DNA from: an uncultured Thermoplasmatales archaeon
GTDB taxonomy: Archaea; Thermoplasmatota; E2; DHVEG-1
DNA: 64,000 bases
Assembly (NCBI GenBank): GCA_964612945.1
Contig: CAZTFR010000001.1
Span: 24,418-88,417 of the forward strand
Reading direction: 5' to 3'
Within the stretch, counting starts at the first letter, position 1, and every line of letters starts with the position of its first letter. The translations under genes were made by a program, and so were the position numbers. Of this stretch, positions 1 to 64,000 are shown piece after piece. The notes beneath the pieces were generated by a model that was not told the origin of the DNA, did no database searches, and saw nothing but the letters and a program-made list of their open reading frames with translations.

Positions 1-115
1 AGAACGTAGATATATTTATATATCATGTTTTCAAATTAAAAAGTCCCTTTAAAAAAAAAGAATAAAAAAAGATTTAATAAAACAAGAAATCGACTGGTGT
101 TGCCAATTTTTTTTA

Positions 116-334
116 TTAAAATCTCTTTGGTCGATGATTCTGATAACACTCTCGACAATACACTGGGCGGGTGCCATCAGGTTTGAAAGGAACTTCTGTT
201 TCCTTTCCACAATCTGCACAGGTTACTTTGTGCATTTCCCGCGGAGACCGATCAGATCTTCCGCCTCTTCGTTCTTGATACATACCGTTTGTTTTCCTTT
301 TTTTTCTATGAAAATTACCAAACAACGTTGGCAA
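116..334 (-). CDS. small zinc-ribbon protein (CxxC...CxxC)
   Basis: 72-aa ORF with CADCGK...x17...CRECY, two CxxC pairs. Basic N-terminus. Flanked on both sides by the 14-mer ATATATTTATATAT. Confidence 0.4.
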   Translation of the reverse strand: MPTLFGNFHRKKRKTNGMYQERRGGRSDRSPREMHKVTCADCGKETEVPFKPDGTRPVYCRECYQNHRPKRF

Positions 335-483
335 TCTTTTTTTCCAGCTATCGATAGCTTCTATTTAAGCATTGTGTATTATTTCCTTGGAAATGCATAG
401 AGATCAATGATATAGATTTCCATATATTTATATATGGTGCCTACTTTATTCAAGTAACTAAGAAACTATAGAGGTAGTATTGT

Positions 484-984
484 ATGATGAAAAAAATGGT
501 CCTATCCCTTGCAATAGGTGTTCTTTTGATACTTCCAGCCACCACGATGGCATTACAGATGCCCGTGTTTAACAAAACCACCCGACACCACAGCCCGCTT
601 GTTGCGATCACGCCGTCGTCACACACAGCTGATCATCCCCCAAGCTGGGCAAACGGCAATTTCACTGGGGAATGGGGTATTGACATCTGGGGTCAGGTGC
701 AAATCCCAATTGGCTGGCTATTTGGGTACTATAAACGCAAACCTGATTTTGGATATTTCTACGCCGCGTTTAACACATGGAACGGTGAGGACAATGAAAC
801 CAGTTTTCTTCAAGGATTTTTCTTTGGACCATATATGCTTGGAACTCTTGGTCAGAATGAATCTGCAAACGAAACTGCTTTTGTGGGACTTGGAGGGTAC
901 AATAATACCAATTTCAGCTGGCGTGTGATGGGACTAGAAGGACCTACTTTTTTTATGAGCGGAGAATACACAAAATTTAGCTAA
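484..984 (+). CDS. secreted protein with signal peptide, N-x-S/T sequon-rich
   Basis: N-terminal MMKKMVLSLAIGVLLILPATTMA hydrophobic signal. Multiple N-x-S/T sequons (NKTT, NFTG, NETS, NESANETA, NNTNFS). T-run after the stop. Confidence 0.45.
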   Translation: MMKKMVLSLAIGVLLILPATTMALQMPVFNKTTRHHSPLVAITPSSHTADHPPSWANGNFTGEWGIDIWGQVQIPIGWLFGYYKRKPDFGYFYAAFNTWNGEDNETSFLQGFFFGPYMLGTLGQNESANETAFVGLGGYNNTNFSWRVMGLEGPTFFMSGEYTKFS

Positions 985-1075
985 CCCCATACAATCCTCT
1001 TTTTTTTTATGTACAGAACTATAAAACCTCGGGTTCTTATTACAAGTTTTACTATTTAGATATCGCTGTTATACT

Positions 1076-1819
1076 ATGAATCGAAAACGTGTGTTGAGAA
1101 TAGCTGTTACGGTTTTTGTTATTATCGCAGTTGGGATTGTCCTTTCTTTAGCGGTATCCAATGATTTGTTCTCCTCTGAATACTCCACCTATCCTGCAAA
1201 TGAACCATGGCCGCCGCACTCTCAGGATCTTATCGGGCTTACCAATGGAACCGCAGCTGCTCCCCATTACTGGCAAGGATGGAACCCAGGAGGCATCCAA
1301 ATCATAGGGCCACATACCAATGCCTACCAATTCACCTATACGCTCCCCCAGAAAACCCTCAAAAGGATCACCTCTTTTCATCTTCTCTGGTACAACACCT
1401 ACCAGCTATCACACACCCCTGAATGGATCAAAGAAAATACCTATTTGATTATCCAAAACATCACGTCTACCTATCAACCTACTACCGTGGAAAATATCAG
1501 AGAACTCCCTGGAGTCTACCCGTATAGAAACCAAGAGAGAGGTCAACATATCACCTGGGACAACCTCAACTACACCCTCACCAACGAAACAACACTCACC
1601 TTTACGATCTGGACCGATCCTGGCCCCTACCGCGGTCTCTGGACTCATTGTTTCACCCCCTATTTTCATAAAGATGTCCCTGATTTCAACGGTGACGGCA
1701 CCATAAAGGATATCATCGGATACACCGCAACGATCACTCCCTCAACCAATTTCTCTACTAAAGAAAACACCCCGGAAAACTATGAAGCAGTGCATTGGAT
1801 AACGTTTCAAAAAGGATGA
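1076..1819 (+). CDS. membrane-anchored extracellular protein, sequon-rich
   Basis: N-terminal TM helix (LRIAVTVFVIIAVGIVLSLAV). Several NxT/S sequons (NGTA, NITSTY, NYTLTNETT, NFST). Confidence 0.4.
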   Translation: MNRKRVLRIAVTVFVIIAVGIVLSLAVSNDLFSSEYSTYPANEPWPPHSQDLIGLTNGTAAAPHYWQGWNPGGIQIIGPHTNAYQFTYTLPQKTLKRITSFHLLWYNTYQLSHTPEWIKENTYLIIQNITSTYQPTTVENIRELPGVYPYRNQERGQHITWDNLNYTLTNETTLTFTIWTDPGPYRGLWTHCFTPYFHKDVPDFNGDGTIKDIIGYTATITPSTNFSTKENTPENYEAVHWITFQKG

Positions 1820-2018
1820 AAAACAGTTATAATCAATTTATAAAAGCAGAATCGAAATATATAAAAACAAAGGGGAAATATCCTACCATGCAAAAAGAAG
1901 TGAAAAAATAGTTTCCGGTATGTCTCGTTTTTTCGAACATTGTGAAACATCTTTTTCATTTATTTTTGTATTAATAAAAAGAACATAGACCTCTTAGTCT
2001 AAGGAGGAAGAAACTAGT

Positions 2019-2210
2019 ATGGAAGGAACCATCAAATGGTATAATGCACGAAAAGGCTTTGGTTTTATAGAACAAGAAGGCGGAAAGGACGTTTTTGTCC
2101 ATCGATCCGCAGTCCCTATGGGAACTTTTCTCAACGAAGGGGATAAAGTCTCTTATGAAGTTGAAGAGAGTGACAAAGGTCCAAAAGCAATCAATATAAA
2201 AAAATTATAA
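2019..2210 (+). CDS. csp: cold-shock protein (CspA family, S1-like CSD)
   Basis: 63 aa with the canonical RNP motifs [12 protein letters not shown] and [14 protein letters not shown] 8 nt upstream of the ATG. Confidence 0.85.
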
Positions 2211-2260
2211 CCAAGTAATTTCTACTTAGTACCTCGTACTTTGTCTATCACCAGATCGTA

Positions 2261-2935
2261 TCAGCTTGGCTGGGCGCTCTGGTCTATTATTCTTATTTTT
2301 TTTCGAATTAATACCAACAAAATAACTGCAAAGTTTACCCCTATGGCTACACCAAGAATTTGATGAATCGTTATTGCAGAATAGGCAAATAAGTTAAAAA
2401 GTGCATGGACTCCAATGGCAAGGGCAACATAGGGTAAAAAAGATGTCCACCCGGTTTTTTTCAAAAGCATTCTAGAATATCCATATCCCGTAAGTGCAGT
2501 TGCGGAGGCATGCAGAACCCCTGATCCGATGGTGCGAAGGTAAAACAAAGACACGAGAACAACCCATCCACCTCCCCAGAATTCAATTCCGTAGAGAAGA
2601 TTTTCTGTTGCAGCAAAACCAAATCCGATAACCGCCCCTAAGATGAATCCGTCTTCTATCTCATCAAGGTCAGAACGAATGAATCGTAATCCCCATGGTT
2701 TTACCACTTCCTCAACGACCGGTACAAGAAGAACAGAGAGGATAAAAAAATTAGACACATGAAATGATACAAGTCGTTCAATACCTAAGGAGACAAGAGC
2801 AGCAATACTTGCACCCCAGATAAACATGAGAAGAAGAGGTCGTATTTTTTCTCGATTAATTTTTTCCGCACGTTGCATCCATAGCATTAAAAAAATCATT
2901 GGAAGAAATGACATGGGTAACAACACTGCAAGCAT
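2261..2935 (-). CDS. PrsW-family intramembrane protease-like protein
   Basis: Polytopic membrane protein with EEVVK (EExxK), FAATEN (FxxxE) and HASATALTGYG (H-x7-G) motifs typical of PrsW/M82. Confidence 0.55.
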   Translation of the reverse strand: MLAVLLPMSFLPMIFLMLWMQRAEKINREKIRPLLLMFIWGASIAALVSLGIERLVSFHVSNFFILSVLLVPVVEEVVKPWGLRFIRSDLDEIEDGFILGAVIGFGFAATENLLYGIEFWGGGWVVLVSLFYLRTIGSGVLHASATALTGYGYSRMLLKKTGWTSFLPYVALAIGVHALFNLFAYSAITIHQILGVAIGVNFAVILLVLIRKKIRIIDQSAQPS

Positions 2936-2996
2936 ACAGAGTATGCTTTGGGTTACCGGCTATTTAAGTCGTGTGTAACAGCTCTTATCCAGAATA

Positions 2997-3560
2997 CTAC
3001 TCAGATCCATAATCTTCAATAATCCATTGAGCGGCATCGAGGAGATTTTTTGCAATATAGGTGGGTGTACTATTACTTGTTTCTAGCTCAGCTGCTCCCC
3101 GTTCGTTTTCCAATAAGATTGTTTTACATCCCACCGCTTCACCTGCTTGTACATCCATAATGCGATCACCAACCATATATGCTTTCTCTGCAGTAATATG
3201 ATGATCTGAGATGGCTTTTTTAAGAAGACCTGGTTGTGGTTTTCGACAACCACATCCCTCATCAGGATGGTGGGGGCAGAAATAGACTTGTTTCACCTTA
3301 CCTCCGGCTTCTTCCAGCTCGTGGATCATTTTTCGATGCATGTCCTCAAGCTCTTCAGGGGTGACCATTTTTCGGGCAATAACTGATTGATTCGTGATGA
3401 AAATAGTGGAAAAACCGTTTTTGGTAAGCAAACGGATTGCCTCTTTTGCATGTGGAAGAAAATGAAATTCTTCCCATGATTTAATATGATCTGGGCTGTC
3501 ACGGCTGACGGTTCCGTCACGGTCTAAAAAAACTACTTTTTCCATGGTTCTACTCTGCAT
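2997..3560 (-). CDS. gmhB: D,D-heptose 1,7-bisphosphate phosphatase (HAD-IIIA, GmhB-like)
   Basis: VFLDRDGTV HAD motif I. CPHHPDEGCGCRKPQPG zinc/His-phosphatase-like insert. GDRIMDVQAG motif. Confidence 0.7.
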   Translation of the reverse strand: MQSRTMEKVVFLDRDGTVSRDSPDHIKSWEEFHFLPHAKEAIRLLTKNGFSTIFITNQSVIARKMVTPEELEDMHRKMIHELEEAGGKVKQVYFCPHHPDEGCGCRKPQPGLLKKAISDHHITAEKAYMVGDRIMDVQAGEAVGCKTILLENERGAAELETSNSTPTYIAKNLLDAAQWIIEDYGSE

Positions 3561-4221
3561 CAGTCATTAAAAAGGCTACCATATGACCAAGAAGTGTATG
3601 CATGTCTTCACTGTGTTGCATGTTATCTATTTCAACAGTGATGCATTCATCGGCAACCTGTTTTAGTGCTCCCCCGTCAAATCCAGCAAAACCAATGGTG
3701 TAACACCCCAGCTCTTTTGCCTGTTGCATACCTTCGATAATGTTTTTTGAGTTTCCGCTTCCACTGATACCAAGAACGACATCGTTTTTGTCTGCAAGAA
3801 TGTAGAGTTGCTCTTTAAAGATCACACTGTAGTCGTCATCGTTACTATATGCAGTGATTGAGGCGATACTATCAGTGAGGGCGATGGCTTTCAGTTTTCT
3901 GAATTTTGAAAAATCGCAGATCAGATGGGAGGCAAGCGAACCGCTTCCACCATTTCCCATAAGAAATACTTTTTTTCCTTCTCTACGTGTTTTTTCAAGA
4001 ATCTGCAAGACACGTTGTATTTGATCCGTTTTCTTTTTCAGCTGTTCAATACATTGAATGGATTCATCAAGATACTGCTGAATCTGATTCGTCCTATCTG
4101 TATAGGTTGGACTAGTATCTGTTGATTTTTGTGTTGGTTGTTTTTTCTCCTCACTCTTTTGTATTATACCTTGTCTCATCCTTACCACCTTCTCATTTTT
4201 TTGTATGAGACTCGGTTCCAA
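3550..4221 (-). CDS. gmhA: phosphoheptose isomerase (SIS domain, GmhA-like)
   Basis: KVFLMGNGGSGSLASHL and LGISGSGNSKNII SIS motifs. The low-complexity N-terminal about 40 aa suggests the true start may be an internal Met. Overlaps the gmhB start (operonic). Confidence 0.7.
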   Translation of the reverse strand: MEPSLIQKNEKVVRMRQGIIQKSEEKKQPTQKSTDTSPTYTDRTNQIQQYLDESIQCIEQLKKKTDQIQRVLQILEKTRREGKKVFLMGNGGSGSLASHLICDFSKFRKLKAIALTDSIASITAYSNDDDYSVIFKEQLYILADKNDVVLGISGSGNSKNIIEGMQQAKELGCYTIGFAGFDGGALKQVADECITVEIDNMQHSEDMHTLLGHMVAFLMTDAE

Positions 4222-4346
4222 CAGGGGGAACCGATGAGGAAACTACTAGCAAGCCTACTTTTTTTTCAGCTCGTAATTTATTTTAAAGTTTATAGTTTGA
4301 TTGATTTATATATTTTTCCAAATTTCAATCTTTTTTTGATATGAAC

Positions 4347-5315
4347 TTATTCTTCCACATAAATGATACGACTGCCCTGAGGTTCAAGTCTAAAGGAGGT
4401 TTCTGTTAGATCATTGAGTGCCTTTCGAACCGGTTCTTGTTTTTGTTTTTCGATGTAGAGCAGTAAGAATCCGCCGCCACCAGCGCCTAATATTTTTCCA
4501 CCAAGCGCTCCTGCTTTTCGAGCTTTTTTATAGATAGTATCTATAGTTTTATTGGTAACCTTTCCTGTTTTCTTTTTGTATTCCCATGCAGTATGTAAAA
4601 GTTCTCCAAAACTGGAAAGATCATTGTTCCTGAGTGCTTCAGCCATCTCATGAGAGAGTTCTTTGAGTTTGTCGACTTGCCTGTATAGCACTTTCATGTT
4701 TTGTTTGCTTTCAGACAGAATCGTGCTTGCTTTACGGTTGACTCCTGTGTAGACGAGCAGGAGATTTGCGTTAAGTTGTTCGATGGTTTGTGTGTGGGCG
4801 ATGATGGGGTTGACAAAGACGGTTTCATCTGAGTTGAAACGGATAGTGTTGAGCCCCCCGTAGGCGCAGGCGTATTGATCTTGTTTACCGATGGGTTCGT
4901 GAAGGCGGCGTATTTCGATCTCGCAGGCTTCCTGGGCAAGTTTTTCTGCCCCCGCGTGTTCTCCTTTGTATGCGTGAAGCGCATTGAGAAGTCCGACGGT
5001 AAACGCGCTAGAGGATCCAAGACCGGTTCCAGAGGGAATATCGGCAATGGTGGTAATTTCTAGGCCACCATCAAGGTCGAGGAGCTGCAGTGCCTCGCGG
5101 ACGATAGGATGTTGAATTTCACCAACTTTTTCGACGATTTCAGTTTTTGAGTAGCTCACACGGATGTGGTTGTCGAATTTTTTGTTGACGGTGACATAAA
5201 TATATTTGTCAATGGAAGTGCTAATCACTGATCCGTAGGAGTGTTGATAGTAGTCTTGCAGATCAGAGACGCCTCCTGCAAAACTAATGCGAAAGGGTGT
5301 TTTTGAGATAATCAT
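4347..5315 (-). CDS. hddA: GHMP kinase, D-glycero-D-manno-heptose 7-phosphate kinase-like (HddA)
   Basis: MIISKTPFRISFAGGVSDL N-terminus. GHMP ATP-binding loop PSGTGLGSSSA. Confidence 0.7.
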   Translation of the reverse strand: MIISKTPFRISFAGGVSDLQDYYQHSYGSVISTSIDKYIYVTVNKKFDNHIRVSYSKTEIVEKVGEIQHPIVREALQLLDLDGGLEITTIADIPSGTGLGSSSAFTVGLLNALHAYKGEHAGAEKLAQEACEIEIRRLHEPIGKQDQYACAYGGLNTIRFNSDETVFVNPIIAHTQTIEQLNANLLLVYTGVNRKASTILSESKQNMKVLYRQVDKLKELSHEMAEALRNNDLSSFGELLHTAWEYKKKTGKVTNKTIDTIYKKARKAGALGGKILGAGGGGFLLLYIEKQKQEPVRKALNDLTETSFRLEPQGSRIIYVEE

Positions 5316-6250
5316 TGCTCATCCAACAAATAGCGGACGGTTCGTCGCACCGCATCTTCTAGTTTTACAGTGGTACGCCATCCCTGTTTTTTTGCTTTTT
5401 TATAGGAAAGAACCGTGATGGGAACGTCGCCTACCCAGCCGCGATCCCCCCCGGTAAATGTGTACTTCACATCAGATAGACCCATCTCATCGACAATAAT
5501 AGGGGCCAGATCTTTGACTTTAATTGATTCATCATTGGCAAGATTGTATGCTTCGACGACCACATTAAAATCCTGTTTTGGTATATTGATCAGCCCGGCA
5601 ACACAGTCGCTGACATCAAAATAGGATTTCGTCTGATTTCCATCTCCCAAAATTTCTAGCTCTCGTGGATTTTTTTGCAGTTTAGCGACAAAATCGGGAA
5701 TCACCCCATGAGTGCTCCGTCTACCAACAACATTTGCAAACCGAAACATCCAGGACTGAATACCATAGGTGTAACAATAGGAGCTGATAAATTTCTCAGC
5801 AGCAATCTTACTTGCCCCATAAAAGGAAATCGGGCGAATATCTGGGAGATCCTCTGGTGTGGGTATCACTTCAGTTTCTCCATAGAGTGCGGAACTGGAG
5901 GCAAACACCAATTTTTTTATATCATGAAGACGCATGAATTCAAGGACGGTATGCGTGCCAATCACGTTTTCTTCAAGATCCACACGGGTGTTATGGACAC
6001 CACTGCGAATGTCTGCGTTTGCGGCGAGATGAAATACCCAGTCAAATGATTCATCAGTAAAACTGGATAACTCTTTAATGTCTTTTTTTCGAAACTCAAA
6101 GTTGTCTTTTCCCTCATGGTGTTTAAGAAACTCGCTTTTACCCGTTCTAAGATTATCTATTGCGACAAGTTTCTCAGGATTTTCAGCCATCAATGTATCA
6201 ACCAGGTTACTTCCGATGAACCCGGCGCCACCGGTTATAAGATATTTCAT
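5312..6250 (-). CDS. NAD-dependent epimerase/dehydratase (extended SDR, GalE/WbpP-like)
   Basis: ITGGAGFIGSNLV Rossmann motif and YGASK catalytic YxxxK. Confidence 0.75.
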   Translation of the reverse strand: MKYLITGGAGFIGSNLVDTLMAENPEKLVAIDNLRTGKSEFLKHHEGKDNFEFRKKDIKELSSFTDESFDWVFHLAANADIRSGVHNTRVDLEENVIGTHTVLEFMRLHDIKKLVFASSSALYGETEVIPTPEDLPDIRPISFYGASKIAAEKFISSYCYTYGIQSWMFRFANVVGRRSTHGVIPDFVAKLQKNPRELEILGDGNQTKSYFDVSDCVAGLINIPKQDFNVVVEAYNLANDESIKVKDLAPIIVDEMGLSDVKYTFTGGDRGWVGDVPITVLSYKKAKKQGWRTTVKLEDAVRRTVRYLLDEQ

Positions 6251-6417
6251 CTATCATTCACCTTTTTTTCTAAACATACTTTTCTATGAGGCATACTATC
6301 TGCGTCTCAGAAGAAAACCCTCAGAAAAGACAGAGGTAGTGCCTCGAATGACCTGTCTTGCAGTGATAAAAAAGGATAACTTAAATCTTTCTACAGAAGA
6401 CACCATCTTTTAATGCT

Positions 6418-7245
6418 TTATCGTTCACTTGCTTGTGATTTTCGAAGTCGTTCTTTTGTCATGGTTTTTTTCCCAATAAGTTTACAGAAAAAATACCCAA
6501 AACTTGCAAAAAACAGACGGATCAACTTCCAGGCAGATTCTCCTCGTTTAACCTTTACCATGTCAATAGGATCATACGCGGACCAGAGTGTGCCATGTTT
6601 TAAAGTCAGCTCTTTTCGTCCGAATCCATACCAAAAGGATTGCTTGAAAAACCCCATAAGTGATTCACGAGCCCGATGATACACAATAGCTCGTTTGTTA
6701 TACACTAACCTGAACCCTTGATCGACAGCACGAAAGTTCAGATCAACCTCTTCGGCTTCCTTAAACCAGGGATCAAATCCTTCAAGTTGATCAAACACCT
6801 CCTTTTTATAGGCAAGATTTACACTGGGATAGGTTACATCCACCCCCTTATGAATGATGCCTACTCTACCGAGTGAGCCGAATCCTTTGAAGCCCAGACG
6901 GACCTCCCGACCTGCTACCACATCTGCGTTCCTCAAAGATTTTTGTATTTCTTCAATCCAAAATGCATTGGCAATAGCATCAGCATCAATAAAGGCGACC
7001 ACATCACCCGTGGCCTTTTTTGCACCAAAATTTCTCCCTGCCGCACGAGAACCAGGATCAGAGTAAAAGGAAATAAAATCATACAGCTTCTCATATTTTT
7101 TTACCAGTTCTGGTGTCTCATCGGTGCTCTCTGCATCCGTCACAATCACCTCATAGGGCTGCACGGTCTGCACAATCAGACTATCCAGCAAATCACAAAT
7201 ATAAAATGCTGAATTCCGTGTAATCACAATCACACTTGTTTTCAT
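6418..7245 (-). CDS. glycosyltransferase family 2
   Basis: SVIVITRNSA...VIVTDAESTDET...FIDAD (DxD) GT-A signature. Confidence 0.7.
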   Translation of the reverse strand: MKTSVIVITRNSAFYICDLLDSLIVQTVQPYEVIVTDAESTDETPELVKKYEKLYDFISFYSDPGSRAAGRNFGAKKATGDVVAFIDADAIANAFWIEEIQKSLRNADVVAGREVRLGFKGFGSLGRVGIIHKGVDVTYPSVNLAYKKEVFDQLEGFDPWFKEAEEVDLNFRAVDQGFRLVYNKRAIVYHRARESLMGFFKQSFWYGFGRKELTLKHGTLWSAYDPIDMVKVKRGESAWKLIRLFFASFGYFFCKLIGKKTMTKERLRKSQASER

Positions 7246-7410
7246 CTGTACCAGGCGACATACAATTCATCAATTATAACAATTTGCAGAAACAACCGCG
7301 TTTTCTTTTCCTCTTTTCATTTGAACAACATTTATAAAAAATTCCTTGTTACATTCCCCACCAGACGTCTTGTAAAACAAAATAAAACGGATGACTGAGG
7401 GATAAAAGGC

Positions 7411-8295
7411 ATGCGTGTTCTCATTATCGGTATCGACGCTCTCGAACATTTCCTCGTCGAAGAATGGAACCTCAAACATCTCAAACAAAAAGAATATGGC
7501 ACCGTGCGCGTACCACTAGCCAGAGGACTTTCGGAGCCATCGACAGAAATTGTGTGGCCCTGCTTTATCACCGGACAACCACCACGACAAATGGGATATG
7601 ATTCACCAATTCTCTACCGCCAACCCTACAAATGGCTTTTCGAACACTTCTACGCACCCTTTACCTCCTCTCACTCGGATATACACCCCGAAGACATCAT
7701 CGAAGAACGATCAACCACACGACGAATCCTTGATCAGTTTAGCAGCAGCATGATGAAAGCCGGTCTCTTTTATCATCCCACCAAAAAAGACATCACCGCA
7801 CCCACTCTATTTGACAACAACGCCATCAAATCAGCACACTTCCACATCCCTGTCTACGACAACGATGCCTTTCCCTTCGACCGCAAACTCATCTTTGACG
7901 TCCTCAACAAAACCTATCCTGCCTCACCGTTTCTCAAAACCTGCAAACAGGCCATACAGACCCGCTGTCAAGAACTAAACACCTATCTTACCAACAATAC
8001 CGATTGGCAACTGGTGATGATGTATTTTTTCACCCTCGACGCCGTCCAACATGCCTTCTACAACAAAAAACTCACCATCATGGACTTCTACCTCCTCTTC
8101 AATAACTACATCGGAACCCTCAAAAAAACACTACCCAAAAACACCCTACTCCTCATTATCTCTGATCATGGACAAAAAAAAGGCATTCACACCCTCCATG
8201 GATTCTACAGCAGCAACAAAAAACTAAAACTACACAACCCTGATATCACCACCTTCAAACCCCTCATCGAAAACCTTCTCGAGAAAAAACCATGA
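7411..8295 (+). CDS. alkaline-phosphatase-superfamily protein (type I phosphodiesterase/nucleotide pyrophosphatase-like)
   Basis: VLIIGIDAL N-terminus and C-terminal LLLIISDHGQKKG metal-site motif. Coding strand strikingly G-poor and C-rich. Confidence 0.4.
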   Translation: MRVLIIGIDALEHFLVEEWNLKHLKQKEYGTVRVPLARGLSEPSTEIVWPCFITGQPPRQMGYDSPILYRQPYKWLFEHFYAPFTSSHSDIHPEDIIEERSTTRRILDQFSSSMMKAGLFYHPTKKDITAPTLFDNNAIKSAHFHIPVYDNDAFPFDRKLIFDVLNKTYPASPFLKTCKQAIQTRCQELNTYLTNNTDWQLVMMYFFTLDAVQHAFYNKKLTIMDFYLLFNNYIGTLKKTLPKNTLLLIISDHGQKKGIHTLHGFYSSNKKLKLHNPDITTFKPLIENLLEKKP

Positions 8296-9455
8296 AACAC
8301 ATCGGCATCCTTGAATACACATATCATTCCATCTACTTTGCCACACTTGCAAAAATCACCAACACCCCTACAACCAAAGTCACCTTATGTACCACTGAAG
8401 AAATCTATCACCGTATCCTCCCGCATCTCCCTAATATCAACGACTACCACTGCATACTTAAAAACAAAACAGAAAGCATCAACAGCTTTCTCAAACGAGT
8501 GGAAACATACTGTAACAAACATATCGATCTTCTTTTTGTCAACACTATCCAGGAATCACTCAAAGATCTCCCCCATCATCTTGCCTTCAATCCTAACTGT
8601 AAAAAAATTCTTACTATCCACGATGTCAACACCTGGCTGAAACCCAAACCACAGTTTGATCTCATACGTCCCCTACGTACCTTAGACACCCTCATGAGTA
8701 CGCTACTCATTCAACACAACATCCTTCCAAAATACACAGCAATTAACGTCGTCTACCCTCCCCTAAAAGACTATGTAGAATGTAATACCACCTACGACAA
8801 ACCAATTTTCACCCTACCATTCATGCTGTATAATCCCGATAAAAAAACAAAACAAACAAAGCAAACCAAACAAATCCATTTTGTTGTCCCTGGAGAAATC
8901 ATCAACACGCGACGAGATCATCAAACCATTCTCACCGTCTTCACATCCCTCTTCAAAAAATATAAACAACGCATAAACCTCACCCTGCTTGGAAGACCAC
9001 GAGGAAACTATGGAGCAACAATACTCAATCACGCTGAAACCCTTAAAAAACAAGGATACAACATCACCTATTACAAAGAATTTGTCCCAGAAACCCTCTA
9101 CGACGAAACCCTCCAAAACGCAGATGTCATCATAGCACCTGTCAAACTACAAACCACAAGTTTGGGCACCATCAAAGAAATCTTCGGACAGACCAAAGCA
9201 TCAGGAGCACCGTACGAAGCAATTCAATACGCAAAACCACTTATTATCCCCAACGGATTCAACATGGTAAAAGAACTTACAAACTCAATCCTCCCCTATG
9301 CATCAGAAGAAGATTTACAACAACACCTCACCAAGCTTATCACAAATCCAAAAAAACTTGCGACCATTAAAAAAAACGCTCAAAAAAATGCAGCCATATT
9401 TTCCCTAAAAACTCAACAGAAATACTTCCAAGAACATATTTTAAATAAGATTTAA
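8292..9455 (+). CDS. GT-B fold glycosyltransferase-like (GT4-like C-terminal domain)
   Basis: C-terminal half has the E...ADVIIAPV...[10 protein letters not shown] pattern of GT1/GT4. Contains a [11 protein letters not shown] low-complexity repeat. G-poor coding strand. Confidence 0.4.
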
Positions 9456-9502
9456 CAATAACCAATATACTTCCCAAGAAAAAAGGTACTGGAGGAGGTA
9501 TC

Positions 9503-10543
9503 ATAAAAAAAGCATTAATCACCGGCATCACTGGTCAAGACGGCTCCTATCTTGCAGAATATCTGCTGCAAAAAGGATATGAAGTCCACGGCATCAAACG
9601 AAGGAGCAGCATCATAAAAACAGATCGCATCGACCATATCTATCAAGACCTTCACGAAGACGACCTTCGATTTATCCTTCACTATGGCGACATGACAGAT
9701 TCCAGTAATCTCAACCGAATCGTCGAACAAATAGACCCTGATGAAATCTACAATCTCGCCGCACAAAGCCATGTGAAAGTATCCTTTGATGTCCCCGAAT
9801 ACTCCGCAGAAGTAGATGCCATCGGCACCTTACGTCTTCTCGACGCAATAAAAGAGGGCGGCGTGAAATGCAGATTTTACCAAGCCTCCAGCAGCGAAAT
9901 GTACGGAAAAACCACCGAGTTTCCACAAAACGAACACACTCGATTCAACCCACAAAGCCCGTATGCCGCAGCAAAAGTGTTTGCCTATTGGGTAACCAAA
10001 AACTACCGTGAAGCATACCATATGTATACTGCAAACGGCATTCTTTTCAATCATGAATCACCACGACGAGGAGAAACCTTTGTAACCCGAAAAATAACCA
10101 GGGCCATCGCAAACATTTACCATAAAAAACAAAAACAACTATTTCTCGGCAATATTCATTCCAAACGAGATTGGGGGTATGCCCCGGAATATGTCGAAGC
10201 AATGTGGATGATGCTGCAACATCACACACCTGACGATTTTGTAATTGCGACAAACGAAGAACACAGCGTCAAAGAATTCTGTGAACATGCCTTCGATGAA
10301 ATCGGGATCACCATCGAATGGAAGGGAACTGGCGTAAAAGAAAAAGGAATCGACAAACGAACCAAAAAAACTCTTATCAAAATCGACCCATATTACTTCA
10401 GACCTACTGACGTTGAACGACTTCAAGGTGATTACTCCAAAGCAAAAAAACAACTTGGCTGGAAACCAAAAACCACCTTTAAACAACTCGTAAAACTGAT
10501 GGTACAAGCAGATTTGGAGCGTGTAGAACATGCAAACATTTGA
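9503..10543 (+). CDS. gmd: GDP-mannose 4,6-dehydratase; frame lacks ATG/GTG/TTG, probable ATA start
   Basis: N-terminus (I)[36 protein letters not shown] aligns with the Gmd N-terminus. Open frame 9449..10543 has no ATG/GTG/TTG before the Rossmann motif. GGAGGAGGT sits 7 nt upstream of ATA at 9503. Confidence 0.8.
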
Positions 10544-11501
10544 CATAAAAAACGATACCATACTTCTCACCGGTGGTAACGGCTTTCTGGGAAGTCACAC
10601 CGTCGAACGATTCCACCAAGACGGAGCAAAAAATATCGTCACTTTTTCAAGTAAAGACTATGATCTCCGAAAAGAAGAGCAGGTCAAACAGCTCTTCGAT
10701 GATCATCCAAAAATTGATATCGTAATCCACATAGCAGCAGATGTAGGAGGTATCAAATACAGTAGCACCTATCCCGGTCAACAATACTACAATAATATCA
10801 TGATGAACACCCTCATCCTTCATTATTCCTACCTCAACAAAGTAAAAAAAGTTGTAGGCATAGGAAGCGTCTGCGAATACCCAGAAATAACACCAGTACC
10901 CTTCAAAGAAGACGATGTGTGGAATGGCTACCCGGTACCCACCAATGATGCCTATGGACTTTCAAAACGCTCCCTTCTTGCTCAAAGCATTGCATATAAC
11001 AAACAATATGGATTCAACGCGATTCATCTCCTCCCAATCAATCTCTATGGTCCCCGGGATGATTTCAGCCTTGAAAACTCACATGTCATTCCTGCCCTTA
11101 TCATAAAGTTTGATGAAGCAACAAGAATGGGAAAACAATCCGTTGACGTATGGGGGAGCGGAGAAGCAAGCAGGGAATTTGTATATGCTGAGGATGCTGC
11201 TGATGCTATTGTTCTTGCCACTAAAAATTATAACAAAATAGATCCTGTAAATATTGGGACGGGCACAGAAATAAAGATTCAACACTTAGCAACTACCATT
11301 GCAAATCTGATGGGCTATAAAGGAGACATCGTCTTTGATAAAACACAACCCGAAGGACAACTTCGCCGCCAGTTAGATATCTCCAAAGCAAAAAAAGAAT
11401 TTGGGTTTACCGCCCAGACTTCACTTGAAAAAGGATTACAAAAAACAATTGAATGGTACCGTAAGAAACGATCTCAATTTGTTAACCAAATTCGTACTTA
11501 G
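10530..11501 (+). CDS. fcl: GDP-L-fucose synthase-like (GDP-4-keto-6-deoxy-mannose 3,5-epimerase/4-reductase)
   Basis: [13 protein letters not shown], YxxxK and the overall GMER-like pattern. Overlaps the gmd stop by 14 nt. Confidence 0.7.
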
Positions 11502-11583
11502 TGATTGTAACATATACCATATTTTATAAATTGTTTTGAAATAATTATTATACGGGAAATACCATGGGAGGCAGTGATTCAAA

Positions 11584-13248
11584 ATGAAATTAACAGAAAT
11601 GCATCACAGAACTCTTCTTTCAATTGGTAGAAAGATCCTTGACGGACTTCATATAAAAATACTTCTGTATAATTCATTGATTGCTATTGCTCAAGAACGA
11701 GCCCTATACAAAGTAGAAAAAATCAAATCAAATTCTTCCTCCCCCCGTCTCAATCCTGAGGGGAAAAAAATTATCGTCAATAGTGTCCATGGGACCTATC
11801 TCGAAGCTATTTATAAAGAGAGTGGAATGGCAAAAGCATTACAACTTCGAGGAAACAACGTAAAAATGCTTCTCTGCGGTCAAACATTGCAGGCATGTAC
11901 TGGTCTTTTTAATGAAACAGTGCCACCAAATAAAGGAATGTGTAGAAATTGTGTGTATTTCTCAAAAAAATTTTACACCATCGCCGAGTTACCCTTTGCA
12001 TATTATTCAGAATATATATCTACCGAGACTCTTCAAAAAATAAACGATATAGTAACCAATCTCACTGAAGAAGAAAGTCTTACGTATATCTATAAAGGAG
12101 TTCGTGTTGGCTTTCATACGCATAATTCACTATTGCGATTTTACAAAGGCAATGATCCCCAAGAAAGTAAATATGATTATACTTCTTTACTTCTAAAGCG
12201 TCTTACCAATGCAATGATTGCCACTGAAGTTGCTGCAAAAGTTGTTGAAAAGGAAAAACCAGATATTCTTCTCACATCCCATGGCTGTTATAGTTCCTGG
12301 GGGAGCTTTGCTGAATATTTTATGAATAAAGGAATTCGTACACGGGTATGGTATACAGGAATTAAGAAAAACTCGTTAATTTTTGATGTCAGTAGTCTCT
12401 CCGATCATTTTAAAATGTACTATGACCAACGCAAGAGAAAATCATTGTCAAAAAAAGAAGAAAAAGAACTGCAAACATTTCTTAAAAAAAGGAAAACAGG
12501 TGAACGAGGCGGAGGAGATACCTACTTCTTCGGATTTGAACAACCAAGCAGCAATCTTCAGCAACAATTTCACTTTAAAAAATATAATACGACCTACATG
12601 ATGTTTCCCAATATACCATGGGATGCTTCATTAGTAAATGCGAATCGAGCGTTTCAAGGAGTCTATGAATGGATTTCAGAGACCATCCAGCTGTTTATGA
12701 AGAAATCAGACCTGCAATTAATCATCAAAATACATCCTGCTGAGACAAAATATCATGATTCAAAGAAGACCGTTCTGGATTTTATACAAACGACATGCCC
12801 GCATCTTCCCCCTAATATTTCAATCATACCTCCACATACAAATCTTTCTGCCTACTCGCTTTTCCCCTATATCGATGTTGGATTGGTCTATAATGGGACT
12901 ATCGGCCTGGAATTATTGCTGCATGACATTCCGGTTATACTTGCAGGAAAGATACACTATTCAGACAGAGGACTCACCTATGATGTGACAAACAAAAAAG
13001 ACTATGCCACTTTTCTTTTCGATAAAAAGCTCTCAAGCTTATCAAAACAGAAAAAACAACTTCTTCATATCTATGCATATTTTCATTTTATCAAAAATTA
13101 CATACCCTACCCTATTCTTTACTTCAACAGTTTTCTCGATCATGGATGGAACATTACATCATTTGATGATCTTGCAAAAGGTAAAAATACATATATTGAT
13201 AAAATATGTGAATACATCTTGGAAAAAAATATTTATCAAGACTGGTAG
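11584..13248 (+). CDS. TagF/KpsC-like (Glyphos_transf/Capsule_synth-like) putative glycosyl- or nonulosonate transferase
   Basis: 554 aa with LIIKIHPAETKYHD (K-x-HP catalytic-His motif shared by TagF and KpsC/KpsS). Shares this motif with 21016.. and 29907.. paralogs. Confidence 0.4.
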   Translation: MKLTEMHHRTLLSIGRKILDGLHIKILLYNSLIAIAQERALYKVEKIKSNSSSPRLNPEGKKIIVNSVHGTYLEAIYKESGMAKALQLRGNNVKMLLCGQTLQACTGLFNETVPPNKGMCRNCVYFSKKFYTIAELPFAYYSEYISTETLQKINDIVTNLTEEESLTYIYKGVRVGFHTHNSLLRFYKGNDPQESKYDYTSLLLKRLTNAMIATEVAAKVVEKEKPDILLTSHGCYSSWGSFAEYFMNKGIRTRVWYTGIKKNSLIFDVSSLSDHFKMYYDQRKRKSLSKKEEKELQTFLKKRKTGERGGGDTYFFGFEQPSSNLQQQFHFKKYNTTYMMFPNIPWDASLVNANRAFQGVYEWISETIQLFMKKSDLQLIIKIHPAETKYHDSKKTVLDFIQTTCPHLPPNISIIPPHTNLSAYSLFPYIDVGLVYNGTIGLELLLHDIPVILAGKIHYSDRGLTYDVTNKKDYATFLFDKKLSSLSKQKKQLLHIYAYFHFIKNYIPYPILYFNSFLDHGWNITSFDDLAKGKNTYIDKICEYILEKNIYQDW

Positions 13249-13256
13249 CGTTAGAT

Positions 13257-14225
13257 ATGATGCAAACAAAGCCCCTGAATCTTCTTTTTTTTGGACTTGG
13301 CTCAATTGGGTTACGACATGCACAATTAATTCAAAATCATTTCAATCATCATCTCTTTGCATACCGAACTGGGAAAGGTGAAGAAAAAAAGCAGTTATCC
13401 CTCTCTGAGTTCACCGATCCGCAGGAAGCTTTTTCTGTTCATCCGGATATCGCCTTTATAACAAACCCAACCTATCTTCACGTGGATACGGCGATTTCCT
13501 GTGCAGAACATGATGTCTCTCTTTTTTTTGAAAAACCACTTTCCCACACTTTAGATAATCTTAATCTGCTGAAGACTCTTGTGAAAAACAAAAAGTTGTT
13601 TACCTATGTCGCCTATAATTTACGATTTCACCCTATTCTAATGAAACTAAGAGATCTTCTACAAGAAAAAGAGGTAGAATATTTTCGCGTATCATGTTGC
13701 TCGTATCTGCCGCATTGGCGCCCAAATCAAGACTATACAAAATCCTATAGCGCACAGAGTCTACTTGGAGGGGGAGCAATACTCGAACTCTCTCATGAAT
13801 TTGATTATATCTCTTGGATTTTTGGAAAAATCACCTCCCTTTCGGGATTCTGCGGCAAACAAAGTACGTTGAGTATTGATTGTGAGGATGTGGTTGACGC
13901 TCATATAACCTGTGAAAAAAATAGAGAGGGAAGTCTATATCTTAATCTATTCAGTTTTACAAATGAAAGGATGATACAAGTGTTTTGTTCTGATGTACAG
14001 TATGAAGCTGATTTAATAAAAAATACATTGACAACGGTATCCAATAAGGGAAAAAAACGGACCACAACCTTCAAGATAACTAGAAACGAACTGTATTTAA
14101 GACAGCTTCACTATGTTTTTAATCAATTTTTACAAAAGAGAAACGACACTATGAATGATATTGATGAGGCGAGTGCTCTTTTAAAAACTATCATAAAATT
14201 TAAGACAGAACAGTGTATCAAATAA
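13257..14225 (+). CDS. Gfo/Idh/MocA-family oxidoreductase
   Basis: LNLLFFGLGSIGLRH N-terminal Rossmann fold and the EKP motif (FFEKPLS). Confidence 0.6.
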   Translation: MMQTKPLNLLFFGLGSIGLRHAQLIQNHFNHHLFAYRTGKGEEKKQLSLSEFTDPQEAFSVHPDIAFITNPTYLHVDTAISCAEHDVSLFFEKPLSHTLDNLNLLKTLVKNKKLFTYVAYNLRFHPILMKLRDLLQEKEVEYFRVSCCSYLPHWRPNQDYTKSYSAQSLLGGGAILELSHEFDYISWIFGKITSLSGFCGKQSTLSIDCEDVVDAHITCEKNREGSLYLNLFSFTNERMIQVFCSDVQYEADLIKNTLTTVSNKGKKRTTTFKITRNELYLRQLHYVFNQFLQKRNDTMNDIDEASALLKTIIKFKTEQCIK

Positions 14226-14241
14226 AAAAAGGGGTTTTTCT

Positions 14242-14943
14242 ATGAATATACTGGGCACAATATGTGCACGGGGGGGTTCTAAAGGAGTCAAAAATAAAAA
14301 TATCCGTCTACTTAAGGGCAAACCACTGCTATCCTATACAATAGAGTATCTTAAGAAATGGGGAAAGGCATCGCATATAGTGTGTTCCACAGATTCACCA
14401 CAAATTGCAGAGATTGCGAAGGAATATGGTGCTGAAATACCCTGTTTACGACCACCGGAGCTGGCAACTGATACCGTCTCAAAACTTCTTGTCTTGCAGC
14501 ATTTAATTACCATTGCTCAAGAGCAAAAAAACATAACATATGATGTCGTCGTTGATATAGATCCAACGGCGCCGTTAAGAAAACAACACCACCTTGAGGA
14601 AGCGTTTCGTAAATTTCGAACAAGTGATGCTAATAATTTATATAGTGTATGCAAAGCTCGAAAAAACCCGTATTTCAACATGGTAGAAGTAGATACCAAA
14701 GGATACGCACATTTATCAAAAGAGAGCACAGTTGTCCGACGGCAGGATGCTCCCACGGTCTATGAGATGAATGCATCGATCTATATCTATGATGCTCGTT
14801 TCTTACTCTCTACTACAGCCCTTCATTCCGATAAAACAATCATTTATGAAATGCCTGCTATTTCATCCATAGATATTGATACAGAGCTGGATTTTTTCTT
14901 TATTGAATATTTATTAGAAAAAGAGGTGTTTACGTTTGACTAA
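14242..14943 (+). CDS. neuA: acylneuraminate cytidylyltransferase-like (CMP-nonulosonate synthetase)
   Basis: ILGTICARGGSKGVKNKNIRLLKGKPLLSYTI is the canonical CMP-NeuAc synthetase N-terminus. Confidence 0.75.
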   Translation: MNILGTICARGGSKGVKNKNIRLLKGKPLLSYTIEYLKKWGKASHIVCSTDSPQIAEIAKEYGAEIPCLRPPELATDTVSKLLVLQHLITIAQEQKNITYDVVVDIDPTAPLRKQHHLEEAFRKFRTSDANNLYSVCKARKNPYFNMVEVDTKGYAHLSKESTVVRRQDAPTVYEMNASIYIYDARFLLSTTALHSDKTIIYEMPAISSIDIDTELDFFFIEYLLEKEVFTFD

Positions 14944-15733
14944 GAAAATATTTCCCAACCGCTTTTTGTTAACTGATAAAATTGCACTAATCACTGGAGG
15001 TGCTGGACTTCTTGGCTCTGCTGCAGTTCAAGGCCTTGCAGAAGCACAGGCAACAGTGTACATTTTAGATACCGATAAGCATGCCAGTACGACAATTGTT
15101 GAAAAAGCTACAAACCAGGGACTCAACGTCAACTGGATGCCTTTTGATATCACCAGTACTGAATCGATCAAAAAGGGATTTAAGAAGATGTATGAAAAAG
15201 AAGATTCCATTGATATATTGGTGAATACTGCATACCCTCGAACTAAGGATTGGGGTGCTGCCTTTGAAGATATACGATATGATTCTTGGCGAAAAAATGT
15301 GGATATGCATATGAATGGATATGCTTTTTGTTGTCTTGAAGTTGCAAAATATATGAAACAACAAAAAACGGGCTGTCTCATCAATTTTGGATCTACCTAT
15401 GGGCTTGTTGGTCCTGATTTTTCGATTTATGAGGGAACGCAGATGACCATGCCGGCGGCATATGCTGCAATTAAAGGCGGTATTATAAATTTCACAAGAT
15501 ATCTTGCAACATATTTAGGGTCGGATGGCATTCGGGCTAATGTTATCTGTCCGGGTGGCATACGTGATAAACAACCTGCCGGTTTTATCAAAAAATATGA
15601 AGCGAAAACACCCCTTGGACGGATGGGTTCACCAGAGGATATTGCCGCCCCCGTTGTGTTTTTAGCATCAGATGCCGCATCGTATATTTCCGGTCATGTA
15701 TTAATGGTTGATGGCGGATGGACAGCATGGTAG
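14936..15733 (+). CDS. short-chain dehydrogenase/reductase (TTG start)
   Basis: IALITGGAGLLGSAA TGxxxGxG and YxxxK (YAAIKGG). Frame begins with TTG overlapping the upstream stop. Confidence 0.65.
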   Translation: MTKKIFPNRFLLTDKIALITGGAGLLGSAAVQGLAEAQATVYILDTDKHASTTIVEKATNQGLNVNWMPFDITSTESIKKGFKKMYEKEDSIDILVNTAYPRTKDWGAAFEDIRYDSWRKNVDMHMNGYAFCCLEVAKYMKQQKTGCLINFGSTYGLVGPDFSIYEGTQMTMPAAYAAIKGGIINFTRYLATYLGSDGIRANVICPGGIRDKQPAGFIKKYEAKTPLGRMGSPEDIAAPVVFLASDAASYISGHVLMVDGGWTAW

Positions 15734-16794
15734 AATCCTGTATTGATCCTATTACAATTGCAGATAAAAAGATTGGAACTAATCATCCTACTTTTATCAT
15801 AGCTGAGGCAGGAATTAATCATAATGGTGATATCACTCTTGCAAAGCAATTAATTGATGCTGCAGTAAAGATAAAAGCAGATGCAATTAAGTTTCAAACG
15901 TATCGGTCCAATGAGATTACCATTCCTTCTACGGAGGTTCCCGCATATATTAAAAATCAAAAAAGTGCCTCTCTAAAACAAATTGATCTGCTAAAAAAAT
16001 TTGAACTGAGTTATGAGGATTTTATCACCTTAAAAAGCTATTGTGACAAAAAGGATATTATTTTTTTATCAACTCCTCATGTGATGGATGCTGTTGATTT
16101 CCTCGATAGCATGATTTCTGCCTATAAGTTTGGCTCTGGTGATCTTACCAACCATCCCATGTTGGTCCATGCTGCTCGAAAACAAAAGCCTCTAATTCTT
16201 TCGACGGGTATGGCTACGCTTTCTGAGATTCAGGCGGCACTTTCCTCGATTCGTGTAACAGGTAATAATCAAATTGTACTTCTCCATTGTACCACACAAT
16301 ATCCCTGTCCACCGCAAGAGGTAAATCTTAAAGCTCTCCGTACTCTGCAAAAGCATGGGAACTGCTTAGTGGGATACTCAGATCATAGTCTGCATAGAAT
16401 GGTGCCTGTCGTTGCGGTGTCACTTGGTGCTGTCCTTATTGAAAAACATTTTACGCTTGATAGAACGTTTTTAGGTCCTGATCATCAAGCATCCTTTGAA
16501 CCTGCTGAATTTCAGCAAATGATACAAGATATCCGTGCTGTGGAGACCATTCTTGGTACGGATAGGAAAGAACCGACTTCTTCTGAAAAAAAAATTATGG
16601 CAGTTGTCCGAAAAAGTATTGTTGCAAAAAAAAACATAAGAAAAGGAACCATTCTTACAGAGGATGAATTGACCTTTAAACGACCCGGGATAGGAATCTC
16701 ACCAGCACAGATCTCTTCATTTATTGGAAAACGGGCAAAACAAGACATCCGTAAGAATGAGCTACTACAGTCTCATATGGTTGAAGAAGAATGA
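15718..16794 (+). CDS. neuB: N-acetylneuraminate synthase family (NeuB/LegI-like) with C-terminal SAF domain
   Basis: IIAEAGINHNGDITLAKQLIDAA and FQTY motifs. About 60 aa C-terminal SAF/antifreeze-like extension. Confidence 0.85.
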   Translation: MDSMVESCIDPITIADKKIGTNHPTFIIAEAGINHNGDITLAKQLIDAAVKIKADAIKFQTYRSNEITIPSTEVPAYIKNQKSASLKQIDLLKKFELSYEDFITLKSYCDKKDIIFLSTPHVMDAVDFLDSMISAYKFGSGDLTNHPMLVHAARKQKPLILSTGMATLSEIQAALSSIRVTGNNQIVLLHCTTQYPCPPQEVNLKALRTLQKHGNCLVGYSDHSLHRMVPVVAVSLGAVLIEKHFTLDRTFLGPDHQASFEPAEFQQMIQDIRAVETILGTDRKEPTSSEKKIMAVVRKSIVAKKNIRKGTILTEDELTFKRPGIGISPAQISSFIGKRAKQDIRKNELLQSHMVEEE

Positions 16795-17936
16795 GAACAA
16801 TAGCCGTAGTTACGGGAAGCCGATCAGAATATGGATATTTACGTCCTTTAATGAAAACAATAGAACAAGACTCTCAACTGACGCTACATCCCATCATAAC
16901 AGGAATGCATTTTCTTCCACCATTTCACAAAACACAAAAAGCAATCAAAAATGATTTTCCAGAGGCTATATCTATTCCTATGCCTTTGCAAGGTGATAAT
17001 CTATATGATATGGCACAATACCTTTCACAAGGAATTGATAATTTTGCAGCGTATCTCCATCAGTCTCCCCCTGACATTCTTGTCGTTTTAGGTGACCGCT
17101 TAGAGGCACTTGCTGCAGTGCTACCTGCCGCCCTTCTCAATATTCCCATCGCCCATATTAATGGAGGAGATGTTTCTGGAACTACTATTGATGAATCCAT
17201 TCGTCATGCCCTCACTAAATTTGCTCATATACATTTTGCTCATACGAAACAGAATGCAAAGAGAATCGAAAAGATGGGTGAAGAAAAAAACCGGATATTT
17301 GTCACCGGAGCACTCACCATTGATAACATACGACAAACAACCTTTCAGTCAAAAAAAACATTATTCAAACGATTTCATCTCGATCCCCAAAAAACAACTC
17401 TTTTAGTTGTTCATCACCCAATCACCACACTTGAAGATAAAGGCTACCAACAACTGACAGAGCTCATGGAGGTTATCACCACTCTAAAATATCAAACCAT
17501 ACTGCTCTATCCAAACTGCGATGCAGGGGGACAAAAATTCGTCAAACTTATTGATACCCTCAGCAGTCATCCCTTCATTTATTCATTAAATGCACTGCCC
17601 AATAACGAGTATCTAAATCTTTTAAAACATGTAGATATCATGCTAGGTAATTCAAGTAGCGGAATTATTGAGGCCCCCTATTTTCAAACCCCTGTTATAA
17701 ATATTGGATCACGACAACAAGGAAGAGCACGATCAGTAAATATTGTTGATGTCAAACCAGAAAAAGAAGAAATTCTCAAAGCAGTTCACTATGTCTTAAC
17801 AGATAAGGCCTTTCAAAAAAAGCTGAAGAGCTGTGAAAACATATTCGGAGATGGGCATGCCGCTCAAAAAATAGTAACTGTTTTAAAAACAATCAAACTC
17901 ACCCCGTCACTTATTCAAAAACAAATAACATACTAA
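16791..17936 (+). CDS. neuC: UDP-N-acetylglucosamine 2-epimerase (hydrolysing), NeuC/LegG-like
   Basis: IAVVTGSRSEYGYLRPLM N-terminus and HINGGDVSGT motif. ATGA overlap with neuB. Confidence 0.8.
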   Translation: MRTIAVVTGSRSEYGYLRPLMKTIEQDSQLTLHPIITGMHFLPPFHKTQKAIKNDFPEAISIPMPLQGDNLYDMAQYLSQGIDNFAAYLHQSPPDILVVLGDRLEALAAVLPAALLNIPIAHINGGDVSGTTIDESIRHALTKFAHIHFAHTKQNAKRIEKMGEEKNRIFVTGALTIDNIRQTTFQSKKTLFKRFHLDPQKTTLLVVHHPITTLEDKGYQQLTELMEVITTLKYQTILLYPNCDAGGQKFVKLIDTLSSHPFIYSLNALPNNEYLNLLKHVDIMLGNSSSGIIEAPYFQTPVINIGSRQQGRARSVNIVDVKPEKEEILKAVHYVLTDKAFQKKLKSCENIFGDGHAAQKIVTVLKTIKLTPSLIQKQITY

Positions 17937-17949
17937 GAGGGACAAAACT

Positions 17950-18357
17950 ATGAAGGAAAAACGATTTCATCACTGGCAAATGCCTGAAATTACAGAAAGG
18001 ACACTTCACCCGAAATACCATTTCCTCGTCCATCATGTACACAAGTTATCACTTGGTGAACAAACAGACATTGGAGCATTTACCTATATGAATGCAAAAT
18101 ATGGTATAAGCATTGAAAAAAATGTGCAAATCGGATCTCACTGTTCTTTATATTCAATTTCCACTATTGACAATAAAAAGGGCCCAATCACTATAAGAGA
18201 AAATGCCCGAATTGGAACGCATTCTACGATAATGCCGGGTGTTACAATTGGGAAAAACGCGATCGTTGGCGCCTACAGTTTTGTGACACAAGATATTCCT
18301 GACAATGTTGTTGCTCATGGAATACCTACAAAAATCATTAGGAGGAGAAAAGAATGA
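17950..18357 (+). CDS. left-handed beta-helix (hexapeptide) acetyltransferase, LegH/PglD-like
   Basis: Hexapeptide repeats (IGSHCSLYSIS, IGTHSTIMPGVTIGKNAIVGAYSFV). Confidence 0.7.
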   Translation: MKEKRFHHWQMPEITERTLHPKYHFLVHHVHKLSLGEQTDIGAFTYMNAKYGISIEKNVQIGSHCSLYSISTIDNKKGPITIRENARIGTHSTIMPGVTIGKNAIVGAYSFVTQDIPDNVVAHGIPTKIIRRRKE

Positions 18358-19511
18358 AATGGAAAATACCCCTTTTCAAATCCTATTGGGAAGAAGATGA
18401 CATCGAAGCTGTTGCAGCCGTGATTCGACGGGGCACCTATTGGGCAACAGGACCTGAGATAGAACAATTTGAAAAAGAAATCGCTGAATACATAGGAAGA
18501 GATTATTGTGTTAGCTTTAACTCAGGCACATCGGCACTGCATGCGATGCTTCTTGCATATGGCATAACATCGCGTGAAGTCATCGTTCCAACATTCACTT
18601 TTATTGCTACAGCAAATACCGTTCTTCTCGCTGGTGGACGACCCGTGTTTGCTGAATCAGAACCCCACTCTTTTGGTCTGGATGCCAACGATGTGAAAAA
18701 CAAGATTACAAAAAAAACAAAAGCTATAATGCCCATGTCTTTTGGAGGGCTTGTCTGCAAGGATATGAAAGCATTACAAGATCTTTGTGAAGATCATCAT
18801 CTTCTGCTTTTAGAGGATTCTGCACAATCTCTTGGATCATCACTAGAAAATCAACTTCTTGGTACCTTTGGAGAGGCCGCGATGTTTAGTTTCTGTCAAA
18901 ACAAAGTGATTACCACTGGGGAGGGGGGAGTGATTGTCACAGATTCTCAAAAAATTGCCGAAAAATTAAAACTCATCCGTTCCCATGGGCGGGTAGAAAC
19001 AACCCTTCAGGATTATTTTTCAACCACTAAAGATATGGATTATATACAACTTGGATATAACTATCGTATGCCCTCGATGATTGCGGCACTCGGATGCTCT
19101 CAGTTACAAAAAATTGAAAAAACAATTGCTATGAGACAGCAAAATGCATACTATTACACAAAAAATCTATCAGGACTTCCTAAGGTTATGCCACCATCTC
19201 CTCATACGAATCAGCGCCATGTCTATCAGATGTATACAATAAAATTTGATGATACACGATCACGCAATGCAGTACAAAATTCCCTTACCAAACACGGCAT
19301 TATGAGCAAAGTATATTTTGAACCCATTCATCTGAAAACGTACTATCGTAAAACATTTGGATACAAATCTGGTGATCTCCCACAGACTGAAGATTTGTCA
19401 AAACATGTTTTAACCCTGCCCATGTATCCAAATCTTAAAAAAGAAGAAATAGATAAAATAGTTCACTGCATACAGGTACCTCTTGGGGAGAATGCGAATG
19501 GAAATTCATGA
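18354..19511 (+). CDS. DegT/DnrJ/EryC1/StrS-family sugar aminotransferase (LegC/PglE-like)
   Basis: WATGPEIEQFEKE and the PLP-Lys region FSFCQNKVITTGEGG. Confidence 0.8.
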   Translation: MKWKIPLFKSYWEEDDIEAVAAVIRRGTYWATGPEIEQFEKEIAEYIGRDYCVSFNSGTSALHAMLLAYGITSREVIVPTFTFIATANTVLLAGGRPVFAESEPHSFGLDANDVKNKITKKTKAIMPMSFGGLVCKDMKALQDLCEDHHLLLLEDSAQSLGSSLENQLLGTFGEAAMFSFCQNKVITTGEGGVIVTDSQKIAEKLKLIRSHGRVETTLQDYFSTTKDMDYIQLGYNYRMPSMIAALGCSQLQKIEKTIAMRQQNAYYYTKNLSGLPKVMPPSPHTNQRHVYQMYTIKFDDTRSRNAVQNSLTKHGIMSKVYFEPIHLKTYYRKTFGYKSGDLPQTEDLSKHVLTLPMYPNLKKEEIDKIVHCIQVPLGENANGNS

Positions 19512-20943
19512 TATTCTTGTCAAAGAAAATAAAACACTTAAAGAAGCGATGAAAACCATCGATAAATATGGGTTGCGTATTGCCTTTGTTGTTGATTCTC
19601 ATACCAATCAGTTTTTGGGGACGATTACAGATGGTGATATCCGTCGAGCTATCCTCAAAGGTGCAAATCTACAGGATCAAACTAGAAAATATATGAACCC
19701 TGATCCACTCACCGTTCGTCAAGATTGGAATGAAAATAATATTCAATCACTTCTTCAAAGTAAACAGTATAAAAAACGTATACCTGAACATGGGATGCTC
19801 TGCATACCTGTTCTTGATGAGAAAGAACGTGTTGCAGACGTAATTTTTGCTTCTGAGGATACCTTTGAAAGTGATCTTCACCCACGTATTGAGCTGAAAA
19901 ATAATATCAAAAAAGTAAAACCCGTCAATAAAGTTCTAGTTGTAGGTGGGGCAGGCTTTCTTGGATCTGTCCTAAGTAAAAAACTTCTCGAACGTGGTTA
20001 TGCAGTGCGGGTCCTTGATAACCTAACCTATGGTATCCATGGGCTGCGTTATATTTCAAATCACCCAAAATTTGAATTTATTAAAGGTGATGTTCGGGAT
20101 ATTCAAACCGTTGTTGAAGCGGTTAAAGGTGTTGATGCCGTCATTCATCTTGCCGCTATCGTGGGAGATCCTGCATCTGCGCTGGATCCGGAGGAAACCA
20201 TTGAAATTGATTATATGGCAACACGGATGCTTGCAGATATCTGTCGGTATAGCCAGATTAATAGGTTTCTATTTGCTTCCACCTGTAGCGTGTATGGGGC
20301 AAGTGTTAATCCGGAGACACAAATCGATGAGGAATCAACATTGAATCCGGTTTCATTATATGCAGAAATGAAACTACGTTCAGAGCAAGGAATTCTTGAA
20401 CTCATGGATGAAAACTTTTCACCGACTATCCTTCGAATGGCAACGTTGCACGGTCTTTCCCCCCGAATGCGATTCGACTTAGTCGTAAACACATTATCGA
20501 TCAAAGCGTTAAAAGAGCAGTGCTTTACTATTTTTGGTGGCAATCAATGGCGACCTAATCTTCACGTAAAGGATGCCGCTGAAGCATACATTTGCTGTCT
20601 GGAGGCACCATTAAACGAAATACGGGGAGAAATATTCAATATCGGGTCAAATGATGAAAATTATCGTATCATCGAACTTGGTGAACGGATCAACCAGTTA
20701 ATTCCCACAGCAAAAATGGACGTAAATAAAAAAAAGGTGGATCCAAGAAATTATAACGTGCTTTTTGATAAAATAAAGACCATTGGCTTTCACCCTCAAT
20801 ATACCATTGACGATGGCATCCAAGAGATCATTGACTCATCAAAACAAGGAGAATTTGATGATTATACGCATCCAAAATACAGCAACTATGAGTTTCTTCA
20901 ACGAGTAACAAGTGGCGAGCATCCATTATTAATCGAAATGTAA
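19483..20943 (+). CDS. CBS-pair domain fused to NAD-dependent sugar 4,6-dehydratase/epimerase (LegB/PglF-like)
   Basis: About 130 aa N-terminal CBS pair (ILVKENKTLKEAMKTIDKYGLRIAFVVD...GTITDGDIRRAIL). Then VLVVGGAGFLGS Rossmann fold and YAEMK (YxxxK). Confidence 0.7.
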   Translation: MGRMRMEIHDILVKENKTLKEAMKTIDKYGLRIAFVVDSHTNQFLGTITDGDIRRAILKGANLQDQTRKYMNPDPLTVRQDWNENNIQSLLQSKQYKKRIPEHGMLCIPVLDEKERVADVIFASEDTFESDLHPRIELKNNIKKVKPVNKVLVVGGAGFLGSVLSKKLLERGYAVRVLDNLTYGIHGLRYISNHPKFEFIKGDVRDIQTVVEAVKGVDAVIHLAAIVGDPASALDPEETIEIDYMATRMLADICRYSQINRFLFASTCSVYGASVNPETQIDEESTLNPVSLYAEMKLRSEQGILELMDENFSPTILRMATLHGLSPRMRFDLVVNTLSIKALKEQCFTIFGGNQWRPNLHVKDAAEAYICCLEAPLNEIRGEIFNIGSNDENYRIIELGERINQLIPTAKMDVNKKKVDPRNYNVLFDKIKTIGFHPQYTIDDGIQEIIDSSKQGEFDDYTHPKYSNYEFLQRVTSGEHPLLIEM

Positions 20944-21015
20944 CCGGCAAAGCCTCTTCTCTTATCTTTCAAACTTACTATTTCATAAATTTATTTTCAT
21001 AAGCATTATATAAGA

Positions 21016-22506
21016 ATGATTGATTACCAGATAGCAACCTTTATCTGTTCTTGGGGAGACATAATGACGGATGAGAAACATATATTATTTATCACTCATT
21101 CAAACAATGATTTAGATCATTTTCTCCCTCTCTTTGTTGCATTTAAAAAAGATCCCACTCTGCACGTTACTGCCCTTGCTTTTTACAACAAAGAAGAATT
21201 ATTGAAAAATAAACTTCATAACTACATTATCAAAGAAAATAAGATACTACTTGATTCCTACACAGATTTATTTCACTTTAAATTTCTTTCAGATTTTTTC
21301 AATAAAGTCTATAATTGTACATCAAGAAAAGCGAAAATGATTCAGTACACAGGTAATCTGCATCAGATAACAAAAAAACGTATCAGACTTTTTTTTAAAA
21401 GTCCACGAGAATCTTTTATGCGCATGCTTCACTATCTATCAAAAAAATATATCGTTTTTTACACTCTTTTTTTTATGAACAATACGAGAATCGCGAAGTA
21501 TTTTAGAGATAAGAACTTTGATCTTGCAATTATCGACTTGCGGACTGCAGATGTTGAAGATCTGAATCTTGAACCACTTGTTAAAATGAAAAAGATTATG
21601 CAAGCGAAGACGAAAACTGATGATGATGTGATGTTTCGTTTTCTCTCTGTTGCTCGGGACCAGCAGATTCCAATTCTTGCGATACCCCATGGCCCAAATT
21701 ATGCAATCGAAGATCCTATACAACTTGTTGCCACAGGCTTTAAAAACCCCTTTCGGGCAGAGTATACGATTCATTGTAATCCTACGGGTGTACAAAAAGA
21801 TACGCTTATTTTGGGTTTAAAAAAGGATTTTCTTTTTGGAGATCCACGGTATGATCCTGAGTGGGTTGAGTACATTGAATCAGTGGCACTCAAGATTTAT
21901 GGAAAAGAGGTAAAAAAACCAAAGAATAAAACAATTGTTCTCTACATTGGAGCCTATATTTCACGGCATTCCTTTCGTATTTCACCTGAGTTTCATCTGC
22001 AACTGCATAAGGATATCCTCTCTTTGGTGAATTATTTCCCCGATATTGAGATTTGGATGAAGCCGCATCCCCGTCTTGTCTTTAAAGTGCCTATCGAGGA
22101 GTATGTTGACAAAGACCGGCAACAAAATATTCGATTCTTTGGCAATGAGACAGATACCACGATTTTGATGGCTCAGGCAGATATTGTGATATCACCAGAA
22201 TCATCGACTCTTACTATCCCTATTCTTCAAAAAAAACCAGTAATCTATTATCATCGGTGGAAAGAGAAAACAGGAAAAGCCAGTATTACTACCATCTTTG
22301 ATCAATGCCCTTTTCTTCTAAAGGCAGCTACTCATGAGGAGCTAAAACAACGGCTTACAGTAGCATTGACGGAAGGTAAATACAAAATACAAGATGACGA
22401 TATTACCTTATTTTACAATAAAATGTTTTCCACGACATCTCCTTATGAAAATATGACAAATAAATATATAAAAGTAATAAATACCATACTCAACGAAGAG
22501 ACGTAA
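21016..22506 (+). CDS. TagF/KpsC-like putative transferase (paralog 2)
   Basis: IEIWMKPHPRLVF (K-x-HP-R) motif and ADIVISPESSTL. Confidence 0.4.
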   Translation: MIDYQIATFICSWGDIMTDEKHILFITHSNNDLDHFLPLFVAFKKDPTLHVTALAFYNKEELLKNKLHNYIIKENKILLDSYTDLFHFKFLSDFFNKVYNCTSRKAKMIQYTGNLHQITKKRIRLFFKSPRESFMRMLHYLSKKYIVFYTLFFMNNTRIAKYFRDKNFDLAIIDLRTADVEDLNLEPLVKMKKIMQAKTKTDDDVMFRFLSVARDQQIPILAIPHGPNYAIEDPIQLVATGFKNPFRAEYTIHCNPTGVQKDTLILGLKKDFLFGDPRYDPEWVEYIESVALKIYGKEVKKPKNKTIVLYIGAYISRHSFRISPEFHLQLHKDILSLVNYFPDIEIWMKPHPRLVFKVPIEEYVDKDRQQNIRFFGNETDTTILMAQADIVISPESSTLTIPILQKKPVIYYHRWKEKTGKASITTIFDQCPFLLKAATHEELKQRLTVALTEGKYKIQDDDITLFYNKMFSTTSPYENMTNKYIKVINTILNEET

Positions 22507-22514
22507 GTGGCACT

Positions 22515-23552
22515 ATGGCTGAAGAAATTAAAGTGGGAATTATCGGTTTTGGAAAAATGGGGAAGATTAGAAAAGATCTTATCGATAATTCTTCCTCGTT
22601 ACAACTTCAGGCGGTCTGTGATCCTCATCCGGAAACTAACGAGAATTCTCTTGACTGTCCTTTTTTTTCAGACTATCATGAGCTTTTAGAAAGAGATATT
22701 GATGCTGTGTTTATTGCCACACCAAACAAGTATACTCCCAACATTGTGATTGATTCTTTAAAGAAAAAGAAACATGTCTTTTGTGAGAAACCACCGGGTA
22801 GATCCATTGATGATGTAAAACGAATTATTGCGGTAGAACAAAGCGTTCCTGACAGGAAATTAAAGTTTGGGTTTAATCATCGATATCATGATAGTATTAT
22901 GGAAGCAGATGCGATAGTGAGAAGCGGACGATTGGGAAAGATACTATGGATTCGTGGTATCTATGGTAAGAGTGGGGGTGTTGGATTTGAACAACAATGG
23001 CGGAGTAATCCCACGATTGCAGGGGGCGGTATTCTCTTAGATCAAGGTATTCATATGATTGATCTTTGCCGCATGTTTTGTGGAGATTTTGATGAGGTAA
23101 AAAGTCTTGTTACGAATTCTCATTGGAATCTTGATGTAGAAAACGATGCTTTTGCCCTTCTGCGAAATAAAAAGAACCAGATTGCTATGATTCATTCATC
23201 TTCAACCCAATGGAAACATAAGTTTTCCCTTGAGATATCTCTTGATGAGGGCTACATTAACCTCTATGGTATTCTTTCCTCTACTCGTAGCTATGGGCAA
23301 GGTGAACAGCTGGTGTATGCCAAAAAACAATTTGAAGATGAGAGTTTTGCTATTGGTAACCCTCAGGAAAATGTCACCTATTTCAGCCATGATCGTTCAT
23401 GGGAGCGAGAAGTTGAGGATTTTGTCCGATGTATAAAAGAAGACCGTGCCGTTCAGACGGGCTCCTCACATGATGCACTCAAGGCGATGGAGCTTGTAAA
23501 TCAGATCTATAATGCTGATCAAAAGTGGAAAAAAGTGAAGGCTATATCATGA
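22515..23552 (+). CDS. Gfo/Idh/MocA-family oxidoreductase
   Basis: IKVGIIGFGKMGKIR Rossmann fold and the FCEKPPG motif. Confidence 0.7.
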   Translation: MAEEIKVGIIGFGKMGKIRKDLIDNSSSLQLQAVCDPHPETNENSLDCPFFSDYHELLERDIDAVFIATPNKYTPNIVIDSLKKKKHVFCEKPPGRSIDDVKRIIAVEQSVPDRKLKFGFNHRYHDSIMEADAIVRSGRLGKILWIRGIYGKSGGVGFEQQWRSNPTIAGGGILLDQGIHMIDLCRMFCGDFDEVKSLVTNSHWNLDVENDAFALLRNKKNQIAMIHSSSTQWKHKFSLEISLDEGYINLYGILSSTRSYGQGEQLVYAKKQFEDESFAIGNPQENVTYFSHDRSWEREVEDFVRCIKEDRAVQTGSSHDALKAMELVNQIYNADQKWKKVKAIS

Positions 23553-24580
23553 AACATGTTGTTGTGGTAAATAACATAAAACAGGCAGATATTAAACCCT
23601 ATAAATTATTCAATGATTTTCTTGCTGTTACAGAAAAGGAAGTCAAGCGAATTCTCATAGATAATCAACATCTCGTCGATGTAGTATGTCCTGCATGTCA
23701 GAGTGAGAAACGTGGTTTTGCGTTTGAAAAATTTGGGTTAACCTATCATGAATGTAGGCATTGTGGGACCTTGTACGTCTCACCGCGCCCTCCTGAAAAG
23801 GTAATCAATACGTTTTTCAAAGAATCACGCTCCATGGATTTCTGGAATGATACTATTGTAAAAAAAACAATACATGCGCGGGTTACCCATCTTGTACGAC
23901 CAGAGGTCTTATGGGTTGCCAATACAACTGAAAAATTTTTTACAAAACCAGCGACCTTTGTGGATATCAAGACAAGACATGCTGAGTTTCTTGAAGAAAT
24001 CCGGTCACTGAACCTCTTTGATCGTTATGTTGTAATAGATCCAGATAGAACAGTTCACCAGACGATTAACCAGAATACAGATTTTAATGTACTACCTGAC
24101 TCATTTTGGGAGATTCCTCCAAATACCGTTAAAGCACAAGCTATCACGAGTTTCTATGTGCTTGATCGCCTTTTTCAGCCAGAGCAGTTTCTAAAAAAGA
24201 TACAACCGATGCTTGCCGATAAGGGCTTGTTGTTCCTTGTTAGTTCTTCAAGTAGTGGTTTAGATCTTCGAGAGCTCTGGGATCGGGCGAAAACCATATT
24301 TCCACCAGAAAATATGAACATTTTTTCTGTGGAGGGAATAAAGACATTATTGGAAAACAATGGGTTTGAACTTCTTGAGTTAAGCACACCGGGTCAGTTG
24401 GATGTGGAATATATTAAGACCGCAATGAAAAACGAGTCAGATCTTCCCATCTCCCGGTTTATAGCTTATATGATCAAAAATCGTGATGAAGCCACTTTTC
24501 GCGCATTCCAAAATTTCCTACAGGAATATCAATTAAGTTCACATCTCCGCATTGTTGCGAGGAAGAAAAAGAATGAGTAA
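23525..24580 (+). CDS. NDP-sugar C-methyltransferase-like (zinc-ribbon N-domain plus class I SAM methyltransferase)
   Basis: CPACQS...x14...CRHCGTLYVSPRP zinc-binding N-domain. Architecture matches TylCIII/NovU-type sugar C-methyltransferases. Confidence 0.45.
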   Translation: MEKSEGYIMKHVVVVNNIKQADIKPYKLFNDFLAVTEKEVKRILIDNQHLVDVVCPACQSEKRGFAFEKFGLTYHECRHCGTLYVSPRPPEKVINTFFKESRSMDFWNDTIVKKTIHARVTHLVRPEVLWVANTTEKFFTKPATFVDIKTRHAEFLEEIRSLNLFDRYVVIDPDRTVHQTINQNTDFNVLPDSFWEIPPNTVKAQAITSFYVLDRLFQPEQFLKKIQPMLADKGLLFLVSSSSSGLDLRELWDRAKTIFPPENMNIFSVEGIKTLLENNGFELLELSTPGQLDVEYIKTAMKNESDLPISRFIAYMIKNRDEATFRAFQNFLQEYQLSSHLRIVARKKKNE

Positions 24581-25520
24581 AAAAATCCTAATATCTCCCA
24601 GTTCTTTTGGTACTTGTGGAAGTCAACCACTTGATCAGTTGAAAACCGCGGGATATCAAGCTCTTTTGAATACATTCAAAAGACGACTAACCGCTGATGA
24701 AGTACTTGAGTTGGGAGCCGGGTGTATCGGCATCATTGCAGGTGTAGAACCATTAAATGAAACCGTTATTGAAGGTCTTCCTCAGTTACAATGCATCAGT
24801 CGGTGTGGTGTAGGGATGGATAATATCGATCTTGAGAAGGCCCATGAGCATGGTGTTGTAGTCTGCAATACACCATATGGTCCTACCCGGGCGGTTGCTG
24901 AATTAACAGTCGGCCTCATTTTTGATGTGTTGCGTGGAATTTCCCGTAGAGACAGAAAAATTCGGCAGGGCCAATGGGATAAAAAGATGGGTTTTCTTCT
25001 TCAGGGAAAACAGGTAGGAATTATAGGGCTGGGGCGCATCGGAAGACTCGTGGGAGAGTTACTCTTGTGCCTCGGAGCTTGTGTTTATGGCTATGACATC
25101 AACCCTGATACTAGTTGGTTAAAAAAGCATAAAGTCCCTCTTATTCCCATGGAACAGCTTTTAAGAGAAAGCGATATCATCTGTGTACATACTTTCTATA
25201 CAAAAGGATCAGAATATTTACTTGGAAAAAAACAGCTTTCTATGATGAAAAAAGAGGCGATCCTTATCAATATGTCGCGCGGTGGTGTCGTCGATGAACA
25301 GGCATTATTTCAAAGATTACAATCCAATAAACTTTCAGGTGCGGCACTTGATGTCTTCGAACAAGAACCCTACAATGGTCCCCTAACAACACTTGATTCT
25401 GTTGTGATAACACCGCACATTGGATCCTATGCACGTGAGGCTCGGCTTCAAATGGAGCTTCAAGCCGTTCAGAATCTCGTGCATACACTTGAGAAAAAAT
25501 CCTCAGAAAATAAAAGATAA
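24552..25520 (+). CDS. D-isomer-specific 2-hydroxyacid dehydrogenase (SerA/PGDH-like)
   Basis: VGIIGLGRIGRLVGELL NAD-binding motif and the catalytic R/E/H region (ITPHIGSYAREAR). Confidence 0.7.
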   Translation: MLRGRKRMSKKILISPSSFGTCGSQPLDQLKTAGYQALLNTFKRRLTADEVLELGAGCIGIIAGVEPLNETVIEGLPQLQCISRCGVGMDNIDLEKAHEHGVVVCNTPYGPTRAVAELTVGLIFDVLRGISRRDRKIRQGQWDKKMGFLLQGKQVGIIGLGRIGRLVGELLLCLGACVYGYDINPDTSWLKKHKVPLIPMEQLLRESDIICVHTFYTKGSEYLLGKKQLSMMKKEAILINMSRGGVVDEQALFQRLQSNKLSGAALDVFEQEPYNGPLTTLDSVVITPHIGSYAREARLQMELQAVQNLVHTLEKKSSENKR

Positions 25521-25605
25521 AAATAAATGAATAATAGTATTATACATGAGTTGAATACGGAGTATTGCTCTATCAGTAGTGAGTAGAGGCGGAGGCAACA
25601 CTGGA

Positions 25606-26352
25606 ATGAATTTGGATTTTCATAAGAAAATTGTTTTGATCACAGGTGCCACACGAGGAATTGGAAAACAACTCGCACATGATTTTGAATCATCAGGAGC
25701 TCAGCTTATTCTAACTGGGACAAACAAAAAACAAATTCAAAAACTCAACACTAAACATAAGAATGATTCGAATAGAAGCTATGTGTGTGTTGATTTTCTT
25801 GACAGCGATTCTCGAGATACGTTCTTATCCTATATTAAAGCACAAAAAAAAATCGATGTCTGTGTAAACAATGCAGGAATCAACAGAGTAAATCCTATTT
25901 GGAATGCCAAAGCGAAAGATTGGGATGATATTGTTCAAGTAAATCTAACCATGCCCTATTTGATTTCTCGTGAGGTATCAATACTTATGAAGAAACAGAG
26001 ATATGGTCGCATAGTAAATATTGCTTCAATTTTTGGGGTGATAAGCCGGCAGCAGCGTTCGGTGTATACCTCTACGAAATCAGGATTACTTGGTATGACG
26101 ATGTCTATGGCACTTGATCTTGCCCCCTATAATGTTTTGGTGAATGCGGTTTCCCCCGGGTTTGTGCTAACGGATTTAACAAAAAAGATCCTTTCTAAGG
26201 CTGAAATGAGAGAGTTAGAAGATGAAATTCCTATGAGACGGATGGCTCAACCCCGTGATATTTCATCTGCTGTACTTTTCCTTGCAAGCGAGGTAAATTC
26301 GTATATTACCGGTAAAAATCTCATAGTTGACGGAGGATATGTTGATGTCTGA
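25606..26352 (+). CDS. short-chain dehydrogenase/reductase
   Basis: KIVLITGATRGIGKQLA and YTSTK (YxxxK). GGAGG about 10 nt upstream of the ATG at 25606. The ORF track starts earlier at 25579. Confidence 0.7.
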   Translation: MNLDFHKKIVLITGATRGIGKQLAHDFESSGAQLILTGTNKKQIQKLNTKHKNDSNRSYVCVDFLDSDSRDTFLSYIKAQKKIDVCVNNAGINRVNPIWNAKAKDWDDIVQVNLTMPYLISREVSILMKKQRYGRIVNIASIFGVISRQQRSVYTSTKSGLLGMTMSMALDLAPYNVLVNAVSPGFVLTDLTKKILSKAEMRELEDEIPMRRMAQPRDISSAVLFLASEVNSYITGKNLIVDGGYVDV

Positions 26353-27418
26353 AACGCTTTCGGTGAAATCAAATATTCGTGATTATTCGGTGTATTTTTC
26401 CACGAATTTCTCAGAAATCTTTTCTTCACTATCATTGCAGAAATCATTTTTTATTATCGATAAAAATGTGTTTTCTTTATATCGCAATCAACTTTCAGAA
26501 GTGATAGACACCGGGCGATTTGTTGCTGTTGAAGCTGTTGAACAGAACAAATCCCTTGAATATGTGAAACAATTAACTCGGCAGTTGTTGAGCAAAAATA
26601 TCAGAAAAAATCATACTTTAGTTGCCATTGGTGGTGGGATCATTCAGGATATCACTGGTTTTCTGGCAACTGTTTTGTTTCGTGGTGTTGAATGGGTTTT
26701 TTATCCCACCACATTACTTGCACAAAGTGATAGCTGTATTGGTAGTAAAACATCAATTAATGTTGATGAGTTCAAAAATCAGCTGGGCACGTTTTATCCA
26801 CCGGTGCGTATCATCCTGGATGTCGGTTTTTTACAAACCTTAAAACCTGCTGATATTACCTCAGGGCTTGGGGAGATTATTAAGGTTCATTTATTGGATG
26901 GCCCGCAGAGTCTTGCGTATATTTCTTCTCATTATTCACGTAAGGTTACAGATGTGTCGTTGTTTATGGATTTTATTCGACGGAGTCTTGCCATCAAAAA
27001 GAAGATTATTGAGCAAGATGAATATGATAGAGATTATCGAAATATTTTAAATTATGGTCATACATTTGGTCATGCAATCGAGTCAGTAACAGACTATGGA
27101 ATCTGTCATGGTCAGGCAGTAACCGTGGGGATGGATATGGCAAACTTTATTTCGATGGAGCAAGGATTTCTTGATGAATCGTGGTATACAAAGATGAAAG
27201 TCCCTCTTGTAAAGAATTATCCCGTGTATGATCTGACAGTAGAACAGCAACATCAGTTGATTTCAGCGTTGAAACGTGATAAAAAAAATATTGATGGTCA
27301 ACTTGTTGCCATTCTCACCGAAGGTCCGGGTAAGATGAAAAAAATTAAGATACCTTTTGATCAAACATTACGCGAGGTTCTTACCAAGTTTCAATCTCGT
27401 GTTGTGATGAATGTGTAA
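26327..27418 (+). CDS. 3-dehydroquinate synthase-like sugar-phosphate cyclase family protein
   Basis: LVAIGGGIIQDITGFLATVLFRGVEWVFYPTTLLAQSDSCIGSKTSIN matches the DHQS nucleotide/metal-binding core. YGHTFGHAIE His pair. Confidence 0.65.
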   Translation: MTEDMLMSETLSVKSNIRDYSVYFSTNFSEIFSSLSLQKSFFIIDKNVFSLYRNQLSEVIDTGRFVAVEAVEQNKSLEYVKQLTRQLLSKNIRKNHTLVAIGGGIIQDITGFLATVLFRGVEWVFYPTTLLAQSDSCIGSKTSINVDEFKNQLGTFYPPVRIILDVGFLQTLKPADITSGLGEIIKVHLLDGPQSLAYISSHYSRKVTDVSLFMDFIRRSLAIKKKIIEQDEYDRDYRNILNYGHTFGHAIESVTDYGICHGQAVTVGMDMANFISMEQGFLDESWYTKMKVPLVKNYPVYDLTVEQQHQLISALKRDKKNIDGQLVAILTEGPGKMKKIKIPFDQTLREVLTKFQSRVVMNV

Positions 27419-27438
27419 ACTTGTGAACAAAGGAAGGA

Positions 27439-28611
27439 TTGAGATCTATGGTACGTATCGTTGCGATGATTCCTGCCCGCTTGGAGAGTAAACGAATAAA
27501 AAATAAAAATTTACGTCTCCTCGATGGAAAGCCGTTGGTATGTCATGTCGCAGAAAAATGTAAGCAGGCTAAGGTGTTTGATGAGATTTATATCAACTCT
27601 GAGGCAGATGTGATTCAGAGCATTGCTGATGAGTATGGTGTAAAATTTTACAAGCGAGCGATGCATCTTGCTAGTGATGATGCCACAAATGACATGTTTG
27701 CCTTTGATTTTATAAAACATGTTGGATGTGACATTTTAATTCAGGTCAATCCGACGTCACCATTGATTTCTGTGGATGATATTCGACATTTTGTGACTAT
27801 GATGGTTGATGGAAACTATGATACATTGCATTCTGTAAAGGAAGAACAAATTGAAGCGGTGTATAATGGCACTCCGTTAAATTTTGATCCTAAAAAACCC
27901 ATGCCCCGATCTCAAGATCTGAAATCAGTGTTAGTGTTTTCCTCAGGTATCATGGGCTGGAAGGCAGACAATTATTATCATAACATGGACAAATATAACT
28001 GTGCTACCTATGGCGGTGATGGAAACATCGGATACTTTATTCTCAAAGGATTTTCCACTATTGATATCGATAATGAGGAGGATTTTCTGCTCGCTGAGGT
28101 AGTGGTGCAGTTTCAGAAAAAAGGGCGTCATCAGAAGGTAGCGTATTATAATCCAGATGATAGACAGAGGGTTCATGTTGAATCTGATGTTCCCAGCATT
28201 TTGAAAAAAGATGGTGTGAATACAAATGATTTATTTGATGCAAACCAGGAAATCGTCAATATCCCTGAAATTATACGGACCTTTCAGCAGAATCAATCGT
28301 GGAGTAAACGAATCATCAATACGGAAAATAATAGTGCAACCTTGATTTCTCAGATGCCTGGAGAAGGAAATAGACGACATTATCATGCAGATTGGAATGA
28401 ATGGTGGTATATTATTGATGGAACCTGGGAATGGGAAATTGAAGGAAAAATAAGACGTGTATCAAAAGGAGATGTTGTCTTTATTAAGAAGGGAAAAACA
28501 CATAAAGTAACTGCGGTAGGGGATGGTCCTGCGGTTCGGTTAGCAATAAGTAGAGAGGATGTTGATCATATCTATCCAGAAGAAAAAATAAATAAGACCC
28601 TACTCAAATAA
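27439..28611 (+). CDS. cytidylyltransferase (CMP-NeuAc synthetase-like N-domain) fused to C-terminal cupin
   Basis: N-terminus IVAMIPARLESKRIKNKNLRLLDGKPLV. C-terminal RRHYHADWNEWWYIIDGTWEWEI...GDVVFIKKGKTHKV cupin barrel. Confidence 0.65.
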   Translation: MRSMVRIVAMIPARLESKRIKNKNLRLLDGKPLVCHVAEKCKQAKVFDEIYINSEADVIQSIADEYGVKFYKRAMHLASDDATNDMFAFDFIKHVGCDILIQVNPTSPLISVDDIRHFVTMMVDGNYDTLHSVKEEQIEAVYNGTPLNFDPKKPMPRSQDLKSVLVFSSGIMGWKADNYYHNMDKYNCATYGGDGNIGYFILKGFSTIDIDNEEDFLLAEVVVQFQKKGRHQKVAYYNPDDRQRVHVESDVPSILKKDGVNTNDLFDANQEIVNIPEIIRTFQQNQSWSKRIINTENNSATLISQMPGEGNRRHYHADWNEWWYIIDGTWEWEIEGKIRRVSKGDVVFIKKGKTHKVTAVGDGPAVRLAISREDVDHIYPEEKINKTLLK

Positions 28612-28631
28612 CGGATACTTGTGTGTAATCA

Positions 28632-29894
28632 TTGGAGGAGTATATTTTGCATCGAAGTAGTATCTTTAATATTAGAATAGATTTCGAAAAAAGCCATGAT
28701 TCTTATCTGTATGATAAAAATCGGAAGAGATATTTCCTTGATTTCTTTGGACAATACTCTGCGCTTCCGTTAGGCTATAATCATAGAATATTTCAGGAAG
28801 AACACTTTCAAAAAACAATACAAAAAATCATTGGTGTAAAGGTAACCAATTGTGAAATCATCTCTGATGAGGCACGTGAGCTACTACAAAAATTTTCGAA
28901 TCATAAGGATATGAAAAACTATGAATATTTTCATTTTTCATGTACGGGTGCGCTTGCTGTTGAAGCAGCTTTAAAAACTGCTATGGATCAAAAGCATTCT
29001 TCTGATCCAAAAGTGATTAGTCTACGTGAGAGTTTTCATGGCATTAATGGCTATGGAGGTTTTGTGACCGATCGGTTCTACCCGGTGAGCAAACGGCTTG
29101 ACGGATTTCCAACGCTGAAATGGTATCAGATTCATAATCCTAAAGTACTGTACTCAAACAATACAATTGATACCGCTGCAACAGAGAAAGGTTTTTCAAC
29201 ATTCAAAAGAGAGCTTGACGAGGTCATAAAAAAGGAGGGAGGCGAAAAAATAGCAGCATTACTAATTGAACCAATACAGGCGACCTATGGCGATAATTAT
29301 TTCCCTGAGGACTTCTTTGTTTATGTCCGAGAGTTCTGTGATGAGCATCACATTGCATTAGTATTTGATGAAATTCAAACGGGGTTTGGTACAACTGGGA
29401 AAATGTGGTATTTTCAACATCTACCGGTAGAGCCTGATATTGTTGCCTTTGGTAAAAAAGCGCAAGTATCAGGTATTATGGCAAAAAAAGAGTTCGATAC
29501 GATTTTTGAACGCCCTATACGTCTCGAAGTCACATTTGATGGGGATCTCATCGACATGGTGCGTTGTACTACCATTCTTGACGCCTATAAGAAATTTCAT
29601 CTATTAGAAAACGCTCAACAGCGGGGACAGCAGCTTCTGAAAAGATTACAAGCAATTGACAGTATACAAAACGTTCGCGGGCTTGGTCATCTTCTCTGCT
29701 TTGATTTCTCTTCATCAAAAGAGCAGGATGCATTTGCACAGACGGCCTTTCACAATGGCTTGCTTTTCAACAAAACACGGGATGTCTCAATTCGTTTACG
29801 ACCAAATCTGAATCTCTCTTCAGAAGAAGTAGATGAAGGACTTCAAATTATTACCCGCTCATGTGCAAAACCACTTGTAACCTCTACTTCATAA
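28632..29894 (+). CDS. class-III PLP aminotransferase
   Basis: FDEIQTGFGTTGKMW and AFGKK (Schiff-base Lys). The frame begins with TTG. GGAGGAG plus an 8-nt spacer precedes a second in-frame TTG at 28650. Confidence 0.7.
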   Translation: MEEYILHRSSIFNIRIDFEKSHDSYLYDKNRKRYFLDFFGQYSALPLGYNHRIFQEEHFQKTIQKIIGVKVTNCEIISDEARELLQKFSNHKDMKNYEYFHFSCTGALAVEAALKTAMDQKHSSDPKVISLRESFHGINGYGGFVTDRFYPVSKRLDGFPTLKWYQIHNPKVLYSNNTIDTAATEKGFSTFKRELDEVIKKEGGEKIAALLIEPIQATYGDNYFPEDFFVYVREFCDEHHIALVFDEIQTGFGTTGKMWYFQHLPVEPDIVAFGKKAQVSGIMAKKEFDTIFERPIRLEVTFDGDLIDMVRCTTILDAYKKFHLLENAQQRGQQLLKRLQAIDSIQNVRGLGHLLCFDFSSSKEQDAFAQTAFHNGLLFNKTRDVSIRLRPNLNLSSEEVDEGLQIITRSCAKPLVTSTS

Positions 29895-29906
29895 GACAGG
29901 ATTCTC

Positions 29907-30998
29907 ATGATGCAGCAATCAAAAAAATATGTCTTTTTTGTCATCACTTTCGGCAGTATTTATGATCGGGTGCTTCCCTTAATTGAGGAAAAAAAAGAGA
30001 AGGGGGAAATTATTGTTGTTGCAACGACTGATCAGATTGAAGCGTTCTTTCGAAAATATACTGATTTTACAGTCATTCGAACCAAAGTTCATCCGGATCT
30101 TATCACGAGAAATACGAAATATCTCCTTCTTATTAATAGTATTAAAAGTAAAATTGAATACCGCCGTCTTTTCAAACATATTCAGGGTGCTGATGTCTAT
30201 TTTTGTAATGTTGGGTATGCCATGGTTATTTATAGTTACATAAAGAAATTGGGAAAAAACAATAGAGTTTTTTACTATGGAGATACACCTATTTCGCAAG
30301 ATCCCGCAATTAATAAATCTCTTCTTCAGTACACTGTAGAAAAAAGTGTCCGCACATTTCTTATGAGACAAGCTACAAAATGGCTTCTGGGGATACCAAC
30401 AATTGTGCGAACGAACATGAATATTCCCTTTTGGGTGTTGGACGAATCTTTTTTTGATACGGTTTTTGTAATTGATAAGTATGTTGGTGATAAATCATCA
30501 TTAAATAAATACGTTGGTAAAATTAAGGAACTTCAGGGGAAAAAGATTTTAGTGGCAACGGAGGATGCAGTCGCCTGTGGCAACATTGATGAGCCGAATT
30601 TTACAGAGTATATGAATCGTTTAAAGGATATACTTGATATGATTGCTCCGGGGCAGTATGCCCTTAAGCCGCATCCTCGTTTGGATAAATTATTTGGCGA
30701 TATGAAAAAAGTGGATGCGGTAATTCCACCTTATATTCCCTTTGAATTTGTCTTGAATCATAAATGGGAGAGTATTATTGGAATTAATTCATTAGCGCTT
30801 ATTCATTCTTCTTTGATGACTGATGCTCCTGTGTTTTCGATTATTGATGCAGTTAATTTCAAAGATAAAAAGGTTCAACAAATGTTTCGATCCTGGCTTT
30901 CGAAGGAATCAAAAGATGCCATTCGTTTTCCGTCTAGTCTTGATGAGTTAAAAGAGTCGTTACTTGAAATTTCGAAGAAAAAGGAGCAAGTACTATGA
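29907..30998 (+). CDS. TagF/KpsC-like putative transferase (paralog 3)
   Basis: ALKPHPRLDKLF (K-PHP-R) motif and the C-terminal GT-B-like half. Confidence 0.4.
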   Translation: MMQQSKKYVFFVITFGSIYDRVLPLIEEKKEKGEIIVVATTDQIEAFFRKYTDFTVIRTKVHPDLITRNTKYLLLINSIKSKIEYRRLFKHIQGADVYFCNVGYAMVIYSYIKKLGKNNRVFYYGDTPISQDPAINKSLLQYTVEKSVRTFLMRQATKWLLGIPTIVRTNMNIPFWVLDESFFDTVFVIDKYVGDKSSLNKYVGKIKELQGKKILVATEDAVACGNIDEPNFTEYMNRLKDILDMIAPGQYALKPHPRLDKLFGDMKKVDAVIPPYIPFEFVLNHKWESIIGINSLALIHSSLMTDAPVFSIIDAVNFKDKKVQQMFRSWLSKESKDAIRFPSSLDELKESLLEISKKKEQVL

Positions 30999-31035
30999 AG
31001 AAACGGTATTGTTTATCAGTTGAGGATGTACGCAT

Positions 31036-32487
31036 ATGAGCAAAATGGGAAAAGTGCTATTTATTGTGCATGATGTCTATCAGGATGATAACGAGTTTCC
31101 CTTGGGTGTTGGGTATCTTGCAGCAGTGCTTCGTCAACAGGGTGCTGATGTGACGGTCTGTTGCCAGGACATCTACCATTATCGCAATGAAGAATTAGCT
31201 GAAAAATATCTAAAAAATCAGACGTGGGATGTAATTGGAATTGGGTTTCTTGCCGCTCGTTTTAAGGAAACGATTATTGATCTTTGTAAGACGGTTAATC
31301 AGCATAAAAAGAATGCAAAATTAGTATTGGGCGGTCATGGCCCATCTCCGATCCCTGAGTTTGTGCTACAGACGACACAGGCAGATGTTGTAATACTTGG
31401 TGAGGCTGAGGAGACCATTGGAGATCTTCTTCAAGCCGTGGTGAACGGTGAATCCTATCAAGATATCAAGGGTATTGCGTATCGGGATGGTGATCAGATC
31501 GTTGTGAATGATCGCAGAAAGCCTGTTCGTCATCTCGATGAGCTTCCTTTTCCTGCATGGGATCTTTTTCCCATGGATATTTACACATCAAACATGCAAT
31601 ATATGGGGCAGGATCCTAATGAAAAAGCTATTCAATTAATTACGAGTCGTGGATGTGTGAATAAATGCACCTTTTGCTATCGGTTAGAACCCGGTATTCG
31701 CTTTCGTAGTTTGGATAATGTTGTACAGGAAATGAAAGCCCTGTATGATACCTATGGTGTCACCTATTTTGTCATTCAAGATGAACTCTTTGTTGCATCA
31801 GTGAAACGCTTTGAGAAATTCATTGATACTCTCGAAAACTATGGGCTGCTTCATAAGATTAAATACAATATTAGCGTGGGAATTCGTGCAGATGTTGCAA
31901 CAGAGGAGATGGCTGAGCTTTTAAAAGAAACCGGGTGTGTCTATGTCAATATTGGGTTTGAATCGGTCTCCCAACAATGTCTTGATGACTATCGAAAAAA
32001 TACAACCGTCGAACAAAACTATGCAACTGCTGAGTTGATGAGAAAATATGAGATCTCCATGGGGATCAATTTCATCTGGGGAATCTGGAGTGACAGCGAG
32101 CAAACACTGAAAGATAATGTCGCTTTTATTAAAAAATATAACCGCTACGATGAATTACGAACGATTCGACCGGTCACTCCATATCCTGGTAGTGAACTCT
32201 ATTATCAAGCAATTGATCATGGTCTCCTAAAGGGTCCTTCAGATTTTTTTAACAAGTTTCGTAATTCTGACTTGCTCACGGTAAATTTCACGAAGTATTC
32301 TGAAAAAGAGTTTTACACCCTATTGTTTCAGGCTAACAAGGAGCTTATCTTAGATCATTATCGGCACACCGGCGATAGAAAGGCCGCAGAAAAAATGATA
32401 GCTGATTTCCGCAATCTCTATTTCAAAGGCTATGTTCAATTCCGGGGCGCCCGACATTTCGAGAAAAACCCTATAAGCAGTCACTAG
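31036..32487 (+). CDS. B12-binding-domain radical SAM enzyme (class B radical SAM methyltransferase-like)
   Basis: N-terminal cobalamin-binding-like domain (VLFIVHDVY...GVGYLAAVLRQQG). CxxxCxxC-type cluster region SRGCVNKCTFCYR. Confidence 0.7.
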   Translation: MSKMGKVLFIVHDVYQDDNEFPLGVGYLAAVLRQQGADVTVCCQDIYHYRNEELAEKYLKNQTWDVIGIGFLAARFKETIIDLCKTVNQHKKNAKLVLGGHGPSPIPEFVLQTTQADVVILGEAEETIGDLLQAVVNGESYQDIKGIAYRDGDQIVVNDRRKPVRHLDELPFPAWDLFPMDIYTSNMQYMGQDPNEKAIQLITSRGCVNKCTFCYRLEPGIRFRSLDNVVQEMKALYDTYGVTYFVIQDELFVASVKRFEKFIDTLENYGLLHKIKYNISVGIRADVATEEMAELLKETGCVYVNIGFESVSQQCLDDYRKNTTVEQNYATAELMRKYEISMGINFIWGIWSDSEQTLKDNVAFIKKYNRYDELRTIRPVTPYPGSELYYQAIDHGLLKGPSDFFNKFRNSDLLTVNFTKYSEKEFYTLLFQANKELILDHYRHTGDRKAAEKMIADFRNLYFKGYVQFRGARHFEKNPISSH

Positions 32488-32657
32488 ATACATATCGGTA
32501 CACTCGTAAAAATCGATCTGAAAGATATCCTTCTTTAGCAGTGGTTGATATAATAATGAAAAGATTAAAAAGAGGATTCTTTATTTTCTGAATACCCGTG
32601 TTCTCCAAATTGAGAGGGGGAGTTGGGAAAAAAAAGAAAATATGAGGGAAGAAAAAA

Positions 32658-33524
32658 ATGTATGATTCAACCTACACAGATGTACCATTTATTATTGCAG
32701 AAATTGGCATTAATCATAATGGATCACTTGAGATTGCAAAGCAACTGATAGACATGGCAGCAGACTGCGGATGTAATGCGGTGAAGTTCCAAAAACGAGC
32801 CATAGATGTCGTCTACACAGAAGATTATTTGGCATCACCGCGAAAGAGTCCGTGGGGGGCTACACAACGAGAACAAAAAAAAGGTCTTGAGTTTGAACAA
32901 CAAGAATACAATAAAATCGAACGTTATTGTCGACAGAAAAATATCGAATGGTTTGCCTCGGCATGGGATGAACAAAGTCAACAGTTTCTGCGGCAGTATA
33001 AACTCAACTACAATAAAATTGCATCAACCATGCTTACCAACATTCCCTTTCTGGAATTGGTTGCACAAGAAAAGAAACACACCTTCATCTCAACTGGTAT
33101 GAGTACCTATAAAGAAATTGACAAGGCTGTTCAGATTTTCAACGATTACGATTGTCCCTTTACTCTGATGCATTGTGTTTCCACCTATCCCAGTGAAGAT
33201 GAGGAATGCAATATCTTAATGGTACAAACATTACAAGAGCGATACAATTGCGATGTTGGATACAGTGGTCATGAGCGGGGAGTTACTCCCTCTATTCTTG
33301 CGGTAGCATTTGGTGCCCGCGTTATCGAACGACATATCACTCTTGATCGAACAATGTATGGAAGTGATCAAGCAGCCTCCCTTGAAAAACGAGGGCTTGA
33401 AATACTGGTGCGAGACTCCCGATCCGTGCAGGAAATACTCGGTGATGGAGAAAAATATTTTACGGATAAAGAAAAACCGATTGCCAAAAAACTCCGGTAT
33501 TTTGAGGTCAACCATTATGAATGA
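32658..33524 (+). CDS. NeuB-family synthase (SpsE-like, no SAF domain)
   Basis: FIIAEIGINHNGSLEIAKQLIDMAA and FQKR motifs. 288 aa without the C-terminal SAF domain. Confidence 0.7.
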   Translation: MYDSTYTDVPFIIAEIGINHNGSLEIAKQLIDMAADCGCNAVKFQKRAIDVVYTEDYLASPRKSPWGATQREQKKGLEFEQQEYNKIERYCRQKNIEWFASAWDEQSQQFLRQYKLNYNKIASTMLTNIPFLELVAQEKKHTFISTGMSTYKEIDKAVQIFNDYDCPFTLMHCVSTYPSEDEECNILMVQTLQERYNCDVGYSGHERGVTPSILAVAFGARVIERHITLDRTMYGSDQAASLEKRGLEILVRDSRSVQEILGDGEKYFTDKEKPIAKKLRYFEVNHYE

Positions 33525-34764
33525 ACCTATGTTGCAGCATCCTTCGCAGAATCCGTATGGGAAATGGATCGGAAATGAGCTTCGGTATGTCACTGAGGTT
33601 CTTGACTCTGAAAATAAGGAAAATAAAAAAAATCCATGGGTAAATCGTTTTGAAACAGCCTTTGCCAAACGCTTTGGTATGAACTACGGTATAGCCCATA
33701 ATTCAGGGACATCAACGCTTCATTCTTGTCTTGCGGCAGCAGGTGTTCACGCCGGTGATGAAGTGATTTGCCCTGCGTATACTGTGATTATGAATGCGTT
33801 TGCTATCCTTCATCAGAACGCAGTCCCCGTGTTTGCCGACTCTGATCCTGAGACATTTAACATTGATCCCAGTGATGTAAAACGGAAAATTACCGATAAA
33901 ACCAAAGCCATAATTGCGGTCCATATGCATGGTCTTCCTGCAGATATGGGTCCTCTCATGAAACTTGCACGACAGCATAATCTTGTCGTCATTGAGGATA
34001 GCGCGCAATGTGTGCTTGGATGGTACAAAAATCGTCTGGCAGGAACCATTGGTGATATGGCAAGTTTTAGTTTTGAAACGAAAAAACATCTCTCCACCTT
34101 TGAAGGTGGGATGGTGCTGACAAATAATAAGACCTATGCAGAAACAATCAGAAAAGTCGGTGGATTGGGATATAAAACACTCTCTGCTGATCAGGCACTA
34201 CGAACCGTGTTACCAACTGATTTTCAAGACCCCCATTATAAACGTCATGATATCCTTGGCTGGAATTATCGAATGACAGAGCTTACCGCAGCGGTAGGGC
34301 TTGCTCAACTTGAACGAGTTGATGAAATTGTGGAAAGACGGCAGCAGGTTGCCGCACTTTTTGATCAGGCAGTGGAGGATTGTGAGTGGATGATCCCGCA
34401 AAAAATACCTTCTCATATGACACATACGTATTGGACGTATGCAGTGCGCTATCTGGGTGATCAGTACACGAATGTGTCCTGGAAAGAGTTTTACCATCGG
34501 TATCTTAAAAATGGAGGGGATGGCTTTTATGGGGCTCTGTCGCTTCAGTATCAGGAACCGGTGATGAAAGAGAAACAATGGCTGGGAACCTACCTTCCTG
34601 ATTGTGATGTCTATACTGGTCAATTTGAGTATCATGATGGCCTATGTCCTGTCGCTGAAGAGATCCAACCCACAGTTATGCAGTTTAAGACAAACTATCG
34701 TAACCTAAATATTGCACGGAAAAAAACTGACATCCTGCGACAGACGATTAAAGAAATGAGTTAA
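33517..34764 (+). CDS. DegT-family sugar aminotransferase (SpsC-like)
   Basis: Start taken at ATG 33517 in an ATGAATGA overlap with the upstream stop. The ORF-track start 33310 would overlap the preceding gene by 200 nt. PLP region FSFETKKHLSTFEGG. Confidence 0.75.
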   Translation: MNEPMLQHPSQNPYGKWIGNELRYVTEVLDSENKENKKNPWVNRFETAFAKRFGMNYGIAHNSGTSTLHSCLAAAGVHAGDEVICPAYTVIMNAFAILHQNAVPVFADSDPETFNIDPSDVKRKITDKTKAIIAVHMHGLPADMGPLMKLARQHNLVVIEDSAQCVLGWYKNRLAGTIGDMASFSFETKKHLSTFEGGMVLTNNKTYAETIRKVGGLGYKTLSADQALRTVLPTDFQDPHYKRHDILGWNYRMTELTAAVGLAQLERVDEIVERRQQVAALFDQAVEDCEWMIPQKIPSHMTHTYWTYAVRYLGDQYTNVSWKEFYHRYLKNGGDGFYGALSLQYQEPVMKEKQWLGTYLPDCDVYTGQFEYHDGLCPVAEEIQPTVMQFKTNYRNLNIARKKTDILRQTIKEMS

Positions 34765-34781
34765 CAAAGGAGAGTTTAGCT

Positions 34782-35507
34782 TTGGATGAATATGGATTTA
34801 TTACGGTACGAACCACGTCTTCTCGTTTAAAAGAAAAATGTCTGCTTCCCTTTGGAGAACAAACGGTGATTGAACATGTTATTGATCGTGCGCTGCATTT
34901 CAATTTTATCCCAGTGATCTGCACGACGACGAACGCTACTGATAACATACTGGAAACCATCGCAAACAAACATAATGTTTGTTGTTTTCGTGGAAGTGAA
35001 AAAGACAAACTGAAGCGTTGGCTTGATTGCTGCAACCATTTTTCTATTGACTCATTTGTTAGTATTGATGCCGATGATCCCTTCTTTGATGAGGAGTCTG
35101 ATCATCACTGTATGAAACTGCTTCATGAGCAGCAATTGGATGCGGTTTATCCTCCAGAAAATATCTATGTTGGAAGCGTTGGATATGCACTTACACGAGA
35201 TATCATCAACCGAGCATGCAAACTAAAATCAAGTGATGATACAGAGATGATGTGGTATTATTTAGAAAAAGTCCCCGATCTTAAAAAAACTGTGCTGCCC
35301 GTTTTTGACGTTGAAGAAACAAAAATCAGATTGACACTTGACTATGAGGAAGATTATTGGATGCTAGTCAGCGTTCTTCGAATGCTCGATTCCTATCCAA
35401 CACGTCGCGACATTGAACAATTATTTATCAGAAATCCTGACCTGCATAAAATCAACTGGTTCCGAAACCAGCAATGGAAACAAGGCCAACTTGAGAAAAA
35501 AATTTAA
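34782..35507 (+). CDS. CTP-transferase-3 family cytidylyltransferase (SpsF-like)
   Basis: FITVRTTSSRLKEKCLLPFGEQTVIEHVI N-terminus typical of the acylneuraminate cytidylyltransferase superfamily. Confidence 0.6.
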   Translation: MDEYGFITVRTTSSRLKEKCLLPFGEQTVIEHVIDRALHFNFIPVICTTTNATDNILETIANKHNVCCFRGSEKDKLKRWLDCCNHFSIDSFVSIDADDPFFDEESDHHCMKLLHEQQLDAVYPPENIYVGSVGYALTRDIINRACKLKSSDDTEMMWYYLEKVPDLKKTVLPVFDVEETKIRLTLDYEEDYWMLVSVLRMLDSYPTRRDIEQLFIRNPDLHKINWFRNQQWKQGQLEKKI

Positions 35508-35526
35508 CCCTGAGGTAGGCAGAGAC

Positions 35527-36363
35527 ATGGAAAAAAAAACGATATCTCGGCTTTTTGGTCTTGACGGCAAGGTTGCTGTGATCACTGGTGGTGCAGGCAT
35601 GCTTGGGGAGATGCATGCGGAAATTATTGCAGAAGCCGGCGGTATACCGGTGTTGGTAGACATTCAAATAGAGCAAGCAGAACAAAAAGCAAAGCGGATA
35701 CAAAAAAAGTTTGCTGTTCCCACGTTAGCGGTGAAAACTGATATCACGAAGCAAGAGGAGGTAAGACGTCTTCTGAAAACAGTGCTGCAGCGATATGGTC
35801 GCGTTGATATTCTTATCAATAATGCGGCACGTAATCCAAGAGTTGGTCAGTCAGAAGGCGTTGAGTTATCACGATTGGAACATTTTTCCCTGCAACAGTG
35901 GCATGCGGATCTGGCTGTGGGACTGACCGGTGCTTTTCTCTGTAGTAAGGTGATTGGTGAGGAGATGGCAAAGCGCCATGCAGGTGTTATAATCAATATT
36001 TCCTCAGATTTGGGAGTGATCGCCCCAGATCAGCGTTTGTATAAAAAACCTAATTGTTCTGAGGAGAAACAACCGGTAAAACCGGTGACGTATTCGGTGG
36101 TGAAATCTGGATTACATGGGTTAACCAGGTATCTGTCCACCTATTGGGCTGAAAAAAATATTCGAGTCAATTCACTCTCTCCAGGAGGAGTATATGAAAA
36201 TCAACCAGATAGTTTTGTACAAAAAGTATCTCATTTGATTCCTCTGGGGAGAATGGCAAAAAAAGATGAATATAAAGGTGCTATTTTGTTTCTTTGCTCT
36301 GATGCGTCTTCCTATATGACTGGCGCAAATCTTATTGTCGATGGAGGAAGAACTGTCTGGTAG
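35527..36363 (+). CDS. short-chain dehydrogenase/reductase
   Basis: KVAVITGGAGMLGEMHA and YSVVKSG (YxxxK). Start taken at Met 35527 to avoid overlapping the upstream gene. Confidence 0.7.
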   Translation: MEKKTISRLFGLDGKVAVITGGAGMLGEMHAEIIAEAGGIPVLVDIQIEQAEQKAKRIQKKFAVPTLAVKTDITKQEEVRRLLKTVLQRYGRVDILINNAARNPRVGQSEGVELSRLEHFSLQQWHADLAVGLTGAFLCSKVIGEEMAKRHAGVIINISSDLGVIAPDQRLYKKPNCSEEKQPVKPVTYSVVKSGLHGLTRYLSTYWAEKNIRVNSLSPGGVYENQPDSFVQKVSHLIPLGRMAKKDEYKGAILFLCSDASSYMTGANLIVDGGRTVW

Positions 36364-36380
36364 TTTTGTGAGGTGTAACG

Positions 36381-36677
36381 ATGAGTGTGTATTGTTTTGA
36401 TATTGATGGAACAATTTGTTCAAAAGAATCTCCGGAAAATTATGGGAAAGCAAAGCCGTTTAAGCAAATCATAAACCGAATTAATAAATTGTATGTGGAA
36501 GGCCATACTATTTATTTTTTTACCTCTCGGCATATGCTGAAAGAACCGGTTACAAAGGAATGGTTTGCTCGGCATGACGTGCGCTATCATCAGATCTTTT
36601 TTGGAAAACCTTTGGCTCAGGTATATGTTGATGATTTAGCGCTTAATCCTGATGAGTTTTTGAAAAATGAAAAATAA
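36381..36677 (+). CDS. small HAD-superfamily phosphatase-like protein
   Basis: CFDIDGTIC (DxDGT motif I) in a 98-aa protein. Confidence 0.4.
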   Translation: MSVYCFDIDGTICSKESPENYGKAKPFKQIINRINKLYVEGHTIYFFTSRHMLKEPVTKEWFARHDVRYHQIFFGKPLAQVYVDDLALNPDEFLKNEK

Positions 36678-36683
36678 TTTTTT

Positions 36684-38207
36684 TTATTTTTGTTTTATTT
36701 CCCCTGAAATATAGTGATACATTTTTTTGATATTGAAGGTATCAAGTAAGAAGAGTATATCTTTTTTGGTGAATTCTCTACAAATGAAGAGTATTCCAAG
36801 ATATATGCCAAGGCCAAGGAGGCTGATAGCAAGGAGGCTATACCAGCGGTTGATGACTAGTATTCCTGATTCGAAACTGATCCAGTAGAGAATGATGCTC
36901 ATTATGCTGCTTGCGAATAGGTGAAGGATGAGGCGGTAGTTGAATCGTACTTGTAATATCTTATATACGGTGTATCTGCAGTAGAGATATCCAAGGGTGT
37001 ACGAAATCACGGTTGCTATCGCGGCGCCGGTCGGGCCGAGGCCAAAGAGGGTAAGTCCGAGGCTTTGTATGTCTTTTGGGATGAGAAGAATATTTAATAA
37101 TACATTTGTTGTGACCATGAGAAGTATTCTGTTTCTTTCAAGTTTTGGTTTATCCATTCCTAAGAGTTGCGAGTGATAGGGTATGGAGAGTGCGTAGAGG
37201 AGTGCATATATGGGGAGGATGCGGAAGATGGGAATGGCGGGGATGAATTCTTTGGAAAGGAGGATGGTGATTGCTGGTGATGCAAGGACGATTATCCCTG
37301 CAACCATGGGGAAGGTGAGCATGCTGACGTATCGTTCGGATTGATGAAGGATTTGTTTGATTGCTTTTTTGTCGTTTTTTTTGTGCAGTGCAGAAATGGT
37401 TGGGAAGAGTAATCCTCCGATGCTGCTTCCCGCCATGACGATGAATCCGGTGATGCGAAATGTTGCAAAGTAATAACCTACATCGTTTGCGTTGTAGAAC
37501 ATCTGAATAAGGACTTTGTCGATATGTGTCATGATGAGGGCGGAGCTGCTGACAATGAGGAGGGGCCATGCGAAGGTGAGATATTTTTTGAAGCTTTCTT
37601 TTGTTGGTTTTTTGAGAGGGTATCCTTTGAAAAATACAAGACTGCTGAGAAAGAGGAAGAAATGACCAAAGACGTATGCGAAAGCAAGTTCGATGGCGCC
37701 AAATCCTGAGATCGCCACGTAGATGATTGCACCGGTCCGGGCGATGGTTCCAATGAGTCGGGGGAGGTATGTTTTTGCAATTTTTGTTTGTGCGGTAAAG
37801 GTTATTTGAAAGATGGTCGCTGTTTTTTCTAATATAAAATAAAGCAGGATAATGTAGATTGCGGCTTCATGTATTGGTGTTTCAAATCCTCTTCCGATGA
37901 TGAATAGCCAGAAGAAGACGGTACCAATAGTCAGAGCGGTCATTATTGAAAGAAGTATTAGCTTTACCGAAAGAAAGGTTCCAATGCAGGTTCCAAGATC
38001 TTCTCCTCCAGAAACTCGTTTTATGTGTGCTTCGTTGAACCCGAGGCTTGAAACCATGGTGAATAAACCGACATATCCGATGGCAAACCCGATTATCCCA
38101 TAGTCGTATGGTCCGAGATATCGCGCGATGAAAAATAATGAGACATAGGCTAATATGGCATCGAGAATATCGGTTGTCATGATAAGAAGTGTTTTTCTTG
38201 CGATCAT
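36684..38207 (-). CDS. wzx: Wzx-like polysaccharide flippase (MOP superfamily)
   Basis: 507 aa with about 12-14 predicted TM helices and a polysaccharide-biosynthesis-protein topology. Convergent with the cluster end. Confidence 0.65.
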   Translation of the reverse strand: MIARKTLLIMTTDILDAILAYVSLFFIARYLGPYDYGIIGFAIGYVGLFTMVSSLGFNEAHIKRVSGGEDLGTCIGTFLSVKLILLSIMTALTIGTVFFWLFIIGRGFETPIHEAAIYIILLYFILEKTATIFQITFTAQTKIAKTYLPRLIGTIARTGAIIYVAISGFGAIELAFAYVFGHFFLFLSSLVFFKGYPLKKPTKESFKKYLTFAWPLLIVSSSALIMTHIDKVLIQMFYNANDVGYYFATFRITGFIVMAGSSIGGLLFPTISALHKKNDKKAIKQILHQSERYVSMLTFPMVAGIIVLASPAITILLSKEFIPAIPIFRILPIYALLYALSIPYHSQLLGMDKPKLERNRILLMVTTNVLLNILLIPKDIQSLGLTLFGLGPTGAAIATVISYTLGYLYCRYTVYKILQVRFNYRLILHLFASSIMSIILYWISFESGILVINRWYSLLAISLLGLGIYLGILFICREFTKKDILFLLDTFNIKKMYHYISGEIKQK

Positions 38208-38294
38208 CGATGTTTTCGTCTGGCGAATCGATGCTGAGATATATTAACTCGATGGAAAAAATTGGAGAGGTAGAATCTGTTGTATACCTTTTTT

Positions 38295-38702
38295 TCAACC
38301 GATGACTTGTACGACTTGTTTGTTGACGATTAGAAATTCTACAAGTTCCTCGGTATTTTGTAATTCTTTCAGGAGATTATACTCGATGATGTGTTCATAT
38401 TTTGTGAGCACGCGGCTGCCGCTTGGTGACCAGCTACCGATTTCGATGTGATGAGCGTCAAAGCTTTTGACGCCTCCAAGTATGGTGTAGGATTCTGTGA
38501 TAATGCGGAAGTTGCATTGGGAGCATTCGATAACAGTTTTGTAGGGTGTATATGGTGAGTCTTTATCGGTGATGGGTTCGATTTGGACCATAGCGAGAGG
38601 TGCGTGGCATTGTGGGCATACCATGTTTTTTGAGGCAGATTGTGACCAGATACTTTCTAGTATTTTCATGTTTTTTTGAAAATTTGTCTCACCAGGATTC
38701 AT
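38295..38702 (-). CDS. zinc-ribbon protein (CPQC...CSQC)
   Basis: 135 aa with CPQCHAP...x25...CSQCNF. Confidence 0.35.
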   Translation of the reverse strand: MNPGETNFQKNMKILESIWSQSASKNMVCPQCHAPLAMVQIEPITDKDSPYTPYKTVIECSQCNFRIITESYTILGGVKSFDAHHIEIGSWSPSGSRVLTKYEHIIEYNLLKELQNTEELVEFLIVNKQVVQVIG

Positions 38703-38819
38703 TCCTATACTTATCGTTGCTTCTTATTTATATAGTTTTGTATGACTTGCGGTGTTTTTTTTTTTTTTATTTTCCGCATCTCTTATTAGTGTGTTTTTTT
38801 ATTTTGATGTTGGGTTGTT

Positions 38820-39608
38820 ATGAAGAAGATTGTAACGTTTTTATCGGATTTTGGTTCGTCTGGTGGATATGTTTCGCAGATGAAGGCAGTGGTGCTGAGT
38901 TTGTGTGATGCCTGTCTGGTGGATGTGTCGCATGATATTGCTCCGCAGAATGTGCGTGAGTGTGCGTTTGTGTTGCGGAGTGTGGTTCCGTTTTTTCCGG
39001 TTGGTTCGGTGCATGTATGTGTGGTTGATCCTGGCGTGGGGACCGATCGTCGTGGGATTTTGGTTGCATCAAAAAAGCATGTTTTTGTTGGTCCGGATAA
39101 TGGGTTGTTGATTCCGGCGGCTCGTTTGTTTGGTGATTTTAAGGTTTTTTTGATCGAAAATGAGGAGTTTATGGTTCGGCCTGTTTCTGATACGTTTCAT
39201 GGTCGTGATGTGTTTGCATCGGTTGCAGGTCATGTGGTTAATGGGGTGTCTTTTGAGCGTTTTGGTCGTCGTGTTTCTGATTTTGTGGATATGGATTTTG
39301 GTCCTTCTGATTTGATTGAGGGGGGTGTTGTTGGTGAGGTGTTGTTTGGTGACCGATTTGGAAATGTGGTGACTAATATTTCTAGTTCTATGTTTTTTGA
39401 GCGTTTTTCTTTTGGTGAGAATTGTACTTTGAGAATTGGGAAAAAGAGACGTAAGGTAGTGTGCGCGCGTTCGTTTGGTCATGTTTCTTCTGGTGAGTTG
39501 TTGGTGTATGTGGGGAGTAGTGATTTTGTTGAGGTTGGTGTTAATAGAGGGAGTGCGTTTGAGGTGTTGGGTGTGTCTGTGGGTGATGTAGTGTCGTTGG
39601 TGGGTTAA
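38820..39608 (+). CDS. SAM hydroxide adenosyltransferase (DUF62, fluorinase/chlorinase-like SAM hydrolase family)
   Basis: FLSDFGSSGGYVSQMKAVV, DVSHDIAPQNV and VDPGVGTDRRGI hallmark motifs. Coding strand is extremely G+T-rich (73% in a counted 60-nt sample). Confidence 0.8.
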   Translation: MKKIVTFLSDFGSSGGYVSQMKAVVLSLCDACLVDVSHDIAPQNVRECAFVLRSVVPFFPVGSVHVCVVDPGVGTDRRGILVASKKHVFVGPDNGLLIPAARLFGDFKVFLIENEEFMVRPVSDTFHGRDVFASVAGHVVNGVSFERFGRRVSDFVDMDFGPSDLIEGGVVGEVLFGDRFGNVVTNISSSMFFERFSFGENCTLRIGKKRRKVVCARSFGHVSSGELLVYVGSSDFVEVGVNRGSAFEVLGVSVGDVVSLVG

Positions 39609-39826
39609 AATTTTATGAGTGCGTCAAGGAGTCCGTGTGCGTAGTTGATGCATCCGAAGGCGGTGTAGTGGTCTTTTTTTTGCAGGTAATATTGTGCGTC
39701 TTGGTAGTATTGGGTGGCTAGTTGTATGATGTTTTGTTGTTGGGTTGTGTAGGTGTGTTCTTTTGTTGTTTTTAGGTTTTCTTCGAACATTTCTATGTCT
39801 TTTTGGGTGCGTGTTTTTTGGTCCAT
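39605..39826 (-). CDS. hypothetical small helical protein
   Basis: 73-aa ORF (…QYYQDAQYYLQKKDHYTAFGCINYAHGLLDALIKF). Lies in an A/C-rich antisense strand where stop codons are depleted, so it may be spurious. Confidence 0.2.
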   Translation of the reverse strand: MDQKTRTQKDIEMFEENLKTTKEHTYTTQQQNIIQLATQYYQDAQYYLQKKDHYTAFGCINYAHGLLDALIKF

Positions 39827-39995
39827 ACTGGTTGTTCTCGGGTGTGTTTACCGTTTGTGTTTTGATAAGGTTTTTGTTTTTTTTTTGTCGTTTCTGAGGC
39901 GATGTAATGTTTTGTCGTTTTGGTGGCGACATAATGGAAAAGTATTTATAGTTTTTAAATTAACTTTTTTATATATAATATAGCGTTATATATGT

Positions 39996-40391
39996 TTGAT
40001 GGGTATGCGCCGCTTCCGAATTGATAAAGGCACTGAGCATGCGATTTATGATATGTTTAAGTCGCGAGCGGAAGCGCGGATTTATTTGTTTTTGTTACGG
40101 AAGAATGGCGCGCGTAGTGATCAAATAGTAAAGGGCACCCATCTGCATCCGAGTACGGTGCGTGAGTTGTTGGTACGTATGTATCAGCGGCGGGTGATTT
40201 CTCGCAAAAAGCTTCGCAATGATTCTATTGGGAAGAATCCGTATGTGTATCATGTAATCTCTCCCGTAGTATTGCTGCAGAAGTATGCAAGGGAGTTGGA
40301 GGCCCGTTTGAATAAGCTTGCGAATTTATCAGGTGGAGAGAGCAAACATGTGGTGAAAATCAAGATCAGCGGGGGTGATGATAACGCATGA
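39996..40391 (+). CDS. winged-helix transcriptional regulator (TrmB/MarR-like)
   Basis: 131 aa with ARIYLFLLRKNGARSDQIVKGTHLHPSTVRELLVRMYQRRVI wHTH. ATGA overlap with the downstream exporter. Confidence 0.5.
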   Translation: MMGMRRFRIDKGTEHAIYDMFKSRAEARIYLFLLRKNGARSDQIVKGTHLHPSTVRELLVRMYQRRVISRKKLRNDSIGKNPYVYHVISPVVLLQKYARELEARLNKLANLSGGESKHVVKIKISGGDDNA

Positions 40392-42625
40392 TGAGTAAAA
40401 AAATTGCCACGGTGTTGGTGCGTCATCCCAAAATGGTATTGATTGTGTTTACGTTGCTGACGTTGCTGGTTGGTTCTCAGGCTCTGAATGTGTATATGAT
40501 TTCAGATTTATCTGGGTATCTACCAGCGGATCATCCCTCGCTTCAGTTGTGGGATCAGATCAATGAAGAGTTTCAGATTGGGTCAACGATTATGATTTTT
40601 GTTGAGGCAGATGATATTCGTGATCCCTACGTGCTTATTGAGATGGATCGGGTCAGCTCAAAGGTGAATCAGTATGATTTGGATCATGGTGATCTTGATG
40701 GTGTTGTGTCGATTCGAAGTATTGCCAATCTAATAAAAAAGGAAAATGCAAAACCAAAGCTTCCCGGTGGTCTGGGTGGCTCTGGTAAATTTGAGATGCC
40801 AACAGATTCTAGCTTGATTTCTACGTATATGGCTCGCTCGCTAGTCCAGCAAACAGAGGGGTTATTGTTTATCGACAATTTTGAGGTTGCCGTTGTTATC
40901 ATTCAGTTGTCTGATGATGCTGATTATTCAGAGGTATTAAGCCGGGTCGAAGCAGCAATTGATCGCGAGGCTCGATATTCTGATATGATGGTGACAGGTC
41001 TTGCGGCGATGCAGCGTGCGATTCAAGAAGAGAGCATGCAGAGTTTGTTGATTGTCTTTCCGATTGCGATTGCGTTGATTTCTGGGGTGATTTTTTTCTT
41101 CCAACGTACGTTAAAAGGAATTATCATTGTGTTTTTACCGCTGACGTATGCGCTGACGTTGACCTTTGGGGTGATCGCGGTGGTGAATCCAGCGTTGACG
41201 TTGCTTTCAATTGCAGTTGTTGCATTATTGATTGGGCTAGGGGTGGATTATTCGATTCATATTTTGAACCGGTTTGCAGAGGAGAGTACGGTTGATGATA
41301 AGGTTAACCGGGTTTCAAAAACGTTAAAATTGACCGGGAAAGCTGTGTTGCTTTCCTCAATTACTACTATTATTGGTTTTGGTTCGTTGTTGGTCTCAAG
41401 TATGCCACCGATCATTACGTTTGGGTTTGCCTGCGTGATTGGTATCATGTTTTGTTTTATCTCTGCAACAATTGTGGTGCCTTGTTTAGCATTGGTGTTA
41501 AAGTATGAAAAGAATGGTCATACCTATGAGTGGAAACGGGTGTCAAGAATTTCGATTACAAATAAGAAACGATTTGCGTTGCTTGCAGTGTTTTTAGCTG
41601 TGATGTCGCTTGTAGTGCTCCCCCAGATCAAGACTGATGTCAGTTATCTTGAGTTGGCACCGGAGGGTATTCCTGAGGTAGAAAAATATGTGGAGTATGC
41701 TGAGATTTTTGGCGGTGGAACCAATGTCAATTTGATGTTGGTGGAAACTAATTATCAAGGTTTAACCTATCCAGAAACCATTGAAGCAATATATAAGATG
41801 GAAGCGCGGATGCGTGCCGCAGGTGCTACTGTTACCTCTGTTGCAGATGCCCTGTATGATGTCAATGAGGTTTTGAATCGAAATCAGATTATTGAAAAGA
41901 TTGCTGATATTGGTGATGCCGAAGAAATAATTTTCAATTCCATTGCTCGTGAGGGATTGGTAAATGAGGACTATTCGAAAACGGTGTTAATCATCACCTT
42001 TCCGGTAGGTTTGAGTGCAGCCCAGTTAGGGGTCCTTGTCGATGAGATGAATACGATTGCATCAGAAACCTATATTCCACATGGAGGACGAATTTCTCGA
42101 TTGACAGGGCAGGACGCAATCAACGTGGAGATTAATCAATTGTTAACGGATGAGCAGACCCGTTCGATGATTATCGCGTTGCTTTTGGTGTTGTCTATTT
42201 TAATTCTCATTTTTAATTCCAGTCTGTGGGGCTTTCTCACTATGATTCCAGTGATCTTTGTGTTAATTTGGGAGCCTGGATTTCTCGTCATCACCGATAT
42301 ACCTCTGTCTGTTCTCACCATATCTATTGCATCAATTATGATTGGTATTGGTATTGATTATGGTATTCATATCACTCAGCGTGTTCGTGAGGAAATGGAG
42401 TTAGGGCTCTCGAAGATGAAGGCAACAGAGCGGGCAATCGAAAAAACAGGATTTTCACTGGTGGAGGCTTCTGCAACAACCATTGCAGGGCTCTGTTCTG
42501 TATATTTTGTTGATATTCCGGCCTTGCAACAGTTTGGTACCATTGTAATTATTATGACCGCATCATCGCTTGCAGCTGCGATATTTGTGCTGCCTATCTT
42601 TTATAGTCCGCGGTTTGTCAAATAA
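40388..42625 (+). CDS. MMPL/RND-superfamily membrane exporter
   Basis: 745 aa with two 6-TM bundles each followed by a large loop. GLGVDYSIH and GIGIDYGIH duplicated MMPL motifs. Confidence 0.75.
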   Translation: MMSKKIATVLVRHPKMVLIVFTLLTLLVGSQALNVYMISDLSGYLPADHPSLQLWDQINEEFQIGSTIMIFVEADDIRDPYVLIEMDRVSSKVNQYDLDHGDLDGVVSIRSIANLIKKENAKPKLPGGLGGSGKFEMPTDSSLISTYMARSLVQQTEGLLFIDNFEVAVVIIQLSDDADYSEVLSRVEAAIDREARYSDMMVTGLAAMQRAIQEESMQSLLIVFPIAIALISGVIFFFQRTLKGIIIVFLPLTYALTLTFGVIAVVNPALTLLSIAVVALLIGLGVDYSIHILNRFAEESTVDDKVNRVSKTLKLTGKAVLLSSITTIIGFGSLLVSSMPPIITFGFACVIGIMFCFISATIVVPCLALVLKYEKNGHTYEWKRVSRISITNKKRFALLAVFLAVMSLVVLPQIKTDVSYLELAPEGIPEVEKYVEYAEIFGGGTNVNLMLVETNYQGLTYPETIEAIYKMEARMRAAGATVTSVADALYDVNEVLNRNQIIEKIADIGDAEEIIFNSIAREGLVNEDYSKTVLIITFPVGLSAAQLGVLVDEMNTIASETYIPHGGRISRLTGQDAINVEINQLLTDEQTRSMIIALLLVLSILILIFNSSLWGFLTMIPVIFVLIWEPGFLVITDIPLSVLTISIASIMIGIGIDYGIHITQRVREEMELGLSKMKATERAIEKTGFSLVEASATTIAGLCSVYFVDIPALQQFGTIVIIMTASSLAAAIFVLPIFYSPRFVK

Positions 42626-42891
42626 GATGCTTCATGTTTTTCTCGTAGGAAATAGAATCTTGTGGAAAAAGGGAACATCAAAGCAAATATTCCCAAAAAT
42701 AATGATAATACCAAGCAGTAACTCAAAGGTATAGGATGCATTGTTGTATAAGTAGCCCGAGATATACCAGTTACTGATAAAAAAAACCCCTGATACCACT
42801 GGAAGACTAATGAGTAGGGGCGTTATGAGCAGTTCGATGCGTATTCTTTTTTTTGTTTGTGTGGAGGTCATCGTATCGTCTTCCTCTTGTT

Positions 42892-43554
42892 TTAGAGTGG
42901 TTGGATGAGGGGAGATGGAAGAATGTTTACCCCGGTGAGTAATACTGCTTGCCAGAAGAGAACGAGCAGTATTGCAGGGAAGAGTTGAATGAGCATATCA
43001 TCATCAATGAAGCGAAATTTTTTCACTTCGCCAAGCAGAGCACCTGTTGCCCCAAGCAGAGTAATGGTTGCAAGAATCAGTGGTGGTTCGGTGCTCCAGG
43101 TGATAGCAAAAAAGAAGCAGCAGAGAAGAAAACCCATCAGTAGGGCAAGAAACTGCGTGGTATGCTGTCTGAGTTCTCCCATAAGCGGATCGGCAAAGCA
43201 AGCGCAGAGAATGCATGGTATAGCAATAGGTTGGGGAAAGAAGAACAACAGTATGATCATTCCTGTACCAAAGTAGATGTAGCTTGCAGGCTGCCGGTGT
43301 TCATAGCATCTCAGACCGAAGAAATGGATGCTGTCTATTTTTTTGGTAATGCGAAGATATTCAAGGAGAAGCACGAGCAGAAAGAAAGCGGCGGGAATAC
43401 TAATTCGAAGAGTGGCATCCGGCAGTTTATAATAAATGAGAAACGAGGCAGCAAAACTATGAAAGATACGTCGAAACCAGACTGCATCGATAGTAAGATG
43501 CTGAGATGGTGCAAATGCAGTGATCATAGTAGTATAAGCAAACAGAGTAACCAT
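42892..43554 (-). CDS. polytopic membrane protein, possibly CTP-dependent polyprenol/dolichol kinase-like (weak)
   Basis: 220 aa with 6-7 TM helices. CFADPLMGELRQ loosely resembles the CdsA/dolichol-kinase GDxxAxxxG region. Confidence 0.25.
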   Translation of the reverse strand: MVTLFAYTTMITAFAPSQHLTIDAVWFRRIFHSFAASFLIYYKLPDATLRISIPAAFFLLVLLLEYLRITKKIDSIHFFGLRCYEHRQPASYIYFGTGMIILLFFFPQPIAIPCILCACFADPLMGELRQHTTQFLALLMGFLLCCFFFAITWSTEPPLILATITLLGATGALLGEVKKFRFIDDDMLIQLFPAILLVLFWQAVLLTGVNILPSPLIQPL

Positions 43555-43614
43555 GTTTAAAAGATTTGCATATTTTTCAGGCTGGTTAAACTCTTGTAGT
43601 AGAGGTATGATGTC

Positions 43615-44055
43615 GTGTTTGTGCCCGATGAGGATCTTGCCGAGCAGGTAAAGGAGTTAAACAGCCGTATTATGGAGTTGGAACGGATGCTTTCGGCAAT
43701 GATAGGTCCGTTTCAAAAGGTGCAGAATGTAACAGGAAATTATTTCCGATTAATTCAGCTGTTACTGGAGCATGGCGGCCTTACCCCTGATGTGCTAACA
43801 CCTGATGTAAAAGATCCTATTGCACGAGATATCGTCCGGGTACTGATGGATCGCACTGATCAAAACATTTCAGAAATCACCGAGTTGGTGCGGAGTCGTC
43901 GGGGAACAGCGTCTCGTCGGATTATCCGAAAAAAGCTTGGTACGTTGGAAGAAAAAAAATTAGTTGAAAAAAAACAAAAAGCATCACGGTATGTATATCG
44001 ATTATCTGAAGAAATGTTAAAGAAATGGTCCAAATTACTTGGGTTGAAGATATAA
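43615..44055 (+). CDS. winged-helix transcriptional regulator-like protein
   Basis: IARDIVRVLMDRTDQNISEITELVRSRRGTASRRIIRKKLGTLEEKKLVEKK helix-turn-helix-wing pattern. Confidence 0.45.
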   Translation: MFVPDEDLAEQVKELNSRIMELERMLSAMIGPFQKVQNVTGNYFRLIQLLLEHGGLTPDVLTPDVKDPIARDIVRVLMDRTDQNISEITELVRSRRGTASRRIIRKKLGTLEEKKLVEKKQKASRYVYRLSEEMLKKWSKLLGLKI

Positions 44056-44088
44056 AGATGATAAAAAAAAGCTGGAGGTTGAAATAAG

Positions 44089-44361
44089 ATGAATAAACAT
44101 GAAGAAATGCCCGATCCGGAGAAAATTAAGGAGATCTTAAATGTGGTATCTGAAAAAATACCGGGGTTGTTAAAACAACTTAGTGAAGTCATTTATGGTG
44201 CGGAGCAATCCAAACAGTATGGACTTGCGGTGGCCACGTTTTACAAAGAGCTGAAGGCTGCAGGGATGACAGATGCACAGGCCTTTGAGTTAACCCGGCA
44301 GTATCTATCTACGTTAAATGTCGGACAGATGGTGAAAGGATTTCGGCATGAGAAAGAGTAA
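44089..44361 (+). CDS. small helical protein, paralog A of a tandem pair
   Basis: 90 aa. Shares the pattern IPGLL..LS.......K........F...L.A.G..D..A.ELT..YL with the next ORF. Confidence 0.4.
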   Translation: MNKHEEMPDPEKIKEILNVVSEKIPGLLKQLSEVIYGAEQSKQYGLAVATFYKELKAAGMTDAQAFELTRQYLSTLNVGQMVKGFRHEKE

Positions 44362-44375
44362 GCTGGGGCTGATGT

Positions 44376-44633
44376 GTGGTGAGTGTCTCCTCTGATTCCG
44401 ATTCCTCCTCGCAGGGTTTTCAAATGATGAAGGTGCTCCTGCCTCATCTTCCTGGTCTTTTACTTCGGATGAGTGGAACCTTGTTACGGTTTAAGCGAGA
44501 TGCAAAAAAGGCAGGGCGTCTTTTTCAGCAAACATTGAGAGCGGAAGGTTTGGATGAAAAAACTGCAGAGGAGTTAACTTCGGTGTATCTTGAAAATAGC
44601 AATATTTTTCGATTTTTTGAATTTTTCAAATAA
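44376..44633 (+). CDS. small helical protein, paralog B of a tandem pair
   Basis: 85 aa. LPGLLLRMS...AEGLDEKTAEELTSVYL aligns with paralog A. Confidence 0.4.
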   Translation: MVSVSSDSDSSSQGFQMMKVLLPHLPGLLLRMSGTLLRFKRDAKKAGRLFQQTLRAEGLDEKTAEELTSVYLENSNIFRFFEFFK

Positions 44634-44649
44634 AAAAATGGTAGGCGTG

Positions 44650-45351
44650 TTAGATTACTTTCTCCTGGAGGGTAACAATTCCCTGTTTACTTCCAACAAT
44701 GACTTCATCAACAAGATCGATAAAGAGTCCGTTTTCTACAACGCCCGGGATGAGGTTGAGTGTTTGTTCGAGGATGTCAGGTTCTTTGATTTTTCCAAAG
44801 TCACAGTCGAGTATGTAGTTTGCATTATCGGTAATGTAGACTTCTCCTACGATTTTTCGCAGTTCAGCAGTGCACCCGAGTTCTTCAATTGATTTTTTTG
44901 TGGCCGGCCAGGCATATTTGACGACTTCTACAGGTATTGGTGTATCAATGCCGAGTGCTTTTACTACTTTGGATTCATCGGCGATGATGATTACTTTTTC
45001 AGAGTGATACGCAACGATTTTTTCTCGTGTCAGTGCACCTCCTCCCCCTTTAATGACATTAAGATAGGAGTCCACTTCATCAGCGCCGTCGATTGTGACA
45101 TCAATTTCGGTGAACTCATTGAACTCGGTGAGTGGTATATTGTATTTTTTGGCTACTTTTTTTGTTTTCACTGAGGTAGGCACTCCTTCGATTTTCAGCC
45201 CGTCTTTGACCAGTTCTCCGAGTTTTTTGAGCATAAATTGAGCAGTTGATCCGGTACCAAGACCGATGGTCATATTGTCTTCAATAAATTCTAGTGCTTT
45301 TTCTGCGGCTTGTTTTTTCATATCATCTTGATCCACGAGGTCACCGTACAC
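44650..45351 (-). CDS. rpiA: ribose-5-phosphate isomerase A
   Basis: IGLGTGSTAQF, DGADEVD, KGGGGALTREK and PGVVENGLF motifs. Confidence 0.85.
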   Translation of the reverse strand: MYGDLVDQDDMKKQAAEKALEFIEDNMTIGLGTGSTAQFMLKKLGELVKDGLKIEGVPTSVKTKKVAKKYNIPLTEFNEFTEIDVTIDGADEVDSYLNVIKGGGGALTREKIVAYHSEKVIIIADESKVVKALGIDTPIPVEVVKYAWPATKKSIEELGCTAELRKIVGEVYITDNANYILDCDFGKIKEPDILEQTLNLIPGVVENGLFIDLVDEVIVGSKQGIVTLQEKVI

Positions 45352-45416
45352 AGGTATACAAAATCCTATACAAAAACCTTATACTTGGGAGGGACTTTAC
45401 AGGGGGCTTGAGAGTT

Positions 45417-46082
45417 ATGCTTGCCGAATGCAATGAACATGGATATTTCAGAGGTGATGTCTGTCCTATTTGTGGGCAGAAAGGAAAATTCTTGATGAAT
45501 GATCGAGAGCTTGACTCGCTTGGTCGTATTATGGCGGGTGTGCTGCGGCATTTCCCAGAAAAATTGGGTGTCATGATTGATGGTCATGGCTGGGTAGATA
45601 TCTCTGAGTTTGTGGAAAAAATCGGGGGGAGTCGATCTGGTTTTAATTGGCTGCGTGATCATCACGTTGAGGCTATTGCGCTGTCTGATCCAAAGGGGCG
45701 ATATCAGATTGATGGGGGTATGATTCGGGCGACCTATGGTCATACCATTGATATTAATCTTGATGACTTGCCGGACGCAGAGCTTGATGAATATTTTTAT
45801 CCGGTGACTGAGGAAGAAATTGATATTATTTTAGAAAATGGGTTGAATCCGATTGATCGGAAGCATGTGCATTTGAGTGGTAATATTGAAAAAGCCTTGG
45901 AGGCAGGTCATGTCCGCACCGAGGATCCGTTGATTCTGCGTATTGATGGTAAAAAAGCAATACAGGATGGTGTGCAGATATATGAAGCGGGTAGAGCGGT
46001 GTATATCACAGACCGTGTGGATGCGAAGTATCTTTCCAAAGTTGATGAAAAAGAGGTAAAAAAGGCCTTGGAAAAAGATTAA
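45417..46082 (+). CDS. kptA: RNA 2'-phosphotransferase (KptA/Tpt1) with N-terminal CxxC zinc-ribbon
   Basis: LSDPKGRYQIDGGMIRATYGHTIDI and RKHVHLSGN catalytic R/H motifs. N-terminal CNEHG...CPICG. Start taken at Met 45417 to avoid overlap with rpiA. Confidence 0.75.
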   Translation: MLAECNEHGYFRGDVCPICGQKGKFLMNDRELDSLGRIMAGVLRHFPEKLGVMIDGHGWVDISEFVEKIGGSRSGFNWLRDHHVEAIALSDPKGRYQIDGGMIRATYGHTIDINLDDLPDAELDEYFYPVTEEEIDIILENGLNPIDRKHVHLSGNIEKALEAGHVRTEDPLILRIDGKKAIQDGVQIYEAGRAVYITDRVDAKYLSKVDEKEVKKALEKD

Positions 46083-46137
46083 TACTCTCTTTTTTTTCCC
46101 ATTGCTCACAGTGCATTTGAGAGGTTGTCTTTTTATG

Positions 46138-46211
46138 GGCTTGTAGCTCAGCTAGGTAGAGCAATCGGCTCTTAACCGATTGGCCTGGGGTTCGAATCCC
46201 CACAAGCCCGC
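46138..46211 (+). tRNA. tRNA-Lys (anticodon CUU)
   Basis: Hand-folded cloverleaf. Acceptor GGGCTTG/CAAGCCC. D-arm GCTC-AGCTAGGTA-GAGC. Anticodon stem ATCGG/CCGAT with loop CTCTTAA. T-arm TGGGG-TTCGAAT-CCCCA. Discriminator G. No encoded CCA. Confidence 0.85.
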
Positions 46212-46256
46212 TGTATTTATTCAAGGATTTTTAAACTCTCATAAAAAATTATGGAT

Positions 46257-46982
46257 TTATTGGTTTTTCAATTCTCTTGTTTTTTGTGCTGAATATACCA
46301 AAATGAATAATAAAAACATATCTGCAACTAACAAAAAAATGTAGAAGGGGATACTAACAAAGTACCAAACTACCATAGATCCGAAGATAATGATAAATCC
46401 ACCAATTCCAGCTATTAATATAGTTGAAAGCCAGAGATATTGTATTTTTTCTTGGGTACTTATCATGTCCATATTATCCTGAAGTTTTTTGCGCATAGTT
46501 AAGAAATCTAAAATAGGAAACCAAATTAATCCCAAATAATAGATGCCGAAAGTATTTATTACTACTAGAAATAATAGGAAAAGAAAGAAAAGCAGATCTG
46601 TAATAGTTATTTTTTCATACGTTAAATACGAGATAATAAAAAAAGATAAAAAGACAGAGCAAATTATAATAAAAACTCCGGTATGGACTTTTTTCCATTT
46701 CAATGATCTTCGTTTTCTCTTTTGAGTTTCTCCTTTGTCTATGTAGGAGATAGCTTCATGCCATGCTTCATCTTCTGTTTTCTCAGGTAGTTTTCTTTTA
46801 TTTTTCAATTCTTTGTAAAATTGGTCGTATGCCAATTCAGAATCAAATTCAAGTGGTGTACCCTTCCAACCGCAGTTTTTGCAGGTCATTTTGAAAGATT
46901 CAACCGGAGGTAAGCTTTCTCGTATGTAACTTTGTTCAATTTCAGTACCTCCACACACAGGACATGCTTTTATTACAATCAT
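46257..46982 (-). CDS. membrane protein with N-terminal zinc-ribbon
   Basis: CPVCGG...CKNCGW zinc-ribbon followed by 4-5 TM helices. Confidence 0.4.
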   Translation of the reverse strand: MIVIKACPVCGGTEIEQSYIRESLPPVESFKMTCKNCGWKGTPLEFDSELAYDQFYKELKNKRKLPEKTEDEAWHEAISYIDKGETQKRKRRSLKWKKVHTGVFIIICSVFLSFFIISYLTYEKITITDLLFFLFLLFLVVINTFGIYYLGLIWFPILDFLTMRKKLQDNMDMISTQEKIQYLWLSTILIAGIGGFIIIFGSMVVWYFVSIPFYIFLLVADMFLLFILVYSAQKTRELKNQ

Positions 46983-47099
46983 TTTGCGTCCCGTTGATGA
47001 GATATTATGTAAGTTATTAATATCTATCGAAAAACCTCTTGGTGAGTAGCCTTTTTATAAGTATTAAGTGATTTCAATTATTGTACCATAGCACAGACT

Positions 47100-47444
47100 T
47101 TGTGTTTTTTGGTGGTGAACGTTATTCGCAAGAAATGCCCCGAATGTGGTGGTAAAGCAGTGCGCTTGTATCAAAATAAGACAGTGGATGGCAAACGTAA
47201 ATGGGTGCCAATTGCGTGGACGTGTACTAAGTGTAGCTATACGTATACTGTTGCCGGTGATACCCTGTTATATCCCGTAGGTGGTGAGCAATATAAAGAG
47301 GAATACGGTGGTCACTGTCCGAAATGTGATCTTAGACTTATCAGAGTGTTTCGTCATAAAAACCCGGTGCATGGCAAGCAGGAATGGATTTCATCTGCGT
47401 ATTATTGTAGTCGCTGTAAGTATGTGTGGTTGGATAAAAAGTAG
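47100..47444 (+). CDS. tandem double zinc-ribbon protein
   Basis: Two internally repeated modules. CPECGGKAVRLYQNKTVDGKRKWVPIAWTCTKCSYTY and CPKCDLRLIRVFRHKNPVHGKQEWISSAYYCSRCKYVW. Confidence 0.4.
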   Translation: MCFLVVNVIRKKCPECGGKAVRLYQNKTVDGKRKWVPIAWTCTKCSYTYTVAGDTLLYPVGGEQYKEEYGGHCPKCDLRLIRVFRHKNPVHGKQEWISSAYYCSRCKYVWLDKK

Positions 47445-47468
47445 TTTGATCTTTTGTTCTTGTTGATA

Positions 47469-47504
47469 CCCTAAAACATTTAAATAGAACTATCTGTTTT
47501 AGGG
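47469..47504. promoter_or_regulatory. perfect 10-bp inverted repeat enclosing a TATA-like element upstream of L41e
   Basis: CCCTAAAACA-TTTAAATAGAACTATC-TGTTTTAGGG. The loop contains TTTAAATA about 45 nt upstream of the L41e ATG. GAGG lies 8 nt before the ATG. Confidence 0.35.
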
Positions 47505-47528
47505 CACGATATATTCAGAGGATACTAG

Positions 47529-47627
47529 AATGAAACGTAGTTCACGAGTATGGAAAAAACGCGGCCGTATGCGCTGGAAATGGCGAAAGAAACGAATGCG
47601 ACGAGAAAAACGCAGTCGGCGGAAGTA
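47529..47627 (+). CDS. rpl41e: ribosomal protein L41e (32 aa, highly basic), absent from the ORF track
   Basis: Translates to MKRSSRVWKKRGRMRWKWRKKRMRREKRSRRK. Matches the L41e K/R-rich consensus (…KWRKKRMRRLKRKRR…). Archaea/eukaryote-specific protein. Confidence 0.75.
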
Positions 47628-47653
47628 AGTAATCTGAGTATATCTTTGATACT

Positions 47654-47793
47654 CTGGGAGCATGGTGTAACCCGGCATCATTGTGGGCTCCAGTTAGGAA
47701 TGATTACAACAGGGTCATCTGATTTGGTGATGAGTAACTGGAGCGATGACCTAAGAAGAGACCCGCCGATCTGGGTTCAAATCCCAGTGCTCC
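47654..47793 (+). tRNA. intron-containing tRNA, most consistent with tRNA-Gln (CUG) carrying two introns
   Basis: Canonical acceptor GGGAGCA/TGCTCCC plus A. T-arm CTGGG-TTCAAAT-CCCAG. Candidate anticodon stem GGGTC/GACCC with loop AT-CUG-A interrupted by a 36-nt insert at 37/38. A second insert of about 31 nt lies between the D-arm and the anticodon stem. Exons total 73 nt. Confidence 0.55.
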
Positions 47794-47824
47794 CATACCG
47801 AATTGATTAAATACTACCTTTGAG

Positions 47825-48061
47825 GTGCATGAACATATGGCGATGGAAAATCCCTTTCAAACAGCAACGCTTTCCTGGAAACTCATCTTATCTGTTATTG
47901 TCATTATTATTGGTGTTGGTTATTGGCTCTATTGGGGGCTTACCTACAACGTATGGATGGATATCGGCATCTACTCTGTTACTATCTTTTTTGTCCTTTC
48001 TGGTATTTGCGGTCTCCTTCTGTTTTTATTAGGATCAAACACGCAATCACAAGACATATAA
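47825..48061 (+). CDS. small 2-TM membrane protein
   Basis: 78 aa with two hydrophobic helices. An overlapping alternative frame 47820..48032 makes the exact frame uncertain. Confidence 0.25.
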   Translation: MHEHMAMENPFQTATLSWKLILSVIVIIIGVGYWLYWGLTYNVWMDIGIYSVTIFFVLSGICGLLLFLLGSNTQSQDI

Positions 48062-48102
48062 CATCTCCCCCTAAAAACAACCAAAAGATTTAAATAGTAT
48101 AT

Positions 48103-48312
48103 ATGATAATGGTGAAGCGGATGGAACAAGACGACCTGTTAAAAAAATATTCTGGTGAATGGATCGTACTCTTTAATGACGAAATCGTAGATCACAGTTA
48201 CAATCTTGAGGATATGCTTAAAGTAGTTGATGAAAAATATTCTTCGGATAAGCGACCGGAAGACCAGATAAAAATATCAAAAGTCTTATCTGGGAACATT
48301 CATTTACACTGA
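48103..48312 (+). CDS. small protein (DUF5678-like) coupled to the retropepsin gene
   Basis: 69 aa (GEWIVLFNDEIVDHSYNLEDMLKVVDEKY). Its stop abuts the GTG start of the next gene. Confidence 0.4.
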   Translation: MIMVKRMEQDDLLKKYSGEWIVLFNDEIVDHSYNLEDMLKVVDEKYSSDKRPEDQIKISKVLSGNIHLH

Positions 48313-48711
48313 GTGCAGATGACAAAACAATCCTATACTTTCGAATATAATGATTATCCGTTAATCCCCATCAAGTTCACTTTTAATGGTCGAGAGACAC
48401 CAATGATTGATGCCTTACTTGACAGCGGTGGCGATTTTATTGTGATCCCTCAAGCAATCGCCGTCTATCTGGGATTAAAACTCGAACAAGCAGGTTGCGT
48501 AGATACTGCGGCAGGGGAAACAAATCTCTGCAGGGCACTTGTTGATCTCACCTTTTATGATAAACATCAAAAGTTCACCTATTCTAATCTTGAAATCCAT
48601 GTCTCTGATAGAAATGATATCCCTGTGCTTCTGGGGAGAAAACCAATTTTTGAGGATTATGAGATAACCTTTAAAAAACATAGCAATCAGCTTATTCTAA
48701 CCCCTGTGTAA
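48313..48711 (+). CDS. retropepsin-like aspartic peptidase (clan AA)
   Basis: ALLDSGGDFIVIP carries the D-S/T-G-A active-site signature. 132 aa, consistent with a homodimeric single-lobe pepsin. Frame starts at GTG immediately after the upstream TGA. Confidence 0.6.
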   Translation: MQMTKQSYTFEYNDYPLIPIKFTFNGRETPMIDALLDSGGDFIVIPQAIAVYLGLKLEQAGCVDTAAGETNLCRALVDLTFYDKHQKFTYSNLEIHVSDRNDIPVLLGRKPIFEDYEITFKKHSNQLILTPV

Positions 48712-48814
48712 ATGACTTTTTTCCACCGCTTCTGTTTCTTGGGGAGTTATAGGGAGAAAATTAGGAGAAGGTTTAAATGTCGGAATATCTATTCCCCTCT
48801 GGAGGTGTGAGATT

Positions 48815-49000
48815 TTGGCCTACACACATGATGGATGGACCCTGTATAAGAGAGATGTAACTTTGAAAGGCGGGCGCCAGCAGACGATTTATTTCTTTAG
48901 TAAGCGAACTCCTAAGAGTGGTACTCCTACCGATATGCCACCAGGATATGCCGTCGGAGTTAACAAACGAACGGGTCTACCGTATCTGAAGAAAAAATAA
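48815..49000 (+). CDS. small conserved-looking hypothetical protein (TTG start)
   Basis: 61 aa. GGAGGTG 7 nt upstream of the TTG start. Basic C-terminus. Confidence 0.3.
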   Translation: MAYTHDGWTLYKRDVTLKGGRQQTIYFFSKRTPKSGTPTDMPPGYAVGVNKRTGLPYLKKK

Positions 49001-49071
49001 GATAAAGCTTATTTTTCTCTTCTTTTTTTCGTATTACGTTGAGAAACAAACATAAGCTTTTTAATAGCTGG

Positions 49072-50250
49072 TTAGGTGATTTTTTTTTGAAAGATTCGAT
49101 AGGTATTTTTGTGTTTTGCTCCTGTTTTTTCAATCATGCGCAGTGATGCACTATTTTTTTCATCAATAGGTCCACAGATTACTGCGGTATACTTTCGTTT
49201 TTTCATTTCTTGTATGATATGATAGGTTAGACGACTCCCAAGTCCTTGTGATCGCGCGTCTTTTTTGATGCCTGCGTAATTCATTCTACCTTTTGTTATG
49301 GCCCGTTGGTTGAGAAAGAAGTGTAGGATTTGCCGGGGTCCAATTTTTCCTTTCATTTGTTGAAAGAGTTGGTTATATTCTGGTGTTGACCAATGAAATG
49401 CTATAGGGTTTCCTTTTTTTTCTGCGACAAGAAACAGATCGGTGTCGATAAACCAGCGTGCTTGTTTTATACCAAAGCGATTTCGTACTTCTTCATCTGA
49501 TGCGGGGACGTATCCCCAATGGGGTGAGAATATTTCTTTTAGTAAGGGTATCCACCATGAGAGTTCTTTATTGGTGTGCCATCGGTTGAATGGTCGAATG
49601 GCTATATTGTTCTGTATTTTGGTGTCTTCTTCTTTTTGTATATCCTTTGGCAGGGGCGATGTTAGATCGAGGTGATACAGATAGAAATCACGGATTTTTT
49701 TCATGCCGTAGTGTTCTGCGAAGAGTGGATAGTATGGCGGGTTATGCAGGCAGAGTAATGGTTGGAGGTTGTCAAATCCTTTGATGAGAAATCCAATACC
49801 ATTGTCGAATCGACCATTTATGGGTCCGATCATCAGGGTGCATTGTTGTTGTTTGAGCCAGTTTTCGGCGGTGTGAAAGAGGGCGGTGGCAACTTCTGGG
49901 TCGTTGATACTTTCAAAGAATCCAAAAAATCCTGTCCGATCTGCTTCTGGGATGGTAAATACATCGTCAACGATTGCGGCGATACGGCCTACGATTGTGT
50001 TGTTTTTCTGTGCAAGATAGAGACGAGCTGAAGCATGTTGCCAGAAGGGGTTTTTGCTTTGAAAAAAAGATTTGTATTCCATCCAGAAGGGAGTTACAAA
50101 GTTTCTATCTTTTTTATAGATTTGTTGTGTGCCGTAGTAAAATGATTTGAACTGAGAATGGGTGTGTACGGGGATGATATTCGTTCCGTTGATGTGGTAT
50201 GTTTGTTCCCAGGGTTTTTTTTGGAAGATGTATCGTGGTTTGAGTGGCAT
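49072..50250 (-). CDS. GNAT-fold acyltransferase-like protein
   Basis: C-terminal RMNYAGIKKDARSQGLGSRLTYHIIQ resembles the GNAT motif A (Q/R-x-x-G-x-G/A). 392 aa, larger than a simple GNAT, possibly a duplicated FemAB-like fold. Confidence 0.4.
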   Translation of the reverse strand: MPLKPRYIFQKKPWEQTYHINGTNIIPVHTHSQFKSFYYGTQQIYKKDRNFVTPFWMEYKSFFQSKNPFWQHASARLYLAQKNNTIVGRIAAIVDDVFTIPEADRTGFFGFFESINDPEVATALFHTAENWLKQQQCTLMIGPINGRFDNGIGFLIKGFDNLQPLLCLHNPPYYPLFAEHYGMKKIRDFYLYHLDLTSPLPKDIQKEEDTKIQNNIAIRPFNRWHTNKELSWWIPLLKEIFSPHWGYVPASDEEVRNRFGIKQARWFIDTDLFLVAEKKGNPIAFHWSTPEYNQLFQQMKGKIGPRQILHFFLNQRAITKGRMNYAGIKKDARSQGLGSRLTYHIIQEMKKRKYTAVICGPIDEKNSASLRMIEKTGAKHKNTYRIFQKKIT

Positions 50251-50434
50251 GTTTGTTCGTTGGAGGATGAAAACTGATGGGTGCTCTTAAGCATCACCTC
50301 CAAGATGCGAGTGCGAATGTTTATATAACAATTGTTTCTTATTATATTGTACTCTAGTTTGTGGGGGCTTTCAGGTAATTTATACTATTTGGATTCACCA
50401 ACGCCATATTGCACTGCTGTTCGTTCTGCTTTTT

Positions 50435-52279
50435 TTGCTACCCTCTGGTTTTTTTCCCATCGGTAGTTCCGTGCCAGATAAGAGTGAACCATGTTATGGG
50501 TTTGTAATTCCTCTTCCTGCAGGGGAGTTTATCGCCGACGAAACGTTAAGGAATAGTCGGATGCGTGAATTAGTAAATGATCTTCTTCGGGATAATGTGT
50601 CTGTCTTTTGGCTTGATCAGAATCTCTCTGTTCTGACCCAGGGGTTATATGATGCTTCTTTGCCGTGTACGCGGAGGTTTAAGCGCGGTGCAGTTGTAGT
50701 TCCATTTTCAGGGGAGAATCTGTCTGATTCGATGGTTATTTCGGTAGTCTATGATTATAATATGACCTCTGAGATATCGGATTCTTCGTATCAGGTGCCA
50801 GTATTTTGTTTACGCGAGCCGGTATGCATGAAGGCGATGAAGCTTGTTGAACCTCGTATAGCTCAGTATTTTGGTGCTTCAACCCGGTATGGACTTCCCG
50901 TGTATCTCTGGGTTGCAGAAGCTGGTGGTTTTTTTAGTTTTGAGTTTCTCCTTGATCACGAGACACCGTCGGACCTTGATATTGAGTCATATAACGTGTT
51001 TATGTGGCCGTATCGTCCGCATCTTAGCTCTAATGTTGAAACTGTTCGCAGTCTTACAAATACACGAATCTGTAATGCGGTTCGGTCTTTTGTGTCCTCA
51101 GGTGGCGGATATATTGGATCATGTTATGGTGCTGCTGCTGCTTCTGCAGGTTTTCTCCGTCCGGTTCCTATATTTTCTCTTCGACATTTCTATCTTCCAC
51201 GTCTTTATCGCCGTCATCCCTTTGTAAGTTTTTCTCTGAGTGATACCGTGATGAGTCAGTCGTATCTTGTTTTACAAAATGCCTATGTGTCTCATTCAGA
51301 AGTTGCGGAGAGCGCTCATCCTCTTGTTGCAGGTATTAATAGAACGGTCACAGAGTTTTTTACCGGTCCCTGGTTTGTCTGGCTGGGCGATGCTACTCAG
51401 ACGCATGCGGTGTTTTCTGAATTTGAGTTCAATCAGTCCATTAGTCCACCGCTTGCCGCCTTTCGGAAAATACAGGGGACTCCTTCGTGGGTGTCCTCAC
51501 AGTTTGGTGATGGTCGGGTGGTCTTATTCAGTAGTCATCCAGAGTTTGTAAATAATATCAGTTTTCTGTTAGAGAGATATAACTGGCAGGGTGATCCTTT
51601 TAGTGGTCGGCGGGTTGTGCATAATGCGTTATGGTATGTTACTGGGCAGCAGGCAGCAGATTGTAAGGCAGTTATCAGCCAGCCTATTGCCTTTGTTTCC
51701 TCTGTTTGTATGAAAACAAGAAACCTTGATATTTCTTACTCACAGGATGATATTTTTGAAAAGATTCATCGTCAAATCATCGAGATGAATCACAATATTT
51801 CACAGATGTATAATCAATCCCGCCGGTTGCTACAACTCTATATTACAAGATTTGACAATACTGTTTTTGCATCAAAAGCAGGTATTCATTCGTACATTGG
51901 AAACCTCTGTAAAGATTATGTTCGCTGGAATAATAAAACGCAGCAGACCTTACAAGTGCTTAACAGTATCTTGCAGAACACTGATGGCTATGAGAATCGG
52001 ATGGGAGAACTTGATACCTTACTTCATGATTTACAGACATATATTTTCGACGCGGGGTGTGTTATTCAAGACGTTTTTGAGAGAGGTAATAGACTTGAGA
52101 AGAGATTTGGTAGTAGTCAGTTTCTATTCTCATCGCTGTATCTGTTTTCACAATCTCGGACTCTGTTACGGACTTTTCACATTGTTTTAAAATATCTTCC
52201 GCAGATGTACTTTTCATCAGAAAAATTCATGCGAACCATTTGGCATTCGTATGAAGCATCTATGGGAATAGCATCGTAA
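50435..52279 (+). CDS. hypothetical protein with class-I glutamine-amidotransferase-like (BPL_N-like) N-domain
   Basis: SGGGYIGSCYGAAAASAGF and VVLFSSHPE resemble the BPL_N/GATase1-like fold. C-terminal about 200 aa helical. Frame begins with TTG, so the true start is uncertain. Pyrimidine (T)-rich coding strand. Confidence 0.35.
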   Translation: MLPSGFFPIGSSVPDKSEPCYGFVIPLPAGEFIADETLRNSRMRELVNDLLRDNVSVFWLDQNLSVLTQGLYDASLPCTRRFKRGAVVVPFSGENLSDSMVISVVYDYNMTSEISDSSYQVPVFCLREPVCMKAMKLVEPRIAQYFGASTRYGLPVYLWVAEAGGFFSFEFLLDHETPSDLDIESYNVFMWPYRPHLSSNVETVRSLTNTRICNAVRSFVSSGGGYIGSCYGAAAASAGFLRPVPIFSLRHFYLPRLYRRHPFVSFSLSDTVMSQSYLVLQNAYVSHSEVAESAHPLVAGINRTVTEFFTGPWFVWLGDATQTHAVFSEFEFNQSISPPLAAFRKIQGTPSWVSSQFGDGRVVLFSSHPEFVNNISFLLERYNWQGDPFSGRRVVHNALWYVTGQQAADCKAVISQPIAFVSSVCMKTRNLDISYSQDDIFEKIHRQIIEMNHNISQMYNQSRRLLQLYITRFDNTVFASKAGIHSYIGNLCKDYVRWNNKTQQTLQVLNSILQNTDGYENRMGELDTLLHDLQTYIFDAGCVIQDVFERGNRLEKRFGSSQFLFSSLYLFSQSRTLLRTFHIVLKYLPQMYFSSEKFMRTIWHSYEASMGIAS

Positions 52280-53222
52280 CGATGTTTGCTGTCCAATTGT
52301 CCTTTCTCTCTTTGCAGGGGGAAGAAGTGATTCTTTTACCATGGTGTATAATCAATATAACTGTCCCCGCATTTGGTACAGACCATGCGGATATATTGAC
52401 CATCGAATCCCACTACAACATAGAGATGGTTACACGGTGGTTGCATCTCCATGGATTCACCCAAAGTATTTTATCACTCATTATTTATATATGTTTCCCC
52501 CATAGTAACGAATAAGAACACGCGTAACATATCAGTGAATTCAGAGTGTCAAATCGCTCTCTAAAAGAAATATCTTCCCGGAGGATGCTGACTGTTAGAA
52601 AAGACAACAGAGCGTCTCTTTGTTCACTATCTGTCTAGATTTTTTTTTTCCCAGGGGGAGGGCTGGTAAAATCTCATGTGTTTTAGGTTAATCCACGTAC
52701 TGAAAAAATTGGACGTGATTTTTCAGCGGCATCATATTCATCTGTTGCCTTTTCTTCACACTTCGGATCAGCTTTTTCCACAAGTTGTGGATGCTCATAC
52801 TTTTGAGTTAATGTTCTCATTCGATGACTAATATAGGAGATATTCAGGATGAACTGAATGTCTTCTATCTCGTCCATATCCGCAGATACACCACCTATAA
52901 CTATTTGATCTTTCATCATACTTAACATGTGTTAACCGATATTTATATTAGTTTCGTTTGTACCAAAAAATAATCCGCACAGACGGAAACTATATTAAGG
53001 GGTTTATACAATTGGGATTTTGTGGGGTCTAGGTAAAAACATACGTTTTTCACTATACTAATTTCATTTCAATCTTTCCTCCCGAAATGAACGCTAGGCC
53101 CCATTCCTTCTGACCCATTGTTTTTTTGTCTACACAATTCTTAAAAAAGTATAGCAACATAACCCCTGTGAAATTTTTTTCAAAAGCCGTTCAGGGGACA
53201 CGGTATCGCAGGACAAAGGACA

Positions 53223-53987
53223 ATGAAAACAAAAATTGCTGAGACTCCAACAGCCGTCAAATCACTCAATTTTATTCAGACCTTTCATCAGAAAAAACCA
53301 GAGAAAACCTCACTTATCGTCATTGGAGATTGCATGGTTGATTATCGGGGGCGAGCACAATCGTTTCTTGATTGGGGGGAACGTATATTGCTTATCAAAC
53401 AAGATGAAACCGTTCTTGTTCACCGACCAACTATGCGTGAACCGGTCAACTGGCAGCCCGCAGGATCGACAACCTCGTGGAAGGTTGAAAACAACCGTTT
53501 GGTCCTTCGCTGTCGCCATTCCCAGCCACCGGAAAAAATGAAAGTCGTTTTCCGATCGCAAATCGCATTGCTGGTCACGTCTCTTTGTGATCAAGCACAG
53601 CTTGCAATCGCAGGCATGGAAGTTGATGTGGTCAATCAGATTATTTGTGATCCAAAGGTTATCGAGGAGGGCCTACGGATTAACAAACGGGAAAAACAGG
53701 TAAAATCAGGTATGATCGATCTGTATGGATATGACAAAAATCATACCCCTGTGGTCATAGAGGTAAAACGCAGCCTTGCCACCATTAGTGCGGTACATCA
53801 ACTTCGCATGTATGTCAATGACATCAAAAACGATGTCAAAGAAGCAGAAGTGCGAGGGATTCTTTGTGCACCCAAAGTTCCAGATATGGTCAAACATTTA
53901 CTTTCCGACTATGGTCTTGAATGGCAAGAAGTTGAACGACAGGTTATTCTCCCGGATGATTTTCAAAAAACCCTACAAGATTTTTAA
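53223..53987 (+). CDS. nucS: endonuclease NucS/EndoMS (mismatch-specific RecB-like nuclease)
   Basis: VDYRGRAQS and REPVNWQPAGS N-domain. C-terminal IDLYGYDKNHTPVVIEVKR PD-(D/E)xK core. Confidence 0.85.
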   Translation: MKTKIAETPTAVKSLNFIQTFHQKKPEKTSLIVIGDCMVDYRGRAQSFLDWGERILLIKQDETVLVHRPTMREPVNWQPAGSTTSWKVENNRLVLRCRHSQPPEKMKVVFRSQIALLVTSLCDQAQLAIAGMEVDVVNQIICDPKVIEEGLRINKREKQVKSGMIDLYGYDKNHTPVVIEVKRSLATISAVHQLRMYVNDIKNDVKEAEVRGILCAPKVPDMVKHLLSDYGLEWQEVERQVILPDDFQKTLQDF

Positions 53988-55526
53988 CCGTGCTTCAATA
54001 AATGAGAAGAGTTGTTGGAGAACGTGAAAGATGCGACTGTGTTGCTGTGGTATCACTGAGTGATGCGGCATGCTTACCGAACGAGTACTCCATTCACTTT
54101 CAAATTGAGAGCTGTCTCTTGCTTTCACCCGTATAGTAAAGGATCCTTCTTCATCCCAGGTATGGGTAAAGAGTACTTCTTCTCCTGAATCATATTCTCC
54201 CTGCCAGTCCAAAAAGGTATTGTCCCCCCAATCAATATAATAGGAGAGCTGATCCTCATCGGGATCTATTGATGATATCGTAAACTGATAGGGTGTATTA
54301 ACCTCTCCTTCAACCGGTCCTTTTATTTGTGGAGAACTCGGAGCAGCTCCTTGATTGAACTGGTCGATGACAACCTTGGTAGGGCCATATCCTACAGGGT
54401 ATTCTCGTCTATCTTCAAATTCGGCTTTATCTGTTGCATAGAGAACAGATACGGATTTATTCACCCCAAAATTTGCCACTACTAAATCTGCAAATTTATC
54501 ACCATTCAAATACTCTGTAGTAACCCCCCAAGGATTGTTGCCTACAGGGTATGATAGATGATTCTTAAAGCTTCCATCTCCAACTCCTTTATAAATACAA
54601 ATTTTGTTGTGGTAGCTATCGGTAAACGCAATATCTCGAATTGTATCCTGATCAAAGTCTTCTACACAAAAACACTTCGGAACTCCCGTTAGGTCTGTAA
54701 TAATAGGGTCAGAAAATACAAACTGTCCATCTCCCAGATACACGGTTAGGGGTCCATCAAAATATTTATTGAGTACAGCAATATCTTGATACTCATCATT
54801 ATTGTAATCCTGTATTTCGATGTGTTCTGGATATAATCCCTCACTCGGTAACTGAGCGACTTGTGTAAAATTCCCTGTTCCATCTCCTTTAAAAACGATA
54901 ATTTCTGCCACATCATAATCAGTTACTACAAGATCGAGACAGTCGTCATTATTTAGATCACCACTTGTAAGTGCATAAGGACAATCCCCTGCTGAAATAT
55001 TATAATAGTAAGAAAATGTACCGGTTCCATCTCCTAAAAAGATACGGATCTGTTCCTCATAACAAAGGGTGGTAAGTAAATCAAGGTATCCATCTTGGTT
55101 GACATCAAAAGTTATTATTTCTTGGGGATAACGTCCGCCAGTAAATGTTTGATGTTTGGTAAATGCACCCTGACCATCACCAAGAAGAATTGTGATCAAA
55201 CCATCTACAATATCACAAACAGCAATATCGTTTTTTAAATCTGCATTGAAATCACCAGCGCAGATACCCAGTGCTAAACCTTCTGTGGTATAATTCACAA
55301 CTCTATGAAATCCATCATTTTGATCATTCAGAAGGATTCCCACACTTTCCCAGTTCGTGTTGAGAACAGCAATATCAACATAATTATCTTTTGGAAGATG
55401 TGTTGAAGAAGGTAATTGGTAGTCCTGTTGATCTGTGTCTGAAAATGCACATTGTGACAGACCCTGCACGCTCAAGCTTATCGTTAATAAGAATATGATA
55501 CAGAGAGGATAGGTTTGTTTATTCAT
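53973..55526 (-). CDS. secreted FG-GAP/VCBS-repeat beta-propeller protein
   Basis: Signal peptide MNKQTYPLCIIFLLTISLSVQG. Repeated DxNxDGxxD-type motifs (DFNADLKNDIAV, DVNQDGYLDLL, DLNNDDCLDLVV, DYNNDEYQDIAV). Start taken at internal Met 55526. Confidence 0.6.
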   Translation of the reverse strand: MNKQTYPLCIIFLLTISLSVQGLSQCAFSDTDQQDYQLPSSTHLPKDNYVDIAVLNTNWESVGILLNDQNDGFHRVVNYTTEGLALGICAGDFNADLKNDIAVCDIVDGLITILLGDGQGAFTKHQTFTGGRYPQEIITFDVNQDGYLDLLTTLCYEEQIRIFLGDGTGTFSYYYNISAGDCPYALTSGDLNNDDCLDLVVTDYDVAEIIVFKGDGTGNFTQVAQLPSEGLYPEHIEIQDYNNDEYQDIAVLNKYFDGPLTVYLGDGQFVFSDPIITDLTGVPKCFCVEDFDQDTIRDIAFTDSYHNKICIYKGVGDGSFKNHLSYPVGNNPWGVTTEYLNGDKFADLVVANFGVNKSVSVLYATDKAEFEDRREYPVGYGPTKVVIDQFNQGAAPSSPQIKGPVEGEVNTPYQFTISSIDPDEDQLSYYIDWGDNTFLDWQGEYDSGEEVLFTHTWDEEGSFTIRVKARDSSQFESEWSTRSVSMPHHSVIPQQHSRIFHVLQQLFSFIEARLKIL

Positions 55527-55625
55527 TCTCGTATGCCCCTGTCTATTAATAGTATCTATTCTAATATATAAACATTTACGTAAAAATATATAAAAATCAA
55601 ATACTATGTATAGCACTACATCATT

Positions 55626-56716
55626 TTACGATACCGCTGCAAGATCAATCGCATTATACGCACAGACCTCATGACAACAATAACACCTGATACATTTCGA
55701 ATAATCAACTGTTGAAATATCCTTCAGTTCAATTGCATCACATGGACAAATCTTCACACATTCTCCGCATCGCACGCATTTCTCCGTTGGCAGAGGACTT
55801 CGACTCGTTTGTTTTTTTCCAGTTAATAAATATCCTGCTGTAGAAGGTAACTTGAAACCCTCAAAGCTGACTTCTTGCGGAAAAAGTAAGGGATACTCAA
55901 TTTGTTGGGGCCAGAGTTTTCGAAGCTTAGCCTGTTTGAGCGTGGGTACGCCCATCGGCTCAATTCCAAGTATCTGACATACCGCGCGATAAAGGGCGAC
56001 GGGATTTTCGGATGCCAACAACACACCGATATCGGCGGGATCACTCCCCTGATGGTCCATTTCCCGGCATACCAACAATACCATCCATAATCACCAGATC
56101 AGGAAGTATTATCTCAAGGATATCCAAGAGCATATCTGCAAACGCACTCCGGCGGATATAAGTGGAGTGATACCAAACCTTGGTAAGACCAGAGACACCA
56201 CCATACATAATCTTTGTGGCAAGCGTCATCATCAGTGAATGCGTCTTCAGCTTTGGAAGTGCAATAATGACATCTGCATCTAAGATAAAGCGACCAATCG
56301 GTGCTTTTTTTAGCTTTTTTCCCTCTGGGAGCGGCATGGTTTTTGAGCGCGTATCATAATTCAGCTTAATACCCAACTCATCTGAAAGCGTTTTCAAACC
56401 AGATTTTTTATACGTTTTCTGCAGACGACGTTTCGTAAACGGACCTGATGGGGAATCACCGATCACCGGTACAACCACCCACCTGGAGAACCGATTTGGC
56501 AACAGCACCCGCCACTGCAGGATGCGTTACCATCTGTTTCTCCGGCTCTATGGCATTTAACAAATTCGTTTTTAATACAACATGATCGCCAGACTTAACA
56601 AAATGATCCATTCCTTCTAATAGATCTAAAAGTGAGGTGAGAGCAATATCTTCATATGATGATCTTTGGATACAAACCGTTGCGGTTGATGAAAAATCTG
56701 CTGAAGGCATATACAA
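55626..56716 (-). pseudogene. DUF362 domain protein fused to 2x[4Fe-4S] ferredoxin, interrupted by two frameshifts
   Basis: Three successive overlapping minus-strand ORFs (56456..56716, 56041..56508, 55626..56084) read as N-terminal, middle and C-terminal parts of one DUF362+ferredoxin protein (VVLKTNLL...THPAVAGAV / VIGDSPSGP...DGIVGMPGNGPSG / DPADIGVLLASENPVAL...CVRCGECVKICPCDAIE). Confidence 0.55.
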
Positions 56717-56783
56717 AAAGGGATTCCAACGTCCTTAATAAATGGGAAGGATCCAATATTATTATAGTAGAAAGATGGTATAT

Positions 56784-57479
56784 TTATTCTGTTATGTGAT
56801 ACCTCGATTTTAGTTTTCGTGCCCAGTATATGAATGGTGTATCAAACCCAGCTACAATCACCTTAAGGAGAAGTGAAGTGAGAAAAATCTGCAAGATGAT
56901 TCCCCAAGAAAAAACACCAACAAAAGCAATAAGGGTAAAAATTGTGTTATCTATCAATTGACTGGAGAGGGTAGAAAGATTATTTCTCACCCACAGATTT
57001 TGAGATTTTTGTTTTTCCTTCAGTTTTGAAAAGATCCATACATCATGATGTTGTGAAATCAAGTACGCAATCAAACTTGCAACCGTAATACGTGGGAGAA
57101 ACTCAAAAATCGCAGCAAGATGAGAACTCAAAAAATCAGATTCATCTGGGACAAACTGAAGTGTTATCTGCATCACAACCGTAGTTGCAATAAGAACAAA
57201 AAACCCAATCCATACTGCATTTTGCGCATCCTTTTTTGAATGATTTTCATTCAGGATATCTGTCACTAGAAAAAGCGAGGAATAAATCACATTTCCAAGT
57301 GCAGTAACAAGTCCAAATATCTCAATGGTTTTCATCACTTGTATGTTTGCAAGGATCACCGCGGTGGCAGTCCAAATATACAGGCCGGTTTTTCCAAAGA
57401 GACGATAGGCGATAATCACAATTAGAAAGCCACTGATAAGCAGACCAAACCATAAGAGTTCATTGATCATTTCCGCCAC
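56784..57479 (-). CDS. yhhQ: queuosine-precursor transporter (YhhQ/DUF165 family)
   Basis: 231 aa, 6 TM helices. LFLVTDILNE and VRNNLSTLSSQLIDNTIFTLIAF match YhhQ family signatures. Confidence 0.65.
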   Translation of the reverse strand: MAEMINELLWFGLLISGFLIVIIAYRLFGKTGLYIWTATAVILANIQVMKTIEIFGLVTALGNVIYSSLFLVTDILNENHSKKDAQNAVWIGFFVLIATTVVMQITLQFVPDESDFLSSHLAAIFEFLPRITVASLIAYLISQHHDVWIFSKLKEKQKSQNLWVRNNLSTLSSQLIDNTIFTLIAFVGVFSWGIILQIFLTSLLLKVIVAGFDTPFIYWARKLKSRYHITE

Positions 57480-57517
57480 GAAAATATTTAACTCACTATT
57501 ATTGTTTCGATTCCTGT

Positions 57518-58705
57518 ATGGGATATCTTGATTTCCAAATTACCACGCACGATGGCACCGCGCGAACTGGCCTTCTCACTGTGAAACATGGACAGATTCA
57601 TACTCCCGAACTGATGCCTGTTGCAACCAAAGCAACGGTCAAGGCACTTACTCCTGATGAGCTTCACCAGCTGGGCACCCAAGTACTTATCTGTAACACG
57701 TATCATCTCATGCTGCAGCCCTCTGCAGACATCATCGAGCAATGCGGCGGGCTTCATACCTTTATGAATTGGAACAAACCCCTTATTACTGATAGCGGTG
57801 GATTTCAAGCATTTTCCCTGGGTCTCGGAAAAGAACATGCTGTAGGAAAGCTTTTTTTTCCTGGGGAAAAACACTCGAGTGGAAAACCAAAAGGAAAATC
57901 AATTGCAAAGGTAACTGATAAAGGGATTTCTTTTCGATCAATATATGATAACTCTACTCAATTCTTAACTCCGGAGAAATCTATTAGGATTCAGGAACAG
58001 TTGGGCGCAGATATCATCCTTGCTTTAGATGAATGTACTTCGCCACTCTCTGGGAAAGTATATACTGCAGAAAGTATGAGGCGAACGCATCGATGGGCCG
58101 AGCAATGTAAAAAGATTCATACGACTAATCAGGCACTGGTGGGTATTGTTCAGGGTGGTCACTGGCAGGATCTTCGGATAAAAAGCGCCCGTTTTCTTGC
58201 ATCACTTGATTTTGATGGATATGCAATTGGTGGATCACTAGGAAAATCAAAACAAGATATGCACCATGTGCTGGAATGGGTCATCCCACATCTCCCCTCT
58301 CAAAAACCACGTCATCTACTTGGAATTGGGGTGGTTGAGGATATCTTTGAATCTGTCGAGAGAGGTATCGATTTATTTGATTGTGTTGCTCCAACACGAA
58401 TGGCTCGGAGCGGTTTTTGCTATCTTCGACCCCCTATTGGCACAAAGAAAAACAAATACCGATATAAACTGAAGAACGCTCGATTTAAAACAGATTCGCA
58501 GCCGATTGATCCTCATTGCAACTGCAGTGTCTGCAAAAACTATTCTCGGTCCTATCTCTATCACCTTTTAAAAACAGAGGAACTTATTGTATACACGCTA
58601 CTTAGTTATCATAATCTTTTTTTTATGCTTGAACTGATGAGAGAGATACGAAACGCTATTGCATCTGAACGTTTTCAAGAATTAAAAAGTGAGTGGATAG
58701 GTTGA
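57518..58705 (+). CDS. tgt: tRNA-guanine transglycosylase, bacterial/eukaryotic QTGT-type (queuine tRNA-ribosyltransferase)
   Basis: DGTARTG...HGQIHTPELMPVATKATVK and LICNTYHLMLQP N-terminus. Zinc site CNCSVC...H in DPHCNCSVCKNYSRSYLYHL. 395 aa with no PUA domain. Confidence 0.8.
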   Translation: MGYLDFQITTHDGTARTGLLTVKHGQIHTPELMPVATKATVKALTPDELHQLGTQVLICNTYHLMLQPSADIIEQCGGLHTFMNWNKPLITDSGGFQAFSLGLGKEHAVGKLFFPGEKHSSGKPKGKSIAKVTDKGISFRSIYDNSTQFLTPEKSIRIQEQLGADIILALDECTSPLSGKVYTAESMRRTHRWAEQCKKIHTTNQALVGIVQGGHWQDLRIKSARFLASLDFDGYAIGGSLGKSKQDMHHVLEWVIPHLPSQKPRHLLGIGVVEDIFESVERGIDLFDCVAPTRMARSGFCYLRPPIGTKKNKYRYKLKNARFKTDSQPIDPHCNCSVCKNYSRSYLYHLLKTEELIVYTLLSYHNLFFMLELMREIRNAIASERFQELKSEWIG

Positions 58706-58713
58706 ATTTTTTA

Positions 58714-59079
58714 TTATTGTTTTTTCAGATTCATCTGTGACAGCTTTGAGACAAACTCTATTGAGGTATCAAAAATTTCTTGATCGTTTTGATAGTCCTC
58801 TGAGTTTCCTCTGTTAATTTGAATCCATTCTCTCATCTTTCTTCTCCCCAGTGGTTGAAAATGAACAATGTCCTTTCGTTTGAGAAGTTTATTTGCTACT
58901 GATTCAGGTACTTTCACTCCAACTGCATCTTCAAAGACACAGGCAAATAGTTTTCCTCCTACATAATAGGCGGGATATCCAAACATTTTCCCAGGGTTTA
59001 CTACCGGTATTTTTAAAAGAAGCGTGTCAAGAACCTGTTTATGATGTTCATTGTATTTTGTTTTGCCTATAAAAATCAC
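58714..59079 (-). CDS. TfoX-N/MmcQ-YjbR-like small protein
   Basis: MFGYPAYYVGGKLFACVFEDAVGVKV resembles the TfoX N-terminal / YjbR family core. Confidence 0.3.
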   Translation of the reverse strand: MIFIGKTKYNEHHKQVLDTLLLKIPVVNPGKMFGYPAYYVGGKLFACVFEDAVGVKVPESVANKLLKRKDIVHFQPLGRRKMREWIQINRGNSEDYQNDQEIFDTSIEFVSKLSQMNLKKQ

Positions 59080-59302
59080 CTTGAGTAAATCGAATTGTAA
59101 GGGAATAGATAATTTTTTGTAGGTGAGCCATTCTGAATTATCGTTGAGTGAGTGTTTCTTAAGCTTTTTTTCTCACTAGTTGTTTGAATGTCTTTGTTAT
59201 TTTTCTCTTTGAATAAATTCTATATTATGTGTGATATAAAATTTTATATACTATACCTCTGTTAATACGATCAAGGGGATACAAAGAGGAGGATGATAAA
59301 AT

Positions 59303-60103
59303 ATGAATAAAAATATAAAAATTACAATAGGCATTATATTTACCGTCTTATTACTACTGTCCCCCTGCCTGCTTGCTTCTTCAAAACCTGCTGGGCAACA
59401 TCCATTTGATGTTCAACTGCAAACACAAACTAATTCTATAAAACAAAACCATAGACGACAAATACAAAATACTTTTAGTTTTCCAAACAATCTTGAAAAA
59501 GGAGACCTTCTCTTCTATGATCTTCGCCCTTTTATTTCTCTTTTTGAACCGACCAATCCAGGATTCGCCGATGATCATGTTATTATGTATACCGGGAGAA
59601 ATAGCATAGGTAGACATATCTTCATTGAAGCAACTGATTATACTTCAATTGATTTAGACCTCGCTATTAATGGTGTTCAAAAAACACCTTGGATTATTAT
59701 CTATTGTATTGCTAATCCAAGAACCTTAACGATTGCAAAAGTGCATGCTGATCAAAATCAAAAACAGCAAGCCATTAACTTTACGTTAAGTAACTTAGGG
59801 GAACATTATCAGTGGGCTTGGCCAAATAATTGGCGCTACGAAAGCTGGCATGCCAACCCAGACATAACCAATACGAGTAATCCTTTTTACGATAAATACT
59901 ATTACCCAGATGACCCCTGTGTAGATCAATGGACCTGTTCAGAGCTTGTTTGGGCAGCATATCTACATCAAGGAATACAAATAGACAGTACACCCATTAC
60001 TGATCCTGATCCTGATTTTAACAACGAAAGCTTTTTCTATGTGGGAACAACAGATATTCTAAACTCTACAAATGTTACTACTTGCAAACCAGTATGGTAC
60101 TAG
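59303..60103 (+). CDS. secreted protein with permuted papain-like (His...Cys) features
   Basis: Signal peptide. GDLLFYD, HVIMYTG, then a C-terminal TCSELVWAAY candidate nucleophile Cys. The order suggests a YiiX/LRAT-type permuted NlpC/P60 fold. NxS/T sequons. Confidence 0.3.
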   Translation: MNKNIKITIGIIFTVLLLLSPCLLASSKPAGQHPFDVQLQTQTNSIKQNHRRQIQNTFSFPNNLEKGDLLFYDLRPFISLFEPTNPGFADDHVIMYTGRNSIGRHIFIEATDYTSIDLDLAINGVQKTPWIIIYCIANPRTLTIAKVHADQNQKQQAINFTLSNLGEHYQWAWPNNWRYESWHANPDITNTSNPFYDKYYYPDDPCVDQWTCSELVWAAYLHQGIQIDSTPITDPDPDFNNESFFYVGTTDILNSTNVTTCKPVWY

Positions 60104-60375
60104 TTTTTCAATCAGTTTTTTTAAACTAACAATTCAGTAGAAAGAAGAGAACCAATCTATGGATACGGTGAAGGCAGGTCTTCGTATTGTCAATGTGCAT
60201 TATCTTTTTTTTAGTACTTAACAGTACACTCTTCTTATTTCGATGATTGTATCTTGGAATATTTTTTCAAACTATGAAGATTCTTTTTGGATTTGGTATT
60301 TATAAAATATAAAGCTTTTTTTTTAGAAATATTTATATATTACAATATATAATAATATGCTGGGGTAATAAAAGT

Positions 60376-63300
60376 ATGACAACGAAAATGATTGAATTCT
60401 CTCTTTGTATGCTGTTGATTATCGGATCACTCAATCCTGTAATCGCAAATGAAGAAATAGAAGAATTAGAAGAAGATATCTATGTAGTTACGTCCACCTC
60501 GGCTTTTACACAACCAATAGTTAATGATATCCAATTGGATGGAAACAAGTATCATCAGATACAATTAAACGGCCTTTCCAATGGTGGAAGTCCAGGTGAA
60601 CCATTGTTGCCTATGAAAGCCGTAAGACTATTACTACCACCTAAAACTACAGTTGAAACTATTCAAATCCATTCTTCATCTCCTGAAATAATATCACTTG
60701 CTCATCAAATTGAACCGGCAGGAGAACCTGTCCCCTTATCACAAATGAAATCAGCAAGTCCTCCTCAACCTGATCCACTAGTGTATAATTCTTCAGATCC
60801 TTTCCCAGGTGAGCTCTTTAAGAAGGGTGGTACGTATTATTTTAGAGGATATTCTGTGTTAGTAATTACTCTTTTTCCGGTTCAGTTTCTCCCGACAAAA
60901 AATAAAATTCGATATTACAGTGAAATAACAGTTTCAGTAGACCTGCAGAGCAATGAAAAAAGAAAAAGTCCTCTTTATCGAGGATTAGAAACTGATAAAA
61001 CTGATATTTTAAATAAAATTGATAATCCCGAGGTTATTCACTCTTATGATTCAGAGAATAGTATCTCTATTGCCTCTTATGATCTACTGATTATTACTGA
61101 CGATCAATTCAAGGAGGCCTTTGCTCCTTTAAAACATGCCCATGAGTTTCTAGGGAATCCAACAATTATACAAACCCTTACAGACATTGGAAGTGATAAT
61201 CCAGAGGATATCAGAGATTTTATCCGAGATGCTTACTTGAACTGGGGGATTCAATATGTACTTATAGGCGGCGATAGTCATATTGTTCCCACGGCCAAAT
61301 TAACAAGTTATCAAACATTAATACCCTCTGATCTCTATTATGCCTGTCTTGATGGAACCTTCAATTATGATAACGATGAATACTGGGGAGAACCGACAGA
61401 TGGGGAGAGTGGTGGTGATGTTGACCTTATTGCAGAAGTCTATGTCGGCCGTGCCTGTGTTGATGATTGCGTAGATGTAAAGACCTTTGTTAACAAGACA
61501 ATAGCATATATGACAAAAAATTCCTCTCTAGAATATTATGATAACGTGTTATTAGTGGGAGAAAATCTTGGTTTTGGAGGAATAGCCGAATGGGGCGGCA
61601 ATTATATGGATGAGCTCATTGATGGATCAAAAACCCATGGATATGAAACCGTTGGAATACCCTCAGACAAGTACAATATTGATACATTATATGACAAGGA
61701 TTGGCCGACTCAAAATTGGCCACAAGAAGAAATCATCAAAAAGATAAATAGAGGAACACAATTGATCAATCATCTTGGTCATTCCGGTTATAATTATAAT
61801 ATGAACGTAGGAAATCGTGATGTTATTCTCTCCCTTACAAATAATGAAACCTGTTTTATTTACTCACAGGGATGTGAAGCGGGGGATTTTGATTACCCTT
61901 ATGCAGATTGTATAGCTGAATATTTCACTGTAAAAACTAAACATGGCGCATTTGCAGGAATTTGGAATTCAGAAGATGGGTTTGGCAAAAGTGGGAGCAC
62001 AGATGGTCCATCGCAACGGTTTCACAGAGAATTCTTAGATGCGATCTTTGGGGAAAACATCACAATACTGGGAAAAGCAAATCAAGATTCTAAAGAGGAC
62101 AATCTCTATCGAATCAACGAAACGGTCATGCGGTGGTGTTACTATGAGTTAAATTATTTTGGTGATCCCTTACTCCATTTTGATTTGCCAGATCATAATG
62201 TTGGTGTTGGGAGGATATTTGCTCCAACTCATTTACAATCTCCACGAACAATATCTCTCAATGCCGCTGTTTTCAACAAGGGAAGACATGATGAAGCCAA
62301 TATATCAGTAACTATCCAAATTAATGGAGTTGGCGTTCATTCAGAAATGATTCCGCATCTTCAACGCGCTAGCCAACAATATATCAATTATTCTTGGACG
62401 CCACAAGAAATAGGTTTGTATAATATAACCGTTCAGGTATCAATTCCAGGATATAAAGACGATATACCCTCTGATGATACAAGAACTATCACTATCGCAA
62501 TAGGTGTTCAGAATCTCAATACAACAGAGTGCTTTGCTACAATTCAAGAGGCAATTGATGATTCAGATACGTTAGATGGTCATTGTATCTTTGCTCCATC
62601 TGGCATTTATACGGAGAATATTGTAGTAACAAAAGGTATTTTCTTGCTAGGTGAAGATAAACAAACCACGATACTCCAGAGTACTACATATCATAATACT
62701 GTTGTATCAGTTGAACAAACTGTTGGATTTAGAATTTCAAACTTTCTCATACAAAACGGAAAAACTGGTATCTCTCTTAAGTTTTGTTTTAATAGTGTCG
62801 TCGATGGTAATCGTATTAAAAATAATTTTAAAACTGGCATTGTTTTTCGTTCGTCTGCGAATGGATTCATCAGAGAAAATGAAATCGCTGATAATAGTTT
62901 AGGAGTTCATCTAGCCGGCTGTTCAAATAATATCTCTATTCTTTTCAATTCCATTCATGACAATACTGAAATAAACATTGAAAATCTACCAAATCTCACT
63001 GAAGGATCGATCATCATAAAGACTCCAGAGGAAAAAGGTGGAATTTTTCTTGAAAACACTGACCAATCTGTACTAAAAAATAACACTATTTCTTATAATT
63101 TCATAGGGATTCGCATTCTTGGGGATAGTAAGGGAAATTGCATTATTCACAATATGTTCATAAATAATACAGAGAATTGTTATGATGAAGGACTGCATAA
63201 TCAATGGGATGATGGTTTTCCACTCGGTGGCAATTATTGGTCGATGTATACTGGAGATGATCACTATCGCGGACCAGATCAAGATCGAATTTATCCTGAT

Positions 63301-64000
63301 GGAATAGGTGATAAACCATACCTTATCCCTGGTGGTATGAGTGCCGATCGATATCCTAAACTCTATCCATTTAATGTATCCATCGTCAACACCGACACTG
63401 GCGAAGTTTTTCCGACTATTCAACAAGCGGTAGATAGTAGTAATACCATAGATGGACATCACATTCTTGTATTAAGTGATACATGGTATGAAAATATTGA
63501 AATCCAAAAAAGTATCATCCTTCTTGGTCTTGACCGAAATTATACAACTCTTCAAGATGGAAATGAAAAGAAGTATGATACGATACTCACCCTCCTTGCA
63601 GATAATGTAACTGTTCATGGTTTTACTTTTCAAATCAATAAGTTATACGATAATACGGGGATTAAGGTTTTTTCCTCGGGAAATAACATCTGGGGCAATA
63701 TTTTTTTGAATATAAATAGACCTATTATTCTAGAAAAATCGTCACATAATATGATTTATGATAACACATTTCAATCTGGATATATTAATCTACTTCTTAG
63801 TAATTTTAACACAATTAAGAACAATCGTCTGACAAGCACTGATAAATCCTTTACCGGAATTCGGATACACTCGTCTAATGAAAATACCTTTCTTTATAAC
63901 ACCATTGAAAATCGTAGTGCAGGTATTTTCATAGACTATTCTTACAATAATACAATTTGTTATAACCAAATAGAAAATAATGAATTTGGAATTTTTATAG
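60376..64000 (+). CDS. giant secreted adhesin-like protein: peptidase C25 (gingipain-like) domain plus parallel beta-helix repeats. 5' partial, continues beyond the window
   Basis: Signal peptide MTTKMIEFSLCMLLIIGSLNPVIA. C25-like catalytic region with NHLGHSGYNYN (His) and YSQGCEAGDF (Cys). Repeated PbH1-like units (NNTISYNFIGIRILGDS, NCIIHNMFINNTENC...). Frame open from 60376 to the window end. Many sequons. Confidence 0.7.
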   Translation, partial: MTTKMIEFSLCMLLIIGSLNPVIANEEIEELEEDIYVVTSTSAFTQPIVNDIQLDGNKYHQIQLNGLSNGGSPGEPLLPMKAVRLLLPPKTTVETIQIHSSSPEIISLAHQIEPAGEPVPLSQMKSASPPQPDPLVYNSSDPFPGELFKKGGTYYFRGYSVLVITLFPVQFLPTKNKIRYYSEITVSVDLQSNEKRKSPLYRGLETDKTDILNKIDNPEVIHSYDSENSISIASYDLLIITDDQFKEAFAPLKHAHEFLGNPTIIQTLTDIGSDNPEDIRDFIRDAYLNWGIQYVLIGGDSHIVPTAKLTSYQTLIPSDLYYACLDGTFNYDNDEYWGEPTDGESGGDVDLIAEVYVGRACVDDCVDVKTFVNKTIAYMTKNSSLEYYDNVLLVGENLGFGGIAEWGGNYMDELIDGSKTHGYETVGIPSDKYNIDTLYDKDWPTQNWPQEEIIKKINRGTQLINHLGHSGYNYNMNVGNRDVILSLTNNETCFIYSQGCEAGDFDYPYADCIAEYFTVKTKHGAFAGIWNSEDGFGKSGSTDGPSQRFHREFLDAIFGENITILGKANQDSKEDNLYRINETVMRWCYYELNYFGDPLLHFDLPDHNVGVGRIFAPTHLQSPRTISLNAAVFNKGRHDEANISVTIQINGVGVHSEMIPHLQRASQQYINYSWTPQEIGLYNITVQVSIPGYKDDIPSDDTRTITIAIGVQNLNTTECFATIQEAIDDSDTLDGHCIFAPSGIYTENIVVTKGIFLLGEDKQTTILQSTTYHNTVVSVEQTVGFRISNFLIQNGKTGISLKFCFNSVVDGNRIKNNFKTGIVFRSSANGFIRENEIADNSLGVHLAGCSNNISILFNSIHDNTEINIENLPNLTEGSIIIKTPEEKGGIFLENTDQSVLKNNTISYNFIGIRILGDSKGNCIIHNMFINNTENCYDEGLHNQWDDGFPLGGNYWSMYTGDDHYRGPDQDRIYPDGIGDKPYLIPGGMSADRYPKLYPFNVSIVNTDTGEVFPTIQQAVDSSNTIDGHHILVLSDTWYENIEIQKSIILLGLDRNYTTLQDGNEKKYDTILTLLADNVTVHGFTFQINKLYDNTGIKVFSSGNNIWGNIFLNINRPIILEKSSHNMIYDNTFQSGYINLLLSNFNTIKNNRLTSTDKSFTGIRIHSSNENTFLYNTIENRSAGIFIDYSYNNTICYNQIENNEFGIFI

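Follow-up and report, generated by a model that had tools for sequence, protein, structure and literature searches.

For the CMP-nonulosonate genes of this locus, we used the ElaA-ElaB-ElaC trio order as the described system for comparison (PMC13656337; PMC4481668). The same order as in ElaABC (PtmF/LegF/PtmA), Gfo / CMP-transferase / SDR, is found here at 13257-15733. A second point of reference is a related genome (L088), which shares the short-NeuB module and the flippase with our locus and differs in its upstream modules. No literature was found on the AroB-like cassette (TIGR04425) that is also encoded here.

Across positions 2997-38207 of the window (the whole 64-kb stretch of DNA analysed), 34 glycan-biosynthesis genes are contiguous and densely packed, a run that cannot be chance. 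The ORF list and the NCBIfam and Pfam scans recovered every gene named in the original prediction in its place, and the boundaries hold. We read this island, with a probability of roughly 0.7, as a mosaic for surface-glycan biosynthesis in a probably archaeal genome. Its precursors and transferases would serve to build a lipid-linked oligosaccharide, which a Wzx-type flippase would take across the membrane. The sugars made are probably a legionaminic-acid-type relative of sialic acid and two further CMP-activated acidic sugars. Three genes are assigned to CMP-ulosonate synthetases, and three GT-B transferases are assigned to kinds using CMP-linked ulosonic acids. The mosaic structure is supported by the comparison with L088, where module 3, the Wzx gene and the flank are kept at the same site with 52-74% identity and modules 1 and 2 are replaced, and by strand skew, which is present in the flanks of the island and absent from its central genes. 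The island is a new version of a known kind of locus. No initiating phosphoglycosyltransferase, oligosaccharyltransferase or polymerase was found in the 64-kb window.

Module 1 (11584-20943) would follow the legionaminic route to a 5,7-diacetamido nonulosonic acid:

11584-13248, plus strand: KpsC/KpsS-like (Capsule_synth) GT-B, candidate CMP-ulosonic-acid transferase (PF05159, 37.8 bits, cut-off 20)
13257-14225, plus strand: Gfo/Idh/MocA oxidoreductase in the ElaA/PtmF position (PF01408 + PF22725)
14242-14943, plus strand: CMP-nonulosonate synthetase, LegF/NeuA/ElaB-like (PseF 143.9 bits, below cut-off 205.7)
14936-15733, plus strand: classical SDR, PtmA/ElaC-like (PRK09186 240 bits, cut-off 255; FlagModPtmA 163 bits)
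15718-16794, plus strand: nonulosonate synthase with SAF domain, NeuB/LegI type (TIGR03569, 418.6 bits, above 399.65)
16791-17936, plus strand: hydrolysing NDP-sugar 2-epimerase, NeuC/LegG type (TIGR03568, 399.5 bits, above 235.9)
17950-18357, plus strand: short left-handed beta-helix acetyltransferase of 135 aa (Hexapep; 64 bits on the NeuD/PglB/VioB family, restricted to the C-terminal part)
18354-19511, plus strand: DegT-family sugar aminotransferase, PseC/LegC-like (PseC 312, LegC 243 bits, both below cut-off)
19483-20943, plus strand: CBS domain fused to NDP-sugar 4,6-dehydratase/epimerase (PF00571 + PF01370, 163 bits; LegB model only 95.6 bits)

The enzyme set originally proposed for 14242-20943 is all there, and would act in the order dehydratase, aminotransferase, acetyltransferase, hydrolysing 2-epimerase (NeuC), synthase (NeuB) and CMP-synthetase. 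The proposed set is supported, but the block had been begun too late: a trio of the ElaABC/PtmF-LegF-PtmA type is complete once the overlooked Gfo/Idh/MocA gene at 13257 is counted in. The Gfo/SDR pair may, like ElaA/ElaC, epimerise the product at the CMP-sugar level. We assign the block 13257-20943 to a legionaminic-acid-type route because NeuB and NeuC exceed their curated cut-offs, NeuC is nearest to solved LegG (GDP/UDP-diNAcBac 2-epimerase, 253.8 bits, vs 195 for human GNE and 40 for N. meningitidis SiaA), the sequences most similar to NeuB, at 55-60% identity, are labelled N,N'-diacetyllegionaminate synthase (LegI) by JGI, and the six-gene order also occurs in L090. On the PseI model, NeuB reaches 288.8 bits, below 340. 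The prediction extends to the type of sugar only (Leg, 8-epi-Leg or another stereoisomer), since the dehydratase, aminotransferase and CMP-synthetase fall below every equivalog cut-off. The top PDB matches of the synthetase are CMP-Neu5Ac synthetases (113 bits), and the short acetyltransferase form recurs in L085 and L090.

About one-third of the cluster, 21016-32487, had been left unexplained in the original prediction. We find that it consists of an AroB-like cassette with a class III aminotransferase, a sialyltransferase-like transferase and a B12-radical SAM enzyme (module 2):

21016-22506, plus strand: GT-B transferase heading the cassette (weak PF04464 match)
22515-23552, plus strand: Gfo/Idh/MocA oxidoreductase, cassette core (IolG-like, 118 bits)
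23525-24580, plus strand: class I SAM methyltransferase (PF13489, 53.7 bits; same position in L086, L093)
24552-25520, plus strand: D-2-hydroxyacid dehydrogenase, cassette core (PGDH 233, glyoxylate reductase 199 bits, both below cut-offs)
25579-26352, plus strand: classical SDR ketoreductase, cassette core (FabG-like, 219 bits; overlaps the AroB-like gene)
26327-27418, plus strand: AroB-related sugar-phosphate phospho-lyase (TIGR04425, 453.5 bits, above cut-off 400)
27439-28611, plus strand: CMP-ulosonate synthetase fused to a cupin domain (PF02348 74.9 + PF07883 54.5 bits; CMAS-like in PDB)
28632-29894, plus strand: class III PLP aminotransferase (LAT family 299 bits, below cut-off; also found at this position in the P0003 contig and L015)
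29907-30998, plus strand: GT38-like (bacterial sialyltransferase-like) GT-B transferase (polysialyltransferase-like fold, HP motif)
31036-32487, plus strand: B12-binding (class B) radical SAM enzyme (BchE 144 bits; 95-123 bits on several C-/P-methyltransferase families; also found at this position in the P0003 contig)

Copies of the cassette are spread over many bacterial phyla and also occur in archaea, always inside glycan loci in the neighbourhoods inspected, and it seems to be widespread, conserved and uncharacterised. Of 84 loci with an AroB-like gene, 77 have an SDR beside it, 44 Gfo, 40 2-HADH, 39 SIS and 30 a CMP-transferase. L086, L093 and the P0003 contig share the gene order of the cassette. 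In the last of these a CMP-transferase/cupin fusion also lies 3' of the AroB-like gene, and L008 and L015 have long CMP-transferase ORFs there (403 and 384 aa, judged by ORF length only). The island's cassette has no SIS gene in situ and, in contrast to many of its relatives, no HpcH aldolase. From enzyme classes only, we infer the following order: a GmhA-like isomerase would convert a ketose phosphate such as sedoheptulose-7-P to the aldose, Gfo would oxidise C1, and the 2-hydroxyacid dehydrogenase would give a 2-keto acid. Next, an NAD- and metal-dependent beta-elimination by the DHQS-like enzyme would release the terminal phosphate, and the ring may or may not close in this step. The overlapping SDR would reduce the ketone so formed, and the cupin-fused CMP-transferase would activate the product. 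Its subsequent decoration would fall to the aminotransferase, the methyltransferase and the B12-radical SAM enzyme.

Ring closure is the normal end of DHQS chemistry, and the cassette could instead, like other sugar-phosphate cyclases, yield a carbocycle (an aminocyclitol, or an acid resembling quinate or a cyclitol). This would not be a CMP-ulosonic acid but either a small-molecule natural product or a decoration attached non-glycosidically, possibly through a phosphodiester. The AroB-like protein retains the full DHQS machinery, with all catalytic and binding motifs kept and the catalytic motifs invariant, and true DHQS is its best PDB match (165 bits; DOIS 116, EEVS 107, DDGS 78). An inositol-dehydrogenase-like Gfo with an aminotransferase is typical of aminocyclitol routes, and the weak TagF-like match in 21016-22506 points the same way. 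We nevertheless consider a carbocycle unlikely. Among the 39 type A neighbourhoods (those with at least two of Gfo, SIS and 2-HADH), two CMP-transferase clusters occur in 24 and 16 and Maf/MptE-like transferases in 16, and the cassette is confined to glycan loci in the neighbourhoods inspected. The CMP-transferase is fused to, or lies 5' of, a cupin/DUF386 domain, and such domains presumably have anomers as substrates. On chemical grounds, little glycosyl-donor activity would be expected from a tertiary carbocyclic CMP-ester.

The GT-B proteins at 11584, 21016 and 29907 resemble CMP-ulosonic-acid transferases. The first has a weak link to transferases of L088 and L090; the second shares 60% identity with the same-position gene in L086 and is a distant relative of Capsule_synth-like transferases.

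Module 3 (32658-36677) would provide a third CMP-sugar acid, and the flippase, convergent with the biosynthetic genes, closes the island:

32658-33524, plus strand: short NeuB-type synthase without SAF domain (TIGR03569, 264 bits, positions 1-273 of 329)
33517-34764, plus strand: DegT-family aminotransferase, divergent C-terminus (PF01041 271, LegC family 206 bits; start inferred)
34782-35507, plus strand: SpsF-like CTP_transf_3 cytidylyltransferase (PF02348, 52.5 bits)
35527-36363, plus strand: classical SDR, PtmA-like (PRK09186 184, PtmA 130 bits; start inferred)
36381-36677, plus strand: small HAD-like capsule-type phosphatase (TIGR01689, 45 bits, below cut-off)
36684-38207, minus strand: MOP/Wzx-family flippase (MOP flippase, O-glycosylation Wzx and other models, 29-39 bits)

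The proposed SpsC/E/F-like set is thus present, accompanied by the SDR and the small HAD-like protein, and the terminal flippase was also correctly called. Identities to L088 are, in this order, 73, 74, 65, 71, 64 and 64%; the flippase homologue there carries PF01943/PF13440. The top PDB match of the short NeuB is 6ncs (NeuB, 290 aa).

The start of the island comprises a minus-strand operon in which a putative sugar-1-phosphate set (isomerase, GHMP kinase, GmhB phosphatase) is joined by a GT2 and an NDP-sugar epimerase/dehydratase, followed by predicted GDP-L-fucose synthesis genes (Gmd, Fcl) with two transferase- or phosphatase-like genes:

2997-3560, minus strand: GmhB-type HAD-IIIA sugar-bisphosphate phosphatase (NF006506, 186.6 bits, above cut-off 178)
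3550-4221, minus strand: SIS-domain sugar-phosphate isomerase, GmhA-like (TIGR00441, 100.6 bits, below cut-off 209)
4347-5315, minus strand: GHMP sugar kinase, HddA-like (NF049969, 169.5 bits, aligned full-length, far below cut-off 600)
5312-6250, minus strand: NDP-sugar epimerase/dehydratase, extended SDR (dTDP-glucose dehydratase 140, LegB 112 bits, both below cut-off)
6418-7245, minus strand: GT2 glycosyltransferase (several GT2 families including AglG-like, 66-102 bits)
7411-8295, plus strand: alkaline-phosphatase-superfamily protein (PF01663, 38.1 bits, cut-off 23)
8292-9455, plus strand: GT4-type glycosyltransferase (PF00534, 27.2 bits, cut-off 26.4)
9500-10543, plus strand: GDP-mannose 4,6-dehydratase, Gmd (TIGR01472, 570 bits with the true N-terminus at 9500 counted in, cut-off 415)
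10530-11501, plus strand: GDP-L-fucose synthase-like reductase/epimerase, Fcl (NF047922, 285 bits, below cut-off 500)

These genes had been read as a branch leading from GDP-heptose to GDP-6-deoxy-heptose (Gmd/Fcl together with GmhA/HddA/GmhB, as in the Campylobacter capsule) beside Leg-like and SpsCEF-like nonulosonic routes, with a cytidylyltransferase replacing HddC. GmhB passes its cut-off, and GmhA-like and HddA-like genes, although below theirs, lie side by side in the same orientation, with a further SDR epimerase/dehydratase in the operon (51% identical to an L090 epimerase adjoining a short-NeuB module). Among solved structures, C. jejuni GmhA comes closest to the isomerase (90.7 bits), but SIS proteins of AroB cassettes are at least as similar (100-120 bits, 31-38% identity), which makes the heptose-nucleotide role of this gene uncertain. 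The noted lack of HddC is borne out, no PF00483-type nucleotidyltransferase being found by Pfam anywhere in the 64-kb window. The three cytidylyltransferases, at 14242, 27439 and 34782 as predicted, are all CTP_transf_3 proteins of the CMP-ulosonate class, and the two compared with solved structures (14242 and 27439) fall in the CMP-sialate synthetase family. Gmd is a clear equivalog, and Fcl aligns over its full length with E. coli Fcl (GDP-fucose synthase, 205 bits), whereas the Campylobacter heptose reductases match it in part only (140-170 bits); the two therefore look like ordinary GDP-L-fucose genes rather than heptose-modifying ones, and the deoxy-heptose branch is not supported. They also form a separate transcription unit on the opposite strand, and this scheme leaves 21016-32487 without explanation. 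Overall, we judge it improbable. Gmd has an apparent ATC/ATA start after GGAGGAGG, as read from the sequence.

A bacterial contig carrying an ordinary capsule or O-antigen locus is a very doubtful reading: a Tgt at 57518 scoring as the bacterial queuine type and adjoining a YhhQ-like transporter, a Shine-Dalgarno-like GGAGG 5' of Gmd and mostly bacterial cassette homologues would fit, but NucS scores 244 bits (cut-off 216) on NF003270, which we take to be the archaeal NucS model (only 93 bits on the other), a TFE/TrmB-like regulator adjoins an HAE3 transporter, DUF357, presumably an archaeal family, occurs in the syntenic relative L088, the nearest named NeuB and AroB-like homologues come from Thermoplasmatota, Lokiarchaeia/Promethearchaeota and Nitrososphaeria MAGs, and Wza/Wzc, Wzy, KpsMT and lipid A genes are absent. 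The archaeal origin first suggested is thus probable.

Upstream, two ORFs with N-terminal hydrophobic segments had been described as sequon-rich secreted proteins. Sequon richness is clear in ORF 484-984, with seven N-X-S/T in 166 aa vs 1.5 expected from composition; ORF 1076-1819 is only mildly enriched (5 vs 3.0). The queuine-type Tgt at 57518 is in itself an unexpected gene in an archaeon.

The glycan-biosynthesis island is an unbroken run of 34 glycan-related genes extending from 2997 to 38207, as established from the ORF list and from NCBIfam/Pfam profile scans. These data also showed every coordinate in the original prediction to be correct. A PrsW-type protease (2261-2935) and two small ORFs with a hydrophobic N-terminus lie on the left flank, and a Zn-ribbon protein, a SAM hydrolase, a TrmB/TFE-like regulator and an HAE3 transporter lie on the right. 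Within the island, a division into three units, referred to here as modules 1 to 3, is suggested by intergenic gaps of 82 bp (at 11.5 kb), 72 bp (at 21.0 kb) and 170 bp (at 32.5 kb). The main features are:

7245-2997, minus strand: operon of a GT2 glycosyltransferase, an extended-SDR epimerase/dehydratase, a GHMP kinase, a GmhA-like SIS isomerase and a GmhB phosphatase
After this operon, plus strand: alkaline-phosphatase-superfamily protein, GT4, Gmd, Fcl
11584-20943, plus strand: module 1, in the order Capsule_synth (KpsC/KpsS-like) GT-B transferase, Gfo/Idh/MocA oxidoreductase, CMP-sialate-synthetase-family enzyme, PtmA-like SDR, NeuB, NeuC, 135-aa hexapeptide acetyltransferase, DegT aminotransferase, CBS-fused dehydratase
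21016-32487: module 2, the cassette with the AroB-like gene
32658-36677, plus strand: module 3, with a NeuB-type synthase without SAF domain, a DegT aminotransferase with divergent C-terminus, an SpsF-like cytidylyltransferase, a PtmA-like SDR and a 98-aa HAD-like protein
36684-38207, minus strand: Wzx flippase, with weak NCBIfam matches along its full length and a 64%-identical homologue carrying PF01943/PF13440 in the related locus L088

The observation behind the original prediction is real, and its interpretation was right in part, the stretch 21016-32487 having been left uninterpreted. The three CTP_transf_3 cytidylyltransferases that it counted are present at 14242, 27439 and 34782, and the flippase that it placed at the end of the cluster is a Polysacc_synt-type membrane protein, as supported via the L088 homologue. 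Judged from sequence, the island appears to combine three CMP-sugar modules with dedicated candidate transferases in a probable archaeon, and such a combination would be new. The legionaminic-type module is a further example of an already known kind of pathway.

We focused on the AroB-like protein of module 2 (26327-27418), which scores 453.5 with TIGR04425 (cut-off 400) and 279.7 with TIGR01357, the model for true AroB (cut-off 305). It shares the fold family of 3-dehydroquinate synthase (DHQS) and the sugar-phosphate cyclases (DOIS, EEVS, DDGS) and keeps all of the NAD-, metal-, phosphate- and carboxylate-binding motifs of DHQS. Across 19 aligned family members the DHQS motifs for NAD, metal and substrate show no variation, and they take in the positions binding the carboxylate and phosphate groups of the substrate; in A. 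nidulans DHQS numbering we take the motif residues to be R130, D146, K152, N162, E194, K250, R264, N268, H271, H275, H287 and K356. Despite this likeness, the protein was rejected as a true 3-dehydroquinate synthase on the basis of its score below 305 and its setting: the separate family TIGR04425 has no aromatic amino-acid context among the neighbourhoods examined, all of which are glycan loci, and its members nearly always occur with a flanking SDR and mostly with Gfo, 2-hydroxyacid dehydrogenase, SIS and CMP-transferase genes. A sedoheptulose-7-phosphate cyclase of the EEVS or DDGS type was rejected because the protein is closer to DHQS in PDB scores (genuine DHQS 165-116 bits, DOIS 116, EEVS 4p53 106.8, DDGS 5tpr 78.3). 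Literature searches for TIGR04425, for sugar phosphate phospholyase and for dehydroquinate synthase in polysaccharide clusters found nothing, and a plasmid search with the AroB-like protein returned only housekeeping aroB at ~31% identity.

A scan of species-representative genomes with the AroB-like protein recovered 80 loci (33-57% identity), and clustering of the surrounding ORFs defined two neighbourhood types. Type A, which is closest to the window, comprises Gfo/Idh/MocA, GmhA-like SIS, SDR, AroB-like, D-2-hydroxyacid dehydrogenase and CTP_transf_3 cytidylyltransferase genes; frequent additions are an HpcH/HpaI aldolase, methyltransferases, aminotransferases, a DUF386 or cupin protein, a PF04199 cyclase and Maf/MptE-like transferases. 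Type B places the AroB-like gene with those for a nucleotidyltransferase, a 4,6-dehydratase, a DegT protein, a TPP-dependent enzyme and an SDR; some loci also have an FGGY kinase. Type B loci (L051, L065, L066, L069, L075 and L077) occur in Lachnospiraceae, Butyrivibrio, Halobacteriales and others, and their gene set resembles branched-chain deoxysugar (yersiniose-type) clusters. Bacterial carriers of the cassette belong to Bacteroidota, Nitrospirota, Pseudomonadota, Desulfobacterota, Verrucomicrobiota, Actinomycetota, Bacillota and SAR11/SAR86/SAR116, and archaeal carriers to Nitrososphaeria, Methanomassiliicoccales and Halobacteriales. Cultured carriers include Joostella sp. CR20 for type A, and Butyrivibrio sp. 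MB2005 and Lachnospiraceae AB2028 for type B.

The gene order of the window is repeated in Nitrososphaeria loci, in the related loci L086 and L093, and on a contig labelled P0003. The latter has the exact order of 25579-32487: SDR, AroB-like, CMP-transferase with cupin, class III aminotransferase, a GT-B transferase of the type encoded at 29907-30998, and B12-radical SAM enzyme. The window cassette has no SIS gene in situ, the sole SIS gene in the window being that at 3550-4221, and tblastn over the whole window found no HpcH aldolase. When aligned with cassette SIS proteins and a provisional E. coli GmhA sequence, the 3550-4221 protein appears to have the Asp and Glu-Asp-x-His features of the cassette proteins. 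A further locus, on a Halorussus aquaticus megaplasmid (L092; NZ_CP100401.1, 164456-183082), groups a NeuB-family protein, DegT, two SDRs and a GNAT protein with Gfo/Idh/MocA, an SpsF-sized 'glycosyltransferase family protein' and a class III aminotransferase, echoing the Gfo, CMP-transferase and class III grouping of the window.

The enzymes of the cassette appear to fit no known sugar pathway. No aldolase, synthase, kinase or phosphatase is part of its core, yet the last enzyme is of the CMP-sialate-synthetase type; oxidation is therefore the probable source of the alpha-keto acid. In the route that we propose, the isomerase would convert a ketose phosphate to an aldose phosphate, the Gfo enzyme would oxidize this to an aldonate, and the 2-hydroxyacid dehydrogenase would yield the 2-keto acid. 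The DHQS-like enzyme would then remove the terminal phosphate by elimination, the overlapping SDR would reduce the newly formed ketone, and the CMP-transferase would activate the product. Following the elimination, the intermediate could close to a carbocycle as in DHQS, or be intercepted by the SDR to give a terminal-deoxy ulosonic acid. We favour the ulosonic acid because of the CMP activation, the cupin/DUF386 partner and the types of transferase present.

The product could be a terminally deoxygenated heptulosonic acid or a carbocyclic (quinate-like) analogue, derived from a common sugar phosphate via an isomerase, two oxidations and a DHQS-type phosphate elimination, later aminated and methylated, and installed by KpsC/S-like and sialyltransferase-like enzymes. 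C-methylation by the neighbouring B12-radical SAM enzyme could lengthen the carbon backbone, an idea that recalls the C10 CMP-alpha-keto acids, as yet unassigned, that a mass-spectrometric study reported from Magnetospirillum (bioRxiv 10.64898/2026.04.20.719630). That the TIGR04425 cassette makes an undescribed class of CMP-activated sugar acid, which is decorated and placed on cell-surface glycans, is our boldest reading, to which we give a little over one chance in three. If it is true, a widespread surface sugar would have been overlooked, given that many phyla of bacteria and several lineages of archaea have the cassette. The significance of the cassette reaches past this organism, since it is common to at least about 80 species-level genomes. 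Its product is the question that deserves an experiment, and could be tested via CMP-sugar mass spectrometry in Joostella sp. CR20 and Butyrivibrio sp. MB2005.

Most of module 1 (14242-20943) had been read as a legionaminic-acid-type block, and this assignment is supported: NeuB and NeuC pass curated cut-offs and all six enzyme classes are represented, with the dehydratase, aminotransferase and acetyltransferase as candidates. NeuB scores 418.6 with TIGR03569 (cut-off 399.65) and 288.8 with the PseI model (cut-off 340.25), and by these scores is of NeuB/LegI rather than PseI type. Its nearest relatives, at 55-60% identity, come from Thermoplasmatota and Lokiarchaeia MAGs and mostly carry the JGI label N,N'-diacetyllegionaminate synthase. 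NeuC scores 399.5 with TIGR03568 (cut-off 235.9), and its PDB matches are led by the GDP/UDP-diacetylbacillosamine hydrolysing 2-epimerase (LegG; 253.8 bits) over human GNE (195) and meningococcal SiaA (40). The other enzymes are more divergent. The dehydratase (19483-20943, epimerase/dehydratase family) scores 95.6 bits with the LegB model (cut-off 475) and 40 with PseB; the DegT aminotransferase scores 312 bits with PseC and 243 with LegC, both below cut-off; and the acetyltransferase matches the NeuD/PglB/VioB family at 64 bits (cut-off 160.8) in its C-terminal part only. The CMP-nonulosonate synthetase at 14242 has the CTP_transf_3 fold, with CMP-Neu5Ac synthetases as top PDB matches (113 bits), and falls below the PseF cut-off, so that it is assigned at family level only. 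The gene set supports synthesis of a legionaminic-type 5,7-diacetamido nonulosonic acid at class level, several stereoisomers being compatible with a dehydratase, an aminotransferase and a CMP-synthetase that are under all equivalog cut-offs. The order CMP-transferase, NeuB, NeuC, short acetyltransferase, DegT, dehydratase recurs in a related metagenomic locus (L090).

These six classes of enzyme also make up the LegB/C/H/G/I/F pathway of C. jejuni and the lgaA-F pathway of A. baumannii. The window differs from these in that the dehydratase is only distantly LegB-like and has an N-terminal CBS domain, the acetyltransferase, a 135-aa beta-helix, lacks the customary N-terminal domain, PtmE/PgmL for the GDP-GlcNAc branch are absent, the aminotransferase scores higher with PseC than with LegC, and the host is probably archaeal. 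For the CBS domain fused to the sugar dehydratase (19483-19950), the sole match was a CBS-bearing NTP-transferase of another locus (L009). In bacterial Leg clusters, the CBS pair is located on the PtmE nucleotidyltransferase.

Profile scans also show that Gfo/Idh/MocA, CMP-transferase and SDR genes adjoin one another at 13257-15733 within the Leg cluster. This trio has the same composition and order as ElaA-ElaB-ElaC of A. baumannii, and matches PtmF-LegF-PtmA of the Campylobacter, Vibrio and Plesiomonas Leg clusters, where PtmF is an oxidoreductase and not an SIS isomerase (PMC4481668). ElaA and ElaC have been proposed as C8 epimerisers of CMP-Leg5,7Ac2 (PMC13656337). PDB searches with the window Gfo and SDR for likeness to ElaA and ElaC returned generic Gfo and SDR matches only.

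Module 3 resembles the SpsC/SpsE/SpsF set of Bacillus subtilis in having adjoining genes for DegT, a NeuB-type synthase and a CTP_transf_3 cytidylyltransferase. The B. subtilis sps genes are reported to make legionaminic acid for the spore crust. Unlike SpsE, the module 3 synthase (32658-33524) has no SAF domain, and the module has no internal dehydratase, epimerase or acetyltransferase, with an SDR and a mini-HAD phosphatase instead. The possibility that the short NeuB is a frameshifted fragment was rejected, as it matches a solved 290-aa SAF-less NeuB (6ncs, 162.6 bits, vs 107.3 for SpsE) and its L088 homologue has 296 aa. A reasonable guess is that the module would act on a phosphorylated aldose, followed by dephosphorylation and oxidation/transamination.

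The gene at 21016-22506 is 60% identical to the gene heading the cassette in L086 and is distant kin of Capsule_synth-like proteins beside HpcH/CMP-transferase modules in L088 and L090; these in turn are related to 11584-13248. On this kinship, three candidate CMP-donor transferases would accompany the three CMP-synthetases. Bacterial sialyltransferases of GT38 (polysialyltransferase NeuS/SiaD), with GT52 and GT80, are among the nearest described counterparts. The GT38-like protein (29907-30998) has both the GT-B fold and the HP motif; it is unmatched by PF07388 even at E = 5, and 20 of 89 relatives match this model (best E 4e-8).

The co-oriented isomerase, kinase and phosphatase of the left-arm operon adjoin as in the GDP-D-glycero-alpha-D-manno-heptose pathway, and appear to follow the logic of a heptose-1-phosphate route without the activating enzyme. 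GmhB scores 186.6 bits (cut-off 178), whereas the GmhA-like protein (100.6; cut-off 209) and the kinase, for which HddA is the best family (169.5; cut-off 600), are well under equivalog cut-offs. HddC had been noted as missing, and indeed no sugar-1-phosphate nucleotidyltransferase (PF00483/HddC) occurs in the 64 kb; tblastn with neighbourhood-derived queries matched only the CBS part of 19483-20943.

Gmd and Fcl had been suggested to form a GDP-6-deoxy-heptose or GDP-fucose branch, and our results favour the second over the first. Gmd reaches 570 bits (cut-off 415) when taken from 9500. The Fcl-like protein scores 285 bits (cut-off 500); its best PDB match is the E. coli Fcl, a GDP-fucose synthase, end to end at 205 bits, whereas Campylobacter heptose-modifying homologues align over the N-terminal half only (140-170 bits). 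On this evidence the pair looks like ordinary GDP-L-fucose synthesis. Gmd has no ATG, GTG or TTG start, and its conserved N-terminus begins from ATC(9500)/ATA(9503) directly after GGAGGAGG (window 9449-9505), so that Gmd either uses a non-canonical initiation codon or has undergone a point change at its start. A 5'-truncated pseudogene, with 62 N-terminal residues seemingly missing, was ruled out, as the reading frame from 9500 contains the whole N-terminus and the full-length protein scores 570 bits.

The ORFs upstream of the island had been described as sequon-rich. This is so for 484-984 (7 N-X-S/T sequons in 166 residues, 1.5 expected from composition) and mildly so for 1076-1819 (5 against 3.0 expected from composition). 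Neither has a family match; they are possible glycan substrates, or simply secreted proteins.

The host is probably archaeal. NucS matches NF003270, which we take to be the archaeal NucS model, above its cut-off; the window encodes a TFE/TrmB-like regulator; the syntenic relative L088 carries DUF357, presumably an archaeal family; and the nearest named homologues of NeuB and the AroB-like protein are archaeal. An Rfam scan found one tRNA only. Speaking against an archaeal host, Tgt (56784-58705) scores 468 with the queuine tRNA-guanine(34) transglycosylase model (cut-off 306) and 154 with that for archaeosine TgtA (cut-off 350), and adjoins a YhhQ/Vut_1 precursor transporter. Queuine-type Tgt is typical of bacteria.

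Nonulosonic acids are terminal residues of surface glycans, where they govern recognition by phages, hosts and the immune system. To our knowledge, few cases are known in Archaea: legionaminic acid occurs in the N-glycan of Halorubrum sp. PV6 and in the spike glycan of HRPV-1, and Methanobrevibacter smithii has a pseudaminic-type cluster. The surface glycan of the window, probably archaeal, is likewise predicted to end in a nonulosonic acid, and differs in having three CMP-sugar modules side by side, one of them the AroB-like cassette. Exchanged module-wise among related genomes, each with its candidate transferase, these modules would constitute a natural system for archaeal glycan diversification.

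L088, whose sequencing run is adjacent to that with the exact NeuB of the window (Logan contig, SRR7048220), has the 29907-type transferase, module 3, Wzx, the Zn-ribbon protein, TrmB and HAE3 in window order at 52-74% identity. Upstream it differs, with HpcH, B12-radical SAM, methyltransferase, CMP-transferase, 2-hydroxyacid dehydrogenase, epimerase and HAD genes. Codon position 3 shows marked strand asymmetry in the flanks (4347-11501 and 36684-52279), the top strand being G/T-rich at 36.7-52.3 kb for genes of either orientation and C/A-rich at 7.4-11.5 kb. GC skew falls to -0.55 at 7.8-9.0 kb, and the cumulative skew has its minimum near 20 kb. The central genes (11584-36677) show no such skew and have a lower GC content than the flanks, which is consistent with the cassettes there having been recently acquired or exchanged. 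The SAM hydrolase gene (38820-39608), just outside the cluster, has G3 0.36, C3 0.02, A3 0.08 and T3 0.54; its product is (R)-S-adenosyl-L-methionine hydrolase-like (NF058624, 201.6 bits, below the cut-off of 350), and the adjoining Zn-ribbon protein is conserved in L088.

Follow-up and report, generated by a model that had tools for sequence, protein, structure and literature searches.

To our knowledge, no enzyme has yet been assigned to the attachment of sialic-acid-like sugars by archaea, and the locus described here raises the question of whether three of its genes, all encoding a short K-x-H-P motif, could fill this role. They lie in a gene cluster for surface sugars, apparently of archaeal origin, within the window analysed, a stretch of 64,000 nt of contig CAZTFR010000001.1 (GCA_964612945.1) from an uncultured Thermoplasmatales archaeon. 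ORF1 (11584..13248, 554 aa), ORF2 (21016..22506, 496 aa) and ORF3 (29907..30998, 363 aa) were confirmed as open reading frames on the plus strand, and each contains the motif that a preliminary description of this DNA had quoted for it. Judged by their motifs, relatives and neighbouring genes, all three appear to be good candidates for attaching sialic-acid-like sugars.

Each of the three genes is followed on the plus strand by a biosynthetic module that was annotated with Pfam and NCBIfam. The module directly 3′ of ORF1 (13257..20943) is legionaminic-acid-like and encodes, in order, a PtmF-like oxidoreductase, a CMP-cytidylyltransferase (14242-14943), a PtmA-like SDR, NeuB (15718-16794), NeuC, an acetyltransferase, an aminotransferase and a CBS-dehydratase. 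NCBIfam matches to NeuB_NnaB (418.6 bits) and NeuC_NnaA (399.5 bits) exceeded their cut-offs, and those to PseF, PtmA, PseC/LegC and LegB were below theirs. The module directly 3′ of ORF2 (22515..29894) begins with an inositol-dehydrogenase-like oxidoreductase, a methyltransferase, a phosphoglycerate-dehydrogenase-like enzyme and an SDR, and continues with an AroB-related sugar-phosphate cyclase (26327-27418), a cytidylyltransferase-cupin fusion (27439-28611) and a class-III aminotransferase; the cyclase belongs to TIGR04425, matched with 453.5 bits (NCBIfam cut-off 400). The module 3′ of ORF3 (31036..36363) comprises a B12-radical SAM enzyme, a second NeuB lacking the SAF domain (32658-33524), a LegC-like aminotransferase, a cytidylyltransferase (34782-35507) and a PtmA-like SDR, an order syntenic with a locus in a Thermoplasmatales MAG (L004). 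A Wzx-type flippase (Polysacc_synt; PF13440, PF01943) is encoded on the minus strand at 36684..38207, and the region can therefore be regarded as a lipid-linked surface-glycan assembly cluster. According to Pfam, the window holds three CTP_transf_3 genes and two NeuB genes; that there are just two NeuB genes for three putative transferases counts against the transferase reading.

Transfer of ulosonic or nonulosonic acids, or alternatively of glycerol or ribitol phosphate, had been proposed for the three proteins at the outset. The former donors fit the gene context and the relatives known from the literature, but for the latter no IspD-, TagD- or TarI-type gene and no CDP-glycerol or CDP-ribitol synthesis gene was seen in the 48 of 55 window ORFs scanned, where all three cytidylyltransferases found were of the CTP_transf_3 type. 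A Kdo synthase was likewise absent from the window.

The K-x-H-P motif occurred four times in the 55 window ORFs (17,501 aa) against 1.3 occurrences expected, and all four were confined to ORF1, ORF2 and ORF3, where the motif stretches read LIIKIHPAETKY, IWMKPHPRLV and ALKPHPRLD, respectively. The His-Pro pair, a signature of enzymes whose donors are cytidine-linked, is conserved within each family, with H384 and P385 of ORF1 present in 46/46 members, H351 and P352 of ORF2 in 25/25 and H256 of ORF3 in 33/34. AlphaFold models gave a full GT-B fold for ORF2 (pLDDT 87) and a GT-B fold for ORF3 (pLDDT 90), with a Rossmann/GT-B arrangement around the motif in both, so that the findings named beforehand as refuting the preliminary description did not materialise. 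In each model the HP occupies the same beta-alpha-beta-HP site within the C-terminal Rossmann domain. The GT-B-like character originally ascribed to all three proteins is thus borne out by predicted structure for ORF2 and ORF3, and for ORF1 it is drawn from profiles only. The HP histidine also aligns with a histidine of UDP-GlcNAc 2-epimerases and is not specific to TagF and KpsC. No transmembrane segments were predicted in ORF1, ORF2 or ORF3.

ORF1 matched Pfam Capsule_synth (PF05159) over residues 331-472 with 37.8 bits (cut-off 20; E 2e-9), which places it with KpsC/KpsS (GT107) and KpsS1 (GT118). Most of its 139 relatives also carry PF05159, and the family profile weakly matched KpsC structures. 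Its public protein record (P0060) has 549 aa, in agreement with a start at M6 (11599). The HP motif K382-I-H384-P385 (12727..12738, plus strand; K382 in 44/46) corresponds to K-V-H-P of KpsC, whose histidine protonates the CMP leaving group (PMC10148158). Upstream, N343-I-P-W-D347 (12610..12624, plus strand) may correspond to the QxxxD motif of KpsC, with N in place of Q; W346 and D347 are present in 46/46 family members, and N343 in 35/46 with His there in 9/46. D347, four residues after the Asn, is a candidate nucleophile and precedes the HP histidine by 37 residues, a similar spacing to the 34 residues of KpsC-N (peptide in PMC10148158). ORF1 also retains the G-x-E ribose-binding element of KpsC. 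It differs from KpsC in its much greater length, of which the Pfam profile covers only residues 331-472, and in a four-cysteine cluster of the N-terminal half (C98, C105, C120 and C123; 11875..11952, plus strand) that is absent from all KpsC alignments made. Each of these cysteines is kept in 96-98% of 46 family members, and the cluster possibly binds metal. A counterpart of the KpsC general-base Glu was not located, E79 (34/46) being a candidate, and the ORF1 gene cluster, in contrast to that of KpsC, appears to be archaeal and has no Kdo synthase in the window. A precedent for nonulosonic acid transfer within the KpsC/KpsS superfamily is KpsS1, the Acinetobacter baumannii pseudaminyltransferase (cited in PMC12887879).

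ORF2, whose true start is likely M17 (21064), is a two-histidine GT-B candidate transferase for which firm Pfam membership is lacking, and its modelled fold resembles that of TagF/TarL. Its sole Pfam match, to Glyphos_transf (PF04464; the TagF/TarL/TagB family), scored 18.9 bits, below the cut-off of 22.1, and the same profile matched 9/25 close and 12/94 remote relatives (best E 5.2e-14); weak matches to Capsule_synth were also found among ORF2 and its relatives. The HP motif K349-P-H351-P352-R353 (22060..22074, plus strand) is invariant in 25/25 members and aligns to K-V-H-P of KpsC, and H351 is kept in 77/94 of the wider family. The second histidine lies in P224-H225-G226-P227 (21685..21696, plus strand), conserved in 25/25 members, with H225 in 73/94 of the wider family. 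H225, which falls where TagF/TarL have their W-H motif, is a candidate for the catalytic base, an equivalence based on PDB-sequence alignment and not on superposition. In TarL both histidines (H300 and H433) are essential and the first forms the W299-H300 motif (PMC10901376); TagF likewise has H444 and a second catalytic His. ORF2 reproduces this layout with a gap between H225 and H351 of 126 residues, compared with 133 in TarL, but has Pro where TarL and TagF have a Trp stacked on the catalytic His. Between the histidines, G275-D-P-R278-Y-D280 (21838..21855, plus strand; G275 in 92/94, R278 in 84/94) corresponds to the G-Y-P-R-x-D linker motif of TagF-like proteins; in the alignment it falls on ETGYPRID in Cps3D, a TagF-like polymerase.

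A further link for ORF2 leads to the Tannerella forsythia proteins Tanf_01245/TFUB4_00887/BFO_1060, TagB-like GT-B proteins that measure ~445 aa, carry an HP motif and are encoded beside CMP-Pse or CMP-Leg loci; when their genes are knocked out, the terminal Pse or Leg residue is missing (PMC5420450). ORF2 itself scored 20.4 bits against the NCBIfam model of this family (NF046086; cut-off 200) in a weak match spanning the HP region and is hence not a member, and the connection runs through remote relatives and not residue by residue: 36/94 of these matched BFO_1060_trans (E ≤ 0.001, best 3.7e-29) and 15/94 matched TIGR04396. The close relatives of ORF2 that have a source name are, in contrast to the Tannerella family, archaeal.

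ORF3 encodes a compact, sialyltransferase-like GT-B protein whose best structural match was a GT38 polysialyltransferase (the group of MhPST, 5wc6), although its fold matches are generic GT-B at a Foldseek TM of ~0.4. ORF3 itself gave no Pfam match at E ≤ 1, PF07388 included, which, like the generic fold matches, counts against the transferase reading; the GT38 profile PF07388 matched 7/34 of its relatives (best E 3.8e-10). The HP motif K254-P-H256-P257-R258 (30666..30680, plus strand; 31-33/34) follows the strand at 251-254 and is a feature also of GT38 and GT52 sialyltransferases, to which ORF3 is closer than to TagF or KpsC; in MhPST the corresponding histidine is H291, with its role described in PMC5517516. 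MhPST carries its catalytic base in a D/E-D/E-G motif (E152-E153) of the N-terminal domain, but no contiguous counterpart was found in ORF3, the conserved acidic residues of its N-terminal domain being E27-E28 and E84. The only invariant Asp of ORF3, D220 (30564..30566, plus strand; 34/34), is instead found in the C-terminal domain directly after its first strand, a difference from the GT38, GT52 and GT80 (PmST1) enzymes, and is a candidate base or nucleophile. The TagF/KpsC-like label once applied to all three proteins suits ORF1, is reflected in ORF2 by a sub-threshold match and fits ORF3 less well than a GT38/GT52-like one.

The neighbourhoods of family members in other genomes were similar. 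Across the related loci (L002 to L011; L001 and L005 duplicate part of L004), each family member had genes of a nonulosonic or ulosonic acid pathway no more than ~10 kb away, and it was common for two or three families to occur together. CTP_transf_3 was present in all of these loci, usually with a NeuB or KdsA-like gene, except for L007, which ends at a contig edge and showed only NeuC-, aminotransferase- and dehydratase-type genes. A CMP-nonulosonate biosynthesis locus adjoins ORF2 or its homologues in the window and in L002, L006, L007 and L008.

The explanation that we favour, with a probability of roughly 0.68, is that the three proteins are GT-B enzymes of separate families, each moving a CMP-linked acid sugar onto a growing surface glycan. 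The data show the folds, the motifs with their conservation, the family affinities and the conserved gene context, and we infer the class of donor, what the residues do in catalysis, the stereochemistry of transfer and the pairing of enzymes with donors. The cluster's three CMP-type cytidylyltransferases would supply the donors; at least two of their products are nonulosonic acids, legionaminic or pseudaminic in type, that derive from NeuB. The His conserved in K-x-H-P would stabilise or protonate the departing CMP phosphate. ORF1, like KpsC, KpsS and KpsS1, would probably use double displacement: D347 would attack the donor and so become covalently linked to the sugar, and the acceptor would resolve this adduct, such that configuration is retained. 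In ORF2, H225 would activate the acceptor hydroxyl while H351 handles the departing CMP in a direct displacement, and ORF3 may rely on H256 together with a conserved acidic residue, for which D220 is the leading candidate. Adjacency and an HP motif do not amount to proof of transfer, because SpsB of B. subtilis, a TagB-like HP-motif protein encoded beside a CMP-legionaminic acid pathway, is dispensable for legionaminic acid transfer (PMC7439481).

An unlikely alternative is that ORF2 is a genuine TagF-type phosphotransferase with a CDP-linked donor, from which it would pass on an alcohol-phosphate (polyol or cyclitol phosphate) instead of moving a glycosyl unit off a CMP-sugar; the adjoining module with its AroB-like cyclase, oxidoreductase, aminotransferase and cytidylyltransferase-cupin fusion would supply that donor. 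The two-histidine layout and the G-x-P-R-x-D motif speak for it, as does Glyphos_transf being the sole Pfam match of ORF2 and the commonest one among remote relatives, and the GFO/methyltransferase/2-hydroxyacid dehydrogenase/SDR/AroB-like/cytidylyltransferase gene order recurs 3′ of ORF2 homologues in L002, L007 and L008. The adjoining cytidylyltransferase, however, is of the CTP_transf_3 (KdsB/NeuA/PseF) type that makes CMP-acid sugars and not of the TagD/TarI type, the genomic context of ORF2 is nonulosonic acid biosynthesis, and a Methanophagales homologue (41% identical) directly follows a pseudaminic-like NeuB cluster that has no AroB-like module. Remote relatives also matched BFO_1060 three times as often as they did Glyphos_transf.

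That one or more of the ORFs, most likely ORF2, instead acts on nucleotide sugars as a NeuC-like epimerase or hydrolase of the UDP-GlcNAc 2-epimerase kind, or is a catalytically silent scaffold, we regard as improbable. The 2-epimerase 6vlb was the best PDB-sequence match of the broad ORF2 profile (E 6.7e-8, nearly full length), Epimerase_2 was matched by 8/94 remote ORF2 relatives, and the similarly placed B. subtilis spsB could be deleted with legionaminic acid transfer unaffected (PMC7439481). In the same alignment, however, the HP motif falls on H-L-N-P of the epimerase and the P-H-G of ORF2 replaces its catalytic E-A-G, as is the case in TagF/TarL. The cluster has a bona fide NeuC of its own at 16791-17936 (399.5 bits, cut-off 235.9), and invariant catalytic-type residues in all three families argue against a silent role.

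The three ORFs had also been called paralogous, which is upheld as remote homology and not as close paralogy. Pairwise BLASTP among them gave no significant match and narrow-family profile-profile comparisons reached 4-7% probability, but in hhalign the broad ORF2 profile (A4) matched the ORF1 family (98%, E 1.8e-13) and the ORF3 family (96%, E 4.7e-9) with HP in register, the KPHPR of ORF3 aligning to that of ORF2; this signal is partly transitive, because A4 includes a few members that themselves match Capsule_synth or polyST. These comparisons point to three separate, remotely homologous families. Recent duplication inside the cluster, the model implied by the preliminary description and suggested by the common K-x-HP(R), strand and cluster, is hardly tenable and was rejected given the BLASTP result, the 50-60% identical relatives of each ORF in other genomes, the unequal lengths and differing N-terminal halves, and the presence of the same three families side by side, each with its own gene, in distant archaea and also in a Babeliales bacterium.

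It is conceivable, though we would give it small odds, that the module after ORF2 makes a CMP-sugar that is not NeuB-derived and that ORF2 is its dedicated transferase; the module might yield an amino-acid sugar that is carbocyclic (quinate-like) or rearranged in some other way. If so, ORF2 would represent a new glycosyltransferase family acting on a new archaeal surface-glycan building block, and the cluster would add three chemically distinct acid sugars by means of three unrelated-looking HP-motif enzymes.

Three plus-strand reading frames, ORF1 (11584..13248; 554 amino acids), ORF2 (21016..22506; 496 amino acids) and ORF3 (29907..30998; 363 amino acids), carried the K-x-H-P motifs quoted for them in the preliminary description, within LIIKIHPAETKY, IWMKPHPRLV and ALKPHPRLD, and both coordinates and motifs were confirmed. 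A tally of the window over 55 substantial ORFs, together 17,501 amino acids, gave four occurrences of K-x-H-P in comparison to 1.3 expected, and all four were confined to these three ORFs, ORF3 holding two. The His-Pro pair was invariant or near-invariant inside each ORF's own family, and a chance origin of the motif was rejected on the basis of this conservation and its restriction to ORF1, ORF2 and ORF3. The second ORF3 copy, K-V-H-P-D at residues 60–64, lies in the N-terminal domain and was moderately conserved (H62 in 27/34, P63 in 31/34). No hydrophobic segment of transmembrane strength was found in ORF1, ORF2 or ORF3, all segments falling below that level, and membrane-embedded enzymes were therefore rejected. 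The annotated start codons may be slightly off, as the public record of ORF1 (549 amino acids) is consistent with a start at M6, and in ORF2 M17 is conserved in the family while the first 17 residues are predicted to be unstructured.

The three enzymes had been described as paralogues. Pairwise BLASTP showed no significant pair, the best match being ORF2 with ORF3 (11/23 around KPHPRL; E 0.095), and each ORF has relatives of 50–60% identity in other genomes, on which grounds recent paralogy was rejected. Comparison of the three narrow families by hhalign aligned the strand-HP element every time, with a probability of just 4–7%, and phmmer searches of each ORF singly against PDB sequences returned nothing meaningful. 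An ORF2-family profile was then searched against 1.84 billion representative proteins and recovered 281 relatives (E ≤ 0.001); ORF2 aligned with 93 distant relatives gave a broad superfamily profile of 94 members, here termed A4. By hhalign, A4 matched the ORF3 family at 96% (E 4.7e-9; 93 columns; KPHPR over KPHPR) and the ORF1 family at 98% (E 1.8e-13; 248 columns; KPHPR over KIHP), part of this signal being transitive as a few A4 members themselves match Capsule_synth or polyST. These matches place the HP motif in register, and profile comparison identifies ORF1, ORF2 and ORF3 as remote homologues of one GT-B superfamily and not as recent duplicates, so that the proposed paralogy holds at the level of remote homology but not as close kinship.

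The preliminary description also assigned all three to TagF/KpsC-like families, and this was borne out for ORF1, whose residues 331–472 matched Pfam Capsule_synth with 37.8 bits, above the cut-off of 20; its narrow-family profile gave weak matches to KpsC in PDB (E 0.014–0.04). The KpsC unit strand-QxxxD ... IWVK-V-HP, seen in the KpsC-N peptide (PMC10148158) and in our KpsC alignment, has a likely counterpart in strand-N343-I-P-W-D347 ... IIK-I-H384-P385, in which Asn stands in place of Gln, with an Asp-to-His spacing of 37 residues in ORF1 versus 34 in KpsC. W346, D347, H384 and P385 were invariant in the ORF1 family (46 sequences), and ORF1 retains a G-T-x-G-x-E element aligned with Y-G-F-E of KpsC. 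In KpsC and WbbB the QxxxD aspartate is the nucleophile of a double displacement and the HP histidine protonates CMP (PMC10148158). ORF1 is a new and unusually long Capsule_synth member. Its long N-terminal half includes four cysteines (C-x6-C-x14-C-x2-C; residues 98–123, window 11875–11952), kept in 96–98% of the family and absent from the KpsC alignments made here, which may form a zinc-binding insertion.

For ORF2 the assignment to the TagF family was not sustained, its sole Pfam match, Glyphos_transf, lying below the cut-off. Close relatives matched Capsule_synth (12/25) or Glyphos_transf (9/25), and Pfam matches were few in the wider family (n=94): Glyphos_transf 12, Epimerase_2 8, Capsule_synth 7 and polyST 2. 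NCBIfam BFO_1060_trans was matched by 36/94 wider-family members (best E 3.7e-29) and TIGR04396 by 15/94. BFO_1060 is a Tannerella forsythia gene aligned with Tanf_01245 and TFUB4_00887; when either of the latter two is deleted, the O-glycan lacks its terminal derivative of pseudaminic or legionaminic acid (PMC5420450). The narrow-family profiles of ORF2 and ORF3 gave chance matches only in PDB. A4 matched the PDB sequences of a 2-epimerase (6.7e-8), the TagF-like polymerase Cps3D (9.2e-7) and KpsC (8e-6), and epimerases are the nearest solved structures to ORF2. In these alignments the ORF2-family P-H-G falls on epimerase E-A-G, G-x-P-R-x-D on Cps3D G-Y-P-R-I-D, and K-P-H-P-R on both KpsC K-V-H-P and epimerase H-L-N-P. 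H225 and H351 were invariant in the ORF2 family and stand 126 residues apart, a pair resembling TarL H300, the base that stacks on W299, and TarL H433, which deals with the leaving group; both TarL histidines are essential (PMC10901376).

ORF3 had no Pfam or NCBIfam match, and the TagF/KpsC assignment did not extend to it. The family-level signal, drawn from sequence profiles, is weak: PF07388 was matched by 7/34 relatives (best E 3.8e-10) and GT52 by one, while phmmer of one relative with a PF07388 match (P0016) against PDB gave only chance Mdm2 matches and Foldseek of ORF3 against PDB only generic GT-B matches. Conserved residues included D220, invariant and directly after the first C-domain strand, and K254-P-H256-P-R258, E/Q280 and S295, which recall H291-P-K293, E323 and S339/T340 of MhPST (PMC5517516). 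No contiguous D/E-D/E-G was found in the ORF3 N-terminal domain.

The window is a surface-glycan cluster. A minus-strand row at 2997–6250 (HAD phosphatase, SIS_2 isomerase, GHMP kinase and epimerase/dehydratase) looks like a nucleotide-heptose pathway (GmhB/GmhA/HddA-like), and the glycan may therefore also contain heptose. GT2 and GT4 transferases and GDP-mannose dehydratase/epimerase genes occupy the upstream part of the cluster, before ORF1. The GDP-mannose 4,6-dehydratase ORF (listed from 9692; about 9480–10543) lacks the first ~60 profile positions, and its missing N-terminus runs on upstream in frame, where none of ATG, GTG and TTG precedes it; this points to a sequence error or to initiation at a non-canonical codon. 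After ORF1 comes a legionaminic-acid-like module that includes a CMP-cytidylyltransferase and in which NeuB and NeuC score above the NCBIfam cut-offs.

The module after ORF2 (22515–29894) encodes a cyclase, a CTP_transf_3-cupin fusion (27439–28611), a class-III aminotransferase and four further genes (inositol-dehydrogenase-like oxidoreductase, Methyltransf_23 protein, phosphoglycerate-dehydrogenase-like enzyme and SDR). Its AroB-like gene (26327–27418) matched TIGR04425, 'AroB-related putative sugar phosphate phospholyase (cyclizing)', at 453.5 bits versus a cut-off of 400. A search of the literature turned up neither a dehydroquinate-synthase-like enzyme of nonulosonic acid pathways nor any paper on this module. 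ORF3 is followed by a B12-radical SAM enzyme, a second NeuB (32658–33524), a LegC-like aminotransferase (33310–34764), a third cytidylyltransferase and an SDR, with a minus-strand Wzx flippase last in cluster order. The aminotransferase ORF shares about 200 bases with the end of this second NeuB and matches Pfam from residue 89 onward; its true start is probably near 33550. In total, HP-motif enzymes and CTP_transf_3 genes number three each in the window, and there are two NeuB genes.

Relatives that carry a source name were archaeal, from Thermoplasmatales and Methanophagales MAGs, which makes an archaeal origin of the window probable, and one Thermoplasmatales locus (L004, part of which L001 and L005 repeat) was syntenic with the window through the flippase and an MMPL gene. 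Throughout loci L002–L011, each family member had genes of nonulosonic or ulosonic acid pathways no more than about 10 kb away. CTP_transf_3 was present in all of these but L007, which ends at a contig end and showed only NeuC-, aminotransferase- and dehydratase-type genes; it usually accompanied NeuB, and in L002 and L003 a KdsA-like DAHP_synth_1. The gene order of the 22515–29894 module recurs in L002, L007 and L008. An hmmsearch of all loci with four family profiles placed ORF1 and ORF2 families together in L006 and L008, ORF2 and ORF3 families in L002, and the ORF2 superfamily with the ORF3 family in L004 and L011. The Babeliales bacterium locus L010 (JAIERW010000001.1) had a tandem ORF1-family pair (7983–11397) and one ORF2-superfamily gene (2304–3467) beside NeuB and CTP_transf_3, so that the same enzyme families accompany nonulosonic acid clusters in bacteria and archaeal MAGs. 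A Methanophagales locus with an ORF2 homologue directly after a pseudaminic-like NeuB cluster, without the AroB-like module, speaks against a fixed link between that module and the ORF2 family. In one relative (L002, 11042–14220; L003, 4433–7611) the ORF3 homologue adjoins KdsA-like DAHP_synth_1, radical SAM/SPASM, KdsC-like phosphatase and CTP_transf_3 genes and not NeuB, so that acid sugars with eight carbons (Kdo-like) may be further substrates of the ORF3 family. Counts of HP-motif enzymes and CTP_transf_3 per visible locus were (3,3), (2,2), (2,2), (2,2), (2,2), (1,1), (3,1) and (2,3), a suggestive parallel in a small sample with several loci ending at contig ends.

From the cytidylyltransferase type and the conserved context we infer a CMP-nonulosonate or related CMP-acid sugar as the donor class. 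As ORF2 sits at a module boundary, gene order is no guide to which enzyme uses which donor. In the proposed mechanism the C-terminal Rossmann domain would bind the cytidine nucleotide and the HP histidine would contact the phosphate leaving as CMP, a role established in KpsC/WbbB (PMC10148158), MhPST/PmST1 (PMC5517516) and TagF/TarL (PMC10901376). In ORF1, D347 would most likely be the nucleophile of a double displacement of the KpsC type, with retention predicted, and ORF2 would most likely act by direct displacement with H225 as base, with inversion predicted; ORF3 could follow either a sialyltransferase-type inverting or an Asp-adduct mechanism. As a caution, SpsB of B. subtilis is a TagB-like protein with HP motifs whose gene neighbours a CMP-legionaminic acid pathway, but legionaminic acid is still transferred in its absence (PMC7439481).

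Judged by domain searches, neither the ORF2 nor the ORF3 family has firm Pfam or NCBIfam membership, ORF2 having sub-threshold matches only and ORF3 none. To our knowledge, few transferases are known for sialic-acid-like sugars beyond sialic acid, KpsS1 (GT118) and the Tannerella enzymes being the main examples. HP-motif GT-B enzymes near nonulosonic acid loci have been described previously, including KpsS1/GT118, the Tannerella enzymes (PMC5420450) and GT38/52/80 (PMC5517516), and according to PMC6137143 a transferase for nonulosonic acids has yet to be identified in archaea. The window locus and its relatives provide three candidate transferase families that repeatedly co-occur with nonulosonic acid pathways. 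Chemoenzymatic routes to legionaminic and pseudaminic glycoconjugates could make use of them, and the ORF2 and ORF3 families, if characterised, would probably constitute new CAZy families.

Follow-up and report, generated by a model that had tools for sequence, protein, structure and literature searches.

A TIGR04425-centred cassette in an archaeal surface-glycan island, apparently for a new CMP-activated acidic sugar or sugar mimic

A surface-glycan island with three CMP-sugar modules

What is made by the genes that follow the legionaminic acid-like module in this uncultured Thermoplasmatales archaeon? The first-pass annotation had read positions 22515-36677 of the window (the whole 64,000-nucleotide stretch analyzed) as a single uncharacterized pathway to a nucleotide-activated, aminated and C-methylated sugar. 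All the genes it listed were found as intact plus-strand ORFs, with Pfam matches above the curated cut-offs. The co-directional run comprises 22 genes (13257-36363) with a spacing of -29 to +85 nt, the sole exception being 170 nt before NeuB2. The surface-glycan island carries a stack of three CMP-sugar modules, and every one of them has a separate cytidylyltransferase. Outside the middle module, the features are:

2997-5315, minus strand: heptose module with GmhB, a GmhA-like SIS_2 isomerase (3550-4221) and an HddA-like kinase (profile scores)
13257-20943, plus strand: upstream sialic/legionaminic-type module (PtmF-like, cytidylyltransferase, PtmA-like, NeuB with SAF domain, NeuC, hexapeptide acetyltransferase, DegT, CBS-dehydratase)
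32658-33524, plus strand: short NeuB-family synthase without SAF domain, opening an independent module (PF03102, 245 bits)
33517-34764 (probable start; ORF listed from 33310), plus strand: DegT/LegC/PseC-type sugar aminotransferase (PF01041, 270 bits)
34782-35507, plus strand: third CTP_transf_3 cytidylyltransferase (PF02348, 52.5 bits)
35527-36363 (probable start; ORF listed from 35413), plus strand: PtmA-like SDR (Pfam)
36684-38207, minus strand: Wzx/MurJ-type polysaccharide flippase closing the island (Polysacc_synt_3, 105 bits)

In the upstream module, NeuB (TIGR03569, 418.6; cut-off 399.65) and NeuC (TIGR03568, 399.5; cut-off 235.9) passed their models, the other genes scoring below equivalog cut-offs. 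GmhB passed in the heptose module (PRK08942, 186.6; cut-off 178), with gmhA (100.6) and HddA (169.5) below cut-off. The short NeuB, which has homologues 65-77% identical across phyla, fell below the NeuB and PseI equivalog cut-offs; the DegT protein was likewise below those of LegC and PseC (~205 bits), as was the SDR for PRK09186 (184 bits) and PtmA (130 bits), and the cytidylyltransferase at 34782-35507 had no NCBIfam match.

This NeuB/DegT/CTP/SDR block is a separate nonulosonic acid-type module. A syntenic relative (L090) shares the block and the flanks with the window, has the same flippase gene at the same position, and carries in the slot a different cassette without a DHQS-like gene. 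Because L090 keeps the block and swaps the cassette, the two are independent, and the single-pathway reading has to be given up: 22515-36363 holds more than one pathway, namely a cassette (~21016-32487) and the block (32658-36363). The gene at 21016-22506, just 5' of the proposed start at 22515, is also part of the cassette, as a gene 60% identical to it over 405 aa is found directly upstream of the GFO gene in the L089 cassette.

The cassette core and its recurrent partners

The middle module is a variant of a widespread uncharacterized cassette, present in hundreds of species, bacterial as well as archaeal, whose invariant core is an SDR and a TIGR04425 dehydroquinate synthase (DHQS)-type enzyme:

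25606-26352 (ORF from 25579), plus strand: classical SDR ketoreductase (Pfam), overlapping the start of the DHQS-like gene
26339-27418 (ORF from 26327), plus strand: TIGR04425-family DHQS-type enzyme (DHQ_synthase and DHQS_C, Pfam)

The DHQS-like protein passed TIGR04425 (453.5 bits; cut-off 400), an NCBI-curated "hypothetical equivalog" of unknown function named "AroB-related putative sugar phosphate phospholyase", and failed the AroB model TIGR01357 (279.7 bits; cut-off 305). Its active-site fingerprint is identical to that of DHQS/aminoDHQS at 14 of 14 positions and unlike those of DOIS, EEVS and DDGS, which speaks against the DOIS/EEVS-type aminocyclitol analogy drawn at first. The fingerprint includes K250, R264, N268, H275 and K356, which bind the substrate carboxylate and phosphate in DHQS and are replaced in DOIS, EEVS or DDGS. 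The complete fingerprint match points to a C7 2-keto acid 7-phosphate as the expected substrate.

Relatives of the DHQS-like protein were found at 597 or more loci in species genomes from very many phyla. Of 87 family loci, 79 have the SDR, nearly always directly 5' of the DHQS-like gene. The usual companions of this core are a GmhA-like phosphoheptose isomerase (SIS_2), a GFO/IDH/MocA oxidoreductase, a PdxB/SerA-like 2-hydroxyacid dehydrogenase and a CMP-ulosonate-type cytidylyltransferase. For the 54 loci whose flanks each span 6 kb or more, the first three came as a complete set in 29, were missing altogether in 19 and were mixed in only six, and the cytidylyltransferase accompanied GFO and the 2-hydroxyacid dehydrogenase in 29 of 31 loci. 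The closest solved structures to the SIS_2 partner are phosphoheptose isomerases (9e-25), and this likeness to C7 sugar 7-phosphate isomerases fits the C7 7-phosphate scaffold needed by the DHQS pocket. The 19 loci lacking the trio are more distant; several carry a TPP enzyme and an FGGY kinase, and some also HAD, NeuB-like or HMGL-like genes, so not every family locus has this feed-in route.

The gene combination is not due to chance, as it recurs across many unrelated genomes: co-occurrence elsewhere, the lack of which the first-pass annotation had named beforehand as counting against its reading, was very consistent across the neighborhoods of family loci. We found no characterized pathway or paper on the cassette in the literature, in keeping with the initial claim of novelty, but the cassette also occurs in other genomes and its family had already been delimited by NCBI curators as TIGR04425.

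The cassette variant of the window

Around the core, the window carries the following genes:

21016-22506, plus strand: putative GT-B transferase, 496 aa, KPHPR motif (TagF/Glyphos_transf PF04464, sub-threshold at 18.9 bits; cut-off 22.1)
22515-23552, plus strand: GFO/IDH/MocA NAD(P) oxidoreductase, GFO2 (Pfam)
23549-24580 (ORF from 23525), plus strand: Zn-ribbon and class I SAM methyltransferase (Methyltransf_23, 53.7 bits)
24573-25520 (ORF from 24552), plus strand: D-2-hydroxyacid dehydrogenase (Pfam)
27448-28611 (ORF from 27439), plus strand: CMP-ulosonate-type cytidylyltransferase fused to a metal-binding-type cupin (PF02348, 74.9 bits; Cupin_2, 54.5 bits)
28632-29894, plus strand: class-III (omega-type) PLP aminotransferase (PF00202, 218.9 bits)
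29907-30998, plus strand: GT-B glycosyltransferase, distantly polysialyltransferase-like, with a near-invariant KPHPR (HP) motif (homologues and predicted fold)
31036-32487, plus strand: class B (B12-binding) radical SAM enzyme of no characterized subfamily (Pfam B12-binding and Radical_SAM)

As first proposed, the cassette enzymes are not ordinary housekeeping proteins inserted in the cluster, none reaching the NCBIfam equivalog cut-off for AroB, ornithine/lysine aminotransferase, SerA or the like. The GFO family, in which aldose 1-dehydrogenases occur, is represented by GFO2, with orthologues in 47 of 87 family loci. Its NCBIfam matches (inositol 2-dehydrogenase, UDP-GlcNAc 3-dehydrogenase, xylose 1-dehydrogenase) are all below cut-off and its closest PDB entry is myo-inositol 2-dehydrogenase (1e-24); we propose a role as aldose-7-P 1-dehydrogenase or cyclitol dehydrogenase. 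The 2-hydroxyacid dehydrogenase, which occurs in 43 of the 87 loci and is inherited together with GFO2 and SIS_2, matches phosphoglycerate dehydrogenase (233 bits) and PdxB (108 bits) best, both below cut-off, and is proposed to be a 7-phosphoheptonate 2-dehydrogenase.

The cytidylyltransferase-cupin fusion was borne out, with CTP_transf_3 (residues 8-135) and Cupin_2 (residues 305-370) both above Pfam cut-offs; its closest PDB entry is a CMP-Neu5Ac synthetase (7.5e-16). The same fusion adjoins the SDR-DHQS-like pair in L058, L018, L042 and a metagenomic contig (P0003), and in L058 it is flanked by GT29-like and Maf/MptE-like genes. Orthologues of the aminotransferase, which scored 299 bits against LAT_fam (cut-off 520.8), are neighbors of the cassette in L058 (44% identity), L018 (39%) and P0003. 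This fusion-aminotransferase variant is carried by a thaumarchaeal and a SAR86 genome. The order in P0003 (SDR, DHQS-like, CTP-cupin, Aminotran_3, GT, B12-radical SAM) is that of the window, its 481-aa B12-binding radical SAM gene (by Pfam) following the GT. The radical SAM call also held, with both Pfam domains and CX3CX2C at residue 207; all its NCBIfam matches are below cut-off (best BchE, 144 bits against 481).

The methyltransferase has CPAC...CRHC motifs at residues 55 and 77, N-terminal to Methyltransf_23, and orthologues inside the cassette in 10 loci. Pfam gave no Methyltransf_13/14 (TylC3-type) domain even at E<=5 and no PDB relative was found, so that the label "TylCIII-like C-methyltransferase" is unsupported. 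A CMP-activated, aminated, methylated product is a reasonable reading.

The protein at 29907-30998, unnamed in the first-pass annotation, is a GT-B glycosyltransferase: in the PDB, Foldseek matched its AF2 model (pLDDT 90.2) to GT-B enzymes, among them Pasteurella sialyltransferase 2ii6. The protein itself has no Pfam match; 2 of its 34 homologues have a precomputed match to the polysialyltransferase model PF07388. Homologues lie directly 3' of the cassette in L089 and P0003.

A proposed route and its alternatives

The product of the cassette appears to be a novel acidic sugar, or a sugar mimic, activated with CMP. We tentatively propose a route from sedoheptulose-7-P to a CMP-activated carbocyclic acid, holding it as a whole at somewhat less than even confidence, since family memberships and co-occurrence are observed and every chemical step is our inference. 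Sedoheptulose-7-P would be isomerized to heptose-7-P, conjecturally by the GmhA-like protein (3550-4221; 33% identity with the SIS_2 of cassette type in L006) and/or the fused cupin. GFO2 would then oxidize C1 to give 7-phosphoheptonate, and the 2-hydroxyacid dehydrogenase C2 to give hept-2-ulosonate-7-phosphate. The DHQS-type enzyme, through NAD/Zn-dependent oxidation, phosphate elimination and reduction, would turn this acid into a product that cyclizes, as in DHQS, to a dehydroquinate-like carbocyclic keto acid. The ketone might be reduced by the SDR, or a ring ketone aminated by the class-III aminotransferase, and methyl groups could come from the Zn-ribbon methyltransferase and the B12 radical SAM enzyme. 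The cytidylyltransferase would form a CMP adduct at the alpha-hydroxy-acid center, which the HP-motif GT-B transferases (21016-22506, 29907-30998) would attach to a glycan.

CMP activation and sialyl-type transfer are supported by the likeness of CTP_transf_3 to CMP-Neu5Ac synthetase. Sialyl-type transfer is also supported by the GT29-like and Maf/MptE-like neighbors in L058, by the Capsule_synth (KpsC/S-type) gene adjoining the cassette in L005, and by the fold, HP motif and two PF07388-matching homologues of the window GT.

A role of GFO2 in tailoring after cyclization fits just as well, its closest solved relatives being inositol dehydrogenases. The HpcH/HpaI pyruvate aldolase found in 22 of 87 loci, which has no role in the proposed route, suggests that a DAHP-like acid could be supplied by another route. 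The window cassette itself lacks an SIS_2, which counts against the route from sedoheptulose-7-P, the heptose module (2997-5315) being a possible in-trans source of heptose-7-P. No lactonase was found within the window, where the PF04199 hydrolase of 13 loci is also absent. Sialyltransferase-like transfer of a CMP-activated carbocycle, which has no ring oxygen, would be chemically unprecedented.

Comparison with known pathways

The Kdo8N (KdnA/KdnB) analogy put forward at first found no homology support, the nearest solved relative of the aminotransferase being the Mycobacterium tuberculosis lysine epsilon-aminotransferase (8e-51). The 2-hydroxyacid dehydrogenase is nearest to SerA and PdxB, which are phospho-aldonate 2-dehydrogenases, and its predicted product, hept-2-ulosonate-7-phosphate, would be a C7 keto acid like DAHP but with the sedoheptulose configuration kept.

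Gene content of the array

The region is an unbroken array of co-directional ORFs with gaps of -29 to +85 nt between genes, the one exception being 170 nt ahead of NeuB2. The enzymes that a first-pass annotation had named between 22515 and 36677 are present as claimed, each enzyme type being backed by Pfam.

Genes of the array and its flank: window coordinates, strand, product and basis
22515-23552, +, GFO/IDH/MocA oxidoreductase (GFO2); Pfam, nearest solved relatives inositol dehydrogenases
23525-24580, +, SAM methyltransferase; Methyltransf_23, CPAC/CRHC motifs
24552-25520, +, D-2-hydroxyacid dehydrogenase (2-Hacid_dh); Pfam, nearest SerA and PdxB
25579-26352, +, SDR; Pfam
26327-27418, +, DHQS-like protein; Pfam, TIGR04425
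27439-28611, +, CTP_transf_3 fused to a cupin; Pfam
28632-29894, +, class-III aminotransferase; Pfam, lysine-aminotransferase-like
29907-30998, +, GT-B protein without Pfam family match; AlphaFold model, Foldseek
31036-32487, +, B12-binding radical SAM enzyme; Pfam, CX3CX2C
32658-33524, +, NeuB without SAF domain (NeuB2); Pfam
about 33517-34764, +, DegT aminotransferase; Pfam
34782-35507, +, further CTP_transf_3; Pfam
about 35527-36363, +, SDR; Pfam
36684-38207, -, Wzx-type flippase; Pfam

The methyltransferase has a four-Cys N-terminal ribbon (CPAC/CRHC, read from the sequence) and matches only Methyltransf_23. Methyltransf_13 (Zn-binding) and Methyltransf_14 (C-terminal), the domains of TylC3/TcaB9-type sugar C-methyltransferases, were both sought and neither was found at E<=5, so the TylCIII-like label first given to this protein had to be dropped; it had no PDB match at E<=0.01. 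The radical SAM protein belongs to class B (cobalamin-binding; PF02310 52 bits, PF04055 62.8 bits), its CX3CX2C motif reading CVNKCTFC at residue 207. It reaches the cut-off of no characterised class B subfamily (BchE, HpnR, PhpK, GenK-like and others), and all 20 of its NCBIfam matches are below cut-off, the best being BchE with 144 bits versus 481. PF02348, the family of CMP-ulosonic acid synthetases such as NeuA, KdsB, PseF and LegF (cut-off 22.6), is matched by three cytidylyltransferases, the cupin fusion with 74.9 bits and the others with 75.7 and 52.5 bits. The fusion scores 81 bits versus 205.7 for PseF and lies well under the KdsB cut-off. The cupin was considered as a candidate sugar-phosphate isomerase; its PDB sequence matches were weak, generic cupins only, and its single-sequence AF2 model was unusable (pLDDT 37.5).

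Distribution and co-inheritance of the cassette

Relatives of the DHQS-like protein number thousands in the protein database, the named ones coming from Nitrososphaeria, Promethearchaeota, Desulfobacterales and Flavobacteriales. When species were scanned with one genome each, at least 597 loci with such relatives came to light. The best 80 of these cover very many bacterial and archaeal phyla and include a few cultured strains: Joostella sp. CR20 (locus L035), which has the full type of cassette, and Butyrivibrio sp. MB2005 (L069) and the Lachnospiraceae AB2028 and NC2004, which have the distant type. Precomputed Pfam neighbourhoods revealed a recurring set made up of CTP_transf_3, an HpcH/HpaI aldolase, 2-Hacid_dh, SIS_2 (a GmhA-like gene), SDR, the DHQS-like gene and GFO/IDH/MocA, to which Methyltransf_23 is often, and a PF04199 hydrolase sometimes, added; glycosyltransferases and flippases are found on the flanks.

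Partners were counted by BLASTP of the window's proteins against all ORFs of 87 loci. An SDR was found in 79 of them, GFO in 47, 2-Hacid_dh in 43, SIS_2 in 42 and a cytidylyltransferase in about half, followed by HpcH (22), the PF04199 hydrolase (13) and Methyltransf_23 (10). Co-inheritance was counted in the 54 loci whose flanks extend 6 kb or more in both directions: SIS_2, GFO and 2-Hacid_dh were all three present in 29, all missing from 19 and mixed in only 6, and a cytidylyltransferase was also there in 29 of the 31 loci having both GFO and 2-Hacid_dh. The aldolase is missing from about half of the complete cassettes. These counts speak decisively against the possibility that ordinary enzymes with no conserved co-occurrence elsewhere were merely inserted in this cluster. 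The window itself has four of the partners, an SDR directly upstream of the DHQS-like gene, GFO, 2-Hacid_dh and CTP_transf_3; SIS_2 is absent from its cassette proper, with a copy 19 kb away in the window.

Only the SDR/DHQS-like pair is universal, because a distant branch of the family (34-43% identity) has other partners, often a TPP enzyme and an FGGY kinase. Loci of this branch (L060, L062, L063, L052, L067, L069, L074 and L078) belong to Lachnospiraceae, Butyrivibrio, Verrucomicrobia and others, and a gene of roughly 610 aa recurs there beside the pair and NeuB-like genes. In L069 and L062, Pfam identified these neighbours as genes for a TPP enzyme, an FGGY kinase and a HAD protein, plus one that is NeuB-like or HMGL-like. 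Taken together, the TPP enzyme, the kinase and this aldolase-type gene resemble the IolD/IolC/IolJ set of inositol catabolism, and by this analogy a ring-forming and then ring-opening route is conceivable in the distant branch.

The cassettes closest to that of the window are those of L004, L005 (Promethearchaeota MAG) and L089, which have its order GFO, Methyltransf_23, 2-Hacid_dh, SDR, DHQS-like. Identity of the window's genes to those of L004/L005 is 42-64% where measured, and a 496-aa protein encoded at 21016-22506 is 60% identical to the product of the gene directly upstream of the L089 GFO. All three carry SIS_2, HpcH and a plain cytidylyltransferase, whereas the window has the CTP-cupin fusion and the class-III aminotransferase instead. 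These two genes adjoin the SDR/DHQS-like pair in a thaumarchaeal MAG (L058; cupin 69%, aminotransferase 44% identical) and in a SAR86 genome (L018; 54% and 39%), and on a KSB1 contig (L042) only the fusion is visible by the pair. A metagenomic contig (the P0003 contig) has the gene order of window 25579-32487: SDR, DHQS-like, CTP-cupin, Aminotran_3, a 353-aa GT and a 481-aa B12 radical SAM enzyme. Since the GFO-side order and the CTP-cupin/aminotransferase pair each recur elsewhere, the window combines two recurring sub-variants.

Two further clusters were observed in this survey. Directly after its full cassette, L089 has a Kdo-like set on the other strand, at 11042-14220 (-), in which a DAHP_synth_1 gene (KdsA-like, 245 aa) is accompanied by genes for a KdsB-like cytidylyltransferase, a HAD phosphatase and an rSAM-SPASM protein. 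In L088 (Thermodesulfovibrio sp. GCA_037478475.1), positions 1202-12133 hold a SAF-less NeuB, CTP_transf_3, a class-III aminotransferase, rSAM-SPASM, a methyltransferase and a glyoxalase. GDP-mannose genes lie alongside, and the set amounts to a further CMP-sugar cluster, likewise uncharacterised, with a class-III aminotransferase.

Family and active site of the DHQS-like protein

With whole-protein HMMs, the DHQS-like protein scores 453.5 bits (cut-off 400) for TIGR04425, the NCBIfam 'AroB-related putative sugar phosphate phospholyase (cyclizing)', graded a hypothetical equivalog, and 279.7 bits for the AroB equivalog TIGR01357, below its cut-off of 305. A weak Fe-ADH_2 match (26 bits) is also below cut-off (28). 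Among solved structures, genuine DHQSs come closest (2.5e-47), and DOIS, EEVS and DDGS are more distant. NCBI curators have already delimited TIGR04425 apart from AroB, with no function, product or paper attached to it, and a literature search on the family, including glycan and nonulosonic-acid contexts of dehydroquinate synthase, returned nothing relevant on function or product. Of the earlier description, the uncharacterised, conserved pathway to a CMP-activated modified sugar holds; the family itself had been recognised before.

For an alignment with the window protein and eleven members of its family, we took as references, out of the supplement of PMC4426668, the DHQSs of A. nidulans, B. 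subtilis, T. thermophilus and S. solfataricus, RifG, BtrC, ValA and a DDGS. All 14 active-site positions of the window protein are those of DHQS/aminoDHQS, with R130, D146, K152, N162, E194, K197, K250, R264, N268, H271, H275, H287 and K356 kept. The same residues are intact in 9 of the 11 other members; P0100 and P0120 carry K197H. At positions 250/264/268/275/356 the window reads K,R,N,H,K, in contrast to K,G,E,H,N in DOIS (R264G, N268E, K356N), M,R,D,P,V in EEVS (K250M, N268D, H275P, K356V) and Y,C,A,P,V in DDGS, which differs at all five. The DOIS/EEVS analogy drawn in the first-pass annotation is not borne out by this active site. Nine family-invariant positions do differ from DHQS, such as S148C, G/A154S and G/T118Q (A. 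nidulans numbering).

In DHQS the substrate carboxylate is bound by K250 and R264, and the phosphate by K152, N162, N268, H275, K356 and R130. From the retention of these residues we infer that the substrate would be a DAHP-like C7 2-keto acid 7-phosphate rather than glucose-6-P or sedoheptulose-7-P.

Probable CMP activation and candidate transferases

The GT encoded at 29907-30998 has no Pfam match at E<=5, PF07388 included, and the PF07388 polysialyltransferase model is precomputed on 2 of its 34 homologues. Its AlphaFold (AF2) model (pLDDT 90.2) has a GT-B fold, and Foldseek retrieved GT-B enzymes including the Pasteurella sialyltransferase 2ii6. A KPHPR stretch is near-invariant, K254, P255, H256 and R258 each being at least 90% conserved, so that the protein has the GT-B fold and conserved HP motif of bacterial sialyl/polysialyltransferase-like enzymes. 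Bacterial sialyltransferases and Kdo transferases characteristically carry an HP motif. KPHPR also occurs in the 496-aa protein (21016-22506), and BLASTP between it and the GT found nothing beyond that stretch. Elsewhere, a GT29-like gene and an MptE/Maf-like gene flank the CTP-cupin fusion in L058, and a Capsule_synth (KpsC/S-type) gene adjoins the cassette in L005. The presence of sialyl/Kps-type GTs by cassettes, together with the CMP-Neu5Ac-synthetase-like N-domain of the fusion, points to a CMP-linked acidic donor as the probable cassette product.

A 554-aa protein encoded at 11584-13248 (+), just before the legionaminic-type module, matches Capsule_synth (KpsC/KpsS-type) above cut-off. 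The window thus has three candidate ulosonic-acid transferases (11584-13248, 21016-22506 and 29907-30998) for three cytidylyltransferases.

Neighbouring modules of the glycan island

Upstream of the cassette, 13257-20943 is a sialic/legionaminic-type module with NeuB (TIGR03569, 418.6 vs 399.65) and NeuC (TIGR03568, 399.5 vs 235.9), PtmF-, PtmB- and PtmA-like genes, a hexapeptide acetyltransferase, DegT and a CBS-fused dehydratase; the LegB, LegC and PtmA models score below cut-off. Further upstream the island holds GDP-mannose-dehydratase-like genes and the Capsule_synth-like protein. One GDP-mannose 4,6-dehydratase ORF, 9692-10543 (+), encodes 283 aa that align only from profile position 61, and the 237 nt upstream are apparently non-coding; the gene may be 5'-truncated or frameshifted, or have an unusual start. 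A heptose-type module at 2997-6250 (-) contains GmhB (above cut-off) and the GmhA-like SIS_2, together with an HddA-like GHMP kinase and an epimerase/dehydratase of the SDR type; a GT2 comes next, at 6418-7245. Heptose-7-P for the DHQS-like cassette may come from this module.

The flanks of the window are shared by L090, a syntenic 72-kb metagenomic contig (Logan SRR7048219), with NeuB+SAF and NeuC upstream and the flippase, a TrmB-like gene and MMPL downstream. L090 also retains the GT, short NeuB, DegT, CTP and SDR genes. Its middle slot (2771-9996) is filled by HpcH, B12-rSAM, Methyltransf_21, CTP_transf_3, 2-Hacid_dh, an epimerase and a HAD phosphatase, and no DHQS-like gene is present on the 72-kb contig. 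L090 keeps the NeuB/DegT/CTP/SDR block while its middle differs, so the block stands as a module of its own and the slot of the cassette is variable. By gene order, the region is a glycan island built of modules around an exchangeable middle slot, and the proposal that the whole span forms one pathway does not hold. The SAF-less NeuB2 family is very conserved, with 65-77% identity across phyla. NeuB-like genes beside distant members of the DHQS-like family had prompted the idea that NeuB2 supplies the DHQS-like substrate in the window; it was rejected because the NeuB2/DegT2/CTP3/SDR3 block is intact in L090, where the DHQS-like gene is lacking.

Just past the flippase, 38820-39608 (+) encodes a SAM hydroxide adenosyltransferase of the fluorinase/chlorinase family (DUF62), where L090 has flavin reductase and DUF357 genes at the syntenic position. 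A bacterial/eukaryotic-type queuine tRNA-guanine transglycosylase (TIGR00430, above cut-off) and a queuosine-precursor transporter occupy 56784-58705 on this otherwise archaeal-looking contig, which has NucS (PRK04247, above cut-off) at 53223-53987 and a TFIIE/TrmB-like gene at 39996-40391. These two genes, together with the Promethearchaeota MAG as home of the nearest cassette relative, make up the case for archaeal DNA; the proteins of the window form singleton NCBI clusters.

A proposed route and its alternatives

PDB matches show that the cassette-type SIS_2 is a phosphoheptose-isomerase relative, whose substrate family is C7 sugar 7-phosphates. Two oxidations would join such a sugar to the C7 2-keto acid 7-phosphate expected for the DHQS-type pocket. 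GFO, whose family includes aldose 1-dehydrogenases, could oxidise C1 of the aldose to the aldonate, and 2-Hacid_dh, whose nearest relatives SerA and PdxB oxidise phospho-aldonates, could convert the C2-OH to the 2-keto group, giving hept-2-ulosonate-7-P, that is, sedoheptulose-7-P with C1 oxidised. This supply route would use exactly the three genes co-inherited with the core. DHQS-type chemistry would then eliminate phosphate and, as established for DHQS, cyclise the product; the resulting keto acid would be dehydroquinate-like and could be reduced by the coupled SDR. In the window, the aminotransferase, methyltransferase and B12 radical SAM enzyme may add amino and methyl groups before the cytidylyltransferase, acting last, forms the CMP adduct. 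We tentatively propose as a possible product a CMP-activated carbocyclic ulosonic-acid analogue (hydroxylated, aminated, methylated, quinate-like), made from sedoheptulose-7-P via heptulosonate-7-phosphate and installed on surface glycans by the HP-motif GT-B enzymes. The route has weak points: the role of the HpcH aldolase is unexplained, and GFO2 is similar to inositol dehydrogenases. Neither a lactonase nor an internal SIS_2 was found in the window's cassette, nor was a lactonase found within the window, and we know of no precedent for glycosyl-type transfer from a carbocycle.

The DHQS-type step could also act as a phospholyase without cyclisation, which we regard as rather unlikely. The terminal phosphate of a 3-deoxy-2-ulosonate phosphate would be removed to give an omega-deoxy keto-ulosonic acid that is tailored, stays a genuine ulosonic acid, and is CMP-activated and transferred like Kdo or sialic acid. 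The step would be the counterpart of a nucleotide-sugar 4,6-dehydratase, with the SDR as ketoreductase, the cupin as keto-isomerase/epimerase and the aminotransferase as a further tailoring enzyme. By analogy, the universal SDR with the cupin and aminotransferase would mirror the dehydratase/isomerase/aminotransferase/reductase toolkit of deoxysugar pathways, and SIS, aldolase and cytidylyltransferase parallel KdsD/KdsA/KdsB. The sialyl-/Kdo-transferase-like GTs that adjoin cassettes need a real anomeric centre, and the HpcH, HAD phosphatase and CTP_transf_3 found in the L090 slot suggest that the DHQS-like/SDR pair replaces a phosphatase. However, the DHQS catalytic residues are all unchanged, a C7 substrate yields in DHQS chemistry an enol-pyranose that undergoes spontaneous cyclisation, and C8/C9 substrates would be too long for a pocket that still has the size for DAHP. 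We know of no natural glycan residue that is a 7-deoxy-heptulosonic acid.

The active-site fingerprint and closest structures would also fit a substrate that is DAHP itself or a stereoisomer, drawn from primary metabolism or made by HpcH/HpaI from pyruvate and tetrose-4-P, and yielding dehydroquinate or a quinate-like product; GFO, SIS_2 and 2-Hacid_dh would act later as cyclitol dehydrogenase, keto-isomerase and reductase. HpcH, present in 22 of the 87 loci, is nearest to the 2-keto-3-deoxy-sugar aldolase YfaU (4.5e-37), and the inositol-dehydrogenase likeness of GFO2 also agrees with this. Yet a GmhA-type isomerase acts on a heptose phosphate and not on a cyclitol, the co-inheritance of SIS_2, GFO and 2-Hacid_dh is better explained if the three supply the substrate, the aldolase is absent from about half of the complete cassettes, and many archaea lack DAHP synthase. 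This origin of the substrate is unlikely.

It is very unlikely that the cassette makes no glycosyl donor of its own but a carboxylic-acid substituent, such as an N-acyl group, for neighbouring legionaminic-type or short-NeuB-derived nonulosonic acids. Nonulosonic acids with unusual N-acyl groups are known, the cassette lies between two nonulosonic-acid modules in the window, and PtmF/PtmB/PtmA-like trios adjoin it in L009, L010, L012, L016 and L070. However, the cassette nearly always has its own cytidylyltransferase and has dedicated GT-B genes alongside, many of the 87 loci have no NeuB near the cassette, and it contains no acyl-activating or acyl-transfer enzyme. Least probable is the reading as an aminocyclitol pathway of the DOIS/EEVS type that starts from glucose-6-P or sedoheptulose-7-P, or as a Kdo8N-type pathway (KdnA/KdnB) in which an octulosonic acid is oxidised and transaminated. 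Genes for an enzyme of the cyclase family, an aminotransferase and a protein resembling inositol dehydrogenases do lie together, and there is the sub-cut-off Fe-ADH_2 match, but the fingerprint is neither that of DOIS nor that of EEVS or DDGS, the aminotransferase is of class III and not of the DegT type that DOIS pathways use, and no chain named KdnA or KdnB was among the PDB matches of the aminotransferase or the DHQS-like protein (judged by chain name).

The cassette ranks as a type of CMP-sugar biosynthesis cluster, and there is a real chance that its product represents a new class of glycan residue. The analysis adds to the delimited family a tightly co-inherited six-gene unit with its variants, transferases and named cultured hosts, a retained DHQS-type carboxylate/phosphate-binding pocket and a concrete proposed route from sedoheptulose-7-P. 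A carbocyclic or 7-deoxy C7 acid on CMP would be a new sugar class for microbial glycobiology, and would correct the 'dehydroquinate synthase' labels that some sources put on such genes in glycan loci. The lineages concerned are environmentally important (Nitrososphaeria, SAR86, Pelagibacteraceae, Verrucomicrobiota and rumen Lachnospiraceae). If the carbocyclic route is correct, dehydroquinate-synthase chemistry would have a further, new biosynthetic use, and the carba-sugar acid would be a glycan building block of a new class, transferred by a new type of pseudo-glycosyl reaction. Its carriers would number hundreds of lineages of bacteria and archaea, with ammonia-oxidising archaea and Asgard archaea among them. 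A link to the carbocyclic sugars bradyrhizose and caryose was considered and found no support; one paper reports that the bradyrhizose genes are unknown, indicates a dTDP-glucose dehydratase cluster and mentions no DHQS.

Comparison with known systems

The DHQS-like protein shares with DHQS/aminoDHQS the two-domain fold family (PF01761 and PF24621), the 14 active-site positions and the nearest solved structures. Unlike AroB, it is encoded within glycan loci, where translational coupling ties its gene to that of an SDR and a cytidylyltransferase accompanies it, and not in a shikimate or AHBA pathway. EEVS/EVS/DDGS and DOIS, known from aminocyclitol and sunscreen pathways, belong to the same superfamily, and the proposed substrate would keep the stereochemistry of sedoheptulose; the fingerprint differs, the cassette has no DegT-type inosose aminotransferase, and its product would bear a carboxylate.

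The Kdo pathway (KdsD/KdsA/KdsC/KdsB) resembles the cassette in its SIS isomerase, 2-keto acid phosphate, phosphate loss, CTP_transf_3 activation and Kps/sialyl-type GTs. In contrast, the cassette isomerase is GmhA-type (C7) and not KdsD, there is no KdsA, the keto acid coming instead from two oxidations or the HpcH pyruvate aldolase, and a DHQS-type lyase with an SDR, rather than a HAD phosphatase, would remove the phosphate. The two-oxidation logic proposed for GFO2 and 2-Hacid_dh is analogous to that of Epd/PdxB in pyridoxal phosphate synthesis, 2-Hacid_dh being related to PdxB and SerA, although the substrate would be C7 and not C4 and GFO2 is unrelated to Epd.

Campylobacter-type legionaminic/CMP-nonulosonic clusters are found in the same island, sometimes adjacent, and likewise have CTP_transf_3 and PtmA/PtmF-like SDR and GFO paralogues. 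Within the window, SDR2 is 26-28% identical to SDR1/SDR3 and the CTP2 N-domain 26% identical to CTP1, and BLASTP of GFO1 against GFO2 gave no match at E<=1e-5. Unlike these clusters, the cassette has no NeuB/NeuC-type synthase or epimerase.
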